Shown here: piece after piece, positions 1 through 64,000 of the stretch
Position numbering within the stretch: the stretch's first letter is position 1
Layout: every line of letters begins with the position of its first letter
DNA from: Escherichia phage ukendt
Length of the DNA stretch: 64,000 nucleotides
Sequence record: NC_052661.1
Strand: one strand, 5' to 3'
Made by a program: the position numbers and the translations under genes
The notes under the pieces: model-generated
Told to the model about the DNA's origin: nothing
Databases searched by the model: none
The model's input: only the letters and a program-made list of their open reading frames with translations

Positions 1-276
1 AATCTCTTCCTCCAAACGGGAGATCTCTTCTCTTAGATATACCATTTCGGATTCTTTCTCTTCTAATTCATTTTCAAATTTTACTTTATTAGCCTCATTT
101 TCATAATGCAGTTCAGCGTAATCATCACGCATTTGTTCAATAAGATGAATCAGAGACAAGATATAATTGTCTCCCGTTTCATCACGCCACTCTTCACCGT
201 GACGGAGAACGGTAATTCGTCCAGTATCTTCATCTAAAATTGTCTCATATTTACGATCATCTGTATAAATCTGCAT
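1..276 (-). CDS. hypothetical protein, partial (start at 276; C-terminal end lies beyond the window edge)
   Basis: ATG at 276..274 preceded by AAGGAG RBS; frame open to nt 1 (92 codons, no stop); Glu/Leu-rich coiled-coil-like; absent from ORF track only because no stop lies in the window. Confidence 0.45.
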   Translation of the reverse strand, partial: MQIYTDDRKYETILDEDTGRITVLRHGEEWRDETGDNYILSLIHLIEQMRDDYAELHYENEANKVKFENELEEKESEMVYLREEISRLEEEI

Positions 277-285
277 TATTTCTCC

Positions 286-690
286 TTATTGAAGTTTAAG
301 TGAACCACGAAGACGTTTCTCTTGCTGATCACGGATATATTGTGGAACCTCGTGAATTGAATCATTACCGTGCCTATTTTCAACAACTAAAGAGATAACT
401 TGATAACCAAACTCTTCAGCAAGAGCTAGATAAGGTTTAAGTTCTTTCTCTGTGGTTGAAGTATTAGAAACAATAATCTTGTTAAGATTAGATGCCATAG
501 CATCACGAACAATACCCTGACACCATGCGTGTGCTTTACCTACATTTTCTGGCTTCCAATCGTAAACACCACTCTCTGTGTAATGATATTGATCTGCCTC
601 ACAGATAGGCCAATAACCTTCAGAAATAATTTCTGCTACTGTAGATTTACCAGCACCTGAAACGCCACGTAAAATGATAAGTTGTTTCAT
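286..690 (-). CDS. P-loop kinase (polynucleotide/nucleoside kinase-like)
   Basis: Walker A GVSGAGKST near N-terminus; 134 aa; last gene of a kinase-ligase-phosphoesterase operon. Confidence 0.6.
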   Translation of the reverse strand: MKQLIILRGVSGAGKSTVAEIISEGYWPICEADQYHYTESGVYDWKPENVGKAHAWCQGIVRDAMASNLNKIIVSNTSTTEKELKPYLALAEEFGYQVISLVVENRHGNDSIHEVPQYIRDQQEKRLRGSLKLQ

Positions 691-1623
691 TTATCCTCCA
701 AAAAAGTTTTCGATTTTTTCACGTCGCTCTTGCTGATTTAAAGCAGCCCATTGAATCTTCGTAAAATTATTTCGAATCCATTCTAACAAAGCGTAATATT
801 CTTCGTCAACCATTTGTTTGGCATTTTTTGGATTATCCCAAATCAGATCCCACTTTTTATCTCCACCGCGCATAAGAAACTTCTTAGTAAGATAGTGTGG
901 TGATTTAATTTTTAAAAGTAAGTTGAACGGATAGTTTGTTTCACGAACTACAAACCCTTCGTGTTTACAATGTTTAGACATTTCAACAACATCTGAAAAC
1001 TTAACCATTGGATGAACTTCAGGACGCTTAAATTTGGTGACAGAAGCAATTCCATCAAGAGCACCTTCAGGTAACATAAAACTTGTCCCATCAGGATTTT
1101 GAATTCTGGCACCAATTAAGTATGCACCTGGTTCTTCTTCGACAATATGCGGATCAGAAGGATCACAGATTTCAAAAAGGAAAGTTGCTTTTGCGCTCTC
1201 TGTCCATTTGATGAAATGTTCTATGTCATCACACTCTGAAACAATATGATTCTTTGCAATACTTGCAAAATCTGATTCAAGGCTTCCTGTTGTCGATACA
1301 ATAAGTTGACCTTTATATACACCTACAGAGGCCATAAAACCATTTACTTTACGAACCACATCTACAAGTTCATCCGCTGGTAGATCTGTGCCATTCTCAA
1401 AACGATTAAAAATCTTAGTGAAAGGCCAAATAACAACATTGTCATCAGCATCAACAACGATTCCGCGACATTCTAGAAGACGAGAATCAATGCTCCATAA
1501 GTTATCCCAGAAAACTTTGTTCTTATACTTAAGAACAGATAGACCAGAATACTCTCCTTCTTTATATGTTTTCTTATGAACTAAACCTTTTTCAACCAAA
1601 TCGTCGCAATTAAATTTAGTCAC
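691..1623 (-). CDS. ATP-dependent RNA ligase-like nucleotidyltransferase
   Basis: Covalent nucleotidyltransferase motifs in canonical order and spacing: RKVNGF (motif I lysine), HEGFVVRE (motif IV), LLKIKS (motif V); stop/start abut flanking genes. Confidence 0.55.
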   Translation of the reverse strand: MTKFNCDDLVEKGLVHKKTYKEGEYSGLSVLKYKNKVFWDNLWSIDSRLLECRGIVVDADDNVVIWPFTKIFNRFENGTDLPADELVDVVRKVNGFMASVGVYKGQLIVSTTGSLESDFASIAKNHIVSECDDIEHFIKWTESAKATFLFEICDPSDPHIVEEEPGAYLIGARIQNPDGTSFMLPEGALDGIASVTKFKRPEVHPMVKFSDVVEMSKHCKHEGFVVRETNYPFNLLLKIKSPHYLTKKFLMRGGDKKWDLIWDNPKNAKQMVDEEYYALLEWIRNNFTKIQWAALNQQERREKIENFFGG

Positions 1624-1624
1624 A

Positions 1625-2176
1625 TTACTCTCCTTTGATTATTTTGTGATGGTCTACAGTCACGATATCTCGTTTACTCATCATAGAAATTATCTCATCA
1701 AAATGCAAGATTTTTCCGTGTGCATCCCAACCCACATCTAACATTTTACCATAAGCTTCATCAGGGAAAGATCCGTGGGAATGCCCATGTAGCATGATTG
1801 ATCCACGACCTTGTTTATTCCAGGAGGCAATAGGGTAATGACTTAAGACGAAGAACAGCTTCTGGTATTTCACTTCGTCATAATACACCACTTCGCCATA
1901 CTCTGCAAGCACTTCTCGGTGTTTGCTGTAGTCATGGTTCCCAACACAGTAGGTGATATCTCCTTGGAGACGGGAAGCAATTTTACGGGTATCTTCTTCA
2001 GTTCCGAAACAGAAGTCGCCCAAATGCCACATCTTAACACCAGGAGTAGTAGCACATTTGTTCCATGCTTCGATCAAGGCTTCTGTCATGTGGTCCATAT
2101 CTTCCCACGGACGATATTCAGGAGCAAACTCTCGAATACGTTTATGCATAAAATGCAAATCGCTTGTAATAAACAT
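1625..2176 (-). CDS. calcineurin-like metallophosphoesterase
   Basis: DLHF, HLGDFCFG, VGNHDY and LHGHSHG motifs in the order typical of the metallophosphoesterase fold; 183 aa. Confidence 0.7.
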   Translation of the reverse strand: MFITSDLHFMHKRIREFAPEYRPWEDMDHMTEALIEAWNKCATTPGVKMWHLGDFCFGTEEDTRKIASRLQGDITYCVGNHDYSKHREVLAEYGEVVYYDEVKYQKLFFVLSHYPIASWNKQGRGSIMLHGHSHGSFPDEAYGKMLDVGWDAHGKILHFDEIISMMSKRDIVTVDHHKIIKGE

Positions 2177-2532
2177 TAGTATAATCCCTCGCTAAATAAT
2201 TCATGATCGTGACCATTACGCTCATGGTCGATCTGGTCAGCATTTTCCGCGATGATGTAAGCATCCGCACGACTCCACCAATTGTAATACTGATCGATAA
2301 AGCCTTGATTATCTGGTGTGCACAAAGTTTTGTTGATTACACCTGCTTCTTTCAACACGTTTAACTGTGCATATAGTACAGGATTTGCATGTCGAACACA
2401 AGGAATAATTAACTCTTCACCATTATTCAAAATATACTTATTTGCAGCACAGACGATAACACGTTGCGCATAATGACCCTCACCCATCCAGGTAAGAGGT
2501 TGGTAACAAATATTGTTTTCAATACCACTCAT
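2176..2532 (-). CDS. hypothetical early protein
   Basis: 118-aa ORF, start overlaps stop of downstream gene; no recognisable motif. Confidence 0.4.
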   Translation of the reverse strand: MSGIENNICYQPLTWMGEGHYAQRVIVCAANKYILNNGEELIIPCVRHANPVLYAQLNVLKEAGVINKTLCTPDNQGFIDQYYNWWSRADAYIIAENADQIDHERNGHDHELFSEGLY

Positions 2533-2691
2533 TGTTTCCTAATCCTCCTCTCTTAAGTTATCCTCGAAAAAACTAGTGTCTGGAAGTAAAAGATCATTAC
2601 TTGTGTCGGGCCAATCCTCTTCTTCTCGGTAGATAAAGTAACCTTCGTCCTCTTCTTGTTCCGACCAAACCGAATGATGCATGTTCTCTCC

Positions 2692-3048
2692 TTAATAGTG
2701 CACACGAATCATTTTAATACCATAACGCAGCATGGATTCTTTTGCAAGCATGAATTTATCCCCAGCGGCGGGATTAGAAGTATGCACGAAAATGGTAGGT
2801 GAACCAAAGCAAGGTTTACCAAACGCCAAAAGTTCTTCCAGGCGCAGGAAAACATCATACCCATCTTGGTCAGAATCTTCACCCAAATCGTTGTCAAAAT
2901 GCCACTCGTCTACAAAACGATAACCCTTCTGCACCTCGTTCATGTAGCGAGAGGCAAGAAGTTCCTGTGATGTTTTAAACCAGATTGCATCTGGACAACC
3001 ATAATCTTTTGGATCACGTAAATCATCAAGCCAAATAATAGTACCCAT
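2692..3048 (-). CDS. hypothetical early protein
   Basis: 118-aa ORF in the co-directional early block; function not recognisable. Confidence 0.4.
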   Translation of the reverse strand: MGTIIWLDDLRDPKDYGCPDAIWFKTSQELLASRYMNEVQKGYRFVDEWHFDNDLGEDSDQDGYDVFLRLEELLAFGKPCFGSPTIFVHTSNPAAGDKFMLAKESMLRYGIKMIRVHY

Positions 3049-3058
3049 ATAACCTCCT

Positions 3059-3529
3059 CTAAGCTGGCATGATTAAAAAAGAACTCTCCACTTCAAAATG
3101 CCAATCATCTACAAGCCCTGATTCCCAATCCTTCTCTTCATGGAAAGAGCAAATCCAACGGTACATACCTGGCGGTGTATTCTCAACATCTTCTGGCAAC
3201 CCATAATCCAAAGCTGTCTTACCGTTCTCGGTAAAACCAGGATGGAGATTAGGAGCTTTCAGTACAGAAACCATACCTCCAACATCTACAGCCACGATCC
3301 ACTCTGTCATGTATGGGCTGTCATATTGAGGCTCATCAGAACCTACCTCAACAGCCTCTGTGCGTAAGATGATAATAGCCTGCTCTGTGATTGGGGCTTT
3401 GACAATATACCCGTGATCCTCAAAAAGATCGATAACCTCGAACTCATCGCCGTTTTCGATACCATAGCTCTTATTCAAAGAGATAAACTTCGGGTTATCA
3501 TCGTAAGCTTTAGTTACTTTAATTTTCAT
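3059..3529 (-). CDS. hypothetical early protein
   Basis: 156-aa ORF, acidic; tightly packed with neighbours. Confidence 0.4.
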   Translation of the reverse strand: MKIKVTKAYDDNPKFISLNKSYGIENGDEFEVIDLFEDHGYIVKAPITEQAIIILRTEAVEVGSDEPQYDSPYMTEWIVAVDVGGMVSVLKAPNLHPGFTENGKTALDYGLPEDVENTPPGMYRWICSFHEEKDWESGLVDDWHFEVESSFLIMPA

Positions 3530-3750
3530 TTTTCCTCCTTCACTTTAACCTCAAATTCTACAGGCTTACCCTCAATGTAAAAACACTGATACTCTGCCTT
3601 ATCATCCTCATCACGAGGCCAAGTTACCAAGGAGTTATAGCAATCTTCTGGTGCTTTGAAGATGGTTTTAGTCTCCACAGTAACATTCCCATTAAGTGTT
3701 GCCAATACCACCCACCCAGCTACAGGGATCATAGTGCCTCCACTTTCCAC
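3526..3750 (-). CDS. hypothetical early protein
   Basis: 74-aa ORF; 4-nt start/stop overlap with neighbour. Confidence 0.35.
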   Translation of the reverse strand: MESGGTMIPVAGWVVLATLNGNVTVETKTIFKAPEDCYNSLVTWPRDEDDKAEYQCFYIEGKPVEFEVKVKEEK

Positions 3751-3911
3751 GTTTTACCCTTATCAACCAAGGTCTTTGCTACAGCATACTCCTTCCCATT
3801 AACAATGAAATAATAAACTATAAAAGATTTTCCGATTGTTACTGTCTTAGTAACCTCTACGCGTTTAACACCTTGCATGTATTTCGCCTTACCGGAATAA
3901 AGTAAAATCAT
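3729..3911 (-). CDS. hypothetical early protein
   Basis: 60-aa ORF overlapping neighbours in the operon-like packing. Confidence 0.3.
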   Translation of the reverse strand: MILLYSGKAKYMQGVKRVEVTKTVTIGKSFIVYYFIVNGKEYAVAKTLVDKGKTWKVEAL

Positions 3912-4189
3912 TTTGCATTCCTCTTATTATTGATAACATCCATAGCAGTATATGGTTTATTAGTGCCATGATACTCCAGAATCATTGGAGAGCCTTCTTG
4001 CACTACTTCAAAAATACCATAAACAGAACTTTCAGCAAATACCATTTGCTTCGTGCCTTCATCGTTTACAACGAGAGAAAACTTCTTGCCTGTCCCGTTG
4101 AGGATCTCGTATTTCTTGCCAGCAGTGAATAATCCAGAGTACCACTCGTTATCTGTTGCTTTTACACACTTCAGGAAAGTCTTGATCAT
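3908..4189 (-). CDS. hypothetical early protein
   Basis: 93-aa ORF; start/stop overlaps with flanking ORFs. Confidence 0.35.
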   Translation of the reverse strand: MIKTFLKCVKATDNEWYSGLFTAGKKYEILNGTGKKFSLVVNDEGTKQMVFAESSVYGIFEVVQEGSPMILEYHGTNKPYTAMDVINNKRNAK

Positions 4190-4539
4190 TTCTTTTTGCT
4201 CCTCTTTTTAGATTTCTCATACAAACCTAACACAGCCGCCTCTTTTGCACAAGTAGGAACTGAAGTCATTCCTCTTCGTTTTGCTTCTGGTAGTTGCAAA
4301 GTCCATATTCCCCACCAATAAATTTGGTCTGCCGTGAGTGGTTCAGCCATTGGATCTGCCTCCTGCTCCTCAAGACGTTGCAACGCTTCTTCAATCTTCT
4401 CGATTGGTGTGTCAAAGACGAATGCCTCCGTATCAAATTTATCTTTCTTAGGAACTGATTTGGCTACTTTGAGAACCTCGTTTTTCGGTTTCTTAGTAAC
4501 GTTCTTTGGCTTTGATAACTTCTTCGGTGTTTTCGCCAC
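4186..4539 (-). CDS. hypothetical Lys-rich protein (possible nucleic-acid binding)
   Basis: GTG start at 4539..4537 with GGAGG RBS 6 nt upstream; very basic N-terminus and KKRSKKK C-terminus. Confidence 0.4.
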   Translation of the reverse strand: MAKTPKKLSKPKNVTKKPKNEVLKVAKSVPKKDKFDTEAFVFDTPIEKIEEALQRLEEQEADPMAEPLTADQIYWWGIWTLQLPEAKRRGMTSVPTCAKEAAVLGLYEKSKKRSKKK

Positions 4540-4732
4540 TTACTACCTCCATACGATCTAAAAAGTCATTCACAAATCTCCAGTAACGTTGACCTGTTCT
4601 AAGATCTTCATAGATAACCACAGGATCAAACACTTTAGATATTCCGGCAGGTTTTGGAAATTCCACTACCGTATATAAACCACCTTTTGCTACACAAGAA
4701 TAGGTTACGCCTGTAATTGGATAGTTGCTCAT
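4493..4732 (-). CDS. hypothetical early protein
   Basis: 79-aa ORF. Confidence 0.35.
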   Translation of the reverse strand: MSNYPITGVTYSCVAKGGLYTVVEFPKPAGISKVFDPVVIYEDLRTGQRYWRFVNDFLDRMEVVSGENTEEVIKAKERY

Positions 4733-4923
4733 TTCTTTACGTACTCCATGATTGGGGTATGGTCGCCAGTAAGTGTAACACGGCTGTAGGACACATCTTG
4801 TGTCTTCAGTGTATCAATCCACTCTAAGAAGTGTTCTTTCGCTTCTGTGTAGTTCTGTGTGCCTTTAACAACGTGTATACCATCTAGAGTTACACGGAAT
4901 ACCATTTGAATAACGTCTTTCAT
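4729..4923 (-). CDS. hypothetical early protein
   Basis: 64-aa ORF; 4-nt overlaps with both neighbours. Confidence 0.35.
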   Translation of the reverse strand: MKDVIQMVFRVTLDGIHVVKGTQNYTEAKEHFLEWIDTLKTQDVSYSRVTLTGDHTPIMEYVKK

Positions 4924-5117
4924 TTCTTACCTCCTTTGTTGTCAAAATAACTTACCAGAACATCGTGAACCACACACATGGCAAAAATCAGAACAATTGT
5001 TGTCAGGACTGGATTCTCACTAATTAGTGCTATCATCTTTAACCACCTCCAATTGCCTTTCGAGTTTGACTTTGTTTGAGAACTGATAATGACACAACTT
5101 ACATTGCATGTCAACAA
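4920..5117 (-). CDS. hypothetical small membrane protein (true start probably the internal ATG at 5036)
   Basis: Hydrophobic stretch VLTTIVLIFAMCVVHDVLV; track ORF overlaps upstream gene by ~98 nt, the internal Met reduces this to 17 nt. Confidence 0.25.
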   Translation of the reverse strand: MLTCNVSCVIISSQTKSNSKGNWRWLKMIALISENPVLTTIVLIFAMCVVHDVLVSYFDNKGGKK

Positions 5118-5343
5118 TCTGATCGTGATTTAACCCTACAATTTTAACTTCCTTTGCACCATCCCATTCCAAATACTCAAAGCCATCCAAATGATTACTC
5201 TTGTCCAACAGGAATGCTATCTGCTGCCATTCAATCTGAATATCATTTAAATGATATGCTGCACAGAAGATATCCTCATAGTAAAAGACGACCATTGTCA
5301 TTGCTTCGTCCAGTACAACTACCTCTTGTCTTGTAAATCTCAT
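5020..5343 (-). CDS. hypothetical early protein (first gene of the minus-strand block)
   Basis: 107-aa ORF directly downstream of the divergent control region. Confidence 0.4.
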   Translation of the reverse strand: MRFTRQEVVVLDEAMTMVVFYYEDIFCAAYHLNDIQIEWQQIAFLLDKSNHLDGFEYLEWDGAKEVKIVGLNHDQIVDMQCKLCHYQFSNKVKLERQLEVVKDDSTN

Positions 5344-5598
5344 TCTAGCCTCCTAAACGCGTCTCTGACGCACTTTTTATATATAAGATGATAAATCACC
5401 TTACCTAGTAAGTAAACTTGCTCTACGAGCCTCTTATGAAGCTTATGTTATAGGCTATACTATTGCTACCTGTTTAAGCAAGGTTTTTGCACACAGAAAA
5501 TAATTTTTAATAAAACTCTTGACTTTTGTGTTCGAAGTATGCTACCCTAGAAATCTATTAACGAGCGAAGCGAGTTAAGGTTTTAGGTTGTTGATGTA

Positions 5599-5630
5599 GT
5601 ACTCTGTACTCAAGTACTGTACTCCGTACT
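5599..5630. repeat. five closely spaced GTACT repeats
   Basis: GTACT at 5599, 5606, 5614, 5619 and 5626; further GTAC-containing motifs at 5681..5716. Confidence 0.6.
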
Positions 5631-5766
5631 AGATTAATAATTATTAAATATTAATAATAAATAATTATTAGATCTAACAAACAGGTACAGTGTATCAGAA
5701 CTGGTACGTACAGATCAACTTCTATCAATTAAAAAATAAAATAATAAATTATTATAAATAATACTT

Positions 5767-5778
5767 GATCTATAGATC
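5767..5778. repeat. perfect 12-bp palindrome GATCTATAGATC
   Basis: Read directly from sequence; 48 bp upstream of the first plus-strand ORF. Confidence 0.6.
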
Positions 5779-5825
5779 AGTATGAAGTATAGTACGGAAC
5801 ATCTTAACAAGAATGGAGGTGTGCA

Positions 5826-6011
5826 ATGATTAGTGAGAATCCGTGCAAATGGCATCATGTGCCTATTAAAGATTGTATGTCTTGTAATCCACGTTCTATT
5901 TATAACATTGCATCTTATGATGATGACAATGTGTTAGACGATGATGAAGGCTGGGAGGATTTAGATTGGACTGGTTATGAAACCAAAAAGGATAAAATTA
6001 TTCCTAGTTGA
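5826..6011 (+). CDS. hypothetical small acidic Cys-containing protein
   Basis: ATG preceded by GGAGG RBS; 61 aa. Confidence 0.4.
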   Translation: MISENPCKWHHVPIKDCMSCNPRSIYNIASYDDDNVLDDDEGWEDLDWTGYETKKDKIIPS

Positions 6012-6048
6012 CTTAAGATATCCTTCGTGCTAAACTAGAAATGAGGAG

Positions 6049-6300
6049 ATGCCGATCACTCCCCATTTGGGGTTCGAAGGATATATGCAAAATAGCTTTT
6101 ATTTTAGGTGCCGTGCTTGTAATAGGCATTTGACAAACCACTCCAGACGTGATAAAAATGGAGTCATCAAGGAATCAGACCTCTGTTCTATTTGCACAGG
6201 TTTGGCTTTTGATGATAGTCCCGAAAGGGTTTATCAGCATCAATGTATAACAGACGTTCTCGTGTCAAACTTGGTAGAGGACGAACAACTAACAGATTAG
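6049..6300 (+). CDS. hypothetical zinc-ribbon-like protein
   Basis: CRAC...CSIC cysteine pairs; possible alternative start at ATG 6085 with better RBS spacing. Confidence 0.35.
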   Translation: MPITPHLGFEGYMQNSFYFRCRACNRHLTNHSRRDKNGVIKESDLCSICTGLAFDDSPERVYQHQCITDVLVSNLVEDEQLTD

Positions 6301-6308
6301 GAGGAACA

Positions 6309-6557
6309 ATGTCTCTATTAGAAAAACACGTGTTTGAAGATGGTAACGGCAATGCAGTTTTTCTTTTCCATCCAGAAAAATACACATCTGAAAACAATGG
6401 TACAACTTCTATTGTAATCACTAAAGATGTTAAAGTTATTGATTTCTTGGCTCTGATGCGAGAGATGGATCTTGAAATTAATACTTTTAACGCAGAAGCT
6501 TTGGTTGTTGCTCTTCTGGAAAAGAAAGATAGTGAAGAAGTAGCAGAATATGCTTAA
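6309..6557 (+). CDS. hypothetical protein (start refined from track start 6243)
   Basis: ATG 6309 preceded by AGGAGG RBS; followed by a 10-bp-stem hairpin at 6571..6598. Confidence 0.45.
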   Translation: MSLLEKHVFEDGNGNAVFLFHPEKYTSENNGTTSIVITKDVKVIDFLALMREMDLEINTFNAEALVVALLEKKDSEEVAEYA

Positions 6558-6564
6558 ATAACTA

Positions 6565-6594
6565 TTGACAAACGTATCCTTCATATGTTAGGAT
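6565..6594 (+). promoter_or_regulatory. sigma70-like promoter (TTGACA, 18-nt spacer, TG-extended TAGGAT)
   Basis: Exact TTGACA at 6565..6570; TG then TAGGAT at 6589..6594; upstream of the first tRNA pair; overlaps the hairpin. Confidence 0.4.
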
Positions 6595-6804
6595 ACGTTC
6601 ATCAAGTGTGGTAACAGGGTCGTTGACTTTTGTTAAGAGAGGCTTGCACTGCGGATAGTGTTAGAGACTACTTCTTCAGAGGTTAGCTACCAAAGAGGAA
6701 AAGGAATAGTCTCGGCTCAAGAACTTTTACGCTGAAAGTTGGGCTTGGTCTTAGAGAATGTAGCGGTTCTCTACAATCGTCAGCGTCTCTGTTACCACAT
6801 TTAT

Positions 6805-6879
6805 GGCCCTGTAGCTCAATGGGAGAGCTGTCGGCTCATAACCGATAGGTAGCTGGATCGAAACCAGCCAGGGCCACCA
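6805..6879 (+). tRNA. tRNA-Met (anticodon CAT; elongator vs initiator vs Ile-lysidine not resolved)
   Basis: Hand-folded cloverleaf: acceptor GGCCCTG/CAGGGCC, D-stem GCTC/GAGC, anticodon loop CTCATAA, T-arm GCTGG-ATCGAAA-CCAGC, encoded CCA. Confidence 0.75.
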
Positions 6880-6881
6880 AC

Positions 6882-6956
6882 GTCTTTATGGTGTAATGGA
6901 TAGCACAGGAGTCTTCTAAACTCTTAGTCAAGGTTCGATTCCTTGTAAAGACACCA
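6882..6956 (+). tRNA. tRNA-Arg (anticodon TCT)
   Basis: Acceptor GTCTTTA/TAAAGAC, anticodon loop CTTCTAA, T-arm CAAGG-TTCGATT-CCTTG, encoded CCA. Confidence 0.75.
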
Positions 6957-7028
6957 GAACATTTTAACATGAATTAGCTCAAGTGATTTGAACCCACTAC
7001 TGATCATGGTGGCAGAGAATGAGGTAAG

Positions 7029-7100
7029 TATGTCAGACATTATAAACAAAGGCCACGGTTATATTAGAAGACATAAATGCTCGAAGAGCACCGTTCGCTG
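7029..7100 (+). CDS. possible 23-codon micro-ORF between tRNA blocks
   Basis: ATG 7029 with GAGG 5 nt upstream; MSDIINKGHGYIRRHKCSKSTVR; may equally be untranslated spacer or RNA. Confidence 0.15.
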
Positions 7101-7152
7101 AGAACGGGGGTTGGTGGAGTCACCATTCATGGTAAAATGTTTTAAAAAACTA

Positions 7153-7182
7153 TTGACAACTAACACTATTTTATGTTAGATT
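7153..7182 (+). promoter_or_regulatory. sigma70-like promoter (TTGACA, 18 nt, TG-extended TAGATT)
   Basis: Exact -35 at 7153..7158; predicted start site a few nt before tRNA-Ser at 7191. Confidence 0.5.
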
Positions 7183-7190
7183 ATAAGCAT

Positions 7191-7281
7191 GGAAGGGCAA
7201 ATCGACGTGGCGACGAAAACGGTCTTGAAAACCGCCGAGCTTGAAAGAGCCTTGGGAGTTCGACTCTCCCTCCTTCCGCCA
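7191..7281 (+). tRNA. tRNA-Ser (anticodon TGA), type II
   Basis: Acceptor GGAAGGG/TCCTTCC, anticodon arm ACGGT-CTTGAAA-ACCGC, long variable arm, T-arm GGGAG-TTCGACT-CTCCC, G73, CCA. Confidence 0.7.
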
Positions 7282-7285
7282 GATT

Positions 7286-7371
7286 GGTAGATTGGTGAAA
7301 TGGTAGCCACGACAGTTTGCTAAACTGTAGTCGGAAACGGCGTGTAGGTTCGAGTCCTACATCTACCGCCA
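7286..7371 (+). tRNA. tRNA-Ser (anticodon GCT), type II
   Basis: Acceptor GGTAGAT/ATCTACC, anticodon arm ACAGT-TTGCTAA-ACTGT, long variable arm, T-arm GTAGG-TTCGAGT-CCTAC, G73, CCA. Confidence 0.75.
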
Positions 7372-7501
7372 AGTTCTTTTTAATGTAGCTTACTTTAGCA
7401 GAGTAAATCTTCGGCAAGTGGCGGTAACCACTTTACCGATACCTCATAGTTAGTGGTGTGAACACTGGCTATTTTAAAAAGAATTTAAATATTAGTATTT
7501 A

Positions 7502-7589
7502 GGTGAGTTAATTCCGTAGGGGTAGCGGGGCAGACTGTAAATCTGTTATCATTGCGATTCGGGTGGTTCGACTCCATCACTCACCACCA
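7502..7589 (+). tRNA. tRNA-Tyr (anticodon GTA), type II, with atypical 5' region
   Basis: Acceptor GGTGAGT/ACTCACC perfect, anticodon arm GCAGA-CTGTAAA-TCTGT, A73, CCA; junction between acceptor and D-arm is longer than canonical. Confidence 0.5.
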
Positions 7590-7595
7590 AATTAA

Positions 7596-7681
7596 GATGA
7601 GTTGGCTGAATGGTTTAAGCGGCGGACTGTTAATCCGTGTTCGAAAGAACAATATAGGTTCGAATCCTATACTCATCGCCA
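7596..7681 (+). tRNA. type II (long variable arm) tRNA with anticodon GTT; isotype ambiguous (Ser-like body, Asn anticodon)
   Basis: Acceptor GATGAGT/ACTCATC, D-stem GCT/AGC, anticodon arm GCGGA-CTGTTAA-TCCGT, variable-arm hairpin GTTC-GAAA-GAAC, T-arm ATAGG-TTCGAAT-CCTAT, G73, CCA. Confidence 0.55.
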
Positions 7682-7688
7682 GAATTAT

Positions 7689-7765
7689 GGACTTGTAGAG
7701 TTAAGGTAAACCCCCAGTCGCCAATAGGCTTCTGGAATTGCAGGTATCGAATCCTGCCGAGTCCC
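7689..7765 (+). pseudogene. tRNA-like remnant (acceptor and T-arm-like pairing, no canonical anticodon arm)
   Basis: GGACTTG...CGAGTCC acceptor-like pairing, T-like GCAGG-TATCGAAT-CCTGC with 8-nt loop, no encoded CCA, no 5-bp/7-nt anticodon arm found. Confidence 0.25.
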
Positions 7766-7771
7766 AGCATT

Positions 7772-7846
7772 GCTCCTATAGTATAATGGCTATTACAACG
7801 GTTTTGTAATCCGTGGATCTCTGTTCGATTCAGTGTGGGAGCACCA
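7772..7846 (+). tRNA. tRNA-Thr (anticodon TGT)
   Basis: Acceptor GCTCCTA/TGGGAGC with one G-U pair, anticodon loop TTTGTAA, T-loop TTCGATT, encoded CCA. Confidence 0.65.
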
Positions 7847-8118
7847 ACACAACATTAAGAGCACTGTGATTGATCGTCGTATCCTGTGCACAAGGTCTGC
7901 TCGAAAGACAGTGTTCTTAGTATTGTGTTGATCACAAAAAGAGTCACCCGAAACTTGACCGGAGTAGGGTTGGATGGGGCAAAATGAGAAGCGGCTCTCC
8001 CATCGACAGCAACGAAGAATAATATTTGACTTTGGTTTTGTATTATTTAAGTTAGCTTACCGAACGTAGGGCTAGTCACCCAACGGGATACTCGTCACTG
8101 TCCCAATCAATAAAAGTC

Positions 8119-8148
8119 TTGACAACAAATAGTAAAATGTAGTATAGT
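8119..8148 (+). promoter_or_regulatory. sigma70-like promoter (TTGACA, 18 nt, TG-extended TATAGT)
   Basis: Exact -35 at 8119..8124 and TATAGT at 8143..8148; predicted start just upstream of tRNA-Gly. Confidence 0.55.
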
Positions 8149-8159
8149 AAAGATATAGG

Positions 8160-8233
8160 GCGTTCTTGGTGTAGCGGTAGCATTCCGTCCTTCCAAGTCG
8201 GCGGCACGAGTTCGATCCTCGTAGAACGCTCCA
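8160..8233 (+). tRNA. tRNA-Gly (anticodon TCC)
   Basis: Acceptor GCGTTCT/AGAACGC, anticodon loop CTTCCAA, T-arm ACGAG-TTCGATC-CTCGT, encoded CCA. Confidence 0.7.
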
Positions 8234-8330
8234 AATTATTTAATAAAGGGTTGCCAGAAAACTTTCTCTTTTACTCATGGTTTTCTCCTTCTCTCACACT
8301 TCTTCTGGTTGCCCTTCATTAAATGATTTT

Positions 8331-8406
8331 TGGTTTGTAGTGTAGTCCGGTAGCACACGACACTTTGACTGTCGTAGGTTTGGTTCAAATCCAGACAGAC
8401 CAGCCA
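8331..8406 (+). tRNA. tRNA-Gln (anticodon TTG)
   Basis: U1-A72 pair and G73 as in enterobacterial tRNA-Gln; anticodon arm CGACA-CTTTGAC-TGTCG; T-loop TTCAAAT; CCA. Confidence 0.7.
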
Positions 8407-8411
8407 TATAA

Positions 8412-8488
8412 CGGAATTTAGCTCAGTTTGGTAGAGTGTACGCTTTGGGAGCGTATTGTCGCAGGTTCGAATCCTGCAATTCCGACCA
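8412..8488 (+). tRNA. tRNA-Pro (anticodon TGG)
   Basis: Acceptor CGGAATT/AATTCCG, anticodon arm TACGC-TTTGGGA-GCGTA, T-arm GCAGG-TTCGAAT-CCTGC, CCA. Confidence 0.8.
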
Positions 8489-8494
8489 ATTAAA

Positions 8495-8568
8495 TGTTTC
8501 GTAGTTCAATGGTAGAACCCACGACTGATAATCGTGAGACACAAGTTCGATTCTTGTCGAAACAACCA
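8495..8568 (+). tRNA. tRNA-Ile (anticodon GAT)
   Basis: Acceptor TGTTTCG/CGAAACA, D-arm GTTC-AATGGTA-GAAC, anticodon arm CACGA-CTGATAA-TCGTG, T-arm ACAAG-TTCGATT-CTTGT, CCA. Confidence 0.8.
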
Positions 8569-8570
8569 GT

Positions 8571-8643
8571 TTCCCGTTAGACTTACAGGATAAGAGTTCC
8601 ACAGCTTATTGTGATGCTGGTTCGAATCCAGCACGGGATACAT
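8571..8643 (+). pseudogene. tRNA-like remnant (good T-arm, degenerate anticodon arm, no CCA)
   Basis: T-arm GCTGG-TTCGAAT-CCAGC and 6/7 acceptor pairing (TTCCCGT/ACGGGAT); no acceptable anticodon stem-loop. Confidence 0.25.
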
Positions 8644-8646
8644 AAT

Positions 8647-8725
8647 AGCGGGATAGAGGAGTCTGGTCGTCCTCGCCAGTTTCATATGCTGGAGATCATT
8701 GGTTCAAATCCGATTCCCGCCTCCA
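8647..8725 (+). tRNA. second CAT-anticodon tRNA (Met/initiator/Ile-lysidine), with a 1-72 mismatch
   Basis: Anticodon arm CCAGT-TTCATAT-GCTGG, T-loop TTCAAAT, acceptor AGCGGGA/TCCCGCC with an A1-C72 mismatch, CCA. Confidence 0.6.
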
Positions 8726-8840
8726 AATATCGCTTGCCAGCGGTATCTTTGAAGACCTTGCCTGGTTCCTTCTAAGATGGAGGGGTGCGACTCCTTAACG
8801 CACAATTATAATAAAGCATTTCAAATTAACAGTATTTATT

Positions 8841-8864
8841 AGCCTCCTTATTGGAGGCTTTTTG
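8841..8864 (+). terminator. rho-independent terminator closing the tRNA array
   Basis: AGCCTCC-TTATT-GGAGGCT hairpin followed by TTTTT. Confidence 0.7.
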
Positions 8865-8883
8865 CTATCTATTGAATAAAACT

Positions 8884-8911
8884 TGACTTATTATTTTTTA
8901 TATGTTAAGAT
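8884..8911 (+). promoter_or_regulatory. sigma70-like promoter (TTGACT, 16 nt, TG-extended TAAGAT)
   Basis: -35 at 8884..8889; TG at 8903..8904 then TAAGAT; AGGAGG RBS and ATG 8933 follow. Confidence 0.5.
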
Positions 8912-8932
8912 AAAGTTTAGGAGGATTTTATT

Positions 8933-9229
8933 ATGCCTAAACTAAAACGTGGTCGTGGAAGACCAACAGCCGAAATGCAACAGATCTACGCAATGGATGC
9001 GGCGCAAGCAAGTGTAAAAGAATTATTTGCAGAGCATTATTTAGAAGCTATGCGATATATTGTTGAACTTGTTAATGATAAGGATGCAGCAAAACCTCTC
9101 CGCTTCCAAGCAGCTAAAGCTATTAAAGAGCAAGTAGAAGAATGGTTAGAAGAACATTATGAAGCTATGGAAGAAGAAACCCCTGCCGTGCAGAATACAG
9201 ATGACGTTCCTAAAAAGATCGTAATCTAA
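8933..9229 (+). CDS. hypothetical protein; possible small terminase subunit / DNA-binding protein
   Basis: N-terminal KRGRGRP basic motif; first ORF of the module that contains the large terminase; AGGAGG RBS. Confidence 0.3.
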   Translation: MPKLKRGRGRPTAEMQQIYAMDAAQASVKELFAEHYLEAMRYIVELVNDKDAAKPLRFQAAKAIKEQVEEWLEEHYEAMEEETPAVQNTDDVPKKIVI

Positions 9230-9369
9230 TCCCTCTCCTCTCTTGGGGCTTTGCCCCTCCTCCTTGTTATTTTTAACACCCCTCTCCGAAAGGTTAGGGG
9301 CTTTTTTATTTTTAATGCTTGCAATTGTATATCATTTTGTGATAAGATCAGATATGAGGAGGATAAAAT

Positions 9370-9540
9370 ATGCGCAATTTTGTAGTTAAAAATGATTTTA
9401 ACCGTTCTTCTTATCATAAAGATAAAAAGAATGATTACACACGGGTTTGGAACTTGGAGGAAGAACTTTATGATGACAGAGAAGACTTGGGAAGAGATCC
9501 TAGCGGAGGCTCAACCAATGGAAGTGAAGAAGATAGTTAA
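9370..9540 (+). CDS. possible 56-aa ORF missing from the track
   Basis: ATG 9370 preceded by GAGGAGG; acidic product; overlaps the 9392..9607 track ORF in another frame, so at most one is real. Confidence 0.25.
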   Translation: MRNFVVKNDFNRSSYHKDKKNDYTRVWNLEEELYDDREDLGRDPSGGSTNGSEEDS

Positions 9541-9590
9541 CAACGCCCCTTCTCTTCCTAAAATAAAATTTTATGAGGAAGTAGAAGATA

Positions 9591-9983
9591 ATGAATCTAA
9601 AGACTAAAACTGTATTAAGTTTTGTTTTAATTGTTGTTCTTATTCTTGCCGGAATGTTTGCTTATAACAAGATACGTGAGTCTGGCTACAAAGATGGTGT
9701 TGCCTATCAAACGCAAGTATATCAAGCAGCCCAAGCAAAAGCAAAACAAGATTTCGATGTTCTTCAAAAAAGAGCGGATGAAGAAAGAGCATTATTAAAT
9801 ACTCAAATAAACAACTTGTCTAAAAACAATGCACAATTAAAAGCAGATTTAGAGAAGAAGAAACAAACGATCAATGAGGATACAACGAATTATGCAAAAA
9901 CTAATTCTGGCAGTATGTCTTGCTTTGCCCCTAATGATGACGGGTTGTTCATCATCAACAAAAGTTTCCCCAGTTCTTATTGA
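9591..9983 (+). CDS. i-spanin (Rz-like inner-membrane spanin)
   Basis: N-terminal transmembrane segment VLSFVLIVVLILAGMFAY followed by a long coiled-coil; overlapped by a lipoprotein ORF in another frame. Confidence 0.55.
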   Translation: MNLKTKTVLSFVLIVVLILAGMFAYNKIRESGYKDGVAYQTQVYQAAQAKAKQDFDVLQKRADEERALLNTQINNLSKNNAQLKADLEKKKQTINEDTTNYAKTNSGSMSCFAPNDDGLFIINKSFPSSY

Positions 9984-10218
9984 TGAGTGTAAGGCCGTAG
10001 CAATAGAAAAGGTTAAAGGTCCAGATTCGGACTTGATGGATAAAGTATCGACACCTGTGCCATACACTAAAAATCAAATTGCAAAAGGGGTTAGTAGATC
10101 TGAAGTTGTCAACAACCAAACTCAAAACAATGCTCTTTGGGAGCAAGATAGACGAAAGGTTTTAGGTTTACAAGCATATATTAAAACACTGCAAGAAAAA
10201 GGTATTATTGCTGAATAA
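9874..10218 (+). CDS. o-spanin (Rz1-like outer-membrane lipoprotein); start may be ATG 9892
   Basis: Signal sequence ending in lipobox-like LMMTG-C; begins inside the i-spanin gene in a different frame. Confidence 0.5.
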   Translation: MRIQRIMQKLILAVCLALPLMMTGCSSSTKVSPVLIDECKAVAIEKVKGPDSDLMDKVSTPVPYTKNQIAKGVSRSEVVNNQTQNNALWEQDRRKVLGLQAYIKTLQEKGIIAE

Positions 10219-10227
10219 GGAGGGAAT

Positions 10228-12303
10228 GTGGCAAAGAAAAAGGCAGCAGGTAGTTTAGCTGGAGTAGATATTGAAGTAAAGGCTCAACCAGGTAAACAGA
10301 CTCTTGCAATGGATTTAATGCCAGAAGTTATGATTTATGGTGGTGCCGCTGGATGTGTTTCTGCTGAAACGGAATATCTTACAAAAGATGGTTGGAGACA
10401 GATTAGTGAATATTCGGGAGAAGATATTTACCAATACAACCCTAAGAATAAGCGTTTAGAATTGGTAACACCTTACTTTGTAGAATACGATTTAAATGGA
10501 GATAATCTATACAGAATAACAAATGGTGTAGGATTGTTCCAAGAACTTAGTATGGAACACCGTTTTGTATTCTATAAGAAAAAGAAATCAAAGAAACATT
10601 TCGAGATTCTTGTAGGAGATCTTATTGCATTACAGCAAATAGGAAAACCCCTGCAAGGTTATGTAGAAAATCCATTCGGTAAACGTGTTCCTTTTAACAT
10701 ACCTGGTAAAAAGAGCACTTACTTAAAAATACACGAGGTTATTTCAACAGATGATAAGAAATATTGTTTTGAGACTCCAAGCAGCTATATTGTCTTTAGA
10801 CGTGGCGATCACTGCTTCGTTACTGGGAATAGCGGCAAGTCTCGTCTGCTATTGCTGAAAGCTTTAAAATACGCCTACAAAGACCCTTTGTTTGGTGGAA
10901 TACTTTTCCGTAAGAACACCACTGCTCACCGTAAACCAGGTGGTCTGTTTACAGAAGCAAAACGTTTGTATCTTCCTTTACAACCGCACGTAAAAGAAAG
11001 TACAATGGATATCATTTTTGAAGCCACTGGCGGTGGAACCCTCAAATTTGACCATTTGGAAAACGATAACGTAACCGCAGAAACAAACCATCAGGGTACA
11101 CAGTATTCAATGGTAGGTTTTGACGAGTTAACCCACTTCACACAGTATGAAATGCTCTATCTTCTGGGACGTATGCGTTCAGAATCAGAAACAAGCTTCA
11201 TGTTGTGCACATGTAACCCCGATGCAGATAGTTGGGTTTTGAATTGGGTACTACCTTATCTCGATGAGGGCGGTTATCCTAGAGAAGATATGTGTGGTAA
11301 ACAAAAATATTTCATCATTGTTAACGATGAACCTGTTTTTGCTGACACACCTGAAGAACTGAAAGAAAAATATCCAGAAAACTGTTTCATGGAAAACCCT
11401 AATACAGGGGAGACAGTTATTATTGAACCACAAACTTTCGTATTTATCGGTGGGACAATATTTGATAACCCAGAATTGATTAGGCTTAACCCTAATTATT
11501 TAGCACAGCTTAAATCACAAACAGCAATCAAAAGAGCACAACTCTTGGACGGCTGTTGGTTTGCACGTATACAGAAAGAGTCTTTCTTCCAACGTGAATG
11601 GTTGCATAAGATATCTTATAAAGATGTTCCTAATAATCTTAAACTAATGCGAGCATGGGATAAAGCTGTTTCAGTTCCTACAGAAACTTATCGTTATCCA
11701 GACTATACAACATCTGTCAAAATGGGTAAAGACCAAGATGGTAATATCTACATCTTTGGTGACTATGATTATGATGCTGTGGATGAGAAAAGTAAAATTT
11801 TCGGAAGGTTTCGAAGATTACCTGGGGAAAGGGATAACCTGATTCTAAATCAATGTAAGATTGATGGACCAGAAGTTACAGTAGTTCTTCCTAAAGACCC
11901 ATCTGGTGCTGGGACAATAGAATATACAGAGTCTGCAAAGAAACTTATTCTAGAGGGTTTTGTTGTTAAACCGGATGCTATGCCAGGTAACAAGAAAAAG
12001 CTTCAGCGTTTTATGCCTTTTAGTAGTGCGTGTCAAAACGGTTTTGTTTATATTGTTGAAGATTCTTTCCCTAATGTGGAAACTTTAACCCACTTTTATA
12101 AAGAATTGGAATCTTTCAATGGTGAAAGATCTACAGCCACTATTAAAGATGACATTCCCGATGCTGCTGCTTCTTGTTTCAATACTCTGTCAAAAGAGAA
12201 TACTTTCAAAGCAGTAGCTATCCCTGCAACAACAAATGCTCCTACAGGATACAGTAGAATGAACAGCGGATTTCACCAACCGTATAGTGTCCGTAAAAGA
12301 TAA
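10228..12303 (+). CDS. terL: terminase large subunit, interrupted by an in-frame intein
   Basis: GTG start after AAGGAGGG RBS; Walker A reconstituted as GAAGSGKS once residues 43-201 are removed; Walker B MVGFDEL; nuclease-like C-terminal half. Confidence 0.85.
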   Translation: MAKKKAAGSLAGVDIEVKAQPGKQTLAMDLMPEVMIYGGAAGCVSAETEYLTKDGWRQISEYSGEDIYQYNPKNKRLELVTPYFVEYDLNGDNLYRITNGVGLFQELSMEHRFVFYKKKKSKKHFEILVGDLIALQQIGKPLQGYVENPFGKRVPFNIPGKKSTYLKIHEVISTDDKKYCFETPSSYIVFRRGDHCFVTGNSGKSRLLLLKALKYAYKDPLFGGILFRKNTTAHRKPGGLFTEAKRLYLPLQPHVKESTMDIIFEATGGGTLKFDHLENDNVTAETNHQGTQYSMVGFDELTHFTQYEMLYLLGRMRSESETSFMLCTCNPDADSWVLNWVLPYLDEGGYPREDMCGKQKYFIIVNDEPVFADTPEELKEKYPENCFMENPNTGETVIIEPQTFVFIGGTIFDNPELIRLNPNYLAQLKSQTAIKRAQLLDGCWFARIQKESFFQREWLHKISYKDVPNNLKLMRAWDKAVSVPTETYRYPDYTTSVKMGKDQDGNIYIFGDYDYDAVDEKSKIFGRFRRLPGERDNLILNQCKIDGPEVTVVLPKDPSGAGTIEYTESAKKLILEGFVVKPDAMPGNKKKLQRFMPFSSACQNGFVYIVEDSFPNVETLTHFYKELESFNGERSTATIKDDIPDAAASCFNTLSKENTFKAVAIPATTNAPTGYSRMNSGFHQPYSVRKR
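10354..10830 (+). mobile_element. mini-intein (159 aa) inserted in the terminase P-loop
   Basis: Begins with Cys43 (CVSAETEYLTKDGW), S-x-x-H block (SMEH), ends ...HCFVTGN followed by Ser; no endonuclease-sized domain. Confidence 0.75.
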
Positions 12304-12306
12304 TTG

Positions 12307-12336
12307 TTGACAAAAGTCACTTTAAAGTGTATTATA
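12307..12336 (+). promoter_or_regulatory. sigma70-like promoter (TTGACA, 17 nt, TATTAT with upstream TG)
   Basis: Exact -35 at 12307..12312 and TATTAT at 12330..12335, between terminase and portal genes. Confidence 0.5.
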
Positions 12337-12404
12337 ACTAGATAGGTGAGGTTGTATATAATACAGCCTTGCCTTAACGATTTTATACCTGACTGGAGGA
12401 ACAA

Positions 12405-13970
12405 GTGTCAACAGGAAAAAGAACGTACACTAAAAAGTCAGAATACTGGGACAAAGGTGCTGCAAATAAAGCTGCTCTCTCTCCAACAAAAGAGGCAGAG
12501 AAAGAGAAAACGTTACTCCTGTCACCTGAAATAGGAACGATCGGATTAAACTCAATCAAAGCATTTACGAATTTCATGCAACCTTATGAGACTCGTTTCC
12601 CAGAATGTATTCGCACTTTTAAAGAGATGGGTGAAGACCCTGATGTAGCTACTGCTCTTGACGCTACATATATCTTTGTAGATAGAGCATTCTTTGATTT
12701 CAAGATAAAATACAATGTAAACTCGGCAAAGTCAAGAAAAGCTGCTAAGTTTATTGATTACATGTTACGCAATATGCAAGCCCCTCTACGTCAATATGTT
12801 AGATCACTTTTGACATATAAGCAATATGGTTTTGCATTCGCAGAGAAAGTTTATGAGTTGGATGAAGATCCTAAAAGTCCTTACTTTGGGTATTGGCGAT
12901 TGACCAAACTGGCTTTTAGACCACAAGACACTCTTCACATGGCTCAACCTTTTACATATTCGGCAGACGGACGTTCTATTCTATCTGTTAACCAGAATAT
13001 CACCAATACGATGTTAGCTCCAGGTAATACAACTTTAGAAACTGGTATTAAAGAAATTCCTTTCAGTAAAGTTTTATTTGTTGGTAGTAACATTACAGAG
13101 AATAACCCACTAGGAGTTAGTCCGCTTTTAGCTGTATATCGTAGCTGGCGTGAAAAATCTCTTATTCAGGAATTTGAGGTTATTGGGGTATCTAAAGATT
13201 TAGGTGGTATGCCAGTTCTTAAGGTTCCAAGTGACATTCTAAACAGAGCATCTTTAGATCCTGCTGGGGATGAAGCACAATCTCTTCGAGTTCTCCAAGC
13301 CAACATCGCTAACCTGCACTCTGGTGAGCAAGCCTACATGGTATTGCCTTCAGACGTTTATGAAGGCACAGTGATGCGTCAATACGATCTTGTATTCCAA
13401 GGTGTTGATGGCACGGGTAAACAGTTTGACACTCAAGCACTAATCAAACAACGCAAGCTAGATATTTATAACCGCTTTGGTGCGGGTGTGTTGATTATGG
13501 GTGATGGTGATGCAGGAAGTTTTGCGCTTTCTGACAACAAACAAACACTATTGTCTCATTTTATTGAGCGAGATGTAGATATTGTTGTAGAAGCTATAAA
13601 CTCTCAACTGATCCCTCAAACACTACGACTAAACAATATCTTCCTTTCTGATGAAGATATGCCTAAGTTTGTCAGTGGTGAAATGGGTGATCCTGATATT
13701 GAAGTAAATGCTAAAGCTATTCAGCAGTTGGTAGCCTCTGGTGCAATACCTTTAACACCAGAAGTTATTAACGAGTTCCTTGAAAAAATTGGTTTTGAAT
13801 ATCGTATCCCTGACGATATTGTTGCCAATAAAGAGAAATTCTTTGAATTCATGGATAACTACATGCCTGACAAAACTTCACGATCAGGAGATGGTTTAGC
13901 TACAGCGGGAACTGGAACGTCTGATACTGTTTCTGCTTTAGATCCTTCAGCACAAAACCTGTCGAATTAA
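12405..13970 (+). CDS. portal protein
   Basis: 521-aa ORF immediately after large terminase; GTG start with GGAGGA RBS; call is by position and size only. Confidence 0.55.
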   Translation: MSTGKRTYTKKSEYWDKGAANKAALSPTKEAEKEKTLLLSPEIGTIGLNSIKAFTNFMQPYETRFPECIRTFKEMGEDPDVATALDATYIFVDRAFFDFKIKYNVNSAKSRKAAKFIDYMLRNMQAPLRQYVRSLLTYKQYGFAFAEKVYELDEDPKSPYFGYWRLTKLAFRPQDTLHMAQPFTYSADGRSILSVNQNITNTMLAPGNTTLETGIKEIPFSKVLFVGSNITENNPLGVSPLLAVYRSWREKSLIQEFEVIGVSKDLGGMPVLKVPSDILNRASLDPAGDEAQSLRVLQANIANLHSGEQAYMVLPSDVYEGTVMRQYDLVFQGVDGTGKQFDTQALIKQRKLDIYNRFGAGVLIMGDGDAGSFALSDNKQTLLSHFIERDVDIVVEAINSQLIPQTLRLNNIFLSDEDMPKFVSGEMGDPDIEVNAKAIQQLVASGAIPLTPEVINEFLEKIGFEYRIPDDIVANKEKFFEFMDNYMPDKTSRSGDGLATAGTGTSDTVSALDPSAQNLSN

Positions 13971-13998
13971 AAATATTTAATATTTTTTAATTTTTCTA

Positions 13999-14027
13999 TT
14001 GACAAAACAACAAATATCCTGTAGACT
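13999..14027 (+). promoter_or_regulatory. sigma70-like promoter (TTGACA, 17 nt, TG-extended TAGACT)
   Basis: Exact -35 at 13999..14004 in the AT-rich spacer after the portal gene. Confidence 0.45.
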
Positions 14028-14063
14028 AAGATTTATGGGATATCTGTTTTTAAGAGGTTTCAA

Positions 14064-14543
14064 ATGGAACTCAATAAAGATACACTGTGGGAACTCTTCA
14101 AAACCTTCGCTGGTTTTAAAGAGAATTCTGAATCCCAACAAGATTCTATACCATCTCAAAAACCTGAAACTCTAGTCAAACAAAATAAATTTGATGAAGA
14201 AAAGATGCAGGTTATTGAGGTCTTGTATTGTCCACCTGAAGAAGACGATCTCCACGGAGAGCGCATGTCTGATTTGGAAATCAGGAAGATGGTTGACAAC
14301 TTCAATGAGAATATTACCAATATTAGTGGTAATCTTGGTCACATGAAGAACACCGATAAGTTTTCTCCAATTAAAGCTTGGGTAAATGAAGTCGATTGTT
14401 ACATTGGTGACGAACTCGTTGTGGAAGGAACTCCCCTCGTTAAAATCCAATTCAACGACCCTGAATTATATCAAGCTCGTAAAGACGGCGTTCTTAAAGG
14501 TTTGAGTATAGGCGCAATGGGCGTTAAAGTCAAGAAGGACTAA
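14064..14543 (+). CDS. hypothetical head-morphogenesis protein
   Basis: 159-aa acidic ORF between portal and scaffold genes. Confidence 0.3.
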   Translation: MELNKDTLWELFKTFAGFKENSESQQDSIPSQKPETLVKQNKFDEEKMQVIEVLYCPPEEDDLHGERMSDLEIRKMVDNFNENITNISGNLGHMKNTDKFSPIKAWVNEVDCYIGDELVVEGTPLVKIQFNDPELYQARKDGVLKGLSIGAMGVKVKKD

Positions 14544-14545
14544 TC

Positions 14546-15661
14546 GTGGCAAATACATATTTAACTAACGTAGACTTTTCTGGAAAAGCTACGGAAGAGT
14601 CACTAGGTGCTCATATTGCTTACACTTTTGATTTTCAAGGTGGAGCGGCATCTGGTTATAATACCCCCCTTTTATTTAAGTCAGACGGATCTCCAGACAT
14701 AACTTTTGAAAAGTTAGAAGCTCTCACTAAAATGGGAGAAGATGTTACAGAGTTACGTAAAAGCTATATTCAACAAGTGATGGATCGCATTTCTGAAAAA
14801 GTGCGTGAAAAATTTGAAGCTGGTTGGGATTGGGTTTACGTTATTGATGCTGACTTCGATGCGAACGTTGCAATTTTCTGTTCAGATAACGGTATGTTCT
14901 CTGTTGGCTTTAAAGTTGACGGACTGAATATTGAAGTTGAAGAGGTTGCTAAACCTGTTGTTCGTGTTACTGATTATCAAGTTGTTGATGGTGATGTAAT
15001 GATCTCCATTGATTTCTTTGAGGACGTTTTAGACGATGCTTTGAGTAATCTCGTTAAGAGTTCCTTGAAACAAAGTCAAGTTAAAGATTATTTAGTGAAA
15101 GCTCACGCTAAAGCTAATACAAACTCTGTGGATGCAGAGGCTAACCCCGCAGGTGATAAATCTGCAAACACAACTGGAATCAATAAAGGAGAAACCCCTT
15201 TGGAAAATATCAACAAAGAAGAATTCCTGAAATCTGCTGAATTCCAAGAACTGATGAAAGCACAAATCGCTGAAGCTGTAGAAAAAGCAGCCGCAGATGC
15301 ACGTGCAGCCGCAGAACTTGAAGCACAGGAAAAAATCGCTAAGGCAGAACAGGAAGCAGAAGAACTTCGTAAAGCTGAACAAGCTCGTATCGAAGAAGAA
15401 TATACAACTGTTGTTAAATCCTATTCTTTCGTAGAAGAAGACAAAGTTGAAGCTCTCGTTAAATATCTGGTAGACAATAAAGATATCGCTGAAACTATCG
15501 TCAAAGCATTCGAAAAAGCACGTGCAGAAGTGGACGCAGTTAAGAAAGAATTTGGAACAGAACGTGGTGTTGACGTGATCAATACTCAACCTGTAGCTAA
15601 ATCTTCTTCTGAACTGATTAGTCAGAAAGCTGCTGAACTTAAAAAAGCCCAGAAACAATAA
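14546..15661 (+). CDS. prohead scaffolding protein (possibly with an N-terminal processing domain)
   Basis: GTG start overlapping upstream stop; C-terminal half is an Ala/Glu/Lys-rich coiled-coil; sits directly upstream of decoration and capsid genes. Confidence 0.5.
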   Translation: MANTYLTNVDFSGKATEESLGAHIAYTFDFQGGAASGYNTPLLFKSDGSPDITFEKLEALTKMGEDVTELRKSYIQQVMDRISEKVREKFEAGWDWVYVIDADFDANVAIFCSDNGMFSVGFKVDGLNIEVEEVAKPVVRVTDYQVVDGDVMISIDFFEDVLDDALSNLVKSSLKQSQVKDYLVKAHAKANTNSVDAEANPAGDKSANTTGINKGETPLENINKEEFLKSAEFQELMKAQIAEAVEKAAADARAAAELEAQEKIAKAEQEAEELRKAEQARIEEEYTTVVKSYSFVEEDKVEALVKYLVDNKDIAETIVKAFEKARAEVDAVKKEFGTERGVDVINTQPVAKSSSELISQKAAELKKAQKQ

Positions 15662-15680
15662 TCTTAGGAGATTAAATTAA

Positions 15681-16079
15681 ATGGCTAAAGGAATTACTTT
15701 ATCTAACTCTCGCCAGGAATTCGGACACCTGGTTCTGGGTGGAGTGTTTAGCTCTGACCTTGGACACTGTGTACGTGAAGTTAACCTGGTTAAAACAGCA
15801 ACCATGAAAATTGGTTCTATCCTGAAAGCTGACAACACTGAAGCTGCTAAAGCTGAAGCTGCCGATGCTGCTAAAGTTCTGATTTGGACTGATGCTCTGT
15901 TCGGTATTGACGATGTAGCAGTAGGTGACACTTTCACCGCAGTTGTTGGCGTACGTGATCTTACTCTGAACCGCTTTGCAGTATACTACAAAGATGGCTC
16001 CCTGGTAGATGACGCTGGCGTAGCAGCACTGGAAACACATGATCTGAAACTGACCGAAAAAGTCGTTTTCACTTCTTAA
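15681..16079 (+). CDS. head decoration protein (tentative)
   Basis: 132-aa ORF immediately upstream of the major capsid gene; shares its host-optimal codon usage. Confidence 0.4.
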   Translation: MAKGITLSNSRQEFGHLVLGGVFSSDLGHCVREVNLVKTATMKIGSILKADNTEAAKAEAADAAKVLIWTDALFGIDDVAVGDTFTAVVGVRDLTLNRFAVYYKDGSLVDDAGVAALETHDLKLTEKVVFTS

Positions 16080-16100
16080 TTTTAATAGGAGATTAATATA

Positions 16101-17102
16101 ATGCCAGCAGTAATTTTAGATCAGGTTGTAGATTTCAGCCCTATGATCGAACTTCAGGATTCCCCTGATACACTGATTGCCAGCCTGAATCTGTTCAGTG
16201 TTGACTATCATTCAACTACCGCTATTGAAATCGGTAAAGAAAAAGCTGAAGATGCTCTGATCTCCGCTCGTGAGCGTGGTGGTGAGCGTAACTTCCTGAC
16301 CATGAAAAATCCAGAACTGAAAGCGTTCCGCATTCCGTTCTTCCCTCTGGATAAAAACATCAAAGCTCAAGATATTCAATCTTTCCGTAGCTTTGCAATG
16401 GCAGGAATCAATGACTCTCTGCGCACAGACGCTGAAGTTGTTAACCGCTATATGTCCCAGATTCTGCGTGATGTAGCAAAAACCAAAGAAAAAATCTTTG
16501 CAGAAGCAGTTATGGGTCGTGCCTATAACGGCGTAGGTGGTGCAGCTAACTCTGCATACAACTGGTATACCGAATGGGGTGCTACCCAGAAATCTGTTGC
16601 TGTAGACTTTGCTTCTACCACTGTTTCTCCAGCAGCCACTATCGAACAAGAAGCTCGTGCTTACATCATCGATACTAAACAAGATGGCTCTACCGCTACC
16701 CGTATCGTAGCTCTGTGCTCTCGTGAATTTTTCGCATCTCTGGTTAACTCTCCATTTGTTCGCCAGGCGTATCAGTATTTCCAGGGAACTCCTAACCTTC
16801 TGCGTGACCGCCTTAGCGGTAACATGGATGTTCAGGTGTTCGAATGGAACGGTGTAACTTACATTGAAGATATCCACGGTAACATCCCTGCTGGTGAAGC
16901 ATATGTTCTGCCTATGGGTATCGAAGGTATGTTCCAGGCGCACTACGCTCCTGCGGATACTCCAGAACTGGCTAACACCCAGGCTCGTGAACTGTATACC
17001 TTCATGATCAGCCAGCACCGCACTATTCAGCTTCAGTCTGAATTCTCGCTGCTCGCAGTTAACACCCGTCCAGAACTGGTAGTTAAACTGACTACGGCTT
17101 AA
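16101..17102 (+). CDS. major capsid protein
   Basis: 333-aa ORF after scaffold/decoration; strong RBS TAGGAG; high-expression codon choice (ctg, cgt, ggt, aac); followed by a strong terminator. Confidence 0.7.
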   Translation: MPAVILDQVVDFSPMIELQDSPDTLIASLNLFSVDYHSTTAIEIGKEKAEDALISARERGGERNFLTMKNPELKAFRIPFFPLDKNIKAQDIQSFRSFAMAGINDSLRTDAEVVNRYMSQILRDVAKTKEKIFAEAVMGRAYNGVGGAANSAYNWYTEWGATQKSVAVDFASTTVSPAATIEQEARAYIIDTKQDGSTATRIVALCSREFFASLVNSPFVRQAYQYFQGTPNLLRDRLSGNMDVQVFEWNGVTYIEDIHGNIPAGEAYVLPMGIEGMFQAHYAPADTPELANTQARELYTFMISQHRTIQLQSEFSLLAVNTRPELVVKLTTA

Positions 17103-17123
17103 TAGAACTCTGTTAAGATTAGA

Positions 17124-17154
17124 GGCTCGTCCGTGATGGGCGAGCCTTTTCTGT
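17124..17154 (+). terminator. rho-independent terminator after the major capsid gene
   Basis: GGCTCG...CGAGCC stem followed by TTTTCTGTTT. Confidence 0.7.
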
Positions 17155-17186
17155 TTACAATAAGAGTTTACAACGAGGAGATTGAT

Positions 17187-17531
17187 ATGTCAAACCCAGA
17201 ATTGAAACGTTACTTTAGTTATCACGAAATGATTCGTGATTTCGAATCGCTTTCACCACTGATCGATGCTGATAAAACATTAGTATCTGCGCCACCAATG
17301 TCTTTCTATCTGAAAGATGGTCGTATTGCATTAGGTGGAAACTTCATTCACTTCCTCACGCGTTTGAGAGAAGAAACAGGTATTCTTGTGCATCCTTTTG
17401 CAAGTGAAGAACACATGGGTTACTATCTTGTAAGTTACGAAGACTATGCACCTGTAAAAATCAAAGAAGAAGTTTTAAAAGTAGAAGCGGTAGACACTCC
17501 AGCTAAAAAACGTTCCCTTCGTAAAAAATAA
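17187..17531 (+). CDS. hypothetical head/neck protein (start refined from track start 17133)
   Basis: ATG 17187 preceded by GAGGAG; the track start lies inside the terminator hairpin. Confidence 0.4.
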   Translation: MSNPELKRYFSYHEMIRDFESLSPLIDADKTLVSAPPMSFYLKDGRIALGGNFIHFLTRLREETGILVHPFASEEHMGYYLVSYEDYAPVKIKEEVLKVEAVDTPAKKRSLRKK

Positions 17532-17540
17532 GGTGGGCTT

Positions 17541-18089
17541 ATGCTGAATGCGGTAGAGTTGGCACCACTGATCCGAATTCTTGTTTATAACCCTTCTCAA
17601 GAAGTATTGCCAGATGTGATGCTGATTCAGATCATCCAAACTTGGATTGATATTATAGGGAATGAAGATAAGGATAAGTGTGCAGTATTGTGGAACAGCT
17701 TGATTTCTGTTTTAGAGTATTTATGGAACAACGATGTTCTTAACAACAGTACTCAAACAGGAGGAGCTATGTCCCGCAGAGAAAAGATGGGTGAAGTCGA
17801 AGTTGAAGTTAAATTTAACAACGGTCAAGTCACTTATAAATCTCCGTGGGAAGATATCTATCATAACTATTTAAATGGTCTTATGGTGATCCCTGGGTGC
17901 ACGGCAGGACGAGGAGCAACCAGCAAAGTTCTTATTGGCGGTGTGGATGCTCGTGAGATTGATCGAGTAAACAGCGATCCTAACTCTGTAAATGGTCTTG
18001 GTAATGTTGCAAGTGTTGATCGTAATACACGCAACGTTAATTATTTGCGAAATTATGGACCTGTTTCTTTTTATCGTAGGGACAAATAA
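17541..18089 (+). CDS. hypothetical head-tail joining protein
   Basis: 182-aa ORF in the neck region between capsid and tail genes. Confidence 0.35.
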   Translation: MLNAVELAPLIRILVYNPSQEVLPDVMLIQIIQTWIDIIGNEDKDKCAVLWNSLISVLEYLWNNDVLNNSTQTGGAMSRREKMGEVEVEVKFNNGQVTYKSPWEDIYHNYLNGLMVIPGCTAGRGATSKVLIGGVDAREIDRVNSDPNSVNGLGNVASVDRNTRNVNYLRNYGPVSFYRRDK

Positions 18090-18577
18090 TGGAAAGTGAG
18101 ATCTTACCAGGTGACGATACAGATTGGGAAACCATTATCAAAAAGATGATGGACCTTGAACAAGTTCAAATCGAAGCTGGTTTTTTAACAAACAAAAGGC
18201 ATCCTGAATCAGATCTCACTATTCCTGCAATAGCAGCTATTCAACAATATGGTAATGAAACAAATAACATACCTGCTCGCCCTTTTATAACAGATGGTGC
18301 TGTTATCTCACAGAACGATATCGCTAAAAAGATGAAGCAGGTTTTTTCAAATTACCTAATGAACAATGTTGGGTTGGCTGTTTTTGAGCCTATAGCGAGA
18401 GCCTCTAGAGAAGGAATAGCTCAAGCGATTGCAATGCAACGTTATCGTCCTTTATCTCCTGTGACAATTAAGATACGACAAGATAAAGGCAACTATTCTA
18501 ATCATATCTTAATAGATACGGCATATATGATAAATGCAATCGAAACAAAAATCACAAAAAGCAAGTCTAAAAAATAA
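18089..18577 (+). CDS. hypothetical head-tail joining protein
   Basis: 162-aa ORF; start overlaps upstream stop. Confidence 0.35.
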   Translation: MESEILPGDDTDWETIIKKMMDLEQVQIEAGFLTNKRHPESDLTIPAIAAIQQYGNETNNIPARPFITDGAVISQNDIAKKMKQVFSNYLMNNVGLAVFEPIARASREGIAQAIAMQRYRPLSPVTIKIRQDKGNYSNHILIDTAYMINAIETKITKSKSKK

Positions 18578-18622
18578 CTTGCATAAACTTTGTTTTTGAT
18601 GTATACTAAAAAGGAGATACAA

Positions 18623-19039
18623 GTGTTACTAGATCAATTTACTCTCCTTGATCTAACTGAATACCAAGGTCGTAGACGAGTCTACAAAGAGGCAGTTGAT
18701 TCAGTTATTGCTAACTTAGACAGTAGTGTAGAGTATGAACCATTTACTATTGAAGCAGCAAGCTTACAACCGATATCTGGTAAAACACTGAATGCACTAC
18801 CTGAAGGTTACAGATCTAAGGCTCAATATAGTTTCTGGACTAAAACAGAAATGAAGGGGTTACAACAAGGAACAGAACAGTTATCAGATCAGATATTGAT
18901 AGATGGTAAATGGTATTCTGTTTATTCCCTTAAGGATTGGACCAGAACATCTTTCTTAGTCCATCATCACTGTGTTGCAATATTAGACGATCAAAACAAC
19001 TCCTGGTCTTATGGAACAGAAGGAGGAAACTTTGGCTAA
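18623..19039 (+). CDS. hypothetical neck/tail-completion protein (start refined to GTG 18623)
   Basis: AAGGAG RBS at 18611..18616 followed by GTG 18623, in frame with the track ORF starting 18590. Confidence 0.35.
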   Translation: MLLDQFTLLDLTEYQGRRRVYKEAVDSVIANLDSSVEYEPFTIEAASLQPISGKTLNALPEGYRSKAQYSFWTKTEMKGLQQGTEQLSDQILIDGKWYSVYSLKDWTRTSFLVHHHCVAILDDQNNSWSYGTEGGNFG

Positions 19040-19670
19040 TATTTACCAACAAATAGAAGCATACGAAAATGCCATCTACTTAAATATAGGTGGCTTCCTT
19101 CAAGAATTAGTGGGGTTGCCAGTCTATGTTATGGATAAGCCATTCATTAAACCGGATACTCCTTACCTAGCACTACGTATTATCACTTCCAGCGATTCTG
19201 GAGGTTGGTCTTACCGAAGCTCTATTCAAAATGATATGTATTCCTACGAGATGGATAATACCTACGAGATTGAACTTGTAGCCTATCGTGGAAGACCTAC
19301 TACTTTGATGAGCTATGTTCTGGCTGCTCTCCGTGGTGCAGAGGAATTAAAATACAAACATCTCTATTCTAAAGGTCTTGGTTTTTTAGGAGCCTCCAAT
19401 ATAGCTCAAGCCAATACAATTGTAGACGGAGATAAGACTGAATTAAGAGCGCGTATGGTTATGACGTTCAACACTCGTATGAGTATTGAAGATATTGCTA
19501 CTACACCAATAGAAGCAATCAACATGCACATCCGTTCATTCAGAGATAGTTACAATGATCCTATCCCTTTAGATTTAATTCTAAACAGGGTTTATGCAAT
19601 TACTTTGGTTCCAGGCGAATACTCGTCAGTTAATCAAAATGGATCATTATTTAACAACCCTACCGAATAA
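19032..19670 (+). CDS. hypothetical neck/tail-completion protein (start refined to TTG 19032)
   Basis: AGGAGG at 19021..19026 then TTG 19032, in frame with the track ORF starting 19011. Confidence 0.35.
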   Translation: MANIYQQIEAYENAIYLNIGGFLQELVGLPVYVMDKPFIKPDTPYLALRIITSSDSGGWSYRSSIQNDMYSYEMDNTYEIELVAYRGRPTTLMSYVLAALRGAEELKYKHLYSKGLGFLGASNIAQANTIVDGDKTELRARMVMTFNTRMSIEDIATTPIEAINMHIRSFRDSYNDPIPLDLILNRVYAITLVPGEYSSVNQNGSLFNNPTE

Positions 19671-19704
19671 ACTCATTGGAATTAAGTTTCTAACAGGAGC
19701 ATAA

Positions 19705-21078
19705 ATGGCAACTTTTCGTGAAAAGGTAGCAACCGTAACTTTACTGTATGGTGCTACATCAATTCGTGAAACCCAGTTCGATATTCCCCTGATCCTTACA
19801 GGTCAGAACGTAACTGGCGAAGCGATTCAATATTACTCTTCTTCCGATGCACTTTTGGAAGCAGGTTATGGATTAAATGATCCAGCGTATATTATGGCAG
19901 TCAAACTGTTTAACGGTTTGTTCCCACCAGATCAAGTTATGGTTGGTAAGCGTGAAGTTACAAACTTTACTCTAACTCCAATCGTAGAAGATAGTACAAC
20001 TTACACAATTACCATCAAAAATGGTACCAAGAAAAAAGAATTTAAATTCATTGCTGATGACACTGCAACTGCACAAGAGATTGTAGTTGGTCTGACTGAA
20101 ATGATCAATGCAGATCTTGTTTATGGCCCACTGTTTACAGTAGCTAACAACGGCGCTGCAATGACTTTCACTCCAGTAGAAGGTAAGTTTGGTTCTATTG
20201 ACAGCACAGGTTTCACTCAAGAAACTGTCTATGCTAATGCTATTACGGAAGATATCGCTGCTCTGCATGATATTGATAGTAGCTGGTTCTGGACCCTTTC
20301 AGATTCCCATGAAACAGAAGATGTTCTAGCTTTGGCTGCATGGGTAGAAGAGAATGATAAAGTTTACTTCTTCTCTAGCTCTGAACCTGGAATTAAAACG
20401 AAAGCAGAAGATAACGTTCTGGAACGACTGAATGACCTCGGTTATAATAACACTTGCTTTGCTTTGTGGATGACTGATGCAGATTCTGTATTCCCAGAAG
20501 CAGCAGTTGTTGGTGCAATCTGTTCTCGTCAACCTGGTTTAACTACTCTTCACGGTAAAACACTGGTAGGTGTAGAGATCGAGAAACTGGATCAGACTTC
20601 GGAAAACAATATTGTTCAACAGAACGGTAACATCTATCGTAAAGAGCATGGAACTCTGTTCTATCGTGATGGATTGATGGTTAGCGGTTTCTTTGTTGAC
20701 TATGTTGTTCATGCTTTGTGGTTTAAAGCTCGCACAGAAGAATCACTGTTTACACTGTTTAAACAACAGTCTATGCTGGGTGGTGGTGTTCGTGCTACTT
20801 CAAACGGTCTAGCTTTGATTCGACAAGCTGTTCTGGCTAACCCGATCCAAGTAGGTATCCTCAACGGTTCCATCGCTAATGAAGTTGTTACTTCTGAAGA
20901 GACTGGTTTGCGTGTCGATCTGAAACCTATTGTTTATATTCCTTCTCGTGCCGATATGACCGATGCGCAAATCAATGCTCGTCTGGTTGATGGGATGAAG
21001 ATTGAATATGTTTACGCTGGCTTCTTCCATTACGTTAAAGTTCAGGTCAACGTCCTGACTAACCGTACTGCAAACTAA
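19705..21078 (+). CDS. tail sheath protein (tentative)
   Basis: 457-aa ORF followed by a ~160-aa tube-sized ORF, a frameshifted chaperone and the tape measure; baseplate wedge-like gene further on supports a contractile tail. Confidence 0.5.
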   Translation: MATFREKVATVTLLYGATSIRETQFDIPLILTGQNVTGEAIQYYSSSDALLEAGYGLNDPAYIMAVKLFNGLFPPDQVMVGKREVTNFTLTPIVEDSTTYTITIKNGTKKKEFKFIADDTATAQEIVVGLTEMINADLVYGPLFTVANNGAAMTFTPVEGKFGSIDSTGFTQETVYANAITEDIAALHDIDSSWFWTLSDSHETEDVLALAAWVEENDKVYFFSSSEPGIKTKAEDNVLERLNDLGYNNTCFALWMTDADSVFPEAAVVGAICSRQPGLTTLHGKTLVGVEIEKLDQTSENNIVQQNGNIYRKEHGTLFYRDGLMVSGFFVDYVVHALWFKARTEESLFTLFKQQSMLGGGVRATSNGLALIRQAVLANPIQVGILNGSIANEVVTSEETGLRVDLKPIVYIPSRADMTDAQINARLVDGMKIEYVYAGFFHYVKVQVNVLTNRTAN

Positions 21079-21083
21079 TACGG

Positions 21084-21100
21084 CGGGGGTTAAGCCCCCG
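21084..21100 (+). terminator. GC-rich hairpin after the sheath gene (weak terminator or stability element)
   Basis: CGGGGG-TTAAG-CCCCCG; downstream T-tract is poor. Confidence 0.35.
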
Positions 21101-21124
21101 TTATCAAAATAAAGAGGATCTATA

Positions 21125-21604
21125 ATGGATAAAATGCTTACTGGCGTAATGGCCTACGACCCATCTCAAGTTATCCTTTCATTAGGTGGTTGGGAACCGT
21201 GGGGTTTTGCGGCTGATACTAAAATCGTTATTGCTAAATCTAACGATATTATCAACCCTTATTCAGGGACTGATGGGGACGTTTCATTAGCTTTGAGTCG
21301 TAACCGTTTGGGAACACTCACAATGTCTTTGCAACGCACATCTCCAGCTAACGAAGTACTTGCAACATATGCACAAACAATGTATTCTACTCGTCAAGTA
21401 GCATTCAGTGTTTACTTGGAAGACCCACGTGGCTATTACATTAGCACGATTGGATGGATTCAAAGTCAGCCTGAAGATACTATTGGCGAAATGATTACAG
21501 AGAACCAATGGGTTATTGGTCTTAAAGATGCAAGCCTTCTGCGTAATGAAGTTGGTGTAGGTTTGAGCACCCTTAACTCAATCTCTGCTCTGACAATTCA
21601 ATAA
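21125..21604 (+). CDS. tail tube protein (tentative)
   Basis: 159-aa ORF between sheath-like gene and chaperone; flanked by terminator hairpins. Confidence 0.5.
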   Translation: MDKMLTGVMAYDPSQVILSLGGWEPWGFAADTKIVIAKSNDIINPYSGTDGDVSLALSRNRLGTLTMSLQRTSPANEVLATYAQTMYSTRQVAFSVYLEDPRGYYISTIGWIQSQPEDTIGEMITENQWVIGLKDASLLRNEVGVGLSTLNSISALTIQ

Positions 21605-21611
21605 TAAATAA

Positions 21612-21632
21612 AGGGCAGAAATGCCCTTTTTA
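21612..21632 (+). terminator. rho-independent terminator after the tube gene
   Basis: AGGGCA-GAAA-TGCCCT hairpin followed by TTTTTA. Confidence 0.65.
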
Positions 21633-21649
21633 TCATTAGAGAGGAAAAT

Positions 21650-22132
21650 ATGTCACAAGAACAAGATAACACAATTCAAAAATATGCTCGACCAGAAGAA
21701 GTAGTTGAGATTCCATTAGATGGAAACAGATCTGTTACTTTCCGTATTATGAAATGGAGTCCATCTAAAGTGTTCGACAGGATTCCAGAATTAGGTAGTG
21801 TTCTGGTTGTTCCTATGACTATGTATAGCACAGCAACAATGTCCGCAGACGAAGACCTTGAGTCACGTATTGCTATGGCACTGATCCAACTTTTTGCAGG
21901 TTTGGAAGAAAAGAATTTAACTGTCTTTTTGCGTAAAATTTTAGATGAGGTTTATACCCAAGACGGTTATAACGTTGCAGAAAATTTTGATGAATTATTT
22001 ATGGCTCACCCAGAACTAGTGTTAGATCTTACTGCTAAAGTTCTGGAGGTAAACTACGGCCCTTTTTTCAAACGAGGTTTCGGAAAACTGTTCACACAGC
22101 TTCAGGCGATGACGAGTTTAGCAGCAAATTAA
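21650..22132 (+). CDS. tail assembly chaperone (short, in-frame product)
   Basis: 160-aa acidic ORF directly upstream of the tape measure; contains slippery heptamer T-TTT-TTC. Confidence 0.55.
   Translation: MSQEQDNTIQKYARPEEVVEIPLDGNRSVTFRIMKWSPSKVFDRIPELGSVLVVPMTMYSTATMSADEDLESRIAMALIQLFAGLEEKNLTVFLRKILDEVYTQDGYNVAENFDELFMAHPELVLDLTAKVLEVNYGPFFKRGFGKLFTQLQAMTSLAAN
22063..22069 (+). promoter_or_regulatory. -1 programmed ribosomal frameshift slippery site (TTTTTTC)
   Basis: X-XXY-YYZ heptamer in the zero frame of the chaperone ORF; the -1 frame is open from 22039 through 22398. Confidence 0.5.
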
Positions 22133-22398
22133 CACCTGCGATTGAACATGCTATCGACACAGCAACGAAAACCCTTACTTTGAAGTGGTATGAGGTTATT
22201 CTTTGCAAAGTCGTTAAAGATACCTCGGAAACACTGAAAACATTAGATAACTACGGTGTAGATTATCTTTTAAAACTATATGAGTATTTAACATACGAAG
22301 AGTATGTTGAAGCCATGTATGTTAAAGACACTTCAATAAAGAGAAAACATCAAAACCAGACAAATAAAATGTCAGATTTGTTTAAGAAACTTGTTTAA
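22069..22398 (+). CDS. C-terminal extension of the chaperone made by -1 frameshift (fusion of about 248 aa)
   Basis: -1 frame open across the overlap; the downstream track ORF has only a TTG start and no RBS, consistent with expression by frameshift. Confidence 0.45.
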   Translation, partial: QTRFRKTVHTASGDDEFSSKLTPAIEHAIDTATKTLTLKWYEVILCKVVKDTSETLKTLDNYGVDYLLKLYEYLTYEEYVEAMYVKDTSIKRKHQNQTNKMSDLFKKLV

Positions 22399-22418
22399 TC
22401 CAACACGAGGAACATACT

Positions 22419-24407
22419 TTGTTAGAAATTAACGCCTCCAGAATTAGTAACGTGGTTACGTTTAAGGTGGACAAGAACAGTCTCAAGGAAGCAAAAGATG
22501 CCGTGTTGAGTGTTCAGAAGTTTGCAAATAAAATGCAACCCACTATGAACATGACCAAGTTTAGACAACAAATGAAAGAGATTGAACGTGAACTTAAGAA
22601 AGCTCAAACTCAAAGCCAAAAACCTATGCGAGCACCTACTCCCGCTGGAGCGGGTGCTCCTGTAGGTGGTTCTGGTAGACCTAGAACTCCTAAAACCCCA
22701 CAAGGTAGAGAAGAAGAAAAAGCTCGTAAAGCGGCTGAACGCGAAGCTAAAGCAGCAGCACGTAGGGAAGACTTAGGTAATCTTCGTTTACAGAACTTTA
22801 ACTATCGAGCAAGAGCATTTAGTAAAGCCAGTCCTGGAGCTATGCAAGAAGCTAGAGACGTTATGGGTAAAGCTGTAGAGCAATACAAAAAAGGTGAAAT
22901 AACTCTTCAACGTATGAACCAAGCTCTTGCTCACCAGTTAGATGCTTTACGCAGATCTCATCGTGAAAAGAATGCTGAAATAGAAGATGAGGTTCGCGGT
23001 CGTCGCCGTATTCGTAGAGAGCTAGAAGCAGAAGCTAAAATGCGTATACGTATGCGAAATCGTGAACTTAGGGATATAGAACGAAATCGTAAGCGTGAAT
23101 TGGCACAACAAAAACGTGATCGTGATCGTAGATATGGACAACTAAAAGAAGGTGCAGCAGGTCTTAATCCACGCATGATTGCATCCTCTTTGATTGGTGC
23201 TGGGCTGTTTGCAGGTGGTTCTGTAGTTGGTAACACGTTGATGAATACTAACGAAAGAATTAAACTTGTAAGCCGTGGTGCTGAAAACGTTCAGACAAAC
23301 GCCAACGCTATTTTGGCAATGACAGCTTGGGGTGAACAGAACGGTGTAGACTCTGCAAATATTATTAAATCAATAGATAATATTAAAGACGTTCGTGAAC
23401 GTCTTGGTAATACAGTTTTAGCTGCAAAGTGGAATGAGAAAGAAGGGAAGTGGAAAGGCGGTGATAATGGCATAACTGACATTATGAACTTGTTTGGATG
23501 GAATCCAGAACAGCTTAAACCTTTACAGAACGATCCTTTAGCTTTTATTCAGGCTACTGTTAATGAAGGTGAGCGTCGAGGTATGAACTCTGCTCAAATA
23601 GGGCGACTTCTTGAAAACCTTGGTGATGACCTTATGCACTACCAACGTATGTTTAGTAAAAACGGCGAAGGGTATAATGAAGTATTGAAAATGCTTCAAA
23701 GAACAGGTGCAACATTAACTCAAGAACAAATAGATGCTTCTAAAGAGTTTACTCGTTTTGCTGCAACAGTTCAGCTTGTAGGTCAAGGTATGCAGAACCA
23801 CTTCTTAGAGGGTTTTGTGAAAGCCTTACCTAAAGATGATTCTTGGTTGGATAACGTTAAAGTGCTAGATCAGTTTGCCAAAGATTTAGGTGAAGAACTC
23901 GGTAAGACAACAGTTCAATTAGGAGGTTTTGCTAAAGAATTGGGAGATGGTTTCGGATCTTTTACCAATTGGCTTAAAGAAACATTCCCAGATACATTCG
24001 GAGACAACACAGATCCTAATAAATCTATGGCACAAAAAGCATACGAGGCAACGCAAAGTGGAGACAGCAATCCTGTAGCAGATTGGTTGTACAATTTAAC
24101 AGGTATTGATACACAAGACATTGGTCGTATGTGGAGAGGAGAACAAACAAGGACACGTGCTTTTGGATTTGGTAATCCTCTTGAAGATTTACGTGAATCA
24201 GCCTACACACCTAACGTAAGTTTGGCTCGTAATCAACCTGTTGTTGAGAATACGGTAGCAATACCAAGTGATCTTATCAAAGTTACGATCAGCCCTTCTT
24301 CAGAGTTTGGAAATATTCTTGATGCAAGAATTCAAAATAGCGGAAATAGCATTTTCCAACGTTTGTCTCTTTCAACTCTAAGTGGACAATCTAACACTGG
24401 TGGTTAA
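22419..24407 (+). CDS. tail tape measure protein
   Basis: 662 aa; long Arg/Glu/Ala-rich predicted coiled-coil; sits after the frameshifted chaperone; TTG start with GAGGA RBS. Confidence 0.7.
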   Translation: MLEINASRISNVVTFKVDKNSLKEAKDAVLSVQKFANKMQPTMNMTKFRQQMKEIERELKKAQTQSQKPMRAPTPAGAGAPVGGSGRPRTPKTPQGREEEKARKAAEREAKAAARREDLGNLRLQNFNYRARAFSKASPGAMQEARDVMGKAVEQYKKGEITLQRMNQALAHQLDALRRSHREKNAEIEDEVRGRRRIRRELEAEAKMRIRMRNRELRDIERNRKRELAQQKRDRDRRYGQLKEGAAGLNPRMIASSLIGAGLFAGGSVVGNTLMNTNERIKLVSRGAENVQTNANAILAMTAWGEQNGVDSANIIKSIDNIKDVRERLGNTVLAAKWNEKEGKWKGGDNGITDIMNLFGWNPEQLKPLQNDPLAFIQATVNEGERRGMNSAQIGRLLENLGDDLMHYQRMFSKNGEGYNEVLKMLQRTGATLTQEQIDASKEFTRFAATVQLVGQGMQNHFLEGFVKALPKDDSWLDNVKVLDQFAKDLGEELGKTTVQLGGFAKELGDGFGSFTNWLKETFPDTFGDNTDPNKSMAQKAYEATQSGDSNPVADWLYNLTGIDTQDIGRMWRGEQTRTRAFGFGNPLEDLRESAYTPNVSLARNQPVVENTVAIPSDLIKVTISPSSEFGNILDARIQNSGNSIFQRLSLSTLSGQSNTGG

Positions 24408-24414
24408 TAAAATA

Positions 24415-24436
24415 CCTCGCTTCGGCGGGGTTTTTT
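24415..24436 (+). terminator. rho-independent terminator after the tape measure gene
   Basis: CCTCGC-TTCG-GCGGGG (UUCG tetraloop) followed by TTTTTT. Confidence 0.75.
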
Positions 24437-24444
24437 CGTTTCCC

Positions 24445-24474
24445 TTGACACGAAGTTTCTATATGTGTTACAAT
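24445..24474 (+). promoter_or_regulatory. sigma70-like promoter (TTGACA, 18 nt, TG-extended TACAAT)
   Basis: Exact -35 at 24445..24450, TACAAT at 24469..24474, just after the terminator and before the baseplate genes. Confidence 0.55.
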
Positions 24475-24533
24475 AATCAATATGGGAAGATCTTGCATCT
24501 TCCTTTTGGCATTATCATTACTACGAGGTTATC

Positions 24534-25235
24534 ATGGCAGCAATGACTCCACAACAGTCGGTGAGAGCCGTCTATAAGGCAGAACAGGAAATCAACTCTA
24601 CCGAGAATAAAAATACCTCGGCATCTACTGTAAAGGGTGATAATGGTTTCTGCATTTTAGCAAGTGTTTATAATAGTTCAAGTGATCAATACATTCAAAA
24701 CTTTAAAGCAATTACTTTCGATTCAGTCCCTGAAATAGGTGTAACTCGTGAGGCAGATGTTACAAGTTTTCCAGTAGAATCAGGATCGGATGTAAGTGAC
24801 CACGTTCAAATAAAAAACAACAGATTTAAACTTTCAGGTATAATTACCGAAACACCAATTCGGCTTATGCGAGATCAATTATACAGTGCAGGTGTAAATG
24901 GTGCAAGGATTTCTCAAGCAATAGAATATCTAGATCAAATATTTGAGTCAAGACAACCAATAGTTCTTTTGACAGAACACAGAACTTTTGAAAATGTTAT
25001 TCTCAAAGGTTATTCGTATGATTATAAATCTGAATTTGCTATGCAATTTGATTTAGAGTTTGAACAAATCCGTCTCGTTTCTAAGGCCACTACTAATGCT
25101 ATTGCTGTAAAAACAGCACCAAATAAATCGACGGGTGGTGATGTGAAAGGTCAAGTTGCTTCGAATGGTCCTAAGTCAGATATTACAGTAAGAACGGCTG
25201 AAGCTACTAATACCCCAACAAACAACGGAGGTTAA
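24534..25235 (+). CDS. hypothetical tail/baseplate protein
   Basis: 233-aa ORF, first gene after the tape measure. Confidence 0.35.
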   Translation: MAAMTPQQSVRAVYKAEQEINSTENKNTSASTVKGDNGFCILASVYNSSSDQYIQNFKAITFDSVPEIGVTREADVTSFPVESGSDVSDHVQIKNNRFKLSGIITETPIRLMRDQLYSAGVNGARISQAIEYLDQIFESRQPIVLLTEHRTFENVILKGYSYDYKSEFAMQFDLEFEQIRLVSKATTNAIAVKTAPNKSTGGDVKGQVASNGPKSDITVRTAEATNTPTNNGG

Positions 25236-25237
25236 TA

Positions 25238-25651
25238 GTGACAACTTATTCTAAAACAACAAGGTCTACAAGTAATACAGGCTACAGTGCAGTTTATCTA
25301 GAGGACCATTCTACTTATTTTGCATGGTACCTGAAAACTGAAGAGTATCCTGATCAAACATATACAGTTACATTGGATGGAGTTGATTATGACATTCGTT
25401 TAAGGTGGAACACTAGGGACGAGTCTTGGCAATGTCAGATTGGATTATCTGGAGATGATCCAAGTATAAGTTTCAAAGTTACAAATGGTTTAGATCTTCT
25501 TAAACCTTATAAATATCTTGAAAGTGTGCCAGATGGTCAATTGTATATAGTAGATACAGTTAAGATTAATGGTCGTCCTGGGTATACAACTACAGGTCGA
25601 GATAAACGTTTTGTATTGGTTTATATTGATAACAAACCTAATCAGGCGTAA
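25238..25651 (+). CDS. hypothetical tail/baseplate protein
   Basis: 137-aa ORF tightly packed in the baseplate block. Confidence 0.35.
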   Translation: MTTYSKTTRSTSNTGYSAVYLEDHSTYFAWYLKTEEYPDQTYTVTLDGVDYDIRLRWNTRDESWQCQIGLSGDDPSISFKVTNGLDLLKPYKYLESVPDGQLYIVDTVKINGRPGYTTTGRDKRFVLVYIDNKPNQA

Positions 25652-25660
25652 GGAGATAAT

Positions 25661-26671
25661 ATGGCAGAAAGAGAGTATACAAAAGCTCCTGCCCCTAATT
25701 TAAACAGGGCATACAAATTATTAATTGGTTCTGCCACAAACACAATACAGAAGAGAACTAAGAACTCGGCATTTAAATCTACAGTAGATTTGGATACCAA
25801 GTTAGGAACAACAGAAAAATCCTCTTCTAATTTGTATTTGTTGCAAGACCATCAAATAACCTTCAGTATTAAGAAAGATAATAACAAAGATCCTAACCAA
25901 GCAGAGATTGTAGTTTATAACCTTTCGGATGATACTGTTAACTATATAAACCGTGGTATCCGAAATAACTTGGCTGTTGCTTTAGCGGTAGGATACGAAG
26001 GTGAAGAGTTGGTTATGGTCTTCAAAGGAACTATCCAGTGGGTTAGTGATACTTTTGACTCGGTAGACAGGAAAACCACTTTACACTGTTTGGATGGCGG
26101 TATTAACATTGCAGAAGCAAGAACAAGCCGCAGTTATCCAAAAGGAACTAAAATCAAACGTGTTGTGACAGATTTGGTAAAGGATTTAGGAACTACAGAA
26201 GGTAATATACACGTAGATAATGATCAAACCTTATCCTCAGCAACAGCTATGTGTGGAAACACTTCACATTACCTAGAACATATTTGTAAAAGTATTGATC
26301 ACAATGTGTCAATACAAGATGGATCTGTTTATGTCACTCCTCGTTCACAAATGTCTAGTGCACGTAGCGCCTACATTAGCCCTGAAACTGGTCTGATAGG
26401 AAGTCCAGAACCATTCCACAACGATATAAAACCTACTAAAAAAGTTACCAAGTCATCTAAGAAGGCAAAGAAACCTACAGATGGTGTTAAATTCAAATGC
26501 CAAATGAATGGTGCAATATTACCAGAAAAAACAATCTGGTTAAAAAGCCGAGATTATGATGGTCCATTTAAAGTTGTTTCTGTTTCTCACAATGGTGATA
26601 AAGAGGGTAAAGAGTGGGTTACTGAGGTGGAGTGTGTATCCGTGTCTGAAATAATGACTAAGGAGAAATAA
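25661..26671 (+). CDS. baseplate hub-like protein (tentative)
   Basis: 336-aa ORF between tape measure and spike-like gene; position-based call. Confidence 0.35.
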   Translation: MAEREYTKAPAPNLNRAYKLLIGSATNTIQKRTKNSAFKSTVDLDTKLGTTEKSSSNLYLLQDHQITFSIKKDNNKDPNQAEIVVYNLSDDTVNYINRGIRNNLAVALAVGYEGEELVMVFKGTIQWVSDTFDSVDRKTTLHCLDGGINIAEARTSRSYPKGTKIKRVVTDLVKDLGTTEGNIHVDNDQTLSSATAMCGNTSHYLEHICKSIDHNVSIQDGSVYVTPRSQMSSARSAYISPETGLIGSPEPFHNDIKPTKKVTKSSKKAKKPTDGVKFKCQMNGAILPEKTIWLKSRDYDGPFKVVSVSHNGDKEGKEWVTEVECVSVSEIMTKEK

Positions 26672-27405
26672 TGGATGCATTGAATTTTGTCACAGCAATG
26701 CGTGGCTTAATGACAGAACAATTAGCAGAAGTCCATACAGCCTTGCCAGTCCGTGTGACTGGCGTTAATTATGGTGCTAAAACTGTCACTTTAGAATCTA
26801 TTGTTAAAAACACACGATCTAGTGAAGATGAAATAGATTATCCTACTTTTGAAGATGTTCCTTTTATGGTTAATGGTGGGGGGACAGGAAGAATCTCATT
26901 CCCTATTAAAGCTGGTGATTTAGGAACTGTTATATTTTCTGAAAGAGATCCTTCTAATGCACTGCAAACTAGTGGAGAAACCTCTTCATCATCCACTTTT
27001 ATGCAGCCTTGTGGATTATACCCTATTTGTTTTATTCCCAAAATAGCTACAGGAACAGATTCAACAGAAGCTGTAGATTCTGAAAAGGTAGTTATTTCTA
27101 ATAACAAAAACACGTACGCTTCTTTCGACCCTACAGGTAATATTTCAATATGGAATAGTCAAGGGATGAAAATAGATATTACTACCTCTGGTATTACTAT
27201 TACAGATGGCACAGGGACTTTGGATCTAAAAGGTGGTAATTTAACTTTCAAAGGCGGCGTAGCAGATATTAATGGTCTTAAAATAGATCAGAACGGTTTG
27301 ATGACAGATGGTAATGGCATCGGATTCCATACTCACACACACACGGTTCGTAACATTCAGAGCGGTAGCTCAAGTGCCGAGTCCTTAAAACCAACAGGAG
27401 CCTAA
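26671..27405 (+). CDS. baseplate central spike protein (tentative)
   Basis: 244 aa; Gly/Thr-rich repetitive C-terminal half ending in a HTHTH histidine cluster. Confidence 0.45.
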   Translation: MDALNFVTAMRGLMTEQLAEVHTALPVRVTGVNYGAKTVTLESIVKNTRSSEDEIDYPTFEDVPFMVNGGGTGRISFPIKAGDLGTVIFSERDPSNALQTSGETSSSSTFMQPCGLYPICFIPKIATGTDSTEAVDSEKVVISNNKNTYASFDPTGNISIWNSQGMKIDITTSGITITDGTGTLDLKGGNLTFKGGVADINGLKIDQNGLMTDGNGIGFHTHTHTVRNIQSGSSSAESLKPTGA

Positions 27406-27406
27406 C

Positions 27407-28033
27407 ATGGGAATCCCTTTTGACTTAAAGCTTGGACCAAACAACGACCTCATCATGGACGATGGGGATTTGGTCCTCACCACAACCAGAACAGAAATTG
27501 CAGCACAAACTCTTGGGATAACTCTGAACACGTATCGTGGAGAGTGGTTTTTAAATACTAACTTCGGTGTTCCTTACTTACAAGAGATTATTGGTGTTGC
27601 TAGAAAGAAAGATATTGTAGACAGAATATTTTTAGCGGAGATTGCCAAAAACGTTTACATAGATACAATAAACAGTTATAAATCTGCTTATGACATGGAT
27701 CAACGTTATTACTCAATGACAGTTATGGTGACAGTTGGAGCAGATACAGTAACATCCGTATTCAATACTCAACCTTCTGAAGAGTTTATTTACCCTGAAG
27801 CTGGTGAAGACAATGCAGCGATCATTTGTGAAGCTTACAGTATTGTTGAGAATTCGAATAGACTTTATCGCTTTATCAACTTTGTTGGTTTGCCACGTGA
27901 TACCTACTCTACTTGGTGGAATGAATGGTCTACAGAGTCAGCAGGGGAAAGAATCATGGTTAACGAAAAAGGTGATGCATTAGCTACAAACAATAATTTC
28001 GGTATAACAGCTATGACAGGAGTAGAAGAATAA
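27407..28033 (+). CDS. hypothetical baseplate protein
   Basis: 208-aa ORF, 1-nt spacing from the spike-like gene. Confidence 0.3.
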   Translation: MGIPFDLKLGPNNDLIMDDGDLVLTTTRTEIAAQTLGITLNTYRGEWFLNTNFGVPYLQEIIGVARKKDIVDRIFLAEIAKNVYIDTINSYKSAYDMDQRYYSMTVMVTVGADTVTSVFNTQPSEEFIYPEAGEDNAAIICEAYSIVENSNRLYRFINFVGLPRDTYSTWWNEWSTESAGERIMVNEKGDALATNNNFGITAMTGVEE

Positions 28034-28506
28034 TGGCAGATTTAACTACGATCAAAGTTTCTGATCTTACACAAACAACCTCTGTATCTGATACAGATTT
28101 CTTTGTAACAGATCAGGCTGGAATAACAAAGAAGACTTCTTTGAAAGTGCTGTTGAGTGGTGCAGGGGTAACTAGAAACCGTTTAAATGCACGGGGAACA
28201 GTAACTAGCACCTTGGCATTAGATATTAGTTCAGCAGAATATTTTTCGGCAACCTTATCTTCTGCAACGTGCACAATTAGTTTTACTAATATTCCAGTAG
28301 CAACGAATGCAGTTTTAAACTTTACTTTATCTTTGCGTCAAGGAAGTGGCGCAAATAAAGTCGTATGGCCTTCTTCTGTAAAATGGAGTTTTGGTCGTTC
28401 CCCAGTTTTGAGTTATCGTCAAGGTGCAACAGACACTTTTGAATTTATCAGTTATGATAATGGTGCAACTTGGACAGGTAGCTTAGTTTTAGCAGGAGTT
28501 ATTTAA
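28033..28506 (+). CDS. hypothetical baseplate/tail protein
   Basis: 157-aa Ser/Thr-rich ORF; start overlaps upstream stop. Confidence 0.3.
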   Translation: MADLTTIKVSDLTQTTSVSDTDFFVTDQAGITKKTSLKVLLSGAGVTRNRLNARGTVTSTLALDISSAEYFSATLSSATCTISFTNIPVATNAVLNFTLSLRQGSGANKVVWPSSVKWSFGRSPVLSYRQGATDTFEFISYDNGATWTGSLVLAGVI

Positions 28507-31382
28507 TGTCAAGAGTTAAGCACAATATTGACAACACGTTTCAGTTGATTGAAGGGTTGGTTCAGTTTTTGGAAAGAAATACTGGGCTTACCATAGATCC
28601 TACGGTTCAGCATTACATTATCAACCCACAAAACGTATTGGCGAACAACAGACACTTTATTAACTGGACAGCGCAGGAAGGGCAACCAAACGGTGACGCT
28701 ACTACCGAAGGTCAATCTGTGCTTATCACTGGTTTTGCTTATGCATATTTGGCTACAGGGGATAAAAAATATCTTGAATCTGCCGAGAAGTATTGGCAAG
28801 CCTATATAGATCACTTCTTCGGGGGCCAACCTATTCCTGATCCTCCGGCTAAGTATCGTCCCAACTGGATCATCAATGGTAAAGAACCACGTTTAGCACA
28901 TTACCCTCTCACAGATGATGGGTATCCTACGCACGGTGGGTTCAAAGGTAGCATGATGACTTGGATTAACGGAAGGACTGTTATTCCTAAAGGTGCACCG
29001 CATTGGGGGGAATACTTAGATAAAGCTTGGTTTGCTTTCAATGGCAATCTTGGTTGGAACTCCGTTAACGCAACAGTTTATGCAACTAATCCAGATGGTT
29101 CAACCAACTGGAAAGAATATGGAGATCAGTGGGACGTTGAATGGATTATAGATCGTCTAGGACGTAAAGTTGATTGGGATGGTAACATTTTATCTACAGG
29201 TCACAGCTTCGCAGAATATGGAACAGTGCAACTTAAAAATGCTTCTGTGAACGGTGATTATAAATTCAACTACGCTACATGCAACCCTGTAGAACACGGT
29301 GGATATCTGCTTAAGCGTAATGAGATGTGGCATAACCGTCCTGTAAACGTTCCGGTAGAGTTAGGTTATCAAGATAATGCTTCCGATGCTGAAACGTGGT
29401 GGTGTGATGCAAACTACTTGATGTATCAGATCACAGGAGAGAGAAAATACTGGCTTTGCTGGCAATCTTCTTTATTGTTGTGTCAAGACTACTCAAACAT
29501 CGATATGTTTGATAAATTCTTCCGTAGATCTACGACAGCAATAATTCCTTTTACAGATGGTATCTCTTATGATTACTCATACCCATCTACAGCAATACCT
29601 AAATATTCTCGTGACGAATTAGGATACACAGTAATTCGCCAAGATGTTGCAGCACAAACAACTCTAGAACAACAGGCAGTTTGGTTCAGAGTGGATCAGA
29701 ATTCAAAACTGCGTATTGAGTTTCAAGGTGTAGATGATGCAGGGGAAGGTGTTCTTTTCCGTCCAGAGTTAGAATTAAGCAAGACTAAGAGTGAAACAGA
29801 CACAGTGACATATCGTTGTGGCTTACCTCTTGGTGCAGCTAATATGACTAAGATGGATATACCTTTATCTAGTTTTATGCGCACTGAACCTCCTGGAGGT
29901 GGTGTATATATTATTGCTGAACCTAGAATAATTGTTGACTGGGGAAGCAATACTGTGGTACAATATAAATATGCAACTGGTATTGCTGGGACAAATAGTG
30001 ATCAGATAGTTTCTGCTAATATGGATTCAGATGGTGGTTTTACTATTGGATTTTGGTTAACACCAACTAAAACAGCTAATTTAAAATCTATTACGTATCG
30101 TTCATATGCAGATGATTTTAACATCACTATTACGGATTCCGCAGGTTGGAGATGGTGGGCCATGTTAGAAAAAACAAATTCTGCATGGGTTACTAAAGCT
30201 TTAAGTCCTGCTGATTTCAAATTAAGCACTTGGCAACCTAATCACAATGACACAGAGACAAAACCTTCGTCAATAAACCTGACTACTGTTGATCAGATCA
30301 ACATTGCATTGGATTCTGAACCTGCAAATGGCTTGACAGGGGCAATCGACTTTTATTGCGTTAACGATATCCCATCTTTGTATTCTTCAGCCGCTGGCGA
30401 TGATTACACAATGTATTTCAGGGTTACAGTTTCATCTGAAAATCCTTATACAGCAAAACTTGGAGATTGTACAATACTGGACTACAAACTTGACAGTTTG
30501 AATTATACTCCAGGAATCATTCCATTTTCCAATATTAGTGATCCTAACACAGCATTATATGACGGTTGGCGTGGTATTCCTTACCCAGGTTATCAATACC
30601 CATCCTTATATTGTTTTAAAGGGAGAGATATTGACTGGGTTCGTATGAACAACAGTATAGACTTTTTATATGATTCCCAAATGTGGTTTTATAATAAGTT
30701 TGCCCCTGTGATGCCTGGGCCAATGGCACAAGCTTATGTTTGGGATCGTTGGGATGCTCATAAATACGGAAACAAGAATGAGTTCACAATGTATCATTGG
30801 AACGATAAAGCTTGGGATGGTTATGAAGCACGAGCATTCTTCTGTGCGTGTCATACAGTATACGAACTGAAGCAACGAGGAGCAGAAGTTCCTGAAAAAC
30901 TTTTAACAGTTTGTAAAAACTGGATCAATTATCTGAAGTGGTTCCAAGATAACAACGAAGGAAGAACACCAACAATATTTTATCCCAACGGAGAAGTGGC
31001 TGCGCCTGTAGATGACTTTACAAGTCACATGTCTGCGCTCTTTATGGCGGGATGTGCTATAATGGGGATGGCTGGATATGATTCAGAAATTCCTAACATT
31101 AAAATAGTAGCAGATCGCTGTTTTGAACTTATTCAGGAAAATTATATTGTTCTTGGTCCTAATCACGTTATGAATGGTTGTTGGAGTGCTGCTCCTAGAC
31201 CAGACAGTGATAACGGAGTCTTCTTTGGCTTCCACGCCGGAGAGTTGTTACGTGGTTTTGGGTTGTATGCCTTATACAAAAAACTTAATCCCCAAAATGC
31301 ATTACCTGTTTTGGATTCGAGCAATATTCCTGCACTTACTGTTTTGACAATGGCAAACATTAGTGTGGACGTTACCGAGTAA
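28506..31382 (+). CDS. large tail-associated protein with helical, Trp/Tyr-rich enzyme-like domains (candidate polysaccharide depolymerase)
   Basis: 958 aa; Trp/Tyr-rich segments (e.g. FAYAYLATGDKKYLESAEKYW, WDGYEARAFFCACHTVYEL) resembling alpha/alpha-barrel glycosidases or lyases; in the fibre/spike block. Confidence 0.4.
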   Translation: MSRVKHNIDNTFQLIEGLVQFLERNTGLTIDPTVQHYIINPQNVLANNRHFINWTAQEGQPNGDATTEGQSVLITGFAYAYLATGDKKYLESAEKYWQAYIDHFFGGQPIPDPPAKYRPNWIINGKEPRLAHYPLTDDGYPTHGGFKGSMMTWINGRTVIPKGAPHWGEYLDKAWFAFNGNLGWNSVNATVYATNPDGSTNWKEYGDQWDVEWIIDRLGRKVDWDGNILSTGHSFAEYGTVQLKNASVNGDYKFNYATCNPVEHGGYLLKRNEMWHNRPVNVPVELGYQDNASDAETWWCDANYLMYQITGERKYWLCWQSSLLLCQDYSNIDMFDKFFRRSTTAIIPFTDGISYDYSYPSTAIPKYSRDELGYTVIRQDVAAQTTLEQQAVWFRVDQNSKLRIEFQGVDDAGEGVLFRPELELSKTKSETDTVTYRCGLPLGAANMTKMDIPLSSFMRTEPPGGGVYIIAEPRIIVDWGSNTVVQYKYATGIAGTNSDQIVSANMDSDGGFTIGFWLTPTKTANLKSITYRSYADDFNITITDSAGWRWWAMLEKTNSAWVTKALSPADFKLSTWQPNHNDTETKPSSINLTTVDQINIALDSEPANGLTGAIDFYCVNDIPSLYSSAAGDDYTMYFRVTVSSENPYTAKLGDCTILDYKLDSLNYTPGIIPFSNISDPNTALYDGWRGIPYPGYQYPSLYCFKGRDIDWVRMNNSIDFLYDSQMWFYNKFAPVMPGPMAQAYVWDRWDAHKYGNKNEFTMYHWNDKAWDGYEARAFFCACHTVYELKQRGAEVPEKLLTVCKNWINYLKWFQDNNEGRTPTIFYPNGEVAAPVDDFTSHMSALFMAGCAIMGMAGYDSEIPNIKIVADRCFELIQENYIVLGPNHVMNGCWSAAPRPDSDNGVFFGFHAGELLRGFGLYALYKKLNPQNALPVLDSSNIPALTVLTMANISVDVTE

Positions 31383-31390
31383 GGGGTAAA

Positions 31391-33544
31391 ATGAAACAAG
31401 CTATATTTACTGTCACGCGAGACAAGAGAGTAAATGCGAGTTCATTTAACTACACGACTGTTGACGGAACAGCAGTCGCTGGTAGAGATTATATTGCAAA
31501 ATCGGGAACACTTGTGTTCCCTGATGATGCTGATTCTGCTACCATTGTGGTTGAAGTATTTGAACGACCAAAGAACTCAATAGATCTTAACTTCTCCCTC
31601 CAAGTTTCAGGGATTAGTCAAAATAATATGATGGTTGAAACAATCATCAATTGTATTATAACTACTATCCAAGAAAATACCACTCCAATAACTTGGACTA
31701 CAAAAGACGTTAAAATGTTCTCTCCTATGTATTGGACAATAGATTCTCAAGCAACGGAAAGTTGTTCTATTGTATCTCATGGAGACTCTTTTACTGCAAG
31801 ATTTGTAAACAGAACAACAGCAGGTTTGGCAGGGGTTATCTGGAGCACAGTTGACAAATATGACCATAAAGGTGTTGGGTATTTACCCCACACAGATTTA
31901 AGTTCAGAGAAACTTTGGTTTAAAATGGAAATTAGTCAAAACATGCCAGGTTTTAAAGAAGAACCTTTGGTGCCGACTTTGACTGTAACTCTCCTGGATA
32001 AAAGTGTTCATTATGTCAGTTTAGGATTCTACGCTTCAGATATTTCAGAAGATGGTAAAACAGCTACAATCAAGTTAGATTTTGGTAATATCTTTTCTGG
32101 CCCTAATAATGATATTCCTTTGGATATGAGTGCTGTAGATAATATTTTCTTCTCTTTGATTACAGCAAGGTATGAAGAAATAGAAGAGATTGTACCTATT
32201 GCCAGTCTAGAGGCTTGGTTTACTTTCACTCTTCTTGAACCTACTTCTGGTTACAGTATGATGAAAGTCAGCAACCTTGTCCAGCCTGAACATGATATTC
32301 GCATGTGCACATCTTATGATGATATGTATAACCTGACTCCAGAGAGAGTTATTTATAATACATATGCACTAGGTTATCGTGGAATGATTAACCATTATAA
32401 CGGAATGTCTCACTATTATGAGTTCTCATGGAACGGAACATCTTGGGCTTTAAATAGATCTGTTTTCCTGAATCCGGCTACAGAAGCTTGGCTTAACAGT
32501 TTCCATTCTATAGCTAATGAAAATGGCTACACAATAATGAACTCTTTGAGTTTTGAGTTGATGAGCACAGTTTGTCCTGTTGAATGGGTCCAGCATGATT
32601 GGAACGATGCTCTTGCAGCAACAGGGTATAAGCCTCCTAGTTACGTGTTGTCTCCAACTATTGACGAAGGCATGGAATATTTGCAAAATGTTATTAACAA
32701 AATAGCATCTATTTCTCAAGCTAATAACATTCCAGTCGTCATTCAAATTGGTGAACCTTGGTGGTGGTATAATACAGCAAGTAAAATGCCTTGTATATAT
32801 GATTACACTACCAAACTGGCATTCAATACAGAAACAGGCTTATTTGCACAAGATGCAGGAACAATAGATAATTATAAAACAGGAACGCCATTTGACGAAT
32901 ACTATGCATTTCTGTCTCGTAAACTAGGGTTAAGAGTTACAAAGTTTGCAACAGACACCAGAGCAACTTATCCTGGAGCTAAAGTAACATTGCTTCCGTT
33001 CTTACCATCAATTATCGGCAACGGTTTGATGGAGAAAGTTAACTTTCCGTCTGATTACTACATTCCTGAAGCTTTTGATTTTTATTGTTCAGAATGTTAC
33101 GACTGGCTTCTGGAAGGTAAAATGATGAAAGCATTCGATGCAATTACCATACCACATGAAAAATTAGGTTTTGAATATTCTGATATTCACTATCTTTCGG
33201 GTTTTGTTCCAGATGCTACTCTTGCACCTTTGTATGGCTTCGATCCTGAATCAAACTACCGCACGTATCTTTGGAAAATGATTATAGGTAATATAGTGTT
33301 GAACGCCAATAAGTTTGACGGACTTACACAATATATATGGGCCTATCCTCAAATAATGCATGATTCTATCACGGTAGTTAATTCTCAATCCCAAGTTTTC
33401 TATATGGGTAACGTGCCTTTGAACGTCTATTTACAGGATATCACTCTTAAACAGGCAAATGTTGAGATTGCCACCATAAGTGGAATTACATTAGCCACTA
33501 AATCTGGAGAAGATTTAGTAACAACACAAAAATTTTATATATAG
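31391..33544 (+). CDS. tail fibre/spike protein
   Basis: 717-aa ORF co-linear with neighbouring spike genes; no catalytic motif recognised. Confidence 0.4.
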   Translation: MKQAIFTVTRDKRVNASSFNYTTVDGTAVAGRDYIAKSGTLVFPDDADSATIVVEVFERPKNSIDLNFSLQVSGISQNNMMVETIINCIITTIQENTTPITWTTKDVKMFSPMYWTIDSQATESCSIVSHGDSFTARFVNRTTAGLAGVIWSTVDKYDHKGVGYLPHTDLSSEKLWFKMEISQNMPGFKEEPLVPTLTVTLLDKSVHYVSLGFYASDISEDGKTATIKLDFGNIFSGPNNDIPLDMSAVDNIFFSLITARYEEIEEIVPIASLEAWFTFTLLEPTSGYSMMKVSNLVQPEHDIRMCTSYDDMYNLTPERVIYNTYALGYRGMINHYNGMSHYYEFSWNGTSWALNRSVFLNPATEAWLNSFHSIANENGYTIMNSLSFELMSTVCPVEWVQHDWNDALAATGYKPPSYVLSPTIDEGMEYLQNVINKIASISQANNIPVVIQIGEPWWWYNTASKMPCIYDYTTKLAFNTETGLFAQDAGTIDNYKTGTPFDEYYAFLSRKLGLRVTKFATDTRATYPGAKVTLLPFLPSIIGNGLMEKVNFPSDYYIPEAFDFYCSECYDWLLEGKMMKAFDAITIPHEKLGFEYSDIHYLSGFVPDATLAPLYGFDPESNYRTYLWKMIIGNIVLNANKFDGLTQYIWAYPQIMHDSITVVNSQSQVFYMGNVPLNVYLQDITLKQANVEIATISGITLATKSGEDLVTTQKFYI

Positions 33545-33552
33545 GAGTAAAA

Positions 33553-35967
33553 ATGTCAACTACAATTACTAATTTACCCGAAACATCAAAAGTTAATGGT
33601 TCAGATTACCTGGTTTTAGATCAACCTGATAAAACTGTTAAAAGCACAGTTTCCAACTTTCTTGCTGACACTGGGGTGGTTTTAGCCACCCAGTTGAAAG
33701 ATACAGATGGAGCAGATTTAATACAATCCTCAAATGGTAATACTGTTCAGGAAGAGTTGAATAACAATCTTCTTAATGATCGTGAACAGTGGCGTCGTAG
33801 TCTTGCTGAAGCAGGGCTAACACTGGTAAGCGGTAGCTTTGAGGAAGGCGCTACAGTAAATAGTAAAACGGATGCTGTTTGGCACATTTCTGTTGGACAG
33901 TGTTATACATGGCATGGCGCTTTCCCTAAAACTGTTCCTGCTGACTCAACCCCTACATCAACCGGTGGTGTTGGTCCTAGTGCGTGGGTTAGTGTTGGTG
34001 ATGCGAGTTTGCGGTCAATAGCTCAATATAGAGCCAATAACATCGAAGCGTTAAAATCATTGCCGCTTGCAGTTGGAGACATTGTTAATATTGCTGGATA
34101 TTATGATGTTTTTGATGGAGCGCAGCATTACCGAGTGATTAGTGATGCAGATGATGGAACAGGAGTTCAGCTCAATAATGGTTTATGGGCAAATATTATC
34201 ATTAATGGCGATGCTTGTGTTGATTGGTTCGGGGCTAAAGGTGACGGTGTAGCTGATGATTGGTGGGCTATCAATAAAGCCATTAATGCTTCAATTTCTA
34301 CCGCTTATCAGGGCGGTTGGTGGGAAACGTCAAGTAGAAACCCTAAATTTAAGGTGCATCTCAGTCGCCGCTCTTATCGTATTACTCGGCAAATACTACT
34401 ACCTCCTTACATAGAGTTTTATGGTATGGGTTCGCGCTGGTATTTTTCTGGTGATAATAATTCTCGCTTAATCCCTGATTTTGATAATCCGTTGCAATTC
34501 GCTGTGAAATCTGCTAGCTATATTGTTGAAACCGGTGAACTAGCACCTGAGGGGTGGTATTCTGGGGTGGTTTGGGTTGACCCAAAAAAACTAACGACTT
34601 GTCATGGTATTAAAACTTATGGATATAGCATCGAACCAACAAAACAAATTTTAGGCGGTATAAGACTGATAGCGAGCCCAATTTCTCATGTATATGATAT
34701 ATTCATAACAAATGTTGATTTTGGAGTTTTACTGAATTGTTCATGGGTGAGTAAGGTTGACGTTAAAACTCATCATAATAAATGTGGGGTTATGTCTAGT
34801 CATGATGGTAATAACACTCACGTGGATGGTTATTTTACAGGGACAGAAATCAAACCGCTTGATGGTAATCCTTACCTCAACCCAATAGAGTCTTTAGACC
34901 CTACAACAGGGCTCCAAGACAAATCTATATCTGACCCAGACAGTAAAATAGGTGTGATTTTTTATTGGTCACAGGGGTCAACAAGTACGAATATGACGTG
35001 TGAGGGTAACACTATTTCGTTGGCTGTGGCTAAGGGTGGTGCTGATGTAAGGTGTTTATACTCAGAACGTAATTCAGATTGTACATTTACTGGGTACAGT
35101 TCACTAGTTACAATTGGTGAAATAACTGGCATTGGTGACGGTGGAACTTTTGAGCTTGGTGTAAATAATACTATTTCGTTAGACAAAGACACTCAGTATG
35201 GTGTCGCTAAACGATTTAAGTACGTGAGCGAGTGGGGTAATAAGATGTTTATGCCCTCTAGCTGGAAAGAATACACCAAAGGTTGTTTAGTTAAAGGATT
35301 TGATTATAGCGAAATTTTTGTAGATGCGATAAATGGAGATGACACTAATGTTGGTTCCAGTCTTTACCCTGTGAAAACTTTGGAGAGAGCTCTAACGCTT
35401 GTGAATTCAGTGTATACTACATCTAACTTGCTAAGCTCAGTGCCGAGGGATAGAGTAATAAAGTTAGTAGGCTCAGCAACATACTATCCAGACGGACAGC
35501 ATAGGTTCATAGGTGGATCGTTGACAATTACAAAAGCTGATAACTCACGACCGATTGTTAATTTATCAAAACCAATCCGAATTAACGACACATCTCTAGT
35601 ATTTGAGGAAGTAAATTTAGTGCGACCAACAGATGACCACGGGAATGGTGAGAATGGCGCAATTTTCCTTGAGGATGGGAGTAATGAAGTCAGATTGAAA
35701 AACTGTGATCTAAGTCTACAAAAATTCAGCTTCTTATATCCTACTTGGGGTTTTGCTGGAATATGTACCTTGGTGTTACACGGGGTTAGTGTTACTGGTG
35801 ATTCAACAACAAGAATGATACAAACAGCTGATGGATATCATGATTTGCACTTGTTTAATGTAATTAGCTACGAGACAACTTACACTGGAGGAATAGAGTC
35901 AAGACTAGATAAAGGCTATGATATACCAGCAGATAGACGTGGTCATATATTGGGTGTATCAATATAA
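33553..35967 (+). CDS. tailspike with pectate-lyase-like beta-helix domain
   Basis: 804 aa; WFGAKGDGVADDWWAINKAINAS (GDG-x-DD signature of pectate-lyase-type beta-helices); shares the FPK..VPA..STP..TGG..AW motif with two other spike genes. Confidence 0.6.
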   Translation: MSTTITNLPETSKVNGSDYLVLDQPDKTVKSTVSNFLADTGVVLATQLKDTDGADLIQSSNGNTVQEELNNNLLNDREQWRRSLAEAGLTLVSGSFEEGATVNSKTDAVWHISVGQCYTWHGAFPKTVPADSTPTSTGGVGPSAWVSVGDASLRSIAQYRANNIEALKSLPLAVGDIVNIAGYYDVFDGAQHYRVISDADDGTGVQLNNGLWANIIINGDACVDWFGAKGDGVADDWWAINKAINASISTAYQGGWWETSSRNPKFKVHLSRRSYRITRQILLPPYIEFYGMGSRWYFSGDNNSRLIPDFDNPLQFAVKSASYIVETGELAPEGWYSGVVWVDPKKLTTCHGIKTYGYSIEPTKQILGGIRLIASPISHVYDIFITNVDFGVLLNCSWVSKVDVKTHHNKCGVMSSHDGNNTHVDGYFTGTEIKPLDGNPYLNPIESLDPTTGLQDKSISDPDSKIGVIFYWSQGSTSTNMTCEGNTISLAVAKGGADVRCLYSERNSDCTFTGYSSLVTIGEITGIGDGGTFELGVNNTISLDKDTQYGVAKRFKYVSEWGNKMFMPSSWKEYTKGCLVKGFDYSEIFVDAINGDDTNVGSSLYPVKTLERALTLVNSVYTTSNLLSSVPRDRVIKLVGSATYYPDGQHRFIGGSLTITKADNSRPIVNLSKPIRINDTSLVFEEVNLVRPTDDHGNGENGAIFLEDGSNEVRLKNCDLSLQKFSFLYPTWGFAGICTLVLHGVSVTGDSTTRMIQTADGYHDLHLFNVISYETTYTGGIESRLDKGYDIPADRRGHILGVSI

Positions 35968-35989
35968 ATAATTGATATTATGCTTCATG

Positions 35990-36022
35990 GTAATTGTGGG
36001 TGAATCACTCACAATTACTTTT
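35990..36022 (+). terminator. long near-perfect inverted repeat after the tailspike gene, followed by TTTT
   Basis: GTAATTGTGGGTGA / TCACTCACAATTAC arms (one mismatch), then TTTTAG. Confidence 0.5.
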
Positions 36023-36547
36023 AGGTACTACAGTTGATAATTCAGATTGATACATTGGATTAGCAGGTGCGTGTACTACTAGCACTTGAATTTTGATACA
36101 TAAATCCGGCACCCTCCCTCACCCTCAACGCGCCCAATTGCCTCCATAGGAGGCTCATTACCTCCTTGTGGGCTTTGTTGTAGGCATGATTGCTGTTCAA
36201 TATTTTAGGCACTAACCAGCCGACATTGTTGATGGAAATATAAACGTAAACAACAATGCATATAACTCAGTTGTTGTGGCACTAAATTCTTACGTAGGTT
36301 ATAGGTTGTTGTAAAACAAAACCCCGACTCGGCGGAGAATTATAAAGGTACTATCATGGACTTCATTACGATTCAAACAAACTATGTCCTGCAAGCGCAT
36401 GTCATCGCCATGTGATAAAATGATGAAAACATATCGTAGCAGGGTTAATCTTGTCTTTAGTTACTATCGTACTAACTCAAAGTGTTGTCACTACCACTGC
36501 AAGCCCCCTCCAAAGAGGGGCTTACTTAGAAAAACAAAGAGGTTTAT

Positions 36548-36856
36548 ATGAACGAATTATTCTCACAAGGTGGTAAGGGTTCAACAGGAATCCTAACCAA
36601 CAAGCAAGCAGTAGCCCGTCACTTTGGGGTTAAACAATCTGAGGTTGTTTACTTCTCAGTAGGTGCTCTGCTTACAGGTTACAAAGTCATCTATGACAAA
36701 GTGTCACAGAGGGCTTACTCATTACCTGCTGATATTGCCCCAGGTACTACTGCCATTAGTCTTAGTGCTGCTGTACTTGTGCATTCAGCGGGTTCTGTAG
36801 ACCTTGGGGAATTAGCTATATCTCGTGATTTAAAAAGTAATGAGAACGCACTATGA
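36548..36856 (+). CDS. orphan tail-spike module (homologous to an internal segment of the 41160..44213 spike)
   Basis: ARHFGVKQSEVVYFSVGALLTGYKVIYD...GSVDLGELAISR aligns with ARKYGLLDDEVAYATAGQSLTGIKALYD...GSVDLSALAVER in the 1017-aa spike; preceded by 580 bp without ORFs. Confidence 0.35.
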   Translation: MNELFSQGGKGSTGILTNKQAVARHFGVKQSEVVYFSVGALLTGYKVIYDKVSQRAYSLPADIAPGTTAISLSAAVLVHSAGSVDLGELAISRDLKSNENAL

Positions 36857-37095
36857 GAAAATTTTTAATAGGTATGTTCTGTACATATCCTGATAATAAA
36901 GTCAGTTCTACTAAAGTCTGGAACGCTGTAGGCATGTCGGTTATGACAGGCATGTTTATCTTTTTAGGAATAGAAAAAGAAATTCCTGAATGGATGGGTT
37001 GGGCTTTTGTTTTCATGATAACTCCTTCTCGCCTCATGAAAAATCTTATTGATTTACGCTGGGGCAGATCACAATCTACCAAAGAGGATGACTAA
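36853..37095 (+). CDS. small two-TM membrane protein (holin-like or exclusion-type)
   Basis: 80 aa; hydrophobic segments VWNAVGMSVMTGMFIFLGI and WMGWAFVFMITPSRL; charged C-terminus. Confidence 0.35.
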   Translation: MRKFLIGMFCTYPDNKVSSTKVWNAVGMSVMTGMFIFLGIEKEIPEWMGWAFVFMITPSRLMKNLIDLRWGRSQSTKEDD

Positions 37096-38582
37096 TGGAC
37101 GAATATGGTTTGACAGATGCGGGATTTGTAATCCCGACTTTTGACGATGTTTTAAACAACTACATGACAGCAGTAAAAAACACATTTGGTGCAGATGCAG
37201 CCACTTCGGAAGATACTGTGATCGGACAACTGTTTAGAATAATTGCATACACAGATTACACATTGTGGGAAGGTATGCAAGGGGTTTATAATACTCAAAC
37301 ACTGGATGGTGCAGAAGGTATTTATCTTGACGAAATCTTTTCTAAACGTGGTTTCTATCGAGCAGGGGCAGCAGCAAGTACAGGTTATGCCTATGTTAAG
37401 AGTAATAACAAAGCAGCTTGGACTTATGAGTTAGGCACAGATATTTACTTCAACTCTGATAGTGATATGAACTACTATGTTAGCACACCAACTATGTTGA
37501 ATGCTAAGATTGCAGCTTATCAAATTTCTCGTGCTAATGCAACTGCTACAGGTGTTCCAAATATTACTTTTTATGCACAAAGTGCGATAGATGGAGGACT
37601 AAACAGTAAAACACTTGCACCTGGTTCTTCTACATTTATAACCGATCTTGAAACTTTTATCAAGGCGAATTTAACAGAAGCTGATCGTAGTCTTGTATTT
37701 TCTGATTCAGGTAACTTATCAATTGGTTTTACTTCTTTAACCAGTGATACTCCAGTGGGGCTGGTAACTCCTATTAAATTTTATGCTAGTGTTCCGGTTG
37801 GAACCAAGTGGAGTGAGATTCCGGTAGTTGCAGCAGAGAAAGGATACAATCCTGTTGGTGTGGAGTCTATTACAGGGATATCTTCTACCTTTACAGGTTA
37901 TCTTGACAGTGGTAACTTTTATTCATTTTCTCCTGGTCGGGATGTTGAGACAGACGCAGAATTCCGCTCTCGTTTCAATGACAACGTTGATGAAGCTAAC
38001 GCAGGGACACGAGCAGCTATTGTGAAAGCTCTGTTACTTACAGATGGTGTTACTAAGGTGAAGATTTATGATAACCCTACATTACATGATCAAGAACACG
38101 CTCCAGCTATGACTTTCCAGACTATAGTTTATGGTGGCAGTGCAGAAGAAATTGCAAATGTTATCTATAAAACCAAACCAATCAACACTTTGACACACGG
38201 AACAACAAACATAACTGTTACAACGGAAGACGGAGGACAAGAAATTATTCGTTTTTCTCCTGGTGCTTCTGCTACATATTCCGTAAAACTTGTTTATCAA
38301 ACTGTCAACGGAACAACTTTAAGTGGAACAGAAAAACAAAACATTGTAGAAGCTTTACAAAACCTGCAAGCTTACTTTGAATTAGGTTCTTCAGTAACGA
38401 ACGATCAAATCAAAGGTGTTATTTATGCAGCACTTGCTTTTGGACGCTTGACTTCTCTTCGTGTTTATGTTAAACTTAATACTGAGGATGACAGTAAATA
38501 TACAGAGAATAATATAGTTCCTGCTTATAATGTTGTCCCTTCTTTTGACCTTGATAACATTTCTTACGAGTATGGAGTGTAA
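37095..38582 (+). CDS. baseplate wedge protein (J-like)
   Basis: 495 aa; position immediately upstream of a fibre gene and its assembly chaperone, matching the wedge-fibre-chaperone order of contractile-tail phages. Confidence 0.5.
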   Translation: MDEYGLTDAGFVIPTFDDVLNNYMTAVKNTFGADAATSEDTVIGQLFRIIAYTDYTLWEGMQGVYNTQTLDGAEGIYLDEIFSKRGFYRAGAAASTGYAYVKSNNKAAWTYELGTDIYFNSDSDMNYYVSTPTMLNAKIAAYQISRANATATGVPNITFYAQSAIDGGLNSKTLAPGSSTFITDLETFIKANLTEADRSLVFSDSGNLSIGFTSLTSDTPVGLVTPIKFYASVPVGTKWSEIPVVAAEKGYNPVGVESITGISSTFTGYLDSGNFYSFSPGRDVETDAEFRSRFNDNVDEANAGTRAAIVKALLLTDGVTKVKIYDNPTLHDQEHAPAMTFQTIVYGGSAEEIANVIYKTKPINTLTHGTTNITVTTEDGGQEIIRFSPGASATYSVKLVYQTVNGTTLSGTEKQNIVEALQNLQAYFELGSSVTNDQIKGVIYAALAFGRLTSLRVYVKLNTEDDSKYTENNIVPAYNVVPSFDLDNISYEYGV

Positions 38583-38584
38583 AA

Positions 38585-39214
38585 ATGGCAGTGAGTGTTG
38601 ACCATGTAACAACTTGGGCCAGTATCAATGAAGACGTTAAAAACCTTCTGATTGAAGATTTTAAATCTTCTCCTAACATTGTCAAGCTCCTCTACATCGT
38701 ATCCAGTGAAAAGCAAAAGATAGATCAGGCAATGATCTATCTTGCTAAACACCGCTTGATCTCCACAGCCACAGGCAAATACCTAGATATTTTAGGAGAA
38801 GAAATGGGGATTGAACGTAATGGCTCTGATGATGAAGAGTATAGAACAATATTAAAAATCAGGGCTTACCGCGTAGCCTCATCGGGGACTCGTGGTGACA
38901 TAATTGATATCTTCGCCCGTTTCACAGGGACAGAGCGTGAAACGCTTAATACTTATGTAGGTTTGAATAAAACCTTTGACGTGTTTTTCTACAACCTGTG
39001 TCTTCAATCTGATCAAGCTTTAGAGCAGTTACTAAGTGTTTTCCCTATTATTAGTAGCTACCGTCTTGGAGCAAAAGCAGGATCAGCTTTTGGTTTTAGT
39101 TCTTATTATGCTACCAAACCGCCTCATGGTATTGGTGGTTTAGGTTCCCTGTACATGGAATCTACTGGGGATGAAACAGGACGCATGTGTACGCTTCTCA
39201 AGCAAATAGATTAA
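38585..39214 (+). CDS. baseplate/tail-fibre-attachment protein (tentative)
   Basis: 209-aa ORF between the wedge gene and the fibre gene. Confidence 0.35.
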   Translation: MAVSVDHVTTWASINEDVKNLLIEDFKSSPNIVKLLYIVSSEKQKIDQAMIYLAKHRLISTATGKYLDILGEEMGIERNGSDDEEYRTILKIRAYRVASSGTRGDIIDIFARFTGTERETLNTYVGLNKTFDVFFYNLCLQSDQALEQLLSVFPIISSYRLGAKAGSAFGFSSYYATKPPHGIGGLGSLYMESTGDETGRMCTLLKQID

Positions 39215-39223
39215 GGAGTTTAA

Positions 39224-40255
39224 ATGGCGAAGCCAATATATTATCCTGACTGGGCTACACAAACTGTAACGCTCCCAGGAACTTTAAACACAAACAAAAT
39301 TAGACCTAAAGAAACTATCCGCACAGTCGGTATGGACTATGGTCAGATCATGACTTGCGAAGAAATGAACTGGATTCTTAATAATATCGGTTTGTGGATT
39401 CGTTATTTGGTTGATGATTTTATTCCTACTTTGCCTGATACTTACTTGCCTTTAGTGGGAACTAAGATTACAATGGCTGGTGATGCTACTGGTGAGGCTA
39501 CTTGGAATGGTAATAAAGAAGTTATTTTATCTATACAAGTTCAAGATAACAGCCATAATCACTTATCGGCAAACATTACAGACGCTACTAGTTCAATAGT
39601 AAAACCAAATGTATTGGTAAAACGTGATGCAGGTGGTGCTATTTACGGTGGTGATATTTATGTTAATGGCACTTCCACAACAGATCCTGCAACCCTGTTC
39701 TTCAAAAACTTTGCAGGACAAACAAATGGTGAGATTTCTGCCGAGTATCAAACCGGAGGCCAGCTTTACATCTATCGTAGAAATCCTAGCACAGGTGGCG
39801 TTGCGGCTGGCGTTCGTTTATATGATGCTGGTTATGTTCTAATTGACAATCCAAGATCGAATAGTGGACAAGATACTTCAAACGGAAACGCTTTGGTCCG
39901 CTTAGATTATTTGAACTCTCGTTTAAGCTCTCTTCAAAATACATTACAAACAAACATTAACAGTGTTCAAAATAATTTGAATAATGTTAATAGCAATTTA
40001 AATTCTCGTATTGATAATTTGCAAAACAGCTTACAAAGTCAGATAAACTCGCTTCAAAGTCAAGTGAATGCACGTGTAACGGCAGTTCGTATTAATGGAC
40101 GTATTCAGTTAGGTGTATCAGAATCCCCTTACTATGCTGGTCACGTTATGACTGGTTGGGCTTTCGGTGATAAGAAAGAACTTCGTGGTGCTTCTTATTG
40201 GTCTGGTCCATTGCAGTACTATGTAAATGGTAGATGGGTAACAGTAAGCTACTAA
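39224..40255 (+). CDS. tail fibre protein
   Basis: 343 aa; Asn/Gln/Ser/Leu heptad-like repeats (LQNSLQSQINSLQSQVNARV) typical of trimeric fibre shafts; followed by an assembly chaperone. Confidence 0.5.
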   Translation: MAKPIYYPDWATQTVTLPGTLNTNKIRPKETIRTVGMDYGQIMTCEEMNWILNNIGLWIRYLVDDFIPTLPDTYLPLVGTKITMAGDATGEATWNGNKEVILSIQVQDNSHNHLSANITDATSSIVKPNVLVKRDAGGAIYGGDIYVNGTSTTDPATLFFKNFAGQTNGEISAEYQTGGQLYIYRRNPSTGGVAAGVRLYDAGYVLIDNPRSNSGQDTSNGNALVRLDYLNSRLSSLQNTLQTNINSVQNNLNNVNSNLNSRIDNLQNSLQSQINSLQSQVNARVTAVRINGRIQLGVSESPYYAGHVMTGWAFGDKKELRGASYWSGPLQYYVNGRWVTVSY

Positions 40256-40270
40256 GTAGGAGAATAAATA

Positions 40271-40810
40271 ATGAATATTGTTTACGATGGTTTTGAACTA
40301 TATACTCCAGAACCTAATGAAGAGACGCTCTTTTTAATTGGTTTAGGGGTAGGATTTTTAAGAGATTCCTCTGGCAGGGATTGGTATGATTTATCGAAAG
40401 AGTTAGATGCTAAGTATCCTGATGCATATTTTGTTAGTTTAAATACTGATAACTTAGTCTTAGGTGTAGGGGAAGATGCAGTAGGATTATTCCCCCACAA
40501 TATGCGTGTTGTTGTTACAGATAACGTTCCAAAAGGTATGGCTGAATACCCAAGACAATGGAGATATAATGGAACAACTTTTGAAAAACATAACACTTGG
40601 ACGCAAGAAGATGTGGATACTACACTAGAGACAGAATTGACGTGGGCTGGAAACCAAATAGGTGCTTTGACAGATTTGCAAGAGTTACAAGGTTTGTCAG
40701 AGGAACAAGAAAAATGGTTAAAAGCTGTTAAGTTATATCGAGCATCTTTAGTTTTGTTAGATCTGAAAGACTTGAACAACATTCAATGGCCCGATAGACC
40801 TACTCAGTAA
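40271..40810 (+). CDS. tail fibre assembly chaperone
   Basis: 179 aa; C-terminal LYRASLVLLDLKDLNNIQWPDRP resembles the conserved end of fibre-assembly proteins; sits right after a fibre gene. Confidence 0.6.
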   Translation: MNIVYDGFELYTPEPNEETLFLIGLGVGFLRDSSGRDWYDLSKELDAKYPDAYFVSLNTDNLVLGVGEDAVGLFPHNMRVVVTDNVPKGMAEYPRQWRYNGTTFEKHNTWTQEDVDTTLETELTWAGNQIGALTDLQELQGLSEEQEKWLKAVKLYRASLVLLDLKDLNNIQWPDRPTQ

Positions 40811-40820
40811 GGGATACAGT

Positions 40821-41156
40821 ATGGAATTTCAAGAAGCATGGGGACTTGCCAAGGATGCAATCATCCCTTTAATCGGAGTCATCTGGTTCTTTTTCAAACA
40901 AAAAATGGATAAATTCGGCTCTGATCTTGAGGAAATGGAGGAGAAAAGTCGAGAGCTAGAGAAGAAGTTGGTCTTTGTTGAATCAACTTATGCAACTAAA
41001 GCCGAACTTACCCAGATGCTAAATCAAATTAACTCTACATTAATGGCAAATAATAACACTCTTGAGCAAAAAATTGAAAAGATTATGGACCTCAAGAATG
41101 CGACTATTCAAATGATGCTAGATGACATAGTTAAACGTACACAGAATAAGGGGTAA
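40821..41156 (+). CDS. small membrane-anchored coiled-coil protein
   Basis: 111 aa; N-terminal hydrophobic segment AIIPLIGVIWFFF then a charged coiled-coil. Confidence 0.3.
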   Translation: MEFQEAWGLAKDAIIPLIGVIWFFFKQKMDKFGSDLEEMEEKSRELEKKLVFVESTYATKAELTQMLNQINSTLMANNNTLEQKIEKIMDLKNATIQMMLDDIVKRTQNKG

Positions 41157-41159
41157 TTA

Positions 41160-44100
41160 ATGGCAACATTCCCAACATATCCAGCAACGTCTCTTGAACA
41201 GGGCGTAGATCTGGTTATTTTCTCGTCTAACCAACTCCATGATGTTATTAATGGAAGTGCTACAGAGAGTATTGAAACAGAATCAGGGTTGATACCAACC
41301 CTGAGAAAAGCCCTTGTTGACAACTTTTTCTTTAAAAGCCCATTAGATTGGGCGCAAGGCACAAACGAAACAGTTTTTAACCAACTTCGTTATTTCCAGA
41401 ATGGAGTATTGAGCGGTTATTACTACGCCCCTAACGCTACATTGGTTAACCCAATCCCTATGCAAGGGACTCCAGTAGGAGATAACAACTGGGTATTGTG
41501 GGGACTGAAAACAGAACAATTGGCAACAGAAGTCACCCCTTGGGTATATTCTGGTGCAACTGGTTATGAAACAGTAATCAGTCCTCCCTACATCTTTGAT
41601 AGTGCTATTGTTACGATCAATGGTGTTATTCAGGTTCTGGGAGAAGCTTTCCGCATAGAAGATAGTAAGATCATCTTATCTGAACCTTTGGGACACGATC
41701 CTGCGACAGGACTGCCAAACAAGCTTTTTGCTTATATTGGTAAAATCGTAGCTTCAGCAGATACAGATCCTAACCTAGAGAATCGTCTTGTTAGTTTAGA
41801 AACAAAAACGGAAGAACTAACAGAAAGCATGGATAAAGTCCCTCTGCAAACTATTGCTCGTAAATATGGTTTGTTAGATGATGAGGTAGCTTATGCTACA
41901 GCGGGTCAATCATTAACAGGGATTAAAGCTCTGTATGATCCAGTAGCACAATCTTCCTACACATTGCCTCCTAACATTACAGGGACGTTAACATCTTTGT
42001 CTGTTTCTGGAGTAATGACTTATTCTGGTGGTTCTGTAGATCTTTCTGCACTAGCTGTTGAACGTGGACAATTTGTTCATTTACCTACAAGCTTTGGTAA
42101 TAACGTAACCTTGACAGCTAAAAACCAGACGATTGGACGTGGTGCTGGTCGATATCGTTGGGCTGGAAGTTTACCAAAAAGTATTTTGGCCTCCGATACA
42201 TTGGAGACAAGCGGTGGATTAGGTCCAAATGCATGGGTTCTGACCAATACAGAAGGACTGTTAACCCCTCGTGGTGGAACATACAACGATTTATTCGATG
42301 TTGTCTACTTGTCAGAATTTGCTAACAACACAACAACATATACCACACCAGAAGCAGCTTTCCAAGCGGCACTGTTAGCAGCAAAAGCTTCGAAAAGCAA
42401 GATTCTCGATGCTTACGGTTGCGATATGACTTTCACGACAAGCTCTTTTGATATTCAAGGTATCACTTTGCGTGGGGGTGTGTTCCGTGGTCAACGCGAC
42501 TATCGTGTGCAAAATGCTACAGTAGAAGGCACAACTTTCCGTAACTCTCGTGTTATGTATTGGGGTGGTGCTGTGCGCATGTTCGATTGTTTGTGGGACG
42601 GTGCTCCTCGCGCAGGTCAAGTTGGTAGCTTGGTATTCCAAGGCAACCCAATATCAGGTACTTTTGAAATTGATAATTGTACTTTTAAAAACGGGTTGTA
42701 TGGCATCCTTCAACAAGGAACAGGGGAACCAGTAACACGCGGTGTCTTCCGTAACCTTACCTTCATGGACATGCAAGGTGATGCAATAGAACTGAACGTC
42801 ATCAATAAACATTATGATGATGGTTGTGTGATTGAGAATATTTACCTGTCTAATATCGATGGGACTAACGCTCCTATTCCTCTGTCCAACTGGGGTATCG
42901 GTATTGGTGTAGCTGGTAAAGGACCATATGGTTACGGAATTCCTGATGATCAATATTGCAAGAATATTACAATTCGTAACGTTTTTGCAAAACGTTGTCG
43001 TCAGATTGTCCACGTAGAAGTTGGTCGTAATATTTCTATCGAAAACATTCATGGCGATCCAGATCAAACTGTATCTGTTGGAACAGGTTTGGCAACTGGC
43101 GCAGTTGTAATGTATGGAAGTAAAGATTTTACGATTGATGGTGTTTATGGAGAGCCTAAAACAGACGGTAGCACACTTGCAAGTAATATCCGTATGATTT
43201 ATTTGGAGTGGGGAACTAACGCAGTTCTGGACGAAGAGGGTAATCCGGTAGTTCCGGCACAGGGTAGACCTTCAAACCCATGCTTTAACTATTCTGTTCG
43301 TAACATTCACACCAAAACTGGGCGGGTTTTTGCAGGAGTTTCCGCTGGGCCAGGTTATGAAAACAGAGTCAGCTTTGAGAATATCCGTTGTGCTGCGTTG
43401 CAGTTGTTCGGTGTAGCTTCTTGGCTTTCAATGTCTAACATCACCTGTAATATCTTTGATTGTGTTGGTCAACCTGAATCTGGTCCAGGGACATTTTATG
43501 ATGGATTCTTCCGTAGAGAAAAATCTGTTCTTGAGATGGTTAACGTAAACTGTTACCCAGATGGCAAGACGATGGTTACTGGTCGTCCACAGTGGAGCCG
43601 TTGCCGTTACTCGGATATTCATCGTGTCAACTGTAATGTTGAAGCTAATATGTATACCAATATCGCAGGTGGTATTGGAGCTATTGTAGGGACAACTGGC
43701 AAAGTTTATTACTTAGAGCCTAACCCTAGCCGAAACATTGATGGGATGCATTTCCCAACAGGGAAGGAGTTTGACAAAGGGGATATGATAGTCAAAGCGG
43801 ATAATACGTTCTTCCTTGTAACAACAAGCGGGGCATACATTCCAGATATCCCAGCTTTCGGTATTCGAGCTACACAAGCAGGAGATACCTTCCTGACACA
43901 GAACTTGACTCCTAATGGGACAGCAACAAACGCTTCTTGGTTGTATCACTATCCTCTGTCAGCAGGAACACGTATCCGTATTCCTGGTGCTGGTGTAGGT
44001 GGAGCAGATTTGGACACAGTTATTACTCGTGCACCTTATCAAGATAATGATACGTGGACTAACCCAGTTAAAATAGACATTGCAGATCCAATTGTAACGC

Positions 44101-44213
44101 CTACGAGTGCTGGAGTTAGAATCAAAACCATACCTAACGATTCTAGTAATGTTTCTGTAGGTAATACTGCGGTTATTCGCCCAACACCAGTGGTAGATGT
44201 GCCAACAACCTAA
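41160..44213 (+). CDS. tailspike with parallel beta-helix domain
   Basis: 1017 aa; repetitive beta-helix-like segments (NCTFKNGLYGIL, NITIRNVFAKRC, NISIENIHGD); shares N-proximal modules with two other spike genes. Confidence 0.6.
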   Translation: MATFPTYPATSLEQGVDLVIFSSNQLHDVINGSATESIETESGLIPTLRKALVDNFFFKSPLDWAQGTNETVFNQLRYFQNGVLSGYYYAPNATLVNPIPMQGTPVGDNNWVLWGLKTEQLATEVTPWVYSGATGYETVISPPYIFDSAIVTINGVIQVLGEAFRIEDSKIILSEPLGHDPATGLPNKLFAYIGKIVASADTDPNLENRLVSLETKTEELTESMDKVPLQTIARKYGLLDDEVAYATAGQSLTGIKALYDPVAQSSYTLPPNITGTLTSLSVSGVMTYSGGSVDLSALAVERGQFVHLPTSFGNNVTLTAKNQTIGRGAGRYRWAGSLPKSILASDTLETSGGLGPNAWVLTNTEGLLTPRGGTYNDLFDVVYLSEFANNTTTYTTPEAAFQAALLAAKASKSKILDAYGCDMTFTTSSFDIQGITLRGGVFRGQRDYRVQNATVEGTTFRNSRVMYWGGAVRMFDCLWDGAPRAGQVGSLVFQGNPISGTFEIDNCTFKNGLYGILQQGTGEPVTRGVFRNLTFMDMQGDAIELNVINKHYDDGCVIENIYLSNIDGTNAPIPLSNWGIGIGVAGKGPYGYGIPDDQYCKNITIRNVFAKRCRQIVHVEVGRNISIENIHGDPDQTVSVGTGLATGAVVMYGSKDFTIDGVYGEPKTDGSTLASNIRMIYLEWGTNAVLDEEGNPVVPAQGRPSNPCFNYSVRNIHTKTGRVFAGVSAGPGYENRVSFENIRCAALQLFGVASWLSMSNITCNIFDCVGQPESGPGTFYDGFFRREKSVLEMVNVNCYPDGKTMVTGRPQWSRCRYSDIHRVNCNVEANMYTNIAGGIGAIVGTTGKVYYLEPNPSRNIDGMHFPTGKEFDKGDMIVKADNTFFLVTTSGAYIPDIPAFGIRATQAGDTFLTQNLTPNGTATNASWLYHYPLSAGTRIRIPGAGVGGADLDTVITRAPYQDNDTWTNPVKIDIADPIVTPTSAGVRIKTIPNDSSNVSVGNTAVIRPTPVVDVPTT

Positions 44214-44222
44214 TGGAAATAG

Positions 44223-44242
44223 AGAGGGGGAAATCCCCCTCT
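44223..44242 (+). terminator. hairpin after the spike gene (putative terminator)
   Basis: AGAGGGGG-AAAT-CCCCCTCT; pyrimidine-rich but weak U-tract. Confidence 0.4.
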
Positions 44243-44278
44243 TCTTCCAATAGAATGGTCTAATAATAGGAGAGATAA

Positions 44279-46303
44279 ATGAATTTAACAAGACCTAATA
44301 GTGCGATAGCCGATCTGGTAGAAGCTACTTATCGAAAACGTCGCAGTTTTGAGGCAGGTTTTACATTACGTAATTCCCGTGAAGTTTTGCTGTTAGCAGC
44401 AGAAGGGAATTATTACCAATGGAAAGGAACTTTTCCTAAAGTAGTTCCAGCAAACTCTACGCCAGCCACCACAGGTGGTATTTCTTCCCTTGCATGGCAA
44501 AGTGTTGGGACCGCTGATGATATAGCAATTATCAATGCCAAGTTTACGGCAGTGCAACAACAGATCGATGATTTGTCAGAAGCAATACCTGAAGCTGGTA
44601 AATCGGCTTATCAGATCGCACTTGATAATGGTTTTGTTGGAACAGAAGCCCAGTGGCTTGCTTCTTTGAAAGGGGATACTGGTGCTCAACTTAATATTAA
44701 GGGATCATTAGCAAGCACTAGTGAACTACCATCTACAGGTAACATTGCAGGAGATGGTTATATCGTAGGTGATGTGATTTACGCTTGGGATGGTTCTGTT
44801 TGGAAACTTATTTCTTCTCTTGGGCCAGAAGGGAAATCAGCTTATGAGGTATGGTTGGCAGATGGTAATACAGGATCTGTTTATGATTTTCTTACCTCTA
44901 TAAAAGGTGATAAAGGTGATGTTGGTCCTACAGGGCCACAGGGAGCACCTGGTGTTAACGCCAACGGTTTTGATTATCGTGGGGATTTGCCTTCTACAAG
45001 TAACTTACCACAACCTAACTCTGAAAACGTAAGCCAAGCGTACTCTATCGATGGTAATCTTTATGTCTCTAATGGGACAGCTTGGGTCAACATGGGTAAT
45101 ATTGTTGGTCCTCAAGGCCCACAAGGTGAGGCAGGTAAAGACGGTCTAGATGGAACAGATGGAGACGAAGGGAAATCTGCATATCAAAGTTGGCTGGACG
45201 CTGGTAATGAAGGGACAGAAGTAGATTTTGTTGCTTCCTTAAAAGGAGAGAAGGGTGACAAAGGAGATAAGGGAGATCCTGGTCCACAAGGTGAACAGGG
45301 TGTTCAAGGTATCCAAGGTCCGGTTGGTGCAGGTCTTTCTGTAAATGGTGAATTGTCAGATGTTTCAGAATTACCTTCTGTAGCGGAGGTTGGTGATGCC
45401 TACATTGTAAAAAATGACCTTTACGTGTGGATCGACGACAATCAAACGTGGCTCAATGTAGGTAGTTTGGGTGGTAGATCTATTACAGCTAAAGGTCATG
45501 TTGCAAACGGCGAAGCTCTTCCTGTTTATAATAACTATGGTGATGCTTACTTAACTGAAGACACTAGTAATCTTTACATCTATACCTACGATCAAGACAC
45601 CAATTCCGCATCTTTTGTTGACATGGGAAGTATTAAAGGCGACAAAGGTGAAAAAGGGGATAAAGGAGATAAGGGTGATCCTGGAACAAACGGAACCAAC
45701 GGTACTGATGGGACCAACGGTAAGGACGGCGCACAGTGGTTTGTAGCAACAACTAATCCAGTCGCAGGAGACGGTGTTATCAATGATTACGCCTTCAATA
45801 CTACCACTGGAGCAGTGTTTAAGAAAACAGATTCTTCTACGTGGACGCTTATAGGAACTCTTCCTAGTATACCAGAAGCCCCTCAAGACGGCTTGACGTA
45901 TGGTAGGTCTGATGGAAACTGGATCGAAATATCAGGATCAGATCCTACGGAAGCTATAACACCAACTAGAGTTACAGCAGGTTTCATGGAACTTGAAACA
46001 ACTACTGCCAACTCTGGAGCATCTTGGACTCCTTCTGGAACTTCCAATATGTATGTTGTTACAGTAACTGATGCTCTGACAGTTGGAGCATGGCCTGGTG
46101 TCACTGGCTCTACAAAACCTAAAGCGTTTTCAGCAATGATTTATTTGATTCAAGATACAACGGGACACACGGTTACACTAGATGCGTCTTATGGAGCACT
46201 AAATGATACAGAAATAGCAACTACTGCTAACGCAGTAACAATTTTGCAATTAACGTATCCTGGTGTGGGTGATATCGTGGACATGGTTGTTGTAACACGA
46301 TAG
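44279..46303 (+). CDS. tail fibre with collagen-like Gly-X-Y tracts and repeated fibre modules
   Basis: 674 aa; Gly-X-Y runs at residues ~209-229, 277-299, 322-352, 452-483; three copies of a ~29-aa module GKSAYQ..L..G...E..W/F L.S.KGD. Confidence 0.6.
   Translation: MNLTRPNSAIADLVEATYRKRRSFEAGFTLRNSREVLLLAAEGNYYQWKGTFPKVVPANSTPATTGGISSLAWQSVGTADDIAIINAKFTAVQQQIDDLSEAIPEAGKSAYQIALDNGFVGTEAQWLASLKGDTGAQLNIKGSLASTSELPSTGNIAGDGYIVGDVIYAWDGSVWKLISSLGPEGKSAYEVWLADGNTGSVYDFLTSIKGDKGDVGPTGPQGAPGVNANGFDYRGDLPSTSNLPQPNSENVSQAYSIDGNLYVSNGTAWVNMGNIVGPQGPQGEAGKDGLDGTDGDEGKSAYQSWLDAGNEGTEVDFVASLKGEKGDKGDKGDPGPQGEQGVQGIQGPVGAGLSVNGELSDVSELPSVAEVGDAYIVKNDLYVWIDDNQTWLNVGSLGGRSITAKGHVANGEALPVYNNYGDAYLTEDTSNLYIYTYDQDTNSASFVDMGSIKGDKGEKGDKGDKGDPGTNGTNGTDGTNGKDGAQWFVATTNPVAGDGVINDYAFNTTTGAVFKKTDSSTWTLIGTLPSIPEAPQDGLTYGRSDGNWIEISGSDPTEAITPTRVTAGFMELETTTANSGASWTPSGTSNMYVVTVTDALTVGAWPGVTGSTKPKAFSAMIYLIQDTTGHTVTLDASYGALNDTEIATTANAVTILQLTYPGVGDIVDMVVVTR
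45242..45334 (+). repeat. collagen-like Gly-X-Y coding repeat
   Basis: Encodes LKGEKGDKGDKGDPGPQGEQGVQGIQGPVGAG. Confidence 0.6.
45632..45727 (+). repeat. collagen-like Gly-X-Y coding repeat
   Basis: Encodes IKGDKGEKGDKGDKGDPGTNGTNGTDGTNGKDG. Confidence 0.6.
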
Positions 46304-46306
46304 TAG

Positions 46307-46331
46307 AAGCCCCGAAAGGGGCTTTCTTTTT
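46307..46331 (+). terminator. rho-independent terminator
   Basis: AAGCCCC-GAAA-GGGGCTT then TCTTTTTA. Confidence 0.7.
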
Positions 46332-46344
46332 ATGGAGGGTTTAA

Positions 46345-49017
46345 ATGTTTCCAATTCCAATATTTACTATTATGACCAGCACTGGTGTCGTTCCTCTGCC
46401 AGCGGGTATTGTTAAAAAAGTAATCACTTTAGATTACCCAGACAATGCTGGTAATTCTAACAGCAGTTTAGCAATTTTGCTTAACGATGGTAGATTGTTT
46501 ACTCAAGGTGCAAACCTTTTTGGTGAGATTGCAGATGGAACTCGTAGTGCACGATTCAATAATTTCCACTTAGCTTCTACTGTAGTAGCGGATGTGTTTA
46601 CCGCAGATCGTTGTTTTGTTATTAAAACTAATAGTGGGGGATGGCAATATTCAGGATTGACAGCAGGGTTGGTAGGATCTATAGCAGCAGGTGGTGCGGA
46701 TGCATGTGTAACTACTTGGACCAGCTTTCCATCTGTAATAACGGGGACTATCTCTTTAGCCAATCTTAAAGAGGTTAAGGGAGGATATAACAACACTCTC
46801 TGGTTAATGAATAGTGGTGTTCTTTATGGATCGGGTCAAAACACAGTAGGCAGTTTAGGTGCAAGTACTACTAACGAAGTTTCTACTCCTCGTCAAATAA
46901 CGAGTGCAGCAGTTGCTTTTGATGCAGGTTACAACCAATGCTCTTATGTCAACAATGTGGGAACCTTGCGTGTTTGTGGAGCCAGCAAAGGTTTAGCAGG
47001 TAATAATAACACAACAAAAGCTTTTGTAAATGCTACGATATCCACTACTGAAACAGTGTATGTCAAAGATTACATCAATACCGTTTCCCAGACAATAGTT
47101 GTAGGAGATACCTCCGGTGGAACTGGTACAACAAACTACCTTTATGTTAGATCTAATACAGAAACAACCTACACTAAGCTGGATACCTTTGCAGCAGGTT
47201 TCTCAACATGGAAGTTTCCACCGAGCCGTCACTCTTTTTTCGTTGGGATTAATAATTCCTTGTGGGCTATCGGTAAGAACTATACGGCAAACTTAGGTCT
47301 GGGGTATGATTCTGCGAGCGGAGATCCACTCCAAGTGGGAAAACCAGTTAAACCTGAAGGAGTGGGTTCCTGGGATATAAACAAGCTCACAAGCGTTCAT
47401 ACGCTGAATATGGATGTTACTAACCAATTAGGTTATCAAGGAACATTTTTCGTTTATAATGGAAGTATGTATTATTCCGGTATTTGGAAAGATGGGAAAG
47501 CGTCATATCTGTTCAATAGCGGTCTAAACTATAATAAATTCACACCAATAGCAAGCTCCGTGATTACGGGTGATGTGCTGGCAACTAGCTTAACTACAGA
47601 TTCTTTAGGAATTTGTATTGTAGGTGGAACTAAACAGTTGACACATTCTGTTAGCCCAGAAGGAGGTAAACTTTTCAATATTAAATACACTTCTTCTGCC
47701 CCTGCAAACATGACAATATCATCTACTGGCTTAATGACTTTCCAAGCAGAAGGTGGTTTTGATGCAGGTATGACAGCCTTAAACGCTGAAGGAACAACTC
47801 TATCAGATATCTCTGGAGGATATGCTTCAACATTGAGCGTTTACACCCCTAGCTTATCTGCGATGGATGTAGGAACAACACAAACAATGGTAGCAGAAAT
47901 AACGCCAACAGGAGCAGCAAGCTTACCTGGTATGGTTGTTGAGTATACAACTACAGATCCTAGTGTTGCTACAGTAGATCCTACAACTGGCGTAATAACT
48001 GGAGTTGGTGATGGTGGTTGTAGAATTGGTTGCACAGCTACGTATCAAGGTGTTGTTACCGCTTCTGATAGTTCTTATTTAACGGTGAACGCTGTTGCGG
48101 GAAAGGAGTTAGCTCCATCTCCGAGTAGTAGTTTAACGGTTCTAAACGGATATTTCAACCACTCGGCAGATGGGGCGATTACGTTCCCAACTTTATCGGG
48201 TACTGTTACACCAGCTAACTTTGTAGTTAAGGTGGATGACGTTGTAGTTCCTTCAAGTAAAGTAATATTTAGAAATAAAGCTTTCTCTACAGTGGATAGT
48301 TATCCAGCAGGAGAATATAGACTGGCTATTGAATTTGCAAGTGCTTCTGTAGTTAATAATGTTGAGGTATCTATGGAAGCAAATCCAGATCTTTTAGAAT
48401 TGTGGGGCGGCAACAGGATTGGTTATTCTACAAGCCCAGCCTCACAGTTCTTAAAAGGTTGTGCTAACTTAAGACGAATAACCTCTGATTGTTTTAGTAA
48501 CACATCTTACACCGGAACGTCTATAAGTGGTATTTTCTCTGGCTGCACAAGTTTGACAGCTATCCCTGAAGGATTATTCAGCGATACTTTATTTCCTTCG
48601 ATGACAACAATGTCAAGCACGTTTGAAGGTTGTACGTCTTTAACATCTATTCCTTCTGATTTATTTAAAAATTTATCAAAAGTTACAAGATACTCTTACA
48701 CCTTTAAAAATTGCACCTCTCTTGCAGAAGTTCCAGCCGGAATGTTTGACAATATTCCAACGAAAGTAACCTCTTTAACAGCTACGTTCCAAGGTTGTTT
48801 AGCACTTACAGATTTTAATAAAATCTTTAATGACAACCCAGGGTTAACGGTTTGTGGTCAACGTGGAGCATTGTCTTCTTTCTTTAGTGGATGCACAAAT
48901 CTTACAGGAACAGGAGTAACATTAACAAGCACATTAGGTGGAGCAGCTAATAGTTACCTATTCAGGTATTGCACAAAACTTTCTGATTATAACAACATTC
49001 CTTCGGGTTATAAATAA
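46345..49017 (+). CDS. multidomain adhesin-like tail protein (RCC1-like repeats, Ig-like segment, BspA-type leucine-rich repeats)
   Basis: 890 aa; N-terminal repeated G-x-N-x-x-G-x-L-G units; central TTTDPSVATVDPTTGVITGVGDGG segment; C-terminal repeats of F.GCTSLT.IP..LF. Confidence 0.5.
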   Translation: MFPIPIFTIMTSTGVVPLPAGIVKKVITLDYPDNAGNSNSSLAILLNDGRLFTQGANLFGEIADGTRSARFNNFHLASTVVADVFTADRCFVIKTNSGGWQYSGLTAGLVGSIAAGGADACVTTWTSFPSVITGTISLANLKEVKGGYNNTLWLMNSGVLYGSGQNTVGSLGASTTNEVSTPRQITSAAVAFDAGYNQCSYVNNVGTLRVCGASKGLAGNNNTTKAFVNATISTTETVYVKDYINTVSQTIVVGDTSGGTGTTNYLYVRSNTETTYTKLDTFAAGFSTWKFPPSRHSFFVGINNSLWAIGKNYTANLGLGYDSASGDPLQVGKPVKPEGVGSWDINKLTSVHTLNMDVTNQLGYQGTFFVYNGSMYYSGIWKDGKASYLFNSGLNYNKFTPIASSVITGDVLATSLTTDSLGICIVGGTKQLTHSVSPEGGKLFNIKYTSSAPANMTISSTGLMTFQAEGGFDAGMTALNAEGTTLSDISGGYASTLSVYTPSLSAMDVGTTQTMVAEITPTGAASLPGMVVEYTTTDPSVATVDPTTGVITGVGDGGCRIGCTATYQGVVTASDSSYLTVNAVAGKELAPSPSSSLTVLNGYFNHSADGAITFPTLSGTVTPANFVVKVDDVVVPSSKVIFRNKAFSTVDSYPAGEYRLAIEFASASVVNNVEVSMEANPDLLELWGGNRIGYSTSPASQFLKGCANLRRITSDCFSNTSYTGTSISGIFSGCTSLTAIPEGLFSDTLFPSMTTMSSTFEGCTSLTSIPSDLFKNLSKVTRYSYTFKNCTSLAEVPAGMFDNIPTKVTSLTATFQGCLALTDFNKIFNDNPGLTVCGQRGALSSFFSGCTNLTGTGVTLTSTLGGAANSYLFRYCTKLSDYNNIPSGYK

Positions 49018-49020
49018 GAA

Positions 49021-49048
49021 AAGGAGCCATTTGGCTCCTTTCTTTTAT
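49021..49048. terminator. bidirectional terminator between the convergent structural and replication modules
   Basis: AAGGAGCC-ATTT-GGCTCCTT hairpin flanked by an A-run upstream and T-run downstream. Confidence 0.7.
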
Positions 49049-49073
49049 AAAAACTCTTTATAAATCAATAAGA

Positions 49074-49955
49074 TCAGAACGGAATATCATCGTCGAAGTC
49101 CATTGGAGGTTCTTCTTGATTACTTGGTTCTGGTTGTGGTTCAGGTTTCTTCTCTTCTTTCTTCTCTTCTTTCTTAGGTTGTTCTGCGGAACCACGGATG
49201 GCAGCAGCAACTTTATCAGACAGAGCCAGAACTTTACGAGCAGAGTCAATCAGATCTTCTACAGATACAGTCTTAATGGTATGGTCTTTACAAGCATTGA
49301 GAATAGCGTGACCAACAGATGCCCCAAGATCATAATCATTAATATCAACACCACGAGATTCAGCAACTTCCGATTTCAGCGTGACAGTTGCAGATTGAAC
49401 AACCCCAGCGATATCGAAAGCATCGCCTTTAACACCATTACGAATCAGTTCCAGTGCACCATTTACTGCGTGACCAGTTTCCAGACCTACAGTATCACGT
49501 TTTTTATAGGATTGCTTAGGAGCAGCATCGTTGGAACCCTTATTGCCAGAAGATTTGTTAGACTTCTGAACACCATCGGTAGACAATACTGTAATACGAG
49601 ATTTTTTAGTATTGTAGTAAGTTTTACCGCCTTTATTATCAACGCGATCAATATCAATACTTACTTCTACACCTTTTTCAATAGTGATCCAATTATCACC
49701 TTCTTTGACTTGCAGGTTTTCATAACCTTCTTTCAGTTCAATGTCACCAAGAGAAATCCAAACACCTTTCTCATCTGGTTTAGCACCTTTCTCTTTCAGA
49801 ACAAGAGAGGCTCGGTGAGTTGAAACAATCGTTTTTCCTTCCCAATGAAAAGTTTTAGGTTCAGCGAATTTATCCAGTTTAACGTAGTCTACGATACCAG
49901 TTGCATAAGTTACGGTTTTGCCTTTACGATCAGTTTCAGTATTAATTACGGACAT
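49074..49955 (-). CDS. ssb: single-stranded DNA-binding protein
   Basis: Gly/Pro/Glu-rich linker and C-terminus DFDDDIPF, identical in form to the acidic tail of bacterial SSB. Confidence 0.8.
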   Translation of the reverse strand: MSVINTETDRKGKTVTYATGIVDYVKLDKFAEPKTFHWEGKTIVSTHRASLVLKEKGAKPDEKGVWISLGDIELKEGYENLQVKEGDNWITIEKGVEVSIDIDRVDNKGGKTYYNTKKSRITVLSTDGVQKSNKSSGNKGSNDAAPKQSYKKRDTVGLETGHAVNGALELIRNGVKGDAFDIAGVVQSATVTLKSEVAESRGVDINDYDLGASVGHAILNACKDHTIKTVSVEDLIDSARKVLALSDKVAAAIRGSAEQPKKEEKKEEKKPEPQPEPSNQEEPPMDFDDDIPF

Positions 49956-49971
49956 TATTATCTCCTCTACA

Positions 49972-50364
49972 TTACATTAATTTTGCACAGAAAGAGCGGA
50001 GTCTTTCCATATCATCTTGCTCTAACAGGTATTTACCTTTACCTATTCCAACTCCAATTTCACCATTAGGAAAATGAACTATTTGCACTGGGAAACCTCC
50101 GAGTTTAATTGTGGCAGCTTTGCCTTCTTCGTCTATAACGTTTCGGATTGTATCTTGCAGTGAAATGAATTCTTTGTTTGTAACAGTGGTTTCAATTATT
50201 TCAGATGTTTCAACACGAGCGGTTAGCTTCTTGTCGCCACCTTGAATAACCAAAATTTGAAAATAAAAAGAGTTGTCAAGACCTACAACATTTTTCTCAA
50301 CTAGTGTTAAACTGGTATAATTTCCATAAACAGTTTCAACAGCTATCTTAGAACGTTCAGTCAT
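49972..50364 (-). CDS. hypothetical replication-module protein
   Basis: 130-aa ORF between SSB and the nucleotidyltransferase gene. Confidence 0.35.
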   Translation of the reverse strand: MTERSKIAVETVYGNYTSLTLVEKNVVGLDNSFYFQILVIQGGDKKLTARVETSEIIETTVTNKEFISLQDTIRNVIDEEGKAATIKLGGFPVQIVHFPNGEIGVGIGKGKYLLEQDDMERLRSFCAKLM

Positions 50365-50409
50365 TGAATGCTATCCTATCATAAAATGTTTAATATTGTC
50401 AAGCTTTAA

Positions 50410-51003
50410 TTACCAAGGAATATCATCTTCTTCCAATCTGGTATCTATTTGAGGTGGACGTGGAACCTTAACCTCTTTCACAAAACGAAGATATGGGAAA
50501 CGTGTAGCAATTTTAATAACATGTTTGGCATCTTCTCTAACATCTTTGTGCAAGAAGCAGATCCCTGTTTCCAAAGTTGTTTCAAAATCTTTAGAGTAAT
50601 AACAATCCTTTCCATCAAATGCAGCCTGGCAGATAGACAGATCAAACTCATTTAGAAAGGTTGTCATTACGCTTGGTTCCATAATCATAAGGTTGCAAAG
50701 CTGACCATCACGTTCAAACTCAAAAACGTGTTTAAGACCAGTAACACCCTCATAATTGTCAGAAGCCTCTTTGTTTCCTAGTTTACGAACATTAGTTCCC
50801 ATCAAAGCAGATGCAATCAATTCTTGTATTTGCTCTTCTGATCGATGTGCAGGAAGGGATGTGTAGAAATCCAGATCACGTCCAGCAATATCAAGAATAC
50901 GCCAATCACGAACAGCACCGCCAGCCAAGACAGAATTAGGATCAGCGATCTTTAATACGGTAAGAATCTCTTTGGCAATATTGATTTGTTTTGATTTAGT
51001 CAT
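50410..51003 (-). CDS. minimal nucleotidyltransferase (CCA-adding-enzyme head-like) with SSB-like acidic C-terminal tail
   Basis: LAGGAVRDWRILDIAGRDLDFY matches the GGxVRD...DxD signature of CCA-adding/poly(A) polymerase head domains; 197 aa; ends EEDDIPW. Confidence 0.55.
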   Translation of the reverse strand: MTKSKQINIAKEILTVLKIADPNSVLAGGAVRDWRILDIAGRDLDFYTSLPAHRSEEQIQELIASALMGTNVRKLGNKEASDNYEGVTGLKHVFEFERDGQLCNLMIMEPSVMTTFLNEFDLSICQAAFDGKDCYYSKDFETTLETGICFLHKDVREDAKHVIKIATRFPYLRFVKEVKVPRPPQIDTRLEEDDIPW

Positions 51004-51214
51004 TGATACGCTCCACAGTTACTTTTACAACATCGTCCATATTAATCTCATCCCCCAAGACCTCAATAACACCTTCCTCATAAAGTCGAGCACATTCTTC
51101 CCACACTTCAGCTTCCGTCATTCCACCTGCAATCTTATTTGCAAGACCTTTAATAACATCTTCATTTTGTTCATCAACAAGAATTGAAACATTAAAGCTC
51201 ACTAATTTACGCAT
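50996..51214 (-). CDS. hypothetical small acidic protein
   Basis: 72-aa ORF; start overlaps upstream gene. Confidence 0.3.
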   Translation of the reverse strand: MRKLVSFNVSILVDEQNEDVIKGLANKIAGGMTEAEVWEECARLYEEGVIEVLGDEINMDDVVKVTVERIND

Positions 51215-51385
51215 TGTTTTCTCCTTATACTTCTAAACGGAAAGTTTCTTTAGATACAAAATCGTATCCACCTTTTTCAAGCCAGTCATTGTAAACATCA
51301 TCGGCTTGAGACTCTATCATAAAATACCGAGTGGTAACTTCGTCTCCCACAATACGCACAATTTTATAGCAAATCATGATACCAT
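51212..51385 (-). CDS. possible 57-aa ORF missing from the track
   Basis: ATG at 51385..51383 preceded by GGAGGA; MGNGIMICYK...; below the 60-aa track cutoff. Confidence 0.25.
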
Positions 51386-51391
51386 TTCCCA

Positions 51392-51583
51392 TTAATCTTC
51401 CTCCAGATCAATTTCATTGTAACAATGTATGCAGAAACCATCATTGTGCATATGTTGTTCATAAGACATATCTTTACCACAAGACCAACAACGGATATCA
51501 CCATCGTCCCATTCACGTTCTTCTTCGCCTTCAAATTCATCTGGTAGGTAAGGCATACCAAGACAATCTAAATCGTAATGCAT
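51392..51583 (-). CDS. small acidic Cys/His-rich (zinc-binding-like) protein
   Basis: 63 aa with CWSCG...CIHC pattern; AGGAG RBS; directly downstream of the polymerase gene. Confidence 0.35.
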   Translation of the reverse strand: MHYDLDCLGMPYLPDEFEGEEEREWDDGDIRCWSCGKDMSYEQHMHNDGFCIHCYNEIDLEED

Positions 51584-51631
51584 ATCTCCTCCTATAAAGG
51601 GGCAGAAGCCCCTTATAAAACAATGAGTTAA

Positions 51632-54600
51632 CTAGTGACAGGACGCCCAGGAGTTACCCACATCATATCCGGCAGTAAGCTGAACATTAAGATTGTAAAA
51701 TTCTCCAGCCTTAGTAACAGCTAAAGCAGCAAGTTCACCTGCCCGACTATAGGCTGTAAACCATCCACCTTTGGGAGATTCATGAATGTTAGCCCAAATT
51801 TGCCCTGTCTCTTTTTCCTTATTATGCTTCCATTCTTCAACTTTAGCAAGGCATTCTTTATCAATTTTCTTTTGTTCTTCAGGATCGTCTACTTTCTTCC
51901 AACCTAATGATTCAGGTGAAAACCATTTAAATTCTACAAGGTTACGAGAAACTTCAAGCTGGGCTTCATCGTGATATGCAATCATTTGTTGCACGAAGTC
52001 TTTATTCTTCCAGTCATCTTTAAAGAAGTCAACACTTAGCCCTTCTTCTTCGATCATGTCGTCATAAATAACCATTGCACGTTTAGCACAGATAACCCCA
52101 CCACTTTGGAACAGAGAGTTAAGAATCGCGTGAGCAGAACGAGTAGGAACCTTACGACCGTCAATACCCAAAACATACTGTTTACCAGTCTTAACCCAGA
52201 AATCGTTTAAACGTTCTTTAAGACGCGCCAGTGGGAATGCAGCTTCCCAGAAAGCATCGAACACCAGTTGCCCTGTGTATTTATCGCTACCAATTGTTTT
52301 AGCAACCTTGTCTGCTTGAGCGCCGTACGTGCAGTTACCTGTCAACGTGATAAAACCATTCTGACGCATAACAAAAGATTCATTCTTGGTTGAGATACAG
52401 AATACATCTGTTACTCGTGAAAAAGCTTTTGTCAACCTCTGTCCTGAAATAGTTTGTCCGTTATTGATTGCCAACGTTAACATGCCATCTTTTTGAACAG
52501 AACCATACGCAATATTACCTGTCATATTGATAGCCAAAGAAACAGCGTCGCTAATCTTACCTTTCTTTTGACGGATAACAAGACTGCCGTTTGGACGCTT
52601 ATGACCATCTGCCATCCAGAATGCCTCTAAGAATGCTTCCAACACAGCTTGACCTTGATTAGCAATTAATGTAGACCAGTCCACTTCGTGCTTATTTTGA
52701 CCCACTTCAACGCCACATTTAGTCAAAAATTCCCTAAACTGACTCTTATTAGGACGTAATGAATGCATCGTTCCAGATACATACTCGTCAAATGTGAAGA
52801 TATCTCCCACAGCCTCACGTGCTTCTTCTAAGAATTTTTTCTCATCTTGATCTACCGTGACTGTAATACCCATTACTTTATTTCTGGCTTTGCCAGACCA
52901 CTTATAGTAGCCATCCGAAAGAAGCCAGCCTAAGAAACGACCTTCTTCCACTGTTAGAGTAGACACCACACCAGATCGCCCTGCTGCAATTATGTTTGAC
53001 TCCGAGTTTAAATCCTCTGTAGATCTACGCTCCACTTGCATATACTTAACATTGTTACCATCTGATCGCATAGTTTTTCTCTGTGCGTTAATCCACATAT
53101 GATCGTTAGTAACTTCTACTTTGAACCACTTGTTACCGAGAGAGACAACTTCTGCATCGTTATAGTCCCACAGCTTAAGAATAGGGGTATATTCGTAAAG
53201 AGCGGTGTGAGTATTATAAGATAAAACTTCATCCCCTACAAAAAGATCTTTACGTTTCTTCCAACCCGTTCTTGTTAACACTTCCGTATTATCTACAGGT
53301 ACACAACCGTATTTAACGCTCTTAGCAGGACCACGTTCAAACTTACGTCCAATAATATCAGTAATATGTTTTGCCATCATAGTATGCACATCGTTTGGTT
53401 TTTCTAACAGAAGTGCATTACAGTAAGCATGATCAGGATTATCATATCTCCACGTATAATGCGACTCAATCTTCGCCTCTAATGAATCAAAGTCATAACC
53501 AATCTGGAAGTATTTAGGAACCTCTACACCAAACAGGTTACGCATTTGCCATCCAAACAAAGAGGTAACACGAGGAATATTGGCTACAGACCTATGCTTC
53601 ATACGAGAGGTTGCTGCATCGCATGTAGCCGCTGGCGTAGGTATACGTCCATCTGCACGAACTGCTGCCAAGAAACCTTTGTTGTATTCTTGATCTTCTT
53701 CGTCTTCTTCCCAATCAGCACCACCGCCTAAAATAGAGTTCCTACGATGCTTATACGTTAAGTATTCTACAATCTGCGTAGCATAAGGAAACTTCTCACC
53801 CAAAGCTTGCAGGTTAGGACAAATTTCTTTTTCCTGACCTTTGGTAAAACATGGGTTAGTCAATACTTTAAGACCGCGACCTTTACCTTTTGCTATACGC
53901 TCTTGAATCTTCCTTTCCAAGGTTTCGGGTGTGCACTCCAGATGATCACAACGATCCTGACAAAAATTAGAAGATAGAGTTTGCTCAACGTAAGCTCGAA
54001 TACCTTTCTGAAGTTCTTCCTCACTCTTTTTAATTTTGGTGCCAGATTTAAGCGTCAAGTCTTTATCTTTGTATTCAGACGGTACCCAACCTAATCCTAC
54101 AAGCCAGTTTTTAATATGGGTTGTATCGTTCAATGTTGCAGGGATGTTAGGATCACATAGAGGCTCATCTGCTGCAACTGGCAGTTTCCACTCTTTCCCC
54201 AACATAACTAACCACCAATCTCCATCCCTCTCTTCCAAATGACCATCATGTTTCTTAGCAAAATTGATCATATGGTTAGTTGGCTCTAAGTTCTTTTTAA
54301 TTTGCAACTTAGGTGGAATAAAAGCCTTAAGATAACCTTTTGTTGCTGGTTTAGGTGGCAAAATAGGCTCAACGAGTAAACGAAGACGCTCCATTTCTGC
54401 ATCCAAAAAAGCAAGGTTCTCTTCTGCTTGCTTCATGTTAAAAGCAAACCCACGGTGTTCCTGGCGTGTAATAATGTCTGCTACACGTTGTTCAAGTTCA
54501 AATGGACCTTCCCATTTATCATAATCACCCCACTCTTCCATAAGGTAATTATATACGCTCGTATTGGCTTTGTTGTCATAGATACAGTAATAAAGCATAT

Positions 54601-55201
54601 CAGCAGCAAAAGTCTTAAATCGATCTTCTTCTGGAATCTCTTTACGGAAATCTATTTTTACATCACCTCCTGCCTTTCGAGAAAGTGCTGCCAAGCTATG
54701 TCCTGATTTGCCCTCAATCTTTCGATCTGGGTTTAACACTTTACTCAAAATCAAGGAGTCAATAAGTTTTACCTTATTTTTGCCCCACGTATTATATTTA
54801 ACACTGTAATCTAAGCCATAAAACAGTTTTGTAGCCAACCAGTCATAGTTGATACCGTTGTGAGCCACAGCCATTTCAACCAGATATTCAGGCTTATCTT
54901 TAAAATAACCTTCATGATTAATAAAGTCTGGGAAATCTTTTAGTTGAAAATGTGTGTAATCTTGCGCCACATACTCTTTAAGAACATATGTGTATTTGCC
55001 ATCTGACTCTTCATAAGGACGCCCATCAAAGATGTATTTAGGGCCATCGTGGAAAGCTACTATTTCTCCTGTTTCATGGTTCTCTAAGACAATACAGTGC
55101 ATTTGAAATGTGTCTTTGAGACGATAAGGACTAGCTAAATAATCGATAGTGTCATTATTCAACAAGCCGTTTGCTTCAATATCCCATGTAAACTTACTCA
55201 C
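51632..55201 (-). CDS. family A DNA polymerase with 3'-5' exonuclease domain, interrupted by an intein
   Basis: N-terminal DIEANGL exonuclease motif; motif B reconstituted as RGPAKSVKYG-CTYGAQADKV after removing residues 633-956; motif C YHDE; GTG start overlaps the stop of the upstream methyltransferase. Confidence 0.85.
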   Translation of the reverse strand: MSKFTWDIEANGLLNNDTIDYLASPYRLKDTFQMHCIVLENHETGEIVAFHDGPKYIFDGRPYEESDGKYTYVLKEYVAQDYTHFQLKDFPDFINHEGYFKDKPEYLVEMAVAHNGINYDWLATKLFYGLDYSVKYNTWGKNKVKLIDSLILSKVLNPDRKIEGKSGHSLAALSRKAGGDVKIDFRKEIPEEDRFKTFAADMLYYCIYDNKANTSVYNYLMEEWGDYDKWEGPFELEQRVADIITRQEHRGFAFNMKQAEENLAFLDAEMERLRLLVEPILPPKPATKGYLKAFIPPKLQIKKNLEPTNHMINFAKKHDGHLEERDGDWWLVMLGKEWKLPVAADEPLCDPNIPATLNDTTHIKNWLVGLGWVPSEYKDKDLTLKSGTKIKKSEEELQKGIRAYVEQTLSSNFCQDRCDHLECTPETLERKIQERIAKGKGRGLKVLTNPCFTKGQEKEICPNLQALGEKFPYATQIVEYLTYKHRRNSILGGGADWEEDEEDQEYNKGFLAAVRADGRIPTPAATCDAATSRMKHRSVANIPRVTSLFGWQMRNLFGVEVPKYFQIGYDFDSLEAKIESHYTWRYDNPDHAYCNALLLEKPNDVHTMMAKHITDIIGRKFERGPAKSVKYGCVPVDNTEVLTRTGWKKRKDLFVGDEVLSYNTHTALYEYTPILKLWDYNDAEVVSLGNKWFKVEVTNDHMWINAQRKTMRSDGNNVKYMQVERRSTEDLNSESNIIAAGRSGVVSTLTVEEGRFLGWLLSDGYYKWSGKARNKVMGITVTVDQDEKKFLEEAREAVGDIFTFDEYVSGTMHSLRPNKSQFREFLTKCGVEVGQNKHEVDWSTLIANQGQAVLEAFLEAFWMADGHKRPNGSLVIRQKKGKISDAVSLAINMTGNIAYGSVQKDGMLTLAINNGQTISGQRLTKAFSRVTDVFCISTKNESFVMRQNGFITLTGNCTYGAQADKVAKTIGSDKYTGQLVFDAFWEAAFPLARLKERLNDFWVKTGKQYVLGIDGRKVPTRSAHAILNSLFQSGGVICAKRAMVIYDDMIEEEGLSVDFFKDDWKNKDFVQQMIAYHDEAQLEVSRNLVEFKWFSPESLGWKKVDDPEEQKKIDKECLAKVEEWKHNKEKETGQIWANIHESPKGGWFTAYSRAGELAALAVTKAGEFYNLNVQLTAGYDVGNSWASCH
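52334..53305 (-). mobile_element. intein (324 aa) with LAGLIDADG homing-endonuclease domain, inserted in polymerase motif B
   Basis: Starts CVPVDNTEVLTRTGW, T-x-x-H block (VTNDH), two LAGLIDADG-like motifs (LGWLLSDGY, LEAFWMADGH), ends FITLTGN followed by Cys. Confidence 0.8.
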
Positions 55202-55995
55202 TATTCCTCCTTTCTAATGTTCTCCAGAACCCACTGAAGTTCTTTTAAACTTAAACTTCTTACTCCCGCAGTTTTACTAGCTTCCGCTTTAAGTAACGGG
55301 TAAGCTTCAATGATACGCGTTTTAAGATCAGAAGTCAAGGCTTTTAAAAAATAGGTAGATGCTTCAGATAAAGAATCTTCTTCTGTTAGCACTTTACCTG
55401 CGCTTGCTCCGGCTCTCCTAACAGCTATGTCGTAGTCTTTGCTGTTACCTAATACGAACAGTCGATTCTCTCCTAAAACAACGGGAGAACGCTTCTGGCT
55501 GCGTTTAATCCATATTTGGAATACACAAGGAACATCCCAAGGTTCTCCATGAAGAATAAAAGATCCTTTGGGACACTCTTCTTCGTGAAGAAGATGCATA
55601 TAAGGATTTAGTTTGTGTGCAAAAAAGATTTTTTGAAATGTGCGAGGTAAGATAAAACAAATACCACCTTCGTTATCCAGCATTTCAGCACAATGGTTAA
55701 AGAACTTAATGGCAAGACTAGCGTTTTTTCCGAATGGAGGATTACCAACAAAAGCCGTTACACTACCAACAGACTCAACAGATTGAGCTAAAAAATCTGC
55801 CTCAATACAATCTTCAAACTTAGGGTCAATATCAAAAGAAGTTATGTTTTTAAAACAAGAAGAGAAAGCTCCTTCTCCCGCAGATGGTTCTACGTAGTTA
55901 GCTTCCTCTCCAAAAATTTCTTTGATCTTATCACATAAGAACCCCGCATAAGCGGGGTTAGTGTAATATTGATCAAGTGTGTTCAACTTGCTCAA
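55201..55995 (-). CDS. amino-methyltransferase (probable DNA N6-adenine or N4-cytosine methyltransferase)
   Basis: AdoMet-binding EPSAGEGAF precedes catalytic VGNPPFG (NPPF), the gamma-class motif order; 264 aa. Confidence 0.7.
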   Translation of the reverse strand: MSKLNTLDQYYTNPAYAGFLCDKIKEIFGEEANYVEPSAGEGAFSSCFKNITSFDIDPKFEDCIEADFLAQSVESVGSVTAFVGNPPFGKNASLAIKFFNHCAEMLDNEGGICFILPRTFQKIFFAHKLNPYMHLLHEEECPKGSFILHGEPWDVPCVFQIWIKRSQKRSPVVLGENRLFVLGNSKDYDIAVRRAGASAGKVLTEEDSLSEASTYFLKALTSDLKTRIIEAYPLLKAEASKTAGVRSLSLKELQWVLENIRKEE

Positions 55996-56004
55996 TAGTC
56001 CTCC

Positions 56005-56436
56005 TTAGTTGTTAGCGAACTCAATAGTGAGGTCAACTTTACCATCATCAGAAATAACCATGTTTTTGGTATTTTTAAAGATGATATCTACTTTACCTTC
56101 ACTTACACGACAGAATGCAACACCATCTGCAACTTTATCGATATAATATTTGTAAGAAAGAATACCCACTTTACTACGACCAGCACCTTTTGTGAAAGAA
56201 GGGCTTACATCGAAACGAAAACCTTTAGAAGAAACAACACGGTAAGAACGTCCAGTTGGAAGATGTTCAATAACAGAGACATTGTTCTCAACAACTTTTA
56301 CAGCAAACTCTTCAGGATGATCCTCAACAATCATGTGTGGGATGGCAAATGCCAACGCTTGTTTGTGTTTAATAACACCAGCACCCAGAGCACCAGCAGC
56401 TTTAACTTTTGCATTCAGATCGATTGTCATACGCAT
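56005..56436 (-). CDS. hypothetical protein with its own promoter
   Basis: 143-aa ORF; GGAG RBS; promoter TTGACA/TATACT immediately upstream. Confidence 0.4.
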   Translation of the reverse strand: MRMTIDLNAKVKAAGALGAGVIKHKQALAFAIPHMIVEDHPEEFAVKVVENNVSVIEHLPTGRSYRVVSSKGFRFDVSPSFTKGAGRSKVGILSYKYYIDKVADGVAFCRVSEGKVDIIFKNTKNMVISDDGKVDLTIEFANN

Positions 56437-56469
56437 TTTTACTTCTCCTCTTGTTTGGTTGATGAGACA

Positions 56470-56499
56470 AGTATAAGTCCCTTCCGCAAAGTTGTCAAC
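56470..56499 (-). promoter_or_regulatory. sigma70-like promoter on minus strand (TTGACA, 18 nt, TATACT)
   Basis: Reverse complement of 56494..56499 is TTGACA and of 56470..56475 is TATACT; lies between a terminator hairpin and the 56436 start. Confidence 0.55.
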
Positions 56500-56514
56500 A
56501 GGTATTTTTAATAA

Positions 56515-56530
56515 AAGGGCCGAAGCCCTT
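56515..56530 (-). terminator. terminator-like hairpin at the end of the primase-helicase gene
   Basis: AAGGGC-TTCG-GCCCTT on the minus strand overlapping the stop codon, followed by TTATTAAAAA. Confidence 0.45.
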
Positions 56531-58307
56531 AGTAGTTGCTATCCGTAGGTAAGTTAGCAGGGTTGTTAAAATACTGCTCTTTGTCGTGAAGAGTTGCAGT
56601 TCTAATGTCATAGTAAAACTGCCCTGCTGGACCAGTCTCCGAGAACTCACGGTTTTTTAGGATAAAGCAATGAGTTGTATTACGTTCTACAGGATCTTCA
56701 GCAGCCTTATCTCGTTCCAAAGCCAAGGTAATACCAGCACCTTTAGCCAAGAAACTACTACCCATTGCATCGTCCTCTGTTAAGTGCTCATTGCCACCAT
56801 TAGCTGACTTCTTAACGTGTGAGATGACGATAATAGTTATAGCATACTCTTTCATGATTCGCTTCAACCATGTTGCTAACTCTTCCTGGGCTTGAACATC
56901 CATACCAGAAAGCAAATCAGAATAAGGGTCGATAACAAGAATTGTTACTCCAAAATAGATGATCATCTCCAAAACTTTTTCTTTGATAGACTCCACATCT
57001 GCTCCACGATCATCACACACGTAAAAACGTGGTGATCCATCTTCTCTTTCGTAAAAATCTAGGATTTTTTCTTTATTCTCTTCCAAGATTTGAAATTTCT
57101 CTTCCGGTGTTTTCCTGTGTAGAGGAATGTGTAGGAAAGAGGATAACAGGTTACGAGAATACTTTTTATAAGTCGCTTCCAAGGACAGAATACCTAGGGT
57201 ATGTTCTGGGTGTGCAACAATAATATGTTTGGTGATCTCGTTCACCATCAAAGTTTTACCGATACTGGTCTTTGCCAGGATGACTGTAATCTCTTCCTCT
57301 ACTAAACCACCACCCAACATGTTTGCAGCAACACGCATAAAAGGAGGCAAGGTAATCATCTTGGATTCCAAGCATTCCAATGCAGCTTCATACAAGACAT
57401 TAGAAGCATAAACACCTGCTGGGGTGTATAGACGAGCACTCCAAAAAGCTTTTACGAAATCTTTTGCACGGCCTTCTTCCAGATACTGATTGGCATCCTT
57501 AAGATCCATCTGCATACGGTAGACTTTGTTACGAGGCAGCACCTTAACAATATTTTCAAATGCCTCGTTACCTGCTTTGTCGTTATCCATGCAAACAATA
57601 ATCTTCTTAAATTTTTCAAAGAAAGGATATTGTGCCTGAACTTGTTTATACATACTGGTTTCACCAGTTGTGCCACTTACTACGGCTGGAAGCTCATATT
57701 TACTGTCCAAGTTTTCAGATAGCATTTGATAAGCTGCCAGAGCATCGTGTTCACCACCTGTAATTACAACAGTATGAGAACGATCTGCAAAACGAATTTG
57801 TCCAAAAAGATCTACATCTTTACCTACTTGACCAATAGGTTTACTGAAATCTTTAGGATGAATACGACGCTTAAAACCAACCAATTCTTTACCGATGGTA
57901 GTTGGATATAAACAACTTTCTACTACCATCTGATCCCCTTCCTGACGGTATTCATAACGAACACCATAGAAAGATGAAACTTTTTCTTTAATGCCTCGAT
58001 AACCACGTGGGTTGGTTGATGTTTCTTGAACAATTTTACGATGAATCTGTTTATTAAATTCCGAACCCACAATCTCCTCCTCTTCTTCTAAAACTTCACC
58101 ATTTTCTCGTAACCATTCTACGCTAGGAATAGTGTATTCACACGCAAAGCACTTAGCACCTTTATGCTCTCCATTAGAATCTAATCCATAAACCATCAGG
58201 TTATTACGAGAGCGATCCTTGCCATTTTTCATGCAGCGCGGACAACCTGTATGTCCTTCCTTGCTAAGATCAACATCAAATCCATATTTAGTTATAATGT
58301 GCGACAC
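56529..58307 (-). CDS. bifunctional primase-helicase
   Basis: N-terminal Cys4 zinc ribbon (CPRC...CFAC), TOPRIM-like VVITGGEHDALAAYQ, helicase Walker A AKTSIGKT and Walker B ILVIDPYSD. Confidence 0.8.
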   Translation of the reverse strand: MSHIITKYGFDVDLSKEGHTGCPRCMKNGKDRSRNNLMVYGLDSNGEHKGAKCFACEYTIPSVEWLRENGEVLEEEEEIVGSEFNKQIHRKIVQETSTNPRGYRGIKEKVSSFYGVRYEYRQEGDQMVVESCLYPTTIGKELVGFKRRIHPKDFSKPIGQVGKDVDLFGQIRFADRSHTVVITGGEHDALAAYQMLSENLDSKYELPAVVSGTTGETSMYKQVQAQYPFFEKFKKIIVCMDNDKAGNEAFENIVKVLPRNKVYRMQMDLKDANQYLEEGRAKDFVKAFWSARLYTPAGVYASNVLYEAALECLESKMITLPPFMRVAANMLGGGLVEEEITVILAKTSIGKTLMVNEITKHIIVAHPEHTLGILSLEATYKKYSRNLLSSFLHIPLHRKTPEEKFQILEENKEKILDFYEREDGSPRFYVCDDRGADVESIKEKVLEMIIYFGVTILVIDPYSDLLSGMDVQAQEELATWLKRIMKEYAITIIVISHVKKSANGGNEHLTEDDAMGSSFLAKGAGITLALERDKAAEDPVERNTTHCFILKNREFSETGPAGQFYYDIRTATLHDKEQYFNNPANLPTDSNY

Positions 58308-58319
58308 TTTGTTCTCCTG

Positions 58320-58598
58320 TTAAAATGGTTCGTTAGTCTCCATCATATATTCTGCTTCTAGTTCTTCCATGTGCTTTCTAAATTGGAAAGCAATTTCTGC
58401 TACAGTTACATTTAAATCTTTTTCAAAAACTTCTGTAGATCCTTCATAAAAACGAATACCGTCAATTAAAAGCCCTCCGTGGTAATCCCAATCGCTTTCA
58501 CGAGAAAGTGGATTAGGTTCTTCATAATAGTAATCCACCTCCACGACCAAGGCTTTCCCGTTACGAGTGGTGTATTCAAAATCAAAAGTGTTAATCAT
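58320..58598 (-). CDS. hypothetical small protein with acidic-aromatic C-terminus
   Basis: 92 aa ending EAEYMMETNEPF. Confidence 0.35.
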   Translation of the reverse strand: MINTFDFEYTTRNGKALVVEVDYYYEEPNPLSRESDWDYHGGLLIDGIRFYEGSTEVFEKDLNVTVAEIAFQFRKHMEELEAEYMMETNEPF

Positions 58599-59542
58599 TA
58601 TAGCTCCTCAAATAAAAGTCTACGACGCTCATTCAACACATCAATGTGATAATGAGTCCTGACATACTTAGCTAATGCTAATCCTTTCTCCATGCAAACA
58701 TCGGGAGCACTTAATAAGTATTCCGTAATATCTTTCCACTCGGAAGGTGTTTCAGCAAAGAATAACAAATCTTTAAACTCTTGTGTATGATAATTCTCAC
58801 GAGGAGAGCAGATTAAAGGTAAACCCTTAGCACCTGCCTCAAGAATTTTAAGATTGCTTTTTGCATTATTAAACACGTTATCGATCAATGGTGCAAGACT
58901 GATTTGATGACCATCGTAAGATTCCATGTAGTTGGCATATGGTCTTACACCTTCATAAACACAAGTTGGTGCTACATTTTCCCTGATTAAAGACCATTCA
59001 CGACTACTTAAAACTTCAGAATCCCTACGAAAACCACATATTGTAAGATCTTTACCAAAATCGGGCAAGATAGCCAAATCTTGTTTATGTGTTTCACTTC
59101 CAGCCCAGACTAATGGAGTTTTGGAGTAGCGATCACGGGTCAACACAAATTGACCTTCATCGTAAGGAAGTCCATTAGGGATTATGTGCACATTATCATT
59201 GTATTGTGAAAGTTCAACTTGCAAGGCAGGTGTCGTAGTTGTAACAAGATCACTGTGCTCTAAAAACCATTTTAAATGTTCACGAATACCTGATTCAAAA
59301 ATACCTTCTAACATGTGTCCTTTTGGAATAACTAAAGAGTCATCCAAATCCATAACCATTTTAAAGCCCAGGTTTTTAAGGGCTAAAAAGCCCTCTTTAC
59401 CTTTTGTTGGCACTCCGTTAAAAACGAAAACGTTGTGTTTAGGTTGTGAAGAGAACTGCCTTGAGTAAGGCAGCACTACCCTATGGAAATCGCAGACACT
59501 ATAATTGATTCCGTTACGATTGTCAAGAATTATTTGTCCCAT
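58598..59542 (-). CDS. glycosyltransferase (GT-B-like), paralogue 1
   Basis: 314 aa; TPLVWAGSETH and KSNLKILEAGAKGLPLICS resemble the donor-binding C-terminal half of GT-B enzymes; paralogous to next gene. Confidence 0.55.
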   Translation of the reverse strand: MGQIILDNRNGINYSVCDFHRVVLPYSRQFSSQPKHNVFVFNGVPTKGKEGFLALKNLGFKMVMDLDDSLVIPKGHMLEGIFESGIREHLKWFLEHSDLVTTTTPALQVELSQYNDNVHIIPNGLPYDEGQFVLTRDRYSKTPLVWAGSETHKQDLAILPDFGKDLTICGFRRDSEVLSSREWSLIRENVAPTCVYEGVRPYANYMESYDGHQISLAPLIDNVFNNAKSNLKILEAGAKGLPLICSPRENYHTQEFKDLLFFAETPSEWKDITEYLLSAPDVCMEKGLALAKYVRTHYHIDVLNERRRLLFEEL

Positions 59543-59549
59543 ACTTCAC

Positions 59550-60497
59550 CTACAAACTTTCAATAACCTGGCGTCGCAATTCGTTTGCATCTGCCAGATT
59601 ATAATGTGTTCGAACATGTTCCGCTAAGAACAAGCCGCGATCTTCCCGATAGTTCGGATTGCGAAGAAGCTTAACAATTTCGTAATGCCATTCAGCTTTA
59701 TTCTCTGCGTAAGCAACAGCGCGAGCATCTACAGGGTTAAAATAAGGTAATACCTTAGAACAAACAATCGGAATACCTTTTGCCCCAGCTTCAAGGATTT
59801 TGAGATTACTTTTACAATTATTAAAATCATTGTCTACCAAAGGAGCTATAGCAATAGCATGACTTTCGTAAACACTCATGTAATTATCTAAATCTTTTAC
59901 AGCAGCTTTATATTTGGCGTTTGGTAAATTTCTACGGATCTTAATCCACTCTTGCCCTGTGATACTCTGCGATGCTTCATATCCTGCAATAGTAAGAAGT
60001 TCATCATCGAAAGTATTAGAGACTAGTCGTAAATCGGGTTCGTGACTAGCACCGCCAGCCCATACAACAGGGGTACCGGATGAACGATCATTTGACAAAG
60101 TGAATTGTCCGCTATCAAAAGGAAGTGCATTTCGGATCACAACAACATTCCTATTTAAGTGACGGATTTTATATGCCAAATATTCCGTAGTCACAATGAC
60201 CACATCGGCAAGCTTAACCATAGCTACAATAGCATGAGTGTTTGACTCATATAAACTTGCTAAATAATGTTCTGGATTAAGTTGGTAGAAATCATCTAAA
60301 TCTACAACAATCTTAACACCTTGACGTTTCAGGGACAGAACATATTCTGCCCCTTTAGAATGAATACGGTTAAACACGACAACATCTTTCTTAGGCTGAA
60401 AATTATTGTTGTTAAATGGTATAACAATACGATGATAATCACAACCACTGTGAGGTTTTGCATCAATTTTCAGTTTAGTCCATTTTTTATTTGACAT
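59550..60497 (-). CDS. glycosyltransferase (GT-B-like), paralogue 2 (start refined from track start 60536)
   Basis: TPVVWAGGASH and KSNLKILEAGAKGIPIVCS; internal ATG 60497 has an AGGAGG RBS and aligns with the paralogue N-terminus. Confidence 0.55.
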   Translation of the reverse strand: MSNKKWTKLKIDAKPHSGCDYHRIVIPFNNNNFQPKKDVVVFNRIHSKGAEYVLSLKRQGVKIVVDLDDFYQLNPEHYLASLYESNTHAIVAMVKLADVVIVTTEYLAYKIRHLNRNVVVIRNALPFDSGQFTLSNDRSSGTPVVWAGGASHEPDLRLVSNTFDDELLTIAGYEASQSITGQEWIKIRRNLPNAKYKAAVKDLDNYMSVYESHAIAIAPLVDNDFNNCKSNLKILEAGAKGIPIVCSKVLPYFNPVDARAVAYAENKAEWHYEIVKLLRNPNYREDRGLFLAEHVRTHYNLADANELRRQVIESL

Positions 60498-61170
60498 GTG
60501 CCAGTGCCTCCTCATAAGAAATTCGGATTTTCCCATTTTTAATATCTTCTAAAGACGCTTTATATTCTTCCCAGTTAATGCCAATAGCAGCTTCTTTCTC
60601 TTCTTTTGTCAGATTAGCAAAAGGCATAGGATTGTTTCCAAAAACATCGTCTGGGTGGATATAAGCCATGATACGAAGTGGACAAGGTATTGCCTGAATG
60701 CCCTGATTCAAACCAGCAGCTTTCAAACGGTGTACCCATTCAGCATCTTCAAAACCATAGCCGTGAGTGTAAGGGCGGAAATAACCCATCTTCTCAATAA
60801 CGGCACGAGAATACATTGCAAATTGACACATTGCAAGTTCCCAGAGAATAACTTCTCCTTTACTCCCAACAACTTTATCTTTGAAATACTCCGGCATACC
60901 AAAGAAATCCCATCCTCCAGAGACAGCTTGATCTACAAAATATGTTTCCCATCCCTCCATGATTGGGTAGCAATCGTCGTCAAAAATAAACCAATAATCA
61001 TAACCTTCTTCATAAAACTGGTGCATAAGTTCATTCCTGGCGTAAGCTACACCTTTACGATCTGGATCGTTGAATACTCGAAAATCTGCATGTGGATCTG
61101 TTACAAGGTAGTCTTTAAGTGGACGGACACCTACAGTGATAACACCCACTCCGATTTTAATATTTTCCAT
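60487..61170 (-). CDS. glycosyltransferase (GT-A-like, DxD motif)
   Basis: 227 aa; YDYWFIFDDDCYP acidic DxD-type motif. Confidence 0.5.
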   Translation of the reverse strand: MENIKIGVGVITVGVRPLKDYLVTDPHADFRVFNDPDRKGVAYARNELMHQFYEEGYDYWFIFDDDCYPIMEGWETYFVDQAVSGGWDFFGMPEYFKDKVVGSKGEVILWELAMCQFAMYSRAVIEKMGYFRPYTHGYGFEDAEWVHRLKAAGLNQGIQAIPCPLRIMAYIHPDDVFGNNPMPFANLTKEEKEAAIGINWEEYKASLEDIKNGKIRISYEEALAHVK

Positions 61171-61178
61171 TTTCTCTC

Positions 61179-61742
61179 CTAAATAGTTTTACTGTGATCG
61201 TGACAGTGTAATAAATGATGTATAGACCGTTGAGGATTTGTTTGACCTAATCTGTAAATGTGAAACAGATACATTCCCCGCATCAATCCTAACCTCTTTC
61301 CTTTTTCATGTAAAGTGCGAGAGAAAATTAAGTCGAATTGGATAGATTTTTCTTCGAAAGGAATTTCATTCCACAATGATTTTCTAAAAAGCAAAAAGAA
61401 ACCTGCCAGAGGTGTTCCGAAAGGAACTTCTTCAACACTCACTTTATGATATTCTCTTGCAATCTTAGCATATTTTATATGGTTTAGAATGTCTGGATCA
61501 TCGTTAATTTGGTTAGAGAAAAGCTGATAACCACTACCTAACCTGTTACAAGTTGCACCTATTACATCAAAAGGCGGGTTTGACATAACAAGCTCTTCAA
61601 GCATAGATGGTTGATCAGGCAGGAGGAACATTGTATCGGTATCTCTTAAACACACCCAACTATCATCTGGAAGAACGGCAATAGCTTCATTGATAGCCTT
61701 GCCGATATTTCCTGTCAGATAGGGAGTAATATAATAAATCAT
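61179..61742 (-). CDS. putative glycosyltransferase (small GT-A-like)
   Basis: 187 aa; VCLRDTDTMF acidic motif; first gene of the four-gene block. Confidence 0.4.
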   Translation of the reverse strand: MIYYITPYLTGNIGKAINEAIAVLPDDSWVCLRDTDTMFLLPDQPSMLEELVMSNPPFDVIGATCNRLGSGYQLFSNQINDDPDILNHIKYAKIAREYHKVSVEEVPFGTPLAGFFLLFRKSLWNEIPFEEKSIQFDLIFSRTLHEKGKRLGLMRGMYLFHIYRLGQTNPQRSIHHLLHCHDHSKTI

Positions 61743-61758
61743 TCTCCCCTCCGTTATA

Positions 61759-61950
61759 TTAACTGTCAGCTACAATCCCACGTTTAATCATTTCTTGTTG
61801 GATTTGGATGACACGATCTCGTGCTTCCATATATTCTTTAAAAGATTCTTGGAGATGGTCACGAGCTACATCCCGTAGTTTAATCAGTTTGTCGTTTGTC
61901 ACTTCTTGAAGAGAGATTTCGCCAGTTTCATTGGTCCCAAGCGTTTTCAT
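61759..61950 (-). CDS. hypothetical small protein
   Basis: 63-aa helical, charged ORF. Confidence 0.3.
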   Translation of the reverse strand: MKTLGTNETGEISLQEVTNDKLIKLRDVARDHLQESFKEYMEARDRVIQIQQEMIKRGIVADS

Positions 61951-62206
61951 TTACAACCTCCTTAATAGCTACTGCACAGTTCTTACAAATACATTGACCT
62001 TTGTTCTTAGAAATTTCAATGTAAGGTTCATTTTCGTTTTCTCCGCGTCGTGAATCGTATATTACAGTATTGAAGCAGACAACGCAAATGTTTTTAATAA
62101 CGACATATTTTTGCACTTTTTGCTTAGTGCGAAAATTGACTTCAATGACTTCTCCCATCAGTGAATCTCCCCTAAAATGTTGTTTTGAGACATTACTGCG
62201 GAGCAT
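61928..62206 (-). CDS. zinc-ribbon-like small protein
   Basis: 92 aa with CVVC...CICKNC pattern. Confidence 0.35.
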   Translation of the reverse strand: MLRSNVSKQHFRGDSLMGEVIEVNFRTKQKVQKYVVIKNICVVCFNTVIYDSRRGENENEPYIEISKNKGQCICKNCAVAIKEVVNENAWDQ

Positions 62207-62505
62207 TCTACAGCATCATGAGTCCTTGCAAAACGCTCCCACAGCACAGCATCTACTTTAAGAACCATACAAGGATAAATACTGTCGTTGATCATATCAA
62301 TGCTATATTTATCTACATCCTTTTCATCTTCCATAAACAAAGTAGCGTATGCTTCCAAATGTTTATGGGTGTAGTATACGTCCTCTTCGGTAAGACCGAC
62401 AACCAGGTAACTTGCTACAACAACAGTATTATCTTCTTGCATTTTAACTCCCCTTTGGTAGATAGAAACCATGCACTTTATCTCGATAAACAAGACGCAT
62501 ATCAC
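62158..62505 (-). CDS. hypothetical protein (may start at the internal Met after the endolysin stop)
   Basis: 115-aa track ORF overlaps the endolysin 3' end by ~60 nt. Confidence 0.3.
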   Translation of the reverse strand: MICVLFIEIKCMVSIYQRGVKMQEDNTVVVASYLVVGLTEEDVYYTHKHLEAYATLFMEDEKDVDKYSIDMINDSIYPCMVLKVDAVLWERFARTHDAVECSAVMSQNNILGEIH

Positions 62506-62965
62506 GCTCCCAGTGTGTCCTTATATTCCGTTTCTTGAAGTATAGAGCACCTTTAGTAACATCTAAAACAGACCGCAATTCAGGAAAATGTTTCTCTAAA
62601 TAAAGTAAACGTTCCGCTATTGCTTTTGCTTCCTGCCACTTATCTTTCTCTGTTACGTTAAAAGTTTTCGCATATGAGAATTGCCCTTTCTGGAACAAGA
62701 CTCCTCTGACTGTGTTAGGGAAGTATGTATCATTTCTTCTGTTGATTACTACATTCCCAACGGCATTCATTCCTTTTTTACCCAGACCTCGACCTTCTGC
62801 GTAAATTGCACAAGCTAATAGAATTTTATCATTATATTGCTTTGTACATTTGTGAACTACTTTAGCGGTTTTTACGTTTGCAGCTTCGGCTTTCGCCACA
62901 ACAGGTGTAAATGTAAAAGCAGTTAAGGATAGTAACGCAACTGTTACAAAGTTTTTTATCAGCAA
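62444..62965 (-). CDS. endolysin, SleB/CwlJ-type cell-wall hydrolase with N-terminal signal sequence
   Basis: N-terminal hydrophobic leader ending AKA-EA; mature region contains LLACAIYAEGRG...VGNVVINR...VLFQKGQFSY. Confidence 0.65.
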   Translation of the reverse strand: MLIKNFVTVALLSLTAFTFTPVVAKAEAANVKTAKVVHKCTKQYNDKILLACAIYAEGRGLGKKGMNAVGNVVINRRNDTYFPNTVRGVLFQKGQFSYAKTFNVTEKDKWQEAKAIAERLLYLEKHFPELRSVLDVTKGALYFKKRNIRTHWERDMRLVYRDKVHGFYLPKGS

Positions 62966-63066
62966 ATTTTGCCTCCTTTTTAAGTTAACGAATTTCTAGT
63001 ATAACACGATAGAGGCTTTATTGCAAGAGGGGGATTTCTCCCCCCCTCAAAATCATTTGTTAATTA

Positions 63067-63669
63067 TTATGGACATTCATACCATTCTTTTTTACCACCG
63101 AAGGCCATCACCACATCACAAATATCCAGACCAGCTTTACCTACACCATATGCTTTCAGCTTCCATTCCCCATCTTCACGAACCAAGGAAGCCACGTGGC
63201 AGATTGTGTTGCCAGCTACTTCAGGAGCCAGGAAGTCAAAATCCAGAATTTCCACATTGCGCTCGGAGTCGAAGATTTTAAGCATACCTTCAGAAGCATG
63301 ACCAAAACGTTTCAGACCTGTATCATCATCAATGGTCAGAACAAAGGCAATCTCTTGTGCATCAGGAGAGATTTTAGCCAGAGTAATATCAATCTGCTCC
63401 ATGCTGCCAGTTCCATCACGAACATCATCACCAGCAAAGGTAGAACGTTCAGGATCAAACTTGTTAGCATAGCAAACCAGATGACGTGCAGACAGCATTT
63501 CAGGATTGCCAGCGGCATTGTGACGACAAACCAGTGCACTTACATCCAGATCCAGTTTAGAATCAGATTTCCAAGAGAATTCCAGGCGCAGTTCTTTCAG
63601 AGCCGGAGCAACTTTCTTCAGGGAAATTTTTTCGCTAGAGCCTTTTTTCAGGGAAATTTTATCAGTCAT
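63067..63669 (-). CDS. TerD-family protein
   Basis: 200 aa; ISLKKGSSEKISLKK N-terminal repeat, LDLDVSA, FVLTIDDD and GEWKLKAYGVGKAGL align with hallmark segments of bacterial TerD. Confidence 0.7.
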   Translation of the reverse strand: MTDKISLKKGSSEKISLKKVAPALKELRLEFSWKSDSKLDLDVSALVCRHNAAGNPEMLSARHLVCYANKFDPERSTFAGDDVRDGTGSMEQIDITLAKISPDAQEIAFVLTIDDDTGLKRFGHASEGMLKIFDSERNVEILDFDFLAPEVAGNTICHVASLVREDGEWKLKAYGVGKAGLDICDVVMAFGGKKEWYECP

Positions 63670-63684
63670 CTTTTGTCTCCTCTA

Positions 63685-63954
63685 TTATTTAAGTGTAATA
63701 CCAGTTACAGTCAATTCTACTTCCAAAAGCTTAGATGTGTTTTGGATTGATACTAATTGTGCATGATGGTTTAGTTCTACAGCAGAATAATCATTTTCCC
63801 CATCGTCTACTTTTAAATAAACAATGATTTCACTAAGATCTAAACCATTTTCGTCAAATGCATTTTCATAGACGAAAGTATCTCCTACATCCAAATCTTT
63901 AATGGTAAGGCATCGTTTATTTACTTTTTGCTCATCAATTTCGAAGTTTAACAC
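63685..63954 (-). CDS. hypothetical protein
   Basis: 89-aa acidic ORF at the window edge. Confidence 0.35.
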   Translation of the reverse strand: MLNFEIDEQKVNKRCLTIKDLDVGDTFVYENAFDENGLDLSEIIVYLKVDDGENDYSAVELNHHAQLVSIQNTSKLLEVELTVTGITLK

Positions 63955-64000
63955 TTCTTCCTCCTAATGTTATCTCCGGTTTGTATATACGAAGAATTAT

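What the first reader, a model, noticed from the sequence alone, without database searches (positions are those of the whole stretch)
28506..49017. Unusually large receptor-binding arsenal: at least seven fibre/spike genes including several depolymerase-like spikes
Within about 20 kb the phage encodes a 958-aa helical enzyme-like protein, a 717-aa fibre, an 804-aa pectate-lyase-type spike, a 343-aa coiled fibre with its chaperone, a 1017-aa beta-helix spike, a 674-aa collagen-like fibre and an 890-aa adhesin-like protein. Several terminators split the block into separately regulated units. This implies a branched, multi-specificity adsorption apparatus.
Basis: partly seen in the sequence, partly recalled or inferred. 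Interest (0 to 1): 0.6.

Follow-up and report, generated by a model that had tools for sequence, protein, structure and literature searches.

The report
Known multi-fibre phage adsorption locus
This block is the tail-fibre and tailspike gene cluster of Escherichia phage ukendt, a Phapecoctavirus, and its many receptor-binding proteins are real but are the already described "Swiss army knife" hallmark of phi92/rV5/phAPEC8-like phages.

Summary
All seven ORFs exist at the stated coordinates and lengths. The window is Escherichia phage ukendt (Phapecoctavirus, Stephanstirmvirinae). The block is gene-for-gene syntenic with phi92 gp140-gp151, the published multivalent adsorption apparatus. Four proteins are true fibres or spikes:
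- the 804-aa beta-helix spike
- the 343-aa short fibre, with its chaperone
- the 1017-aa gp150-like spike
- the 674-aa collagen-like fibre

Two are globular and enzyme-like. The 958-aa protein is modelled as an (alpha/alpha)6 glycosidase-like barrel. The 717-aa protein is N4 gp64/gp65-like and is the ortholog of phi92 gp142, the reported NGR-glycan binder. The 890-aa protein is an RCC1 propeller plus Ig domains plus an LRR-like tip, with no evidence yet that it is in the virion.

Only the 804-aa spike differs from close relatives. Its catalytic module (over 93% identical) also sits behind three other N-terminal anchors on contigs of about 40-72 kb. The 580-nt gap downstream keeps a fragment of an Autographiviridae genome end and an orphan CBA120-TSP1-type N-terminal domain. 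These are footprints of cassette exchange.

Terminator-like hairpins occur only after the last three genes; the other genes are packed 15 nt apart or less. Verdict: a real but ordinary, already known system. The one modestly new lead is that the 958-aa and 717-aa proteins may be the unassigned baseplate arm or fibre II.

The parts
28033..28506 (+). 157-aa fibre-like protein, the ortholog of phi92 gp140.
   Evidence: 85% aa identity to phi92 gp140. It matches phrog_9017, 'tail fiber protein'. Chen 2026 lists gp140 as a fibre candidate.
28506..31382 (+). 958-aa conserved tail protein, the gp141 ortholog: an (alpha/alpha)6 glycosidase-like barrel with CBM-like beta-sandwich insertions. It is probably attached to the baseplate wedge.
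31391..33544 (+). 717-aa protein with Calx-beta, NCTSP_N and TIM-barrel domains, the gp142 ortholog. It is the predicted binder or deacetylase of the NGR surface glycan.
   Evidence: Pfam PF23845 E 6e-79, PF23844 E 4e-16. PDB 9lc0: N4 Gp64 E 8e-30 and N4 gp65 E 1.6e-12. 76% identical to phi92 gp142. The literature names gp142 as the NGR-targeting RBP.
33553..35967 (+). 804-aa beta-helix tailspike at the position of phi92 gp143. This is the variable cassette: a genus-specific anchor (about aa 1-92), the TD2/Tail_spike_N domain (aa 93-150), and an imported catalytic module.
   Evidence: Tail_spike_N E 4e-20 and pectate-lyase-like E 3.6e-7. Only nt 1-452 are shared with relatives. 33910-36221 is 95.2% identical to metagenome contig L009. 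Proteus prophage spikes are 54% identical. It is an exact match to YP_009986894.1 of phage ukendt.
35968..36547 (.). 580-nt non-coding mosaic downstream of the cassette. 36020-36153 resembles the right end and terminal repeat of a Kakivirus (Autographiviridae). 36311-36547 is shared with other Phapecoctavirus genomes and with a Gamaleyavirus intergenic region.
   Evidence: No Rfam match.
36548..36856 (+). 102-aa orphan TD1 domain: the N-terminal docking domain of a CBA120-TSP1-type tailspike with no catalytic part behind it.
   Evidence: PDB 4oj5 residues 1-95, E 8e-45. 45% identical to aa 230-302 of the window's 1017-aa spike. About 80% nt identity to the 5' ends of Kuttervirus and Gamaleyavirus tsp genes. 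Conserved in the genus: a 66-member cluster.
36853..37095 (+). 80-aa small membrane protein, the gp144 ortholog.
   Evidence: 81% identical to phi92 gp144; phrog_1322.
37095..38582 (+). 495-aa baseplate wedge subunit (Baseplate_J), the gp145 ortholog.
   Evidence: Its wedge role in phi92 is described.
38585..39214 (+). 209-aa baseplate wedge subunit (DUF2612), the gp146 ortholog.
39224..40255 (+). 343-aa short tail fibre, the ortholog of phi92 gp147 (fibre III). It probably binds the LPS core.
   Evidence: 73% identical to gp147; phrog_4465. Fibre III was assigned to gp147 by cryo-EM fitting. The LPS-core terminal receptor in relatives is described.
40271..40810 (+). 179-aa tail-fibre assembly chaperone, gp148-like.
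   Evidence: Caudo_TAP E 2.4e-7; phrog_136.
40821..41156 (+). 111-aa protein, the gp149 ortholog. Relatives annotate it as a lipoprotein, but it has no cysteine; it has one hydrophobic helix and a coiled-coil-like remainder.
41160..44213 (+). 1017-aa beta-helix spike: a gp150-type anchor (aa 1-215), an inserted TD1-TD2 module (about aa 226-370), and a colanidase-like catalytic domain.
   Evidence: PDB 6e0v E 2e-79; CBA120 TSP N-termini E 1e-26 to 1e-30. 75% and 33% identical to the two parts of gp150. phi92 gp150 lacks Tail_spike_N.
44221..44242 (+). GC-rich hairpin after the 1017-aa gene, -22.6 kcal/mol, with an interrupted U-tract.
44279..46303 (+). 674-aa collagen-like fibre, the gp151 ortholog, beginning directly with TD2.
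   Evidence: Tail_spike_N E 1.4e-19 and Collagen E 1.2e-12. Four Gly-X-Y runs. 59% identical to gp151.
46306..46325 (+). Canonical intrinsic-terminator-like hairpin with a U-tract after the 674-aa gene.
46345..49017 (+). 890-aa modular adhesin-like protein: an RCC1 beta-propeller, two Big_2 Ig domains, a beta-sandwich, and a variable LRR-like C-terminal third.
   Evidence: Pfam. AF2 model pLDDT 80. Foldseek matches to UVR8/RCC1, E 1e-11. The C-terminal third swaps between alleles. aa 411-584 are 67% identical to phi92 gp152.
49020..49041 (.). Bidirectional terminator-like hairpin at the point where the late + strand genes meet the - strand genes.

Best explanation
The block is the baseplate-periphery and receptor-binding gene cluster of Escherichia phage ukendt (Phapecoctavirus). 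It is orthologous to the multivalent adsorption apparatus of phage phi92.

Shown by homology:
- The wedge proteins (495 and 209 aa) carry several kinds of appendage.
- The 343-aa fibre with its chaperone is the short 'fibre III', which in relatives mediates the terminal step at the LPS core.
- The 804-aa beta-helix spike sits where phi92 has its endosialidase (the tip of fibre I). It is the exchangeable module that sets O-antigen or capsule specificity.
- The 1017-aa spike is the gp150-type (colanic-acid-degrading type) depolymerase.
- The 674-aa protein is the gp151-type collagen-like fibre.
- The 717-aa protein is the gp142-type, N4 gp65-like TIM-barrel protein. In relatives it targets the conserved NGR exopolysaccharide and lets the phage bypass O-antigen.

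Inferred:
- The 958-aa (alpha/alpha)6 glycosidase-like protein is bolted to the wedge and works together with the 717-aa protein. It would act as the proximal arm of the appendage that carries the 804-aa spike, and possibly as a second glycan-processing activity.
- The spikes dock through their conserved N-terminal modules (TD1/TD2). These same conserved sequences serve as homology arms for swapping catalytic modules between unrelated phages.
- The 890-aa propeller/Ig/LRR protein is an accessory adhesin or decoration protein with an exchangeable binding tip.

The genes are expressed as one tightly packed late array. Hairpins only modulate the last three genes.
For: Identity of the phage: the 804-aa and 102-aa proteins match ukendt proteins exactly, and the block is 95-98% nt identical to many Phapecoctavirus genomes.

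Synteny and identity to phi92 gp140-gp151.

Literature on relatives:
- three co-expressed fibre sets and the 'Swiss army knife' description
- phi92 cryo-EM assignment of wedge gp145/gp146, fibre I gp143 and fibre III gp147
- gp142 as the NGR-targeting RBP, and nfrB/wecB dependence
- rV5 virion mass spectrometry detecting fibre and baseplate proteins

Folds.

Association of the 958-aa protein with the 717-aa protein and with the wedge:
- natural fusion P0223 (gp141-like plus gp142-like, 51% identical to residues 108-675 of the 717-aa protein)
- natural fusion P0207 (P2 gpI plus gp141-like)
- position between gpI and the fibre gene in a P2-like prophage

Cassette exchange:
- only nt 1-452 of the 804-aa gene are shared with relatives
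- 95% nt identity of the rest, plus 254 nt downstream, to a metagenomic spike gene
- the same catalytic module behind four different anchors, with the boundary right after '...SVGDASLR'
- an Autographiviridae genome-end fragment in the gap

Operon packing and hairpins.
Against: No experimental data exist for ukendt itself: no virion proteomics, receptor genetics or enzymology. Chen 2026 could not fit any candidate into the fibre II density and did not consider gp141 or gp142, so the arm assignment is untested. The 958-aa fold is also used by non-hydrolytic proteins (epimerases, cyclases, thioester domains), and I did not check catalytic residues. NGR dependence has been shown for Vequintavirus and Justusliebigvirus, not explicitly for Phapecoctavirus. 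No gp10-like XD docking domain was detected by the sequence searches run here (Pfam, PHROGs, PDB phmmer; no dedicated XD search), so the partner of TD1/TD2 is unknown. The substrates of the 804-aa and 1017-aa spikes are unknown; the latter is only 33% identical to gp150 in the catalytic part.
Confidence: 0.85

Rival explanations
1. There are seven independent fibres or spikes, each with its own receptor specificity. They are organised in separately regulated transcription units and form an exceptionally large arsenal.
For: There are seven large ORFs with tail-related PHROG hits. Three hairpins lie at the 3' end. Four enzyme-like folds are present.
Against: The same set is present in more than 100 related genomes at 95-99% identity and in phi92, so it is not exceptional. 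The 958-aa protein is too conserved across hosts to be a specificity determinant, and it occurs fused to the 717-aa type, which suggests one appendage rather than two. phi92 cryo-EM shows three fibre sets, not seven. The terminator-like count is not above chance, and 12 genes are packed 15 nt apart or less.
Confidence: 0.1
2. An Ackermannviridae-style single branched complex. All proteins bearing TD1/TD2 (804, 1017 and 674 aa, plus the orphan 102-aa TD1) hang on one stalk through XD-type domains, as in CBA120 TSP1-4.
For: The TD1 and TD2 domains are clearly homologous to the CBA120 TSP N-termini. TD1 is known to dock on XD3.
Against: The family and PDB sequence searches run here turned up no XD or gp10-like domain in these proteins, though no dedicated XD search was made. 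The three genes are not tandem; they are separated by wedge and short-fibre genes. The 804-aa and 1017-aa proteins keep phi92-type N-terminal anchors (96% and 75% identical), and phi92 gp143 and gp150 lack TD2 altogether. So attachment does not depend on TD domains in the sister genus.
Confidence: 0.2
3. Part of the set is not adsorption machinery. The 890-aa protein, and possibly the 958-aa protein, would be a capsid or tail decoration protein, a non-virion protein, or a purely structural protein whose enzyme-like fold is vestigial.
For: The 890-aa protein has no trimeric fibre features; Ig domains are typical of decoration proteins, and phi92 has only a 202-aa Ig protein at this position. 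The 958-aa homolog sits next to the tail-tube gene in a siphovirus-type prophage. I did not examine its active site.
Against: The C-terminal third of the 890-aa protein swaps between alleles, as binding modules do. The 958-aa protein has 107 invariant columns, rich in W, D, E, H and N, across 40 diverse homologs, plus CBM-like domains. This fits a conserved glycan site.
Confidence: 0.3

Closest known systems
Multivalent adsorption apparatus of phage phi92 (Justusliebigvirus, gp140-gp151); Schwarzer 2012 (cited from memory and through), Chen 2026 (PMC13450770)
   Same: The gene order is identical. Amino-acid identities are gp140 85%, gp141 83%, gp142 76%, gp144 81%, gp145 80%, gp146 87%, gp147 73%, gp148 47%, gp149 76% and gp151 59%. 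The first 54 residues of the cassette spike are 96% identical to gp143. The catalytic domain of the 1017-aa spike matches the gp150 crystal structure 6e0v.
   Different: The cassette carries a pectate-lyase-type beta-helix instead of the endosialidase. The gp150 ortholog has an inserted TD1-TD2 module of about 240 aa, and its catalytic part is only 33% identical. An orphan TD1 ORF and a 580-nt mosaic gap are present here but absent in phi92. An 890-aa propeller/Ig/LRR protein replaces gp152 (202 aa) and gp153 (295 aa).
Other Phapecoctavirus genomes (tuntematon, phAPEC8, ESCO5/ESCO13, EF1-1, UP17)
   Same: The block is 95-98% nt identical over 80-86% of its length. The proteins are 96.5-100% identical to those of tuntematon, apart from the cassette spike and the 102-aa ORF (91%).
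   Different: The catalytic module of the 804-aa spike and about 340 nt downstream differ. Tuntematon has a 452-aa spike plus two small ORFs there. No phage record in the collection searched carries this allele at the nucleotide level.
Branched tailspike complex of Ackermannviridae (CBA120 TSP1-4) and G7C-type Gamaleyavirus spikes
   Same: The TD1 and TD2 (Pfam Tail_spike_N) N-terminal domains are shared. The 102-aa ORF matches TSP1 residues 1-95 (E 8e-45; most positions identical in the printed alignment). Recombination in the conserved 5' modules serves as the exchange mechanism.
   Different: No XD domains were detected, and the spikes are not encoded in tandem. They are mounted on a phi92-type baseplate through different N-terminal anchors.
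Non-contractile sheath of phage N4 (gp65 major and gp64 minor subunit; PDB 9lc0, 9yf4)
   Same: The 717-aa protein has the NCTSP_N and TIM-barrel domains. Relatives depend on the same NGR/NfrB/WecB pathway as N4.
   Different: It is half the size of gp65 and matches only gp65 residues 348-416 plus the gp64 core. It lacks the gp65 C-terminal domains that bind the plug and NfrA. It sits on a contractile-tail baseplate, not around a podovirus tail.
Six-hairpin (alpha/alpha)6 glycoside hydrolases (GH8, GH76, GH88/GH105)
   Different: Sequence identity is 9-13% and there is no Pfam or CAZy-type sequence match. The barrel is interrupted by about 500 residues of beta domains. Catalytic residues were not verified.

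Membership tests
phi92-type multivalent adsorption locus (Stephanstirmvirinae) | Synteny with phi92 gp140-gp151, with wedge genes embedded between the fibre genes | tested here: met
   The gene orders match one to one. tblastn identities are mostly 59-87% (47% for the chaperone), except for the cassette.
phi92-type multivalent adsorption locus (Stephanstirmvirinae) | A gp142-type N4 gp65-like glycan deacetylase/NGR-binding protein | tested here: met
   PF23845 E 6e-79; 76% identical to gp142. The role is taken from the literature.
phi92-type multivalent adsorption locus (Stephanstirmvirinae) | A hypervariable spike at the gp143 position behind a conserved N-terminus | tested here: met
   nt 1-452 are conserved and the rest is unique among phage records. 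Hundreds of alleles carry other enzymatic C-termini.
phi92-type multivalent adsorption locus (Stephanstirmvirinae) | Several fibre sets co-assembled on each virion | not testable with these tools
   This needs cryo-EM or proteomics of ukendt. It has been shown only for phi92 and by mass spectrometry for rV5.
Ackermannviridae-type branched TSP complex | TD1/TD2 N-terminal domains on the spikes | tested here: met
   Tail_spike_N is present in the 804-, 1017- and 674-aa proteins. TD1 is present in the 1017-aa protein and in the 102-aa ORF.
Ackermannviridae-type branched TSP complex | gp10-like XD2/XD3 domains that link the spikes | tested here: inconclusive
   The Pfam, PHROG and PDB sequence searches of the locus proteins surfaced no XD or gp10-like match. 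No dedicated XD profile or structural search was made of the N-terminal 215 aa of the 1017-aa protein.
Ackermannviridae-type branched TSP complex | A tandem tsp1-4 gene cluster | tested here: not met
   The TD-bearing genes are at 33553, 41160 and 44279, separated by wedge and short-fibre genes.
Beta-helix depolymerase tailspike (804 aa) | A right-handed beta-helix or pectate-lyase-like catalytic domain behind an anchor | tested here: met
   PF12708 30.6 bits, above the cut-off of 27. 25-28% identical to Acinetobacter capsule-specific tailspikes over 70-90% of the module.
Beta-helix depolymerase tailspike (804 aa) | Polysaccharide-degrading activity and trimeric state | not testable with these tools
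An enzyme assay is needed.
N4 non-contractile tail sheath protein (gp65/gp64) | NCTSP_N plus TIM-barrel domains | tested here: met
N4 non-contractile tail sheath protein (gp65/gp64) | The full ten-domain gp65 architecture, including the plug/NfrA-binding D9-D10 | tested here: not met
   Only gp65 residues 348-416 and gp64 residues 114-367 are matched, and the protein is 717 aa against 1382 aa.
Six-hairpin glycoside hydrolases (958 aa) | (alpha/alpha)6 barrel fold | tested here: met
Six-hairpin glycoside hydrolases (958 aa) | Catalytic acid/base residues in place, and sequence membership of a GH family | not tested
   There is no Pfam match. Invariant D and E columns exist, but I did not map them onto an active site.
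Collagen-like phage fibre (674 aa) | Gly-X-Y triplet runs | tested here: met
   Runs of 6, 8, 10 and 11 triplets. Pfam Collagen E 1.2e-12.

The most novel reading that the evidence does not exclude
The 958-aa (alpha/alpha)6 glycosidase-like protein and the 717-aa N4 gp65-like TIM-barrel protein would together form the still unassigned baseplate appendage of phi92-type phages, that is, the L-shaped arm of fibre I and/or 'fibre II'. They would act as a two-enzyme module (deacetylase plus glycosidase, analogous to PgaB-type processing) on the conserved NGR exopolysaccharide. The 958-aa family has no Pfam model and no solved structure. It is spread across P2-like, lambda-like and rV5-like phages of many Proteobacteria, so it would be a widespread, unrecognised class of wedge-mounted phage glycosidase.
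Probability: 0.3. Interest if true: 0.55.

Novelty: already known. Interest (0 to 1): 0.3.

Why it matters
As stated, the finding re-discovers a textbook feature of rV5/phi92/phAPEC8-like phages in a phage that is already in RefSeq with these genes annotated. It adds nothing categorically new. Three by-products may be of practical use.

1. The cassette boundary is precise. The catalytic module starts right after the TD2 motif '...SVGDASLR', and the same module sits behind four different anchors. This is a natural blueprint for engineering host range across myo- and podoviruses.
2. The gap downstream of the spike preserves physical footprints of cross-family transfer: an Autographiviridae genome-end fragment and an orphan TD1 domain.
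3. The 958-aa and 717-aa pair was ignored in the 2026 phi92 cryo-EM study. It is a concrete, testable candidate for the unassigned fibre density.

Tried and rejected
- Promoter scan: 55 sigma-70-like sites against 54.3 +/- 7.8 in shuffles, so it was uninformative.
- Rfam on the 580-nt gap: only a chance miRNA hit at E 0.28. A structured RNA is therefore not supported.
- The phi92 2012 paper (PMC3457257) is not held. Its content is cited only through later papers and from memory.
- The E. coli O177 'proteomics' paper turned out to be in-silico only, with no virion mass spectrometry. A search for phAPEC8 virion mass spectrometry found nothing beyond rV5.
- Foldseek of the 958-aa model against the PDB gave only weak, domain-level matches to CBMs and glycosidases, and no solved phage protein with the same architecture.
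- A metagenome-contig scan for the 804-aa catalytic module found nothing. The viral-contig scan found only one prophage-type relative at 58% identity.
- I considered whether the 102-aa ORF resembles the phi92 chaperone gene. I rejected this: the tblastn hit is in frame with aa 230-302 of the 1017-aa spike ortholog.
- The 'lipoprotein' label for the 111-aa protein is rejected, because it has no cysteine.

Full report
**What is in the sequence**

- a 157-aa gene that overlaps the start of the 958-aa gene (28033-28506)
- a 102-aa and an 80-aa ORF (36548-37095)
- two baseplate wedge genes (37095-39214; Baseplate_J and DUF2612)
- a 179-aa Caudo_TAP chaperone
- a 111-aa ORF

Gene spacing is -4 to 15 nt throughout. 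The exceptions are a 580-nt gap after the 804-aa gene, 65 nt after the 1017-aa gene, and 41 nt after the 674-aa gene.

Terminator-like hairpins on the + strand in intergenic positions occur only after the last three large genes:
- 44221-44242: -22.6 kcal/mol, with an interrupted U-tract
- 46306-46325: canonical
- 49020-49041: bidirectional, at the switch to - strand genes

The overall count of terminator-like sites (19) is not above shuffles (12.9 +/- 4.2), and promoter-like sites are at the chance level. The ORF observation is therefore confirmed. The statement that terminators split the block is true only for its 3' end.

**Which phage it is**

The block is 95-98% identical at the nucleotide level over 80-86% of its length to many Phapecoctavirus genomes, including tuntematon, nepoznato, ECML-183-2 and EF1-1. 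The upstream 25 kb is 98.8% identical to ESCO13. The 804-aa and 102-aa proteins are exact matches to YP_009986894.1 and YP_009986895.1 of Escherichia phage ukendt. The window is therefore a deposited, annotated RefSeq phage of the subfamily Stephanstirmvirinae.

**Comparison with phi92**

The locus is gene-for-gene syntenic with phi92 gp140-gp151.

| Window protein | phi92 ortholog | aa identity |
|---|---|---|
| 157 aa | gp140 | 85% |
| 958 aa | gp141 | 83% (gene length identical, 2877 nt) |
| 717 aa | gp142 | 76% |
| 804 aa | position of gp143 | 96% over the first 54 residues; rest unrelated |
| 80 aa | gp144 | 81% |
| 495 aa | gp145 | 80% |
| 209 aa | gp146 | 87% |
| 343 aa | gp147 | 73% |
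| 179 aa | gp148 | 47% |
| 111 aa | gp149 | 76% |
| 1017 aa | gp150 | 75% over aa 1-215; 33% over the catalytic part |
| 674 aa | gp151 | 59% |

The literature describes this equipment as the hallmark of rV5-, phAPEC8- and phi92-like phages: several co-expressed fibres and spikes, a 'nanosized Swiss army knife'. A 2026 cryo-EM study of phi92 built the wedge from gp145 and gp146. It assigned fibre III to gp147, inferred that the tip of the L-shaped fibre I is gp143, and left fibre II unassigned. rV5 virion mass spectrometry detected its tail fibre and baseplate proteins.

**What each protein is**

- **717 aa.** It carries Calx-beta, NCTSP_N and TIM-barrel_NCTSP domains. It matches the solved N4 sheath subunits Gp64 (E 8e-30) and gp65 (E 1.6e-12). 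N4 gp64/gp65 form the receptor-binding non-contractile sheath. The homologous 'glycan deacetylase' protein of Vequintavirinae and phi92-like phages, exemplified by gp142, is reported to target the NGR exopolysaccharide, and infection depends on nfrB and wecB. It is a globular glycan-binding or glycan-modifying protein, not a fibre.
- **804 aa.** It has Tail_spike_N (aa 93-150) plus a pectate-lyase-like beta-helix.
- **343 aa with the 179-aa chaperone.** This is the gp147/gp148 short-fibre pair.
- **1017 aa.** Its catalytic domain matches the phi92 gp150 crystal structure (6e0v, E 2e-79). Residues 226-370 match the N-termini of CBA120 TSP1-4 (E 1e-26 to 1e-30). phi92 gp150 lacks that module.
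- **674 aa.** It starts with Tail_spike_N and has four Gly-X-Y runs of 6-11 triplets.
- **890 aa.** The model (pLDDT 80) shows an RCC1-type propeller (Foldseek E 1e-11 to UVR8/RCC1), two Big_2 domains, a beta-sandwich and an LRR-like C-terminus. Its first two thirds are conserved, while the last third swaps between alleles. Residues 411-584 correspond to phi92 gp152 (67%). Nothing shows that it is a fibre or that it is in the virion.

In sum there are four true fibres or spikes, two enzyme-like globular tail proteins, and one adhesin-like modular protein.

**How the 958-aa and 717-aa proteins fit in (inference)**

Three observations tie the 958-aa protein to the baseplate wedge and to the 717-aa protein.
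- A natural fusion protein, P0223 (1557 aa), consists of a gp141-like part followed by a gp142-like part that is 51% identical to residues 108-675 of the 717-aa protein.
- Another fusion, P0207 (1097 aa), joins the P2 gpI wedge domain (Tail_P2_I, E 7e-52) to a gp141-like part. It lies directly after gpV, gpW and gpJ in a P2-like element.
- In a P2-like Pseudomonas prophage, the homolog sits between gpI and the tail fibre gene.

The gene order 958-717-804 matches the phi92 description of fibre I as an arm-like scaffold with the spike at its tip. Together these make it plausible that the two proteins are the arm and/or the unassigned fibre II. The 2026 phi92 paper does not mention gp141 or gp142 at all. 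This is the only lead here that goes beyond published knowledge, and it is untested.

**The one variable part: anatomy of the cassette**

- Against 50,697 phage records, only the first 452 nt of the 804-aa gene and the last ~235 nt of the gap have near matches.
- Window 33910-36221 runs from codon ~120, inside Tail_spike_N, to 254 nt past the stop codon. It is 95.2% identical to a metagenomic contig that encodes an 810-aa spike.
- The 90%-identity cluster of this protein has 45 members. Five were read in full and two further alleles were added in the alignment. The same catalytic module (read off the aligned sequences as over 93% identical; not computed) follows four unrelated N-terminal anchors:
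  - the Phapecoctavirus anchor, on contigs of about 149-151 kb
  - a CBA120-TSP1/G7C-type TD1-TD2, on contigs of 63-72 kb
  - two other anchors, on contigs of 40-70 kb
- All alleles converge at the end of TD2 ('...GGVG..AW.SVGDASLR') and diverge immediately after it.
- More distant relatives are Proteus mirabilis and Proteus vulgaris prophage spikes (54%), a prophage next to mlaA/fadL (58%), and Acinetobacter capsule-specific spikes (25-28%).
- Within the gap, 36020-36153 is 88.8% identical to the non-coding right end and short terminal repeat of Providencia phage PS3 (Autographiviridae, Kakivirus), where the last gene is a tail fibre gene. Shorter matches hit the terminal repeats of many Klebsiella Autographiviridae.
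- 36311-36547 is shared at 93-97% with other Phapecoctavirus genomes and with an intergenic region of Gamaleyavirus U1G.
- The 102-aa ORF that follows matches residues 1-95 of CBA120 TSP1 (PDB 4oj5, E 8e-45). This is the TD1 docking domain, here without any catalytic part. It is 45% identical to aa 230-302 of the window's own 1017-aa spike and is conserved in the genus.
- In Ackermannviridae, TD1 docks on XD3 domains, and the conserved 5' modules are thought to be the recombination sites for spike exchange.

The simplest reading is that the conserved TD2 (left) and the TD1-bearing region (right) act as homology arms. On this reading, the present module came, with some flanking DNA, from a podovirus-type donor. 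This is the familiar mechanism of tailspike modularity, shown here with unusually clear footprints.

**Verdict**

However, this is the already described multivalent adsorption locus of a known phage. The count of 'seven fibres/spikes' and the idea of separately regulated units are overstated.

Novelty: already known. Interest: about 0.3, carried by the 958/717 arm hypothesis and by the clean cassette boundaries.

Noticed in passing
window 35968-36547 (esp. 36020-36153): The non-coding gap after the 804-aa spike contains a 134-nt stretch that is 88.8% identical to the right end and short terminal repeat of Providencia phage PS3 (Autographiviridae). It also has 42-nt matches to the terminal repeats of many Klebsiella Autographiviridae. 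This looks like donor flanking DNA carried along with the tailspike module.
   Followed up: yes
window 36548-36856: A 102-aa ORF is an orphan TD1 domain: it matches residues 1-95 of CBA120 TSP1 (PDB 4oj5, E 8e-45) and then stops. It is conserved across Phapecoctavirus, absent in phi92, and overlaps the next gene by 4 nt. It could be a relic, a homology arm for spike exchange, or a cap for a docking site.
   Followed up: partly
P0223, P0207, L012, L013, L011 (homologs of window 28506-31382): The 958-aa family has no Pfam model. It occurs fused to a gp142-like protein, fused to P2 gpI, between gpI and gpH in a P2-like Pseudomonas prophage, and next to the tail-tube gene in a siphovirus-type Enterobacter prophage. 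It is a widespread, uncharacterised tail-associated (alpha/alpha)6 protein.
   Followed up: partly
window 40821-41156: Relatives annotate the 111-aa gp149 ortholog as a 'lipoprotein', but the sequence has no cysteine and so no lipobox. It has one N-terminal hydrophobic helix and a coiled-coil-like remainder.
   Followed up: partly
window 6805-8725: There is a cluster of 10 tRNA genes (Met, Arg, Ser, Asn, Thr, Gly, Gln, Pro, Ile, Met). The tRNA-Asn call is 86 nt long, which is unusual for Asn, and one relative annotates a pseudo-tRNA in the matching 25-kb stretch.
   Followed up: no
hit H1 (MG065650.1): The best nucleotide match is a record named 'Campylobacter phage B15' with host C. jejuni. 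It is 97.7% identical to E. coli Phapecoctavirus genomes, so the host label of that record looks doubtful.
   Followed up: no
window 46345-49017 versus L002 21321-22983: Phapecoctavirus has one 890-aa propeller/Ig/LRR protein where phi92 has two small genes, gp152 (an Ig protein, 67% identical to aa 411-584) and gp153. Alleles of the 890-aa protein swap their C-terminal third, some for DUF285-type repeats.
   Followed up: partly
window 36322-36337 (- strand) and 36501-36524: Inside the + strand gap there is a terminator-like hairpin with a U-tract on the - strand, and a GC-rich hairpin (-13 kcal/mol) with no U-tract on the + strand. Neither is explained.
   Followed up: no

Follow-up and report, generated by a model that had tools for sequence, protein, structure and literature searches.

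Boundary or 'linker' sequences of phage mosaics are explained in the modular theory by illegitimate recombination at microhomologies, as in lambdoid phages. Conserved motifs located before and after the receptor-binding domain have been proposed as putative recombination hotspots in Gamaleya-, Justusliebig-, Kutter-, Kayfuna- and Kagunaviruses (Pas et al. 2023, Virol J 20:174, PMC10408124), and the exchange of receptor-binding domains across families at such conserved motifs is already published there. In the same study, motif presence does not correlate with the number of exchange events, the downstream motif is a 20-nt terminator motif found 0–19 nt after the stop codon, and the terms terminal repeat, flank and intergenic do not occur in the main text.

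Podoviruses of the T7 supergroup carry direct terminal repeats, i.e. two direct copies of ~120–230 bp at the physical ends of the genome. The T7 repeat reads TCTCAC…CCCCCATAGGGGG across nt 1–38, and features a hairpin at nt 26–38. A tail fibre/depolymerase gene is the last gene before the right repeat in Drulisvirus F19. In Guernseyvirinae-type siphoviruses, such as Shuimuvirus IME207, the ssb gene is convergent with the tail fibre (spike) gene; in IME207 the two lie 36 bp apart, and the hairpin CCCCGC-TTCG-GCGGGG is a bidirectional terminator between them. This hairpin is probably the 'motif three' of PMC10408124, which was published as an image.

A non-coding island behind a variable tailspike gene

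The window, i.e. the whole 64-kb stretch of DNA analyzed, belongs to a genome of the Phapecoctavirus type (Stephanstirmvirinae, ~150-kb myoviruses). The region 26000–46000 is 97–98% identical to ECML-183-2, nieznany, tuntematon and other phages, which cover 83–86% of its length. The part left uncovered by these relatives corresponds to the receptor-binding domain of a tailspike and to the 580-bp island which follows, at 35968–36547. A sequence-only reading had described the island as devoid of ORFs of 60 aa or more, and this holds on both strands. The longest ORFs measure 55 aa (36384..36551, + strand) and 50 aa (36060..36212, - strand). Both were discarded as genes: the former has no Pfam or PHROG match, and an extra C in the window breaks its frame relative to all relatives, and the latter simply overlaps the ssb relic and the terminal repeat listed below. 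The island is the third-largest stretch without ORFs of at least 60 aa in the window, and the largest outside of the tRNA cluster (~5.3–8.9 kb); no tRNA was found by search near it. The gap had also been viewed as atypical, but non-coding spacers of 232–655 bp are normal at this place within the genus. They measure 232–249 bp in TSP7_1, UP17, PD114, Ro121 and EF1-1, 546 bp, with two small ORFs, in nieznany, and 655 bp in ZCKP1. The spacer in the window is long, yet not unique. By comparison with other phages, the island is a mosaic of five segments (A to E) with different histories, rather than one unit. The features of the locus are the following:

33553..35967, + strand: variable tailspike gene (804 aa), with a genus-type N-terminal anchor, PF18668 and a receptor-binding domain
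33910..36221, + strand: exchanged block, running from the receptor-binding domain across the spike stop codon to position 254 of the island (match to contig L006)
35968–36019, + strand: segment A, cassette-specific 3' untranslated tail; hairpin at 35990–36018, then TTTT
36020..36116, + strand: segment B1, unique DNA which precedes the right terminal repeat of T7-supergroup podoviruses (PS3 40777–40873)
36117..36153, + strand: segment B2, opening 37 bp of a T7-supergroup direct terminal repeat, up to and including CCTCC-ATA-GGAGG
36142..36221, - strand: segment C, pseudogene remnant (3' part) of an E. coli-type ssb (tblastn with the IME207 SSB)
36144..36153, no strand: B/C junction, ~10-bp microhomology CCATAGGAGG (multi-sequence comparison of junctions)
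36222..36310, no strand: segment D, orphan, 89 bp, no match
36311..36377, + strand: segment E1, where the native spacer begins (homology to relatives)
36322–36337: degenerate GC hairpin of E1, CCCCGACTCGGCGGAG; E1 also has a TATAAAGG box
36378..36547, + strand: segment E2, hyper-conserved non-coding element; hairpin at 36502–36524, RBS AAAGAGG at 36537–36543
36548..36856, + strand: 102-aa gene, stand-alone copy of the spike N-terminal anchor (PHROG matches, DNA identity)

The island had been placed between two spike-related genes. The statement is correct for the upstream gene, while the downstream one is just a 102-aa copy of the spike N-terminal anchor. The tailspike features a Tail_spike_N motif (PF18668) at aa 93–150, and a pectate-lyase-like receptor-binding domain. 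The N-terminal ~155 aa are 85–93% identical to other Phapecoctavirus spikes. The receptor-binding domain is at most 26% identical to any record of the phage collection, and 96% identical to the metagenomic protein P0001, encoded on a 3954-bp contig (Logan L006) with the gene order of a Gamaleyavirus (G7C/SP5M-like). The closest other relatives of the domain (57–58% identity) are in Proteus prophages, and those found at 57–83% by protein-based searches reside in prophages or in another myovirus. PHROG matches of the 102-aa gene cover just positions 1–95 (or 327–420) of full-length spike families, and the gene ends right before the PF18668 motif. It is 82.6% identical at the DNA level to the 5' end of the L006 spike gene, was found in every relative examined, and is followed by baseplate genes.

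Origin of the segments

The sequence-only reading had noted in segment A a near-perfect inverted repeat with 14-bp arms, and the arms are indeed found at 35990–36003 and 36005–36018. They are complementary at 13 of 14 positions, and the sole mismatch makes a G·U pair in RNA. This is the only inverted repeat with 14-nt arms in the window, and none occurred in 10 shuffles. Folding yields –20.9 kcal/mol (z = –6.65; z values are here always relative to shuffled sequences). The hairpin (35990–36022) is AT-rich and followed merely by UUUU, and was not called by a consensus terminator scan. Segment A is shared only with L006, in which the G·U pair is found at a different position. The hairpin is probably a terminator inherited from the donor. 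Along with the TTTT, it is likely a working part of the locus, either as a terminator or as a stabiliser of the RNA 3' end.

Segment B (36020–36153) is 89% identical over 134 bp to positions 40777–40910 of Providencia phage PS3, a Kakivirus of the Autographiviridae. In PS3 this DNA lies 3' of the last gene, a tail fibre, and the terminal repeat is annotated from 40874, which corresponds to position 36117 of the window. Weaker matches to B1 were found in PSTRCR_114, MTT and KpV17Sklif. The interval 36112–36153 (42 bp) matches at 95% identity the genome ends of more than 100 Klebsiella podoviruses, several of which are annotated as direct terminal repeats, and 36117–36153 aligns to the start of the repeats of PS3, F19 and A221. 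The CCTCC-ATA-GGAGG hairpin had been correctly recognized within a GC-rich stretch (62% versus 39% of the background). It maps at 36141–36153, and corresponds to the hallmark of T7-supergroup terminal repeats, because the T7 repeat carries CCCCCATAGGGGG at nt 26–38. It folds only marginally better than shuffled sequences (z = –2.2).

Segment B thus resembles the genome ends of T7, PS3 and F19 in having ~97 bp of unique end followed by 37 bp of repeat, and a CCNCC-ATA-GGNGG hairpin at the same offset, ~25 nt from the start of the repeat. In contrast to the paired repeats found at the physical ends of those phages, however, the piece in the window is internal, located between tail genes of a ~150-kb myovirus. 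It is present in single copy in the 64 kb analyzed, and after 37 bp gives way to the ssb relic. Segment B is a relic, and not a genome end.

Segment C reads NIEQQSCLQQSPQGGNEPPME on the minus strand, and aligns over ~21 codons to the C-terminal linker of SSB, QQSPQGGNEPPM. The IME207 protein ends in …QQSPQGGNEPPMDFSDDIPF. A stretch of 32 bp is 97% identical to the ssb 3' ends of ~90 Guernseyvirinae-type siphoviruses infecting Salmonella and Escherichia. Segment C shares with these genes the linker codons and the orientation relative to the upstream spike. It differs from them as it is a pseudogene fragment, with no OB fold and no start codon, and with in-frame stop codons just upstream. The acidic tip PPMDFDDDIPF is also missing, the reading …NEPPME being followed by repeat DNA. 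The ssb relic of phage SP5M, which has a complete tip, …NEPPMDFDDDIPF, followed by stop codons, shows what segment C has lost. Relics of ssb reside 3' of spikes in SP5M, PhAPEC5/7, phi G17 and PBM-2, as in phiHAO78-1, a 44-kb podovirus with the spike at the genome end, and in a P22-like E. coli prophage, next to the tailspike in the latter two. At least five Gamaleyavirus genomes are involved, and the position is always just downstream of the spike. A 72% match in phiHAO78-1, considered as homology to the terminal repeat, is actually the ssb relic. The suggestion that the island might be a decayed gene was therefore right in kind and wrong in identity: what decayed is the 3' end of ssb, on the opposite strand, and a spike N-terminus disrupted by frameshifts was discounted, as translation in six frames shows no similarity to spikes.

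Segments B and C overlap, and their junction was analyzed by aligning repeat starts (PS3, F19, A221), chimeras (the window and L006) and ssb tails (IME207, SP5M, phiHAO78-1). The hairpin of the repeat, CCATAGGGGG, and the P-P-M codons of ssb, CCATCGGAGG as read on the plus strand of the window, have ~10 bp in common, and the chimeras change partner inside CCAT(A/C)GG(A/G)GG. The CCTCC hairpin therefore is a microhomology junction. At the L006 junction a CCCCC left arm faces a GGAGG right arm, an imperfect palindrome such as would be expected of a chimera.

Segment D has no significant local alignment, as assessed with shuffles, to any of the loci fetched, no exact match in viral, metagenome and genome contigs, and no match in the phage, E. 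coli genome and plasmid collections. As no source could be identified for it, the last transfer lacks a defined 3' junction.

Homology to TSP7_1, UP17, W22 and U1G resumes at 36311, exactly where the spikes of these phages stop. In these relatives an intact CCCCGC-TTCG-GCGGGG is found directly 3' of the spike stop codon. In the window the corresponding E1 hairpin is located 355 nt from the spike stop, and was flagged by the terminator scan on the minus strand only. In E2, the hairpin close to the next RBS exists at 36502–36524, but the sequence given in the earlier reading was one C short and the stem is bulged; the true sequence is AAGCCCCCTCCAAAGAGGGGCTT. The hairpin alone (z = –1.3, not significant) and E2 as a whole (z = –1.0) fold no better than shuffles. 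Relatives retain the CCCCTC…GAGGGG stem, with a CAAA loop in most, an inverted copy in G1, and a TTCG loop followed by TTTTTT, the canonical shape of a terminator, in nieznany. This native hairpin and the RBS region ahead of the 102-aa gene likely are working parts too. Second copies of the segments making up the island were not found in the window.

An exchanged block with foreign flanks

The block 33910–36221 is 95.2% identical to L006 at the DNA level over 2312 bp. Identity is 90–96% in every sub-segment (coding region, A, B1, B2, C), and drops to ~40% just outside both edges. Given the uniform identity and the sharp edges, the receptor-binding domain was inherited as one block with the initial 254 bp of the island. 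Among the earlier suggestions, that of a recombination hotspot comes closest, in that the 254 bp at the start of the island belong to a 2.3-kb block, and are made of foreign flank DNA. The 5' edge (33910–34005) is the conserved PF18668-coding motif, shared by TSP7_1, L006, SP5M and PS3. Beyond 36221, L006 and SP5M stay together and the window diverges from them. Segment C is found at the equivalent place in SP5M, although the SP5M receptor-binding domain is unrelated, and is part of the Gamaleyavirus backbone. Segments B and C were not found in other Phapecoctavirus records. As C is Gamaleyavirus backbone, and B and C are missing from the other Phapecoctavirus records, the block most likely moved from a Gamaleyavirus to this Phapecoctavirus. 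Segment B in turn corresponds to functional genome ends in many Autographiviridae, yet resides in one Gamaleyavirus lineage only, a distribution which makes a transfer from a T7-like phage to a Gamaleyavirus most likely. The relatives of the receptor-binding domain in Proteus prophages would fit a donor among phages of Morganellaceae, such as PS3. A T7-like donor with the same receptor-binding domain was not found in viral contigs, metagenomes or protein-based searches, and exact-pattern scans of viral contigs returned PS3 itself only, or nothing.

A second and independent case is provided by the Ackermannviridae phage A221, in which a longer repeat relic (77 bp, 86% identical to PS3) joins Gamaleyavirus backbone at a G-run. 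The backbone part comprises the first ~25 codons of a 110-aa gene. The relic lies between two large genes, both annotated only as hypothetical proteins. The N-terminal region of the upstream gene is ~74% identical at the DNA level to the 5' regions of the L006 and SP5M spikes. In the Phapecoctavirus G1 and ZCKP1 phages, the same spacer holds fragments of the Gamaleyavirus 110-aa gene, and the Phapecoctavirus spacer acts as a dumping ground for the flanks of cassettes.

Relative to the cassettes described in PMC10408124, the locus is alike in that the 5' edge of the block coincides with PF18668, the conserved upstream motif, a terminator-like GC hairpin is found 3' of spikes in Gamaleya- and Justusliebig-type relatives, and exchange crosses families. 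It is unlike them in having ~340 bp of imported flank where the downstream motif is expected, and a GC hairpin which is displaced to 36322–36337 and degenerate. As to the mosaic boundaries of the modular theory, identity here also drops steeply at module edges, and a short microhomology marks the novel joint; in the window, however, several successive joints are packed within 350 bp, and their sources can be named. A non-exhaustive search of the literature found no description of a relic of a T7-type repeat, an ssb stump or a microhomology joint of this kind.

Interpretation of the island and its significance

On the observed homologies, block boundaries and junction, the island is probably a stack of hitchhiking flanks, left by successive swaps of tailspike receptor-binding cassettes atop the native spacer. 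The order and direction of transfers given here are inferred by parsimony, according to which lineage holds a segment as backbone. In each swap the 5' crossover would fall in the conserved Tail_spike_N-coding motif (33910–34005), and the 3' crossover wherever homology or microhomology occurs downstream. As the position of the latter is variable, donor DNA located behind the spike is imported too. The oldest layer would derive from a Guernseyvirinae-type siphovirus, whose spike converges on ssb across the GC-hairpin terminator; transfer of the spike would have brought the 3' end of ssb into Gamaleyavirus podoviruses, in which the relic is now backbone. The second donor may have been a T7-supergroup podovirus which, like Kakivirus PS3 and Drulisvirus F19, has no further gene between the spike and the right repeat. 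It would have delivered to a Gamaleyavirus a new receptor-binding domain and its terminator hairpin, together with 97 bp from the right end and 37 bp of terminal repeat, joined through the ~10-bp microhomology between the repeat hairpin and the P-P-M codons of the ssb relic. In the third step the block 33910–36221 would have passed from a Gamaleyavirus to this Phapecoctavirus, landing upstream of the native spacer. Segments B to D are assumed to have no function.

The relics may alternatively be kept as working homology arms, with the ssb relic, the GC-hairpin terminator and the T7-type right-end piece serving as 3' 'linkers'. This explanation, which is possible but rather doubtful, overlaps with that of hitchhiking flanks, and differs from it only by claiming that selection acts on the flanks. 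The junctions of the window and L006 on one side, and of A221 on the other, sit at microhomologies in different places, which speaks for illegitimate joining rather than for reuse of arms. The relics moreover decay, as denoted by frameshifts, a 10-bp deletion in L006 and the degenerate GC hairpin in the window. Arms in use would account for an ssb relic 3' of spikes in at least five unrelated phage groups and for the recurrence of the T7-type repeat relic in A221, and the 134-bp match, 89% identical to the end of a Kakivirus genome, would permit homologous recombination. Hotspot motifs have been proposed at either side of the receptor-binding domain, but their presence is uncorrelated with the number of exchanges (PMC10408124).

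The extreme conservation of E2 is not accounted for by hitchhiking scars alone. E2 is 95.7–99.4% identical across 8 fetched loci from three genera (Phapecoctavirus, Justusliebigvirus and one Gamaleyavirus). In the same loci identity is 74–88% in the adjoining 102-aa gene (96.8% in UP17, over a partial match of 124 nt), and a baseplate gene is 78% identical in PD114. A functional element regulating the 102-aa and baseplate genes, whether as promoter (with 5' leader and hairpin), as attenuator or as small RNA, would explain this contrast and the hairpin structure kept despite the inversion in G1 and the change of loop and T-run in nieznany, and a TGnTAAAAT extended -10-like motif is found at 36413. 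E2 would in that case be what really matters in the island. Such a role is nonetheless unlikely. E2 resides in merely 20 phage records, of more than 200 related ones, and hence is dispensable; recent lateral spread explains near-identity across genera equally well, and variation is too low for a covariation test. Canonical sigma-70 promoters were found by scan elsewhere in the window, but not on the + strand of the island, and the fold, as reported above, is no better than that of shuffled sequences and matches no Rfam family.

That the whole island is one structured non-coding RNA, as had also been suggested, is very improbable. The three hairpins, the first of which is very stable, invite this view, but only that one clearly beats shuffles, the segments trace back to four distinct evolutionary sources, the CCTCC hairpin is itself the joint left by recombination, and relatives lack segments A to D entirely. 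A scan of 35000–37500 against Rfam 15, with E values up to 10, found no credible family; the sole matches, MIR529 (18.6 bits versus 75) and SCARNA7 (11.4 versus 65), are eukaryotic and at chance level. A spike or other gene disrupted by frameshift, sequencing error or chimeric assembly is scarcely conceivable as the origin of the gap. In its favour, such a length is unusual in this operon, and G1 has a 147-aa ORF in the equivalent spacer. Against it, six-frame translation reveals no spike-like frame, just ~21 ssb codons on the minus strand, and the A-B-C arrangement recurs at 95% in L006, an independent assembly from another sample. No relative examined has an intact homologous ORF, those of G1, nieznany and ZCKP1 being different, non-homologous inserts, and the G1 ORF is a different relic fused to E2. 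The island is neither a gene, nor a sequencing artefact, nor a structured RNA.

Going beyond the hitchhiking explanation, it could be speculated, with little confidence, that the flank relics are not passive, the Tail_spike_N motif on one side and the terminator, ssb and T7-type relics on the other bounding a quasi-mobile cassette; as a separate matter, E2 could be a regulatory element which spreads laterally. If so, the cassette would be passed around within a set of at least six phage groups: Guernseyvirinae-type siphoviruses, Gamaleyavirus, T7-supergroup podoviruses, P22-like prophages, Stephanstirmvirinae and Ackermannviridae. An internal T7-type end would then allow the linear, resected ends of co-infecting podoviruses to recombine directly into large myoviruses.

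Under the preferred reading of stacked, hitchhiking flanks, the island is the outcome of an ordinary process, which left an unusually legible scar. It is a useful record of swaps, and not a new device. Gaps of this type should not be annotated as non-coding RNAs or small genes. Exchanges of tailspike receptor-binding domains across families are well known, but the direction and route of transfer are usually unknowable. Flanks transferred along, such as the T7-type genome end and the ssb stump, are provenance tags for the route, and here point to a path from a T7-like podovirus to an N4-like Gamaleyavirus to a 150-kb myovirus, with a microhomology joint at nucleotide resolution. The start of the T7-supergroup repeat, …CCCTCACCCTCAACGCGCCCAATTGCCNCCATAGGNGG, is a tag which can be searched for internal matches. 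Since an Ackermannviridae phage and a P22-like prophage bear the same tags, such a search could map the flow of host-range genes among families of therapeutic phages, and the tags could suggest natural crossover points for the engineering of receptor-binding domains.

Conserved non-coding element and adjoining 102-aa gene

The ORF-free island between the tailspike gene and the 102-aa gene ends with a 170-bp non-coding element (36378-36547), found in only 20 phage records. The element is 96-99% identical across Phapecoctavirus, Justusliebigvirus (PD114) and Gamaleyavirus (U1G), whereas the genes adjoining it show just 74-88% identity in the same phages. Taken with the few records involved, this disparity suggests either recent lateral spread or strong constraint. 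The next gene, kept in every relative examined, is:

36548-36856, 102-aa gene: stand-alone copy of a spike N-terminal anchor domain, stopping just short of the PF18668 (Tail_spike_N) motif

The gene may serve as a functional adaptor; alternatively, it may be the fossil of a spike with a deleted receptor-binding domain.

Phage vB_Ec-G1 (locus L014, ~1640-1665) carries the hairpin that adjoins the ribosome-binding site as the exact reverse complement of window residues 36502-36524 (CCCCTCTTTGGAGGGGG in G1, CCCCTCCAAAGAGGGG in the window); the hairpin is inverted, and the stem retained.

Relics in other phages and prophages

A second, independent T7-type terminal-repeat relic, measuring 77 bp, was found in the Ackermannviridae phage A221 (L010 3318-3762), joined to a Gamaleyavirus backbone which includes a truncated 110-aa gene and a GC hairpin. 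It is flanked by two large genes, annotated as hypothetical proteins only; the upstream one has a spike-like N-terminus. An ssb-tail relic (…QQSPQGGNEPPMDSDD) resides in a P22-like prophage of E. coli NZ_OW968111 (L023 3930-4156), 72 bp 3' of the prophage tailspike, between the tailspike gene and intS. The Gamaleyavirus-like contig L006 lacks (~2935) 10 bp (GCACCCTCCC) present at window positions 36108-36117, and the missing residues are flanked by the short direct repeats TCCGGCACCC/TCCCTCACCC. The loss looks like a slippage deletion within the T7-type relic.

The best backbone match is MG065650.1 (H181; 98.1%). The record is named 'Campylobacter phage B15', host Campylobacter jejuni, an odd label for a Phapecoctavirus-type genome, which may denote a contaminant or a mislabel. 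The Logan ERR11525759 contig (L007) is a myovirus contig carrying an 83% relative of the receptor-binding domain. Hint/LAGLIDADG matches in a helicase gene on this contig (9544-12432) suggest the presence of an intein.

Regulatory spacers and tRNA genes in the window

The other large ORF-free stretches of the window hold a tRNA cluster:

5344-8932, tRNA cluster: 10 genes (Met, Arg, Ser, Asn, Thr, Gly, Gln, Pro, Ile, Met)

Textbook regulatory spacers are located at 24408-24533 and 12304-12345, and feature:

one of the two: terminator made by a GC hairpin and a T-run, followed by TTGACA-N17-TACAAT
the other: TTGACA-N17-TATTAT

Nothing comparable to these spacers is present on the plus strand of the island; they illustrate how functional spacers appear in ukendt.

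Follow-up and report, generated by a model that had tools for sequence, protein, structure and literature searches.

A stand-alone D1 head domain in phAPEC8-like phages looks like a dispensable relic of a tailspike gene

Introduction

The head of tailspike TSP1 of phage CBA120 is composed of subdomains D1 (residues 13-96) and D2 (residues 97-154), and a metal ligand lies on the three-fold axis of D1, which is a His in TSP1 (binding Zn) and an Asn in TSP3 (PMC6517402). The D1 domain of TSP1 docks onto the XD3 domain of TSP4, and the binding of G7C gp63.1 to gp66 needs the XD3 domain of gp66; TSP head fragments alone trimerise poorly (PMC8825819). Head-only adaptors are known in related systems, one example being gp49 of phage B2 (PMC11654681). 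At the gene level, the part encoding the N-terminus of these proteins is conserved, and the breakpoints of recombination are concentrated where modules meet (bioRxiv 10.1101/542787; PMC11414711). The conserved 5' ends of tsp genes are established recombination sites, and in an engineering experiment the gain of a tsp gene led to the deletion of one tsp gene and the truncation of another (PMC11414711). The D1 domain, its fold, its docking role, and the use of conserved tsp 5' ends in recombination are thus already known.

Here we describe a D1 domain that stands alone as a 102-aa ORF, referred to as the stub, in Escherichia phage ukendt (NC_052661.1). The window, which is the whole stretch of 64,000 nucleotides that was analysed, belongs to a Phapecoctavirus-like myophage. 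Public records label the ORF 'tail spike protein' or 'tail protein'. A literature search found no paper that discusses the stub and no proteomic paper.

Results

The 102-aa ORF encodes a complete D1 domain

The stub (36548-36856, + strand) encodes the D1 domain of TSP1/gp63.1-type tailspikes. It starts with an ATG, and a Shine-Dalgarno (SD) sequence, AAGAGG, is located 5 nt upstream (36537-36542). In phmmer searches, stub residues 1-94 matched CBA120 TSP1 (4OJ5, E 7.7e-45), G7C gp63.1 (4QNL, E 9.5e-45), Shigella phage B2 gp48 (9D84, E 2.4e-41), and CBA120 TSP3 (E 3.6e-30), with about 85% identity over the first 94 residues of TSP1, gp63.1, and B2 gp48. TSP4 (5W6H) carries the D1 module internally and matches the stub with an E of 1.5e-24. 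Since the alignment over residues 1-94 coincides with the published D1/D2 limits of TSP1, the stub is a complete D1 and nothing else. Specifically, residues 1-93 constitute head subdomain D1, and residues 94-102 (DLKSNENAL) are a non-D1 tail. The D2, neck, and receptor-binding/catalytic domain of a complete tailspike are absent, the ORF ending at residue 102. The stub also has neither the particle-anchor domain nor the T4 gp10-like XD branching domain of an adaptor for branched receptor-binding proteins, and in 9d80_D and 9d83_D it matches the D1-like part and leaves the XD domains unaligned. Among its PHROG matches is phrog_7992. Pfam assigned no family to the stub; the copy used has no model for D1, and PF18668 covers D2 only. 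By tblastn, the D1 module heads spikes in 449 phage records, including those of Kuttervirus, other Ackermannviridae (e.g. Dickeya phages), and G7C-like Schitoviridae. The protein homologue search gave almost only short proteins and is not a census of D1-bearing spikes.

The AF2 model of the stub consists of a helix (H14-26) and six strands. Its pLDDT is 79-86 at residues 21-80, and confidence is low (pLDDT <50) at residues 1-15 and 90-102. Foldseek aligned this model to 4oj5 and 4qnl with TMq of 0.71-0.73 and rmsd of 1.9-2.1 Å. His25, within the motif ARHFG, is aligned with the metal-ligand motif of TSP1, and the same position in other stubs is occupied by K, R, or N. The product is probably made, given the good RBS, and as the truncation falls exactly at a domain boundary, the modelled product may fold. 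Peptides within it include HFGVK and AYSLPADIAPGTTAISLSAAVLVHSAGSVDLGELAISR.

The first-pass annotation of this DNA had aligned the ORF with an internal segment of the 1017-aa spike, and we could reproduce this alignment. In BLASTP, stub residues 20-93 and spike residues 230-302 have 33 identities in 74 positions (45%, E 3e-18), and all the motifs that had been quoted are in place (LTGYKVIYD/LTGIKALYD, GSVDL, and LAISR/LAVER). The similarity is significant, with 65.9 bits for the real match versus 16.0 ± 2.5 (maximum 23.5) for the best matches to the 1017-aa spike of 200 residue shuffles of the stub. The D1 module was found by tblastn only twice within the window, at 36548-36853 and at 41847-42065 (+ strand), the latter being the internal copy at residues 230-302 of the 1017-aa spike. 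The idea that the stub is a copy of this resident module has to be given up, as the two are only 45% identical, versus about 85% between the stub and the TSP1/gp63.1 type.

The stub borders a hypervariable spike slot

Approximately 120-200 phage records match the 2.5 kb around the stub with up to 96% identity. Almost all belong to Phapecoctavirus and Justusliebigvirus (subfamily Stephanstirmvirinae, the phAPEC8/phi92 group of ~150-kb myophages), and they share the window's gene order. The genes encode, in order, a 958-aa tail protein, a 717-aa sheath-like TIM-barrel protein, a variable spike (804 aa here), the 102-aa ORF, an 80-aa membrane protein, a 495-aa baseplate wedge, a 209-aa baseplate protein, a 343-aa fibre, a fibre assembly protein, a lipoprotein, the 1017-aa colanidase spike, and the 674-aa fibre. 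A search for a solved-structure relative of the 958-aa protein found none. The 804-aa spike gene (33553-35967, + strand) occupies a hypervariable slot. Only its nt 1-452, encoding the N-terminal anchor and D2, are conserved in the genus; the receptor-binding part is at most 26% identical to anything in the phage collection, the best matches being Friunavirus spikes. The membrane protein gene (36853-37095, + strand) begins within the stub's stop codon in an ATGA overlap, and its weak SD sequence GAGAA lies inside the stub tail. Its 80-aa product matches phrog_1322 ('membrane protein'), in line with the small membrane protein proposed earlier. Frameshifting or read-through from the stub into this gene was rejected, the overlap being a plain stop/start ATGA.

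The 1017-aa colanidase spike gene (41160-44213) encodes an internal D1 followed by D2. The module following D1, which had been recognised in three genes of the window, is PF18668 (Tail_spike_N), i.e. head subdomain D2. It is located at residues 302-361 of the 1017-aa spike (42063-42242, + strand), residues 93-150 of the 804-aa protein (33835-33990), and residues 12-77 of the 674-aa protein (44414-44497). A 'split head' made of the stub's D1 and the D2-first 674-aa fibre was rejected as a requirement, as phi92 has gp151, a tail fibre protein encoded after the colanidase, and has no stub.

The upstream gap contains fragments of podophage DNA

The 580 bp between the 804-aa spike gene and the stub (35968-36547) contain only mechanical ORFs of 50-55 aa and are thus ORF-free, as previously stated. 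A hairpin with a 14-bp stem followed by TTTT (35990-36018, + strand) probably terminates the 804-aa spike gene. The next segment (36020-36153) is 89% identical to the short terminal repeat of the T7-like Providencia phage PS3, has weaker matches to KP34-like terminal repeats, and is a recombination scar downstream of the 804-aa spike gene. It is followed by a second scar (36143-36221), which is 86% identical to a non-coding stretch of the N4-like phage SP5M. The segment directly upstream of the stub (36311-36547, + strand) includes the RBS, is common to other stub-bearing Stephanstirmvirinae, and has a ragged left edge. A 94% identical copy of it lies immediately before the D1-bearing gene of the N4-like podophage U1G, which is the sole podophage with the stub's upstream region (~230 nt). 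Because U1G has this DNA, recombination through D1 between myophages and podophages has happened. Judged from its sequence matches, the 580-bp region is a patchwork of foreign fragments. An RNA gene within it was rejected, as Rfam gave only a sub-threshold miRNA match and ARAGORN gave nothing over 35900-36900. A promoter scan found no sigma-70-like site on the + strand above shuffle expectation; the late promoters of these phages may differ.

A single truncation junction is shared among stubs

Between about a quarter and a third of Stephanstirmvirinae genomes carry the stub at this position. ORFs of 101-103 aa are found there in Phapecoctavirus phages TSP7_1, ZCKP1, nieznany, Ro121c4YLVW, dw-ec, KKP 3954, and iGC_PHA_EC001, in Justusliebigvirus phages BME3, KKE7M, and PD06, and in syntenic position on metagenomic contigs, whose wedge proteins are only 80-84% identical. 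The common arrangement is variable spike, stub, 80-82-aa membrane protein, and 495-aa wedge. All full-length stubs end in SRDLKSNENAL/P, and in every stub the stop overlaps the ATG of the membrane protein gene. The stub's 3' half is present to 80% or more in only 43 phage records, compared with about 122 that carry the neighbouring membrane protein and wedge genes.

Nucleotide homology to full-length spike genes ends at nt 281 of the ORF, and homology to relatives without D1 (AV126, PHB05, and JLBYU50) begins at about nt 275. As this end and this start coincide, there is a single truncation junction (36822-36828, + strand), at which homology to full-length tailspike genes gives way to homology to relatives with no stub or with a mini-ORF. 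We conclude that the stub was truncated once, at the D1/D2 boundary. Like a pseudogene, it is truncated relative to functional homologues, with the junction and the tail shared by descent. Hence, the stub is not an orphan of this genome, as the first-pass annotation had it; it is syntenic in many Stephanstirmvirinae, where it has one and the same truncation junction, and in others it is missing or eroded to a varying extent. Collection scans with the junction sequence returned one viral contig, which is the PD06 genome, and no metagenome contig; two of the loci compared (L012 and L023) derive from this same genome. No full-length D1-headed spike occupies the stub position among the Stephanstirmvirinae genomes examined.

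Relatives form a series from intact stub to absence

Phage phi92 has no stub, with 48 nt between the genes of gp143 (endosialidase) and gp144 (membrane protein), and its solved virion structure has no such component (PMC13450770). The stub is also missing in ETEC-TG and in loci L013-L020, which include metagenomic relatives. Intermediate states are diverse. SKA64 encodes a 114-aa chimera, in which residues 4-52 are a T7-family holin (PF10746, E 7.5e-20) and the holin part is fused in frame to stub residues 41-102. ALITA and SD2 have 63-64-aa forms with unrelated new N-termini. The ESCO9 version has no start codon, and the version at locus L011 is 5'-truncated, frameshifted by an extra T, and devoid of an ATG. 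In ESCO8, AV123, AV125, cardinal, and EC.P2, only short 3' remnants remain. AV126 and PHB05 have a 32-aa mini-ORF (MESQLSQPKQVINVKVNKQSIAHDLKSNENAL), in which the N-terminal peptide of D1 is joined directly to the common tail; the PHB05 mini-ORF is tandemly duplicated. The eroded, chimeric, and frameshifted products cannot form D1. Phages with eroded forms were all isolated as plaque formers. Presence or absence and further decay among close, viable relatives are what a pseudogene displays. Together with the SKA64 holin, the gap fragments indicate that the slot cargo is captured from Autographiviridae-type podophages along with some flanking DNA, the join on the right falling within the stub or ahead of it.

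Colanidase type and stub do not consistently co-occur. ETEC-TG has a colanidase of the 1017-aa type and no stub, and phAPEC8 and ESCO5 have only the internal D1. BME3 and locus L008 have a stub and a colanidase of the 804-aa type with no Tail_spike_N match on record.

The stub has a mosaic 5' half and a 3' part probably under relaxed constraint

The stub alignment is near-invariant from about nt 180 to the end, and the 5' part occurs in at least four unrelated flavours. In the window, the constant 3' part (36731-36856, + strand) is near-identical in 17 genomes. It is preceded by a gene-conversion patch (36551-36730, + strand), in which identity to TSP7_1 falls to 68-92%; the value is 68-72% at 36641-36730 and 98-100% on both sides of the patch. 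Compared with stubs of the same flavour, the window has 10 synonymous changes over nt 1-117 and a single amino-acid difference, M4L. Almost purely synonymous change is the mark of divergence under constraint, which means that the 5' sequence came in from a functional D1 gene. Among the N-terminal flavours, that of L008 diverges most, and a search for its donor gave no close match (50% at best).

The stub tree is decoupled from the trees of its neighbours. The stubs of ZCKP1 and BME3 are nucleotide-identical, whereas their wedge genes have a dS of 1.29; conversely, the window and nieznany have a dS of 0.09 in the wedge and 0.39 in the stub. The module shuffling that had been proposed for this locus is strongly supported.

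The 3' 135 nt of 17 genomes contain just 16 variants, 10 nonsynonymous and 6 synonymous. Their omega is ~0.6, or ~0.9 without two boundary sites, compared with 0.03-0.1 in neighbouring genes. With these 16 variants, neutrality was not rejected (p = 0.39-0.77), and an omega of 0.1 was (p ≤ 5e-4). The variants include the non-conservative changes D85G, R93C/W, and Y49C at positions conserved among D1 domains. Relaxed constraint on the 3' part is, on these sequences, likely but not proven, since the sample is small. Between divergent flavours, dN/dS is 0.11-0.2; these low values may be inherited from functional donor genes, and in the 5' part gene conversion confounds estimates of selection.

Discussion

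We consider the stub, with a probability of about 60%, to be a dispensable relic of a TSP1/gp63.1-type secondary spike gene, which lies at the border of a hypervariable slot and is patched by gene conversion. The truncated tailspike gene would have kept its RBS, its start codon, and the whole of D1, and its reading frame would extend through 9 codons of the following gene's leader and terminate on the ATG of that gene. The stub would then be the right-hand border of the spike slot in phi92/phAPEC8-like myophages, and each replacement of the slot cargo would entail a crossover in or near it. Because such crossovers fall there, the 5' half would be repeatedly overwritten, with D1 from functional spike genes or from other stubs, or eroded by illegitimate joins, and the 3' half would drift. 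Homology to D1-coding 5' ends would make the stub a frequent site of crossover and gene conversion. The stub protein would have no essential virion function, and the ORF would persist through recency, 'refreshing' by gene conversion, and possibly translational coupling to the membrane protein gene. Several observations count against a relic. The window's copy is intact and keeps nearly invariant D1 residues, His25, and a good RBS; a 101-103-aa ORF is retained in every full-length stub, although these come in four or more flavours with 65-97% identity; and the neutrality estimate comes from only 16 variants, with a dN/dS of 0.11-0.2 between flavours.

The first-pass annotation had offered an adaptor or a remnant. 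The remnant fits better, and for the adaptor the positive support is limited to the intact D1 fold and a weakly XD3-like segment. In its explicit form, which we regard as unlikely, free D1 would trimerise and occupy an XD3-type (T4 gp10-like) platform, such as residues ~121-200 of the 1017-aa spike, and this cap would stabilise or block the platform in a phage without a full-length D1-headed spike. The documented docking of TSP1 D1 onto TSP4 XD3 and the XD3 requirement of gp63.1-gp66 binding (PMC8825819) are consistent with such a role, and so is the stub itself, which comprises all of D1, has His25, and is modelled confidently in its core. The candidate docking platform (41541-41690, + strand) is formed by residues 128-177 of the 1017-aa spike, just upstream of the spike's own D1. 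Its likeness to XD3 is weak, being 38% identity over 55 aa (E 0.007) to the pre-D1 segment of an Ackermannviridae TSP4-like protein; residues 121-176 also weakly match podophage 'tail adaptor' chains (E 1e-3 to 0.4). As this segment exists and no protein in the window other than the stub has an N-terminal D1, an unoccupied docking site is conceivable. Among genomes with a stub, the intact 101-103-aa form is seen more often than any other state, and a head-only adaptor has a precedent in B2 gp49 (PMC11654681). A cap is nonetheless hard to reconcile with phages that have the same 1017-aa spike and no stub (ETEC-TG, and phAPEC8 and ESCO5 with only the internal D1), or with the many viable relatives whose truncated, chimeric, or frameshifted versions are unable to form D1. 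The 3' half appears to evolve near neutrally, with D85G and R93C/W at otherwise conserved positions, and TSP head fragments trimerise poorly alone (PMC8825819). The stub ORF looks like a dispensable relic rather than a working adaptor.

It is improbable that the stub is instead kept as a leader ORF, with selection for a frame ending on the ATGA, from which terminating ribosomes re-initiate on the membrane protein gene, the peptide being irrelevant. The stop overlaps the next start in every stub, the SD of the membrane protein gene is weak (GAGAA), and near-neutral protein evolution is compatible with such a role. The 32-aa mini-ORF of AV126 and PHB05, with nearly all of D1 gone, has its own RBS, the same frame, and the ATGA overlap, and SKA64, ALITA, and SD2 likewise keep in-frame ORFs with an ATG. 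Yet the same leader occurs with no ORF in L011, which is frameshifted and lacks an ATG, and in ESCO9, which also lacks an ATG. In stub-less phages, expression of the membrane protein gene relies on a short intergenic region that contains an SD, and at locus L009 the stub tail includes a complete AAGGAG, which makes coupling unnecessary. The cases are too few to show in-frame retention above chance.

Selection as a landing pad, through which the phage captures spike genes from co-infecting Kuttervirus or G7C-like phages, or as a decoy, whose D1 poisons the branched spike complexes of competitors, is very improbable. Stub nt 1-281 are indeed 80-84% identical to Kuttervirus and G7C-like tailspike genes, the mosaic 5' half has synonymous-only divergence, U1G has the stub's upstream region fused to its D1 gene through cross-family recombination, and conserved tsp 5' ends are where recombination is known to occur (PMC11414711). 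However, homology alone would lead to recombination at the stub just as well, no D1-headed spike of full length sits here in the Stephanstirmvirinae genomes examined, evolvability is difficult to maintain by second-order selection, and a decoy should be under purifying or diversifying selection rather than eroding and being frequently lost. We give equally little weight to free D1 as a working protein, whether a plug governing occupancy of the colanidase XD3 platform or a decoy titrating the XD3 sites of competitors; if the decoy were true, gene conversion would keep the 5' half up to date, and the stub would be a natural dominant-negative assembly inhibitor between phages.

For annotation, the stub should not be counted as a receptor-binding protein in host-range prediction for phi92/phAPEC8-like therapeutic phages. 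The locus documents the exchange of spike cassettes between phage families with unusual completeness, its natural states ranging from a stub with an intact D1, through stubs eroded from the 5' side and a 32-aa mini-ORF, to nothing. The hitch-hiking 5' end of a T7-type holin and the T7-like terminal repeat point to podophage donors. For engineering, the stub together with the conserved DNA before it offers a natural site of insertion with homology to D1-headed spikes, and the XD3-like platform of the colanidase, if functional, could be a site for adding a spike to these phages.

Among the closest known systems are CBA120 TSP1 (ORF210; 4OJ5) and TSP3 (5W6F), with the stub being ~85% and ~65% identical to them, respectively, over residues 1-94. 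It shares with their D1 the helix plus β-sheet fold, His25 at the TSP1 Zn site, and disordered N-terminal 13-15 residues (PMC6517402). Different from TSP1 and TSP3, the stub ends at the D1/D2 boundary, without D2, neck, β-helix, and D4, and it resides in a phi92/phAPEC8-like myophage instead of an Ackermannviridae phage. G7C gp63.1 and B2 gp48, the secondary spikes of N4-like podophages, are nearly identical to the stub in their N-terminal 94 residues (E 1e-45 and 2e-41). In G7C and B2, this head attaches the spike to gp66 or gp49 through XD3; the stub, by comparison, lacks an esterase or receptor-binding part, and its neighbours include no gene for a gp66-like partner. The internal D1 of XD-bearing primary spikes (CBA120 TSP4 and TSP2, G7C gp66, and the window's 1017-aa colanidase) is the same domain, but these copies have no counterpart of the N-terminal 19 residues (MNELFSQGGKGSTGILTNK), lie within their proteins behind XD domains, and are far more divergent. 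Finally, the remnants of receptor-binding protein genes in G7C-like phages and Ackermannviridae result from cassette exchange, which leaves 5' ends conserved and 3' ends swapped; as with the stub, the N-terminal coding part is conserved and breakpoints lie at module borders. The stub is probably a gene remnant of this kind of exchange, and it is of interest chiefly for the erosion series and the cross-family traces. In contrast to those remnants, it is a natural, widely shared single-domain ORF in another phage subfamily, and its states of erosion are documented.

The 804-aa spike gene and its 3' flank

The gene of the 804-aa spike (33553-35967), which occupies the variable slot 5' of the stub (the 102-aa ORF consisting of the D1 head subdomain and a short tail), is conserved within the genus only over nt 1-452. 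In the phage collection, residues 160-804 of its product share at most 26% identity with any phage-encoded protein, and the top matches are tailspikes of Acinetobacter Friunavirus. The 804-aa spike may represent a new receptor specificity. Directly 3' of the gene lies a near-perfect hairpin with a 14-bp stem followed by TTTT (35990-36018), which the consensus terminator scan did not pick up, probably because the stem is AT-rich. A stretch of 134 nt (36020-36153), ca. 50 nt downstream of the spike gene, has 89% identity to the short terminal repeat annotated for the right genome end in the T7-like Providencia phage PS3, and is matched more weakly by the terminal repeats of KP34-like Klebsiella phages. 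This terminal-repeat-like DNA next to the gene suggests that the end of a podophage genome was the source from which the spike acquired its receptor-binding part.

Stub-related ORFs in other phages

In Escherichia phage SKA64, a 114-aa ORF (positions 4824-5168 of its locus) is chimeric: a T7-family holin (PF10746, E 7.5e-20) makes up its residues 4-52 and is joined in frame to stub residues 41-102. The chimera is evidence that a spike cassette from a T7-like phage brought with it the beginning of the gene that follows the fibre gene in that phage. AV126 and PHB05 each have a 32-aa mini-ORF (MESQLSQPKQVINVKVNKQSIAHDLKSNENAL; 4937-5035 in both loci and also 5527-5625 in PHB05), in which a D1-type N-terminal peptide abuts the common stub tail and whose end retains the ATGA overlap with the downstream membrane-protein gene. 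In PHB05, the unit composed of the spike 3' end, hairpin, mini-ORF, and membrane gene is tandemly duplicated.

The stub-upstream region of Stephanstirmvirinae is also present, at 94% identity, in Escherichia phage U1G, an N4-like podophage (Gamaleyavirus). There it lies immediately 5' of a 107-aa D1-only ORF (3501-4051 of its locus for both), which is annotated as 'tail spike protein' and followed next by fragmented tail-fibre ORFs. The 107-aa ORF is either another D1 stub, of independent origin, or a gp63.1 homologue with a frameshift. Several phage-collection matches with 95-98% identity to this E. coli phage group are labelled as Campylobacter (B15 and others), Acinetobacter, Pseudomonas, or Serratia phages; these host labels may be mis-assignments or reflect contaminant phages.

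Other spike and tail proteins

In the 717-aa protein (31391-33544), a Calx-beta domain is found together with both the N-terminal and the TIM-barrel domain of 'non-contractile tail sheath protein' (PF23844, PF23845; E 6e-79), despite the contractile tail of this phage. The 674-aa fibre (44279-46303) has D2 (PF18668, residues 12-77) at its very N-terminus, with no D1 ahead, and contains collagen-like repeats (PF01391, residues 454-485). In the 890-aa tail protein (46345-49017), an RCC1-like beta-propeller region is accompanied by an Ig-like domain of the Big_2 family. Residues 128-177 of the 1017-aa colanidase spike (41541-41690) are weakly similar to the segment of an Ackermannviridae TSP4-like protein that is of the XD3 type, the T4 gp10-like docking domain for partner spikes, and to podophage branching 'tail adaptor' chains. 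The colanidase spike may therefore serve as a branching platform.
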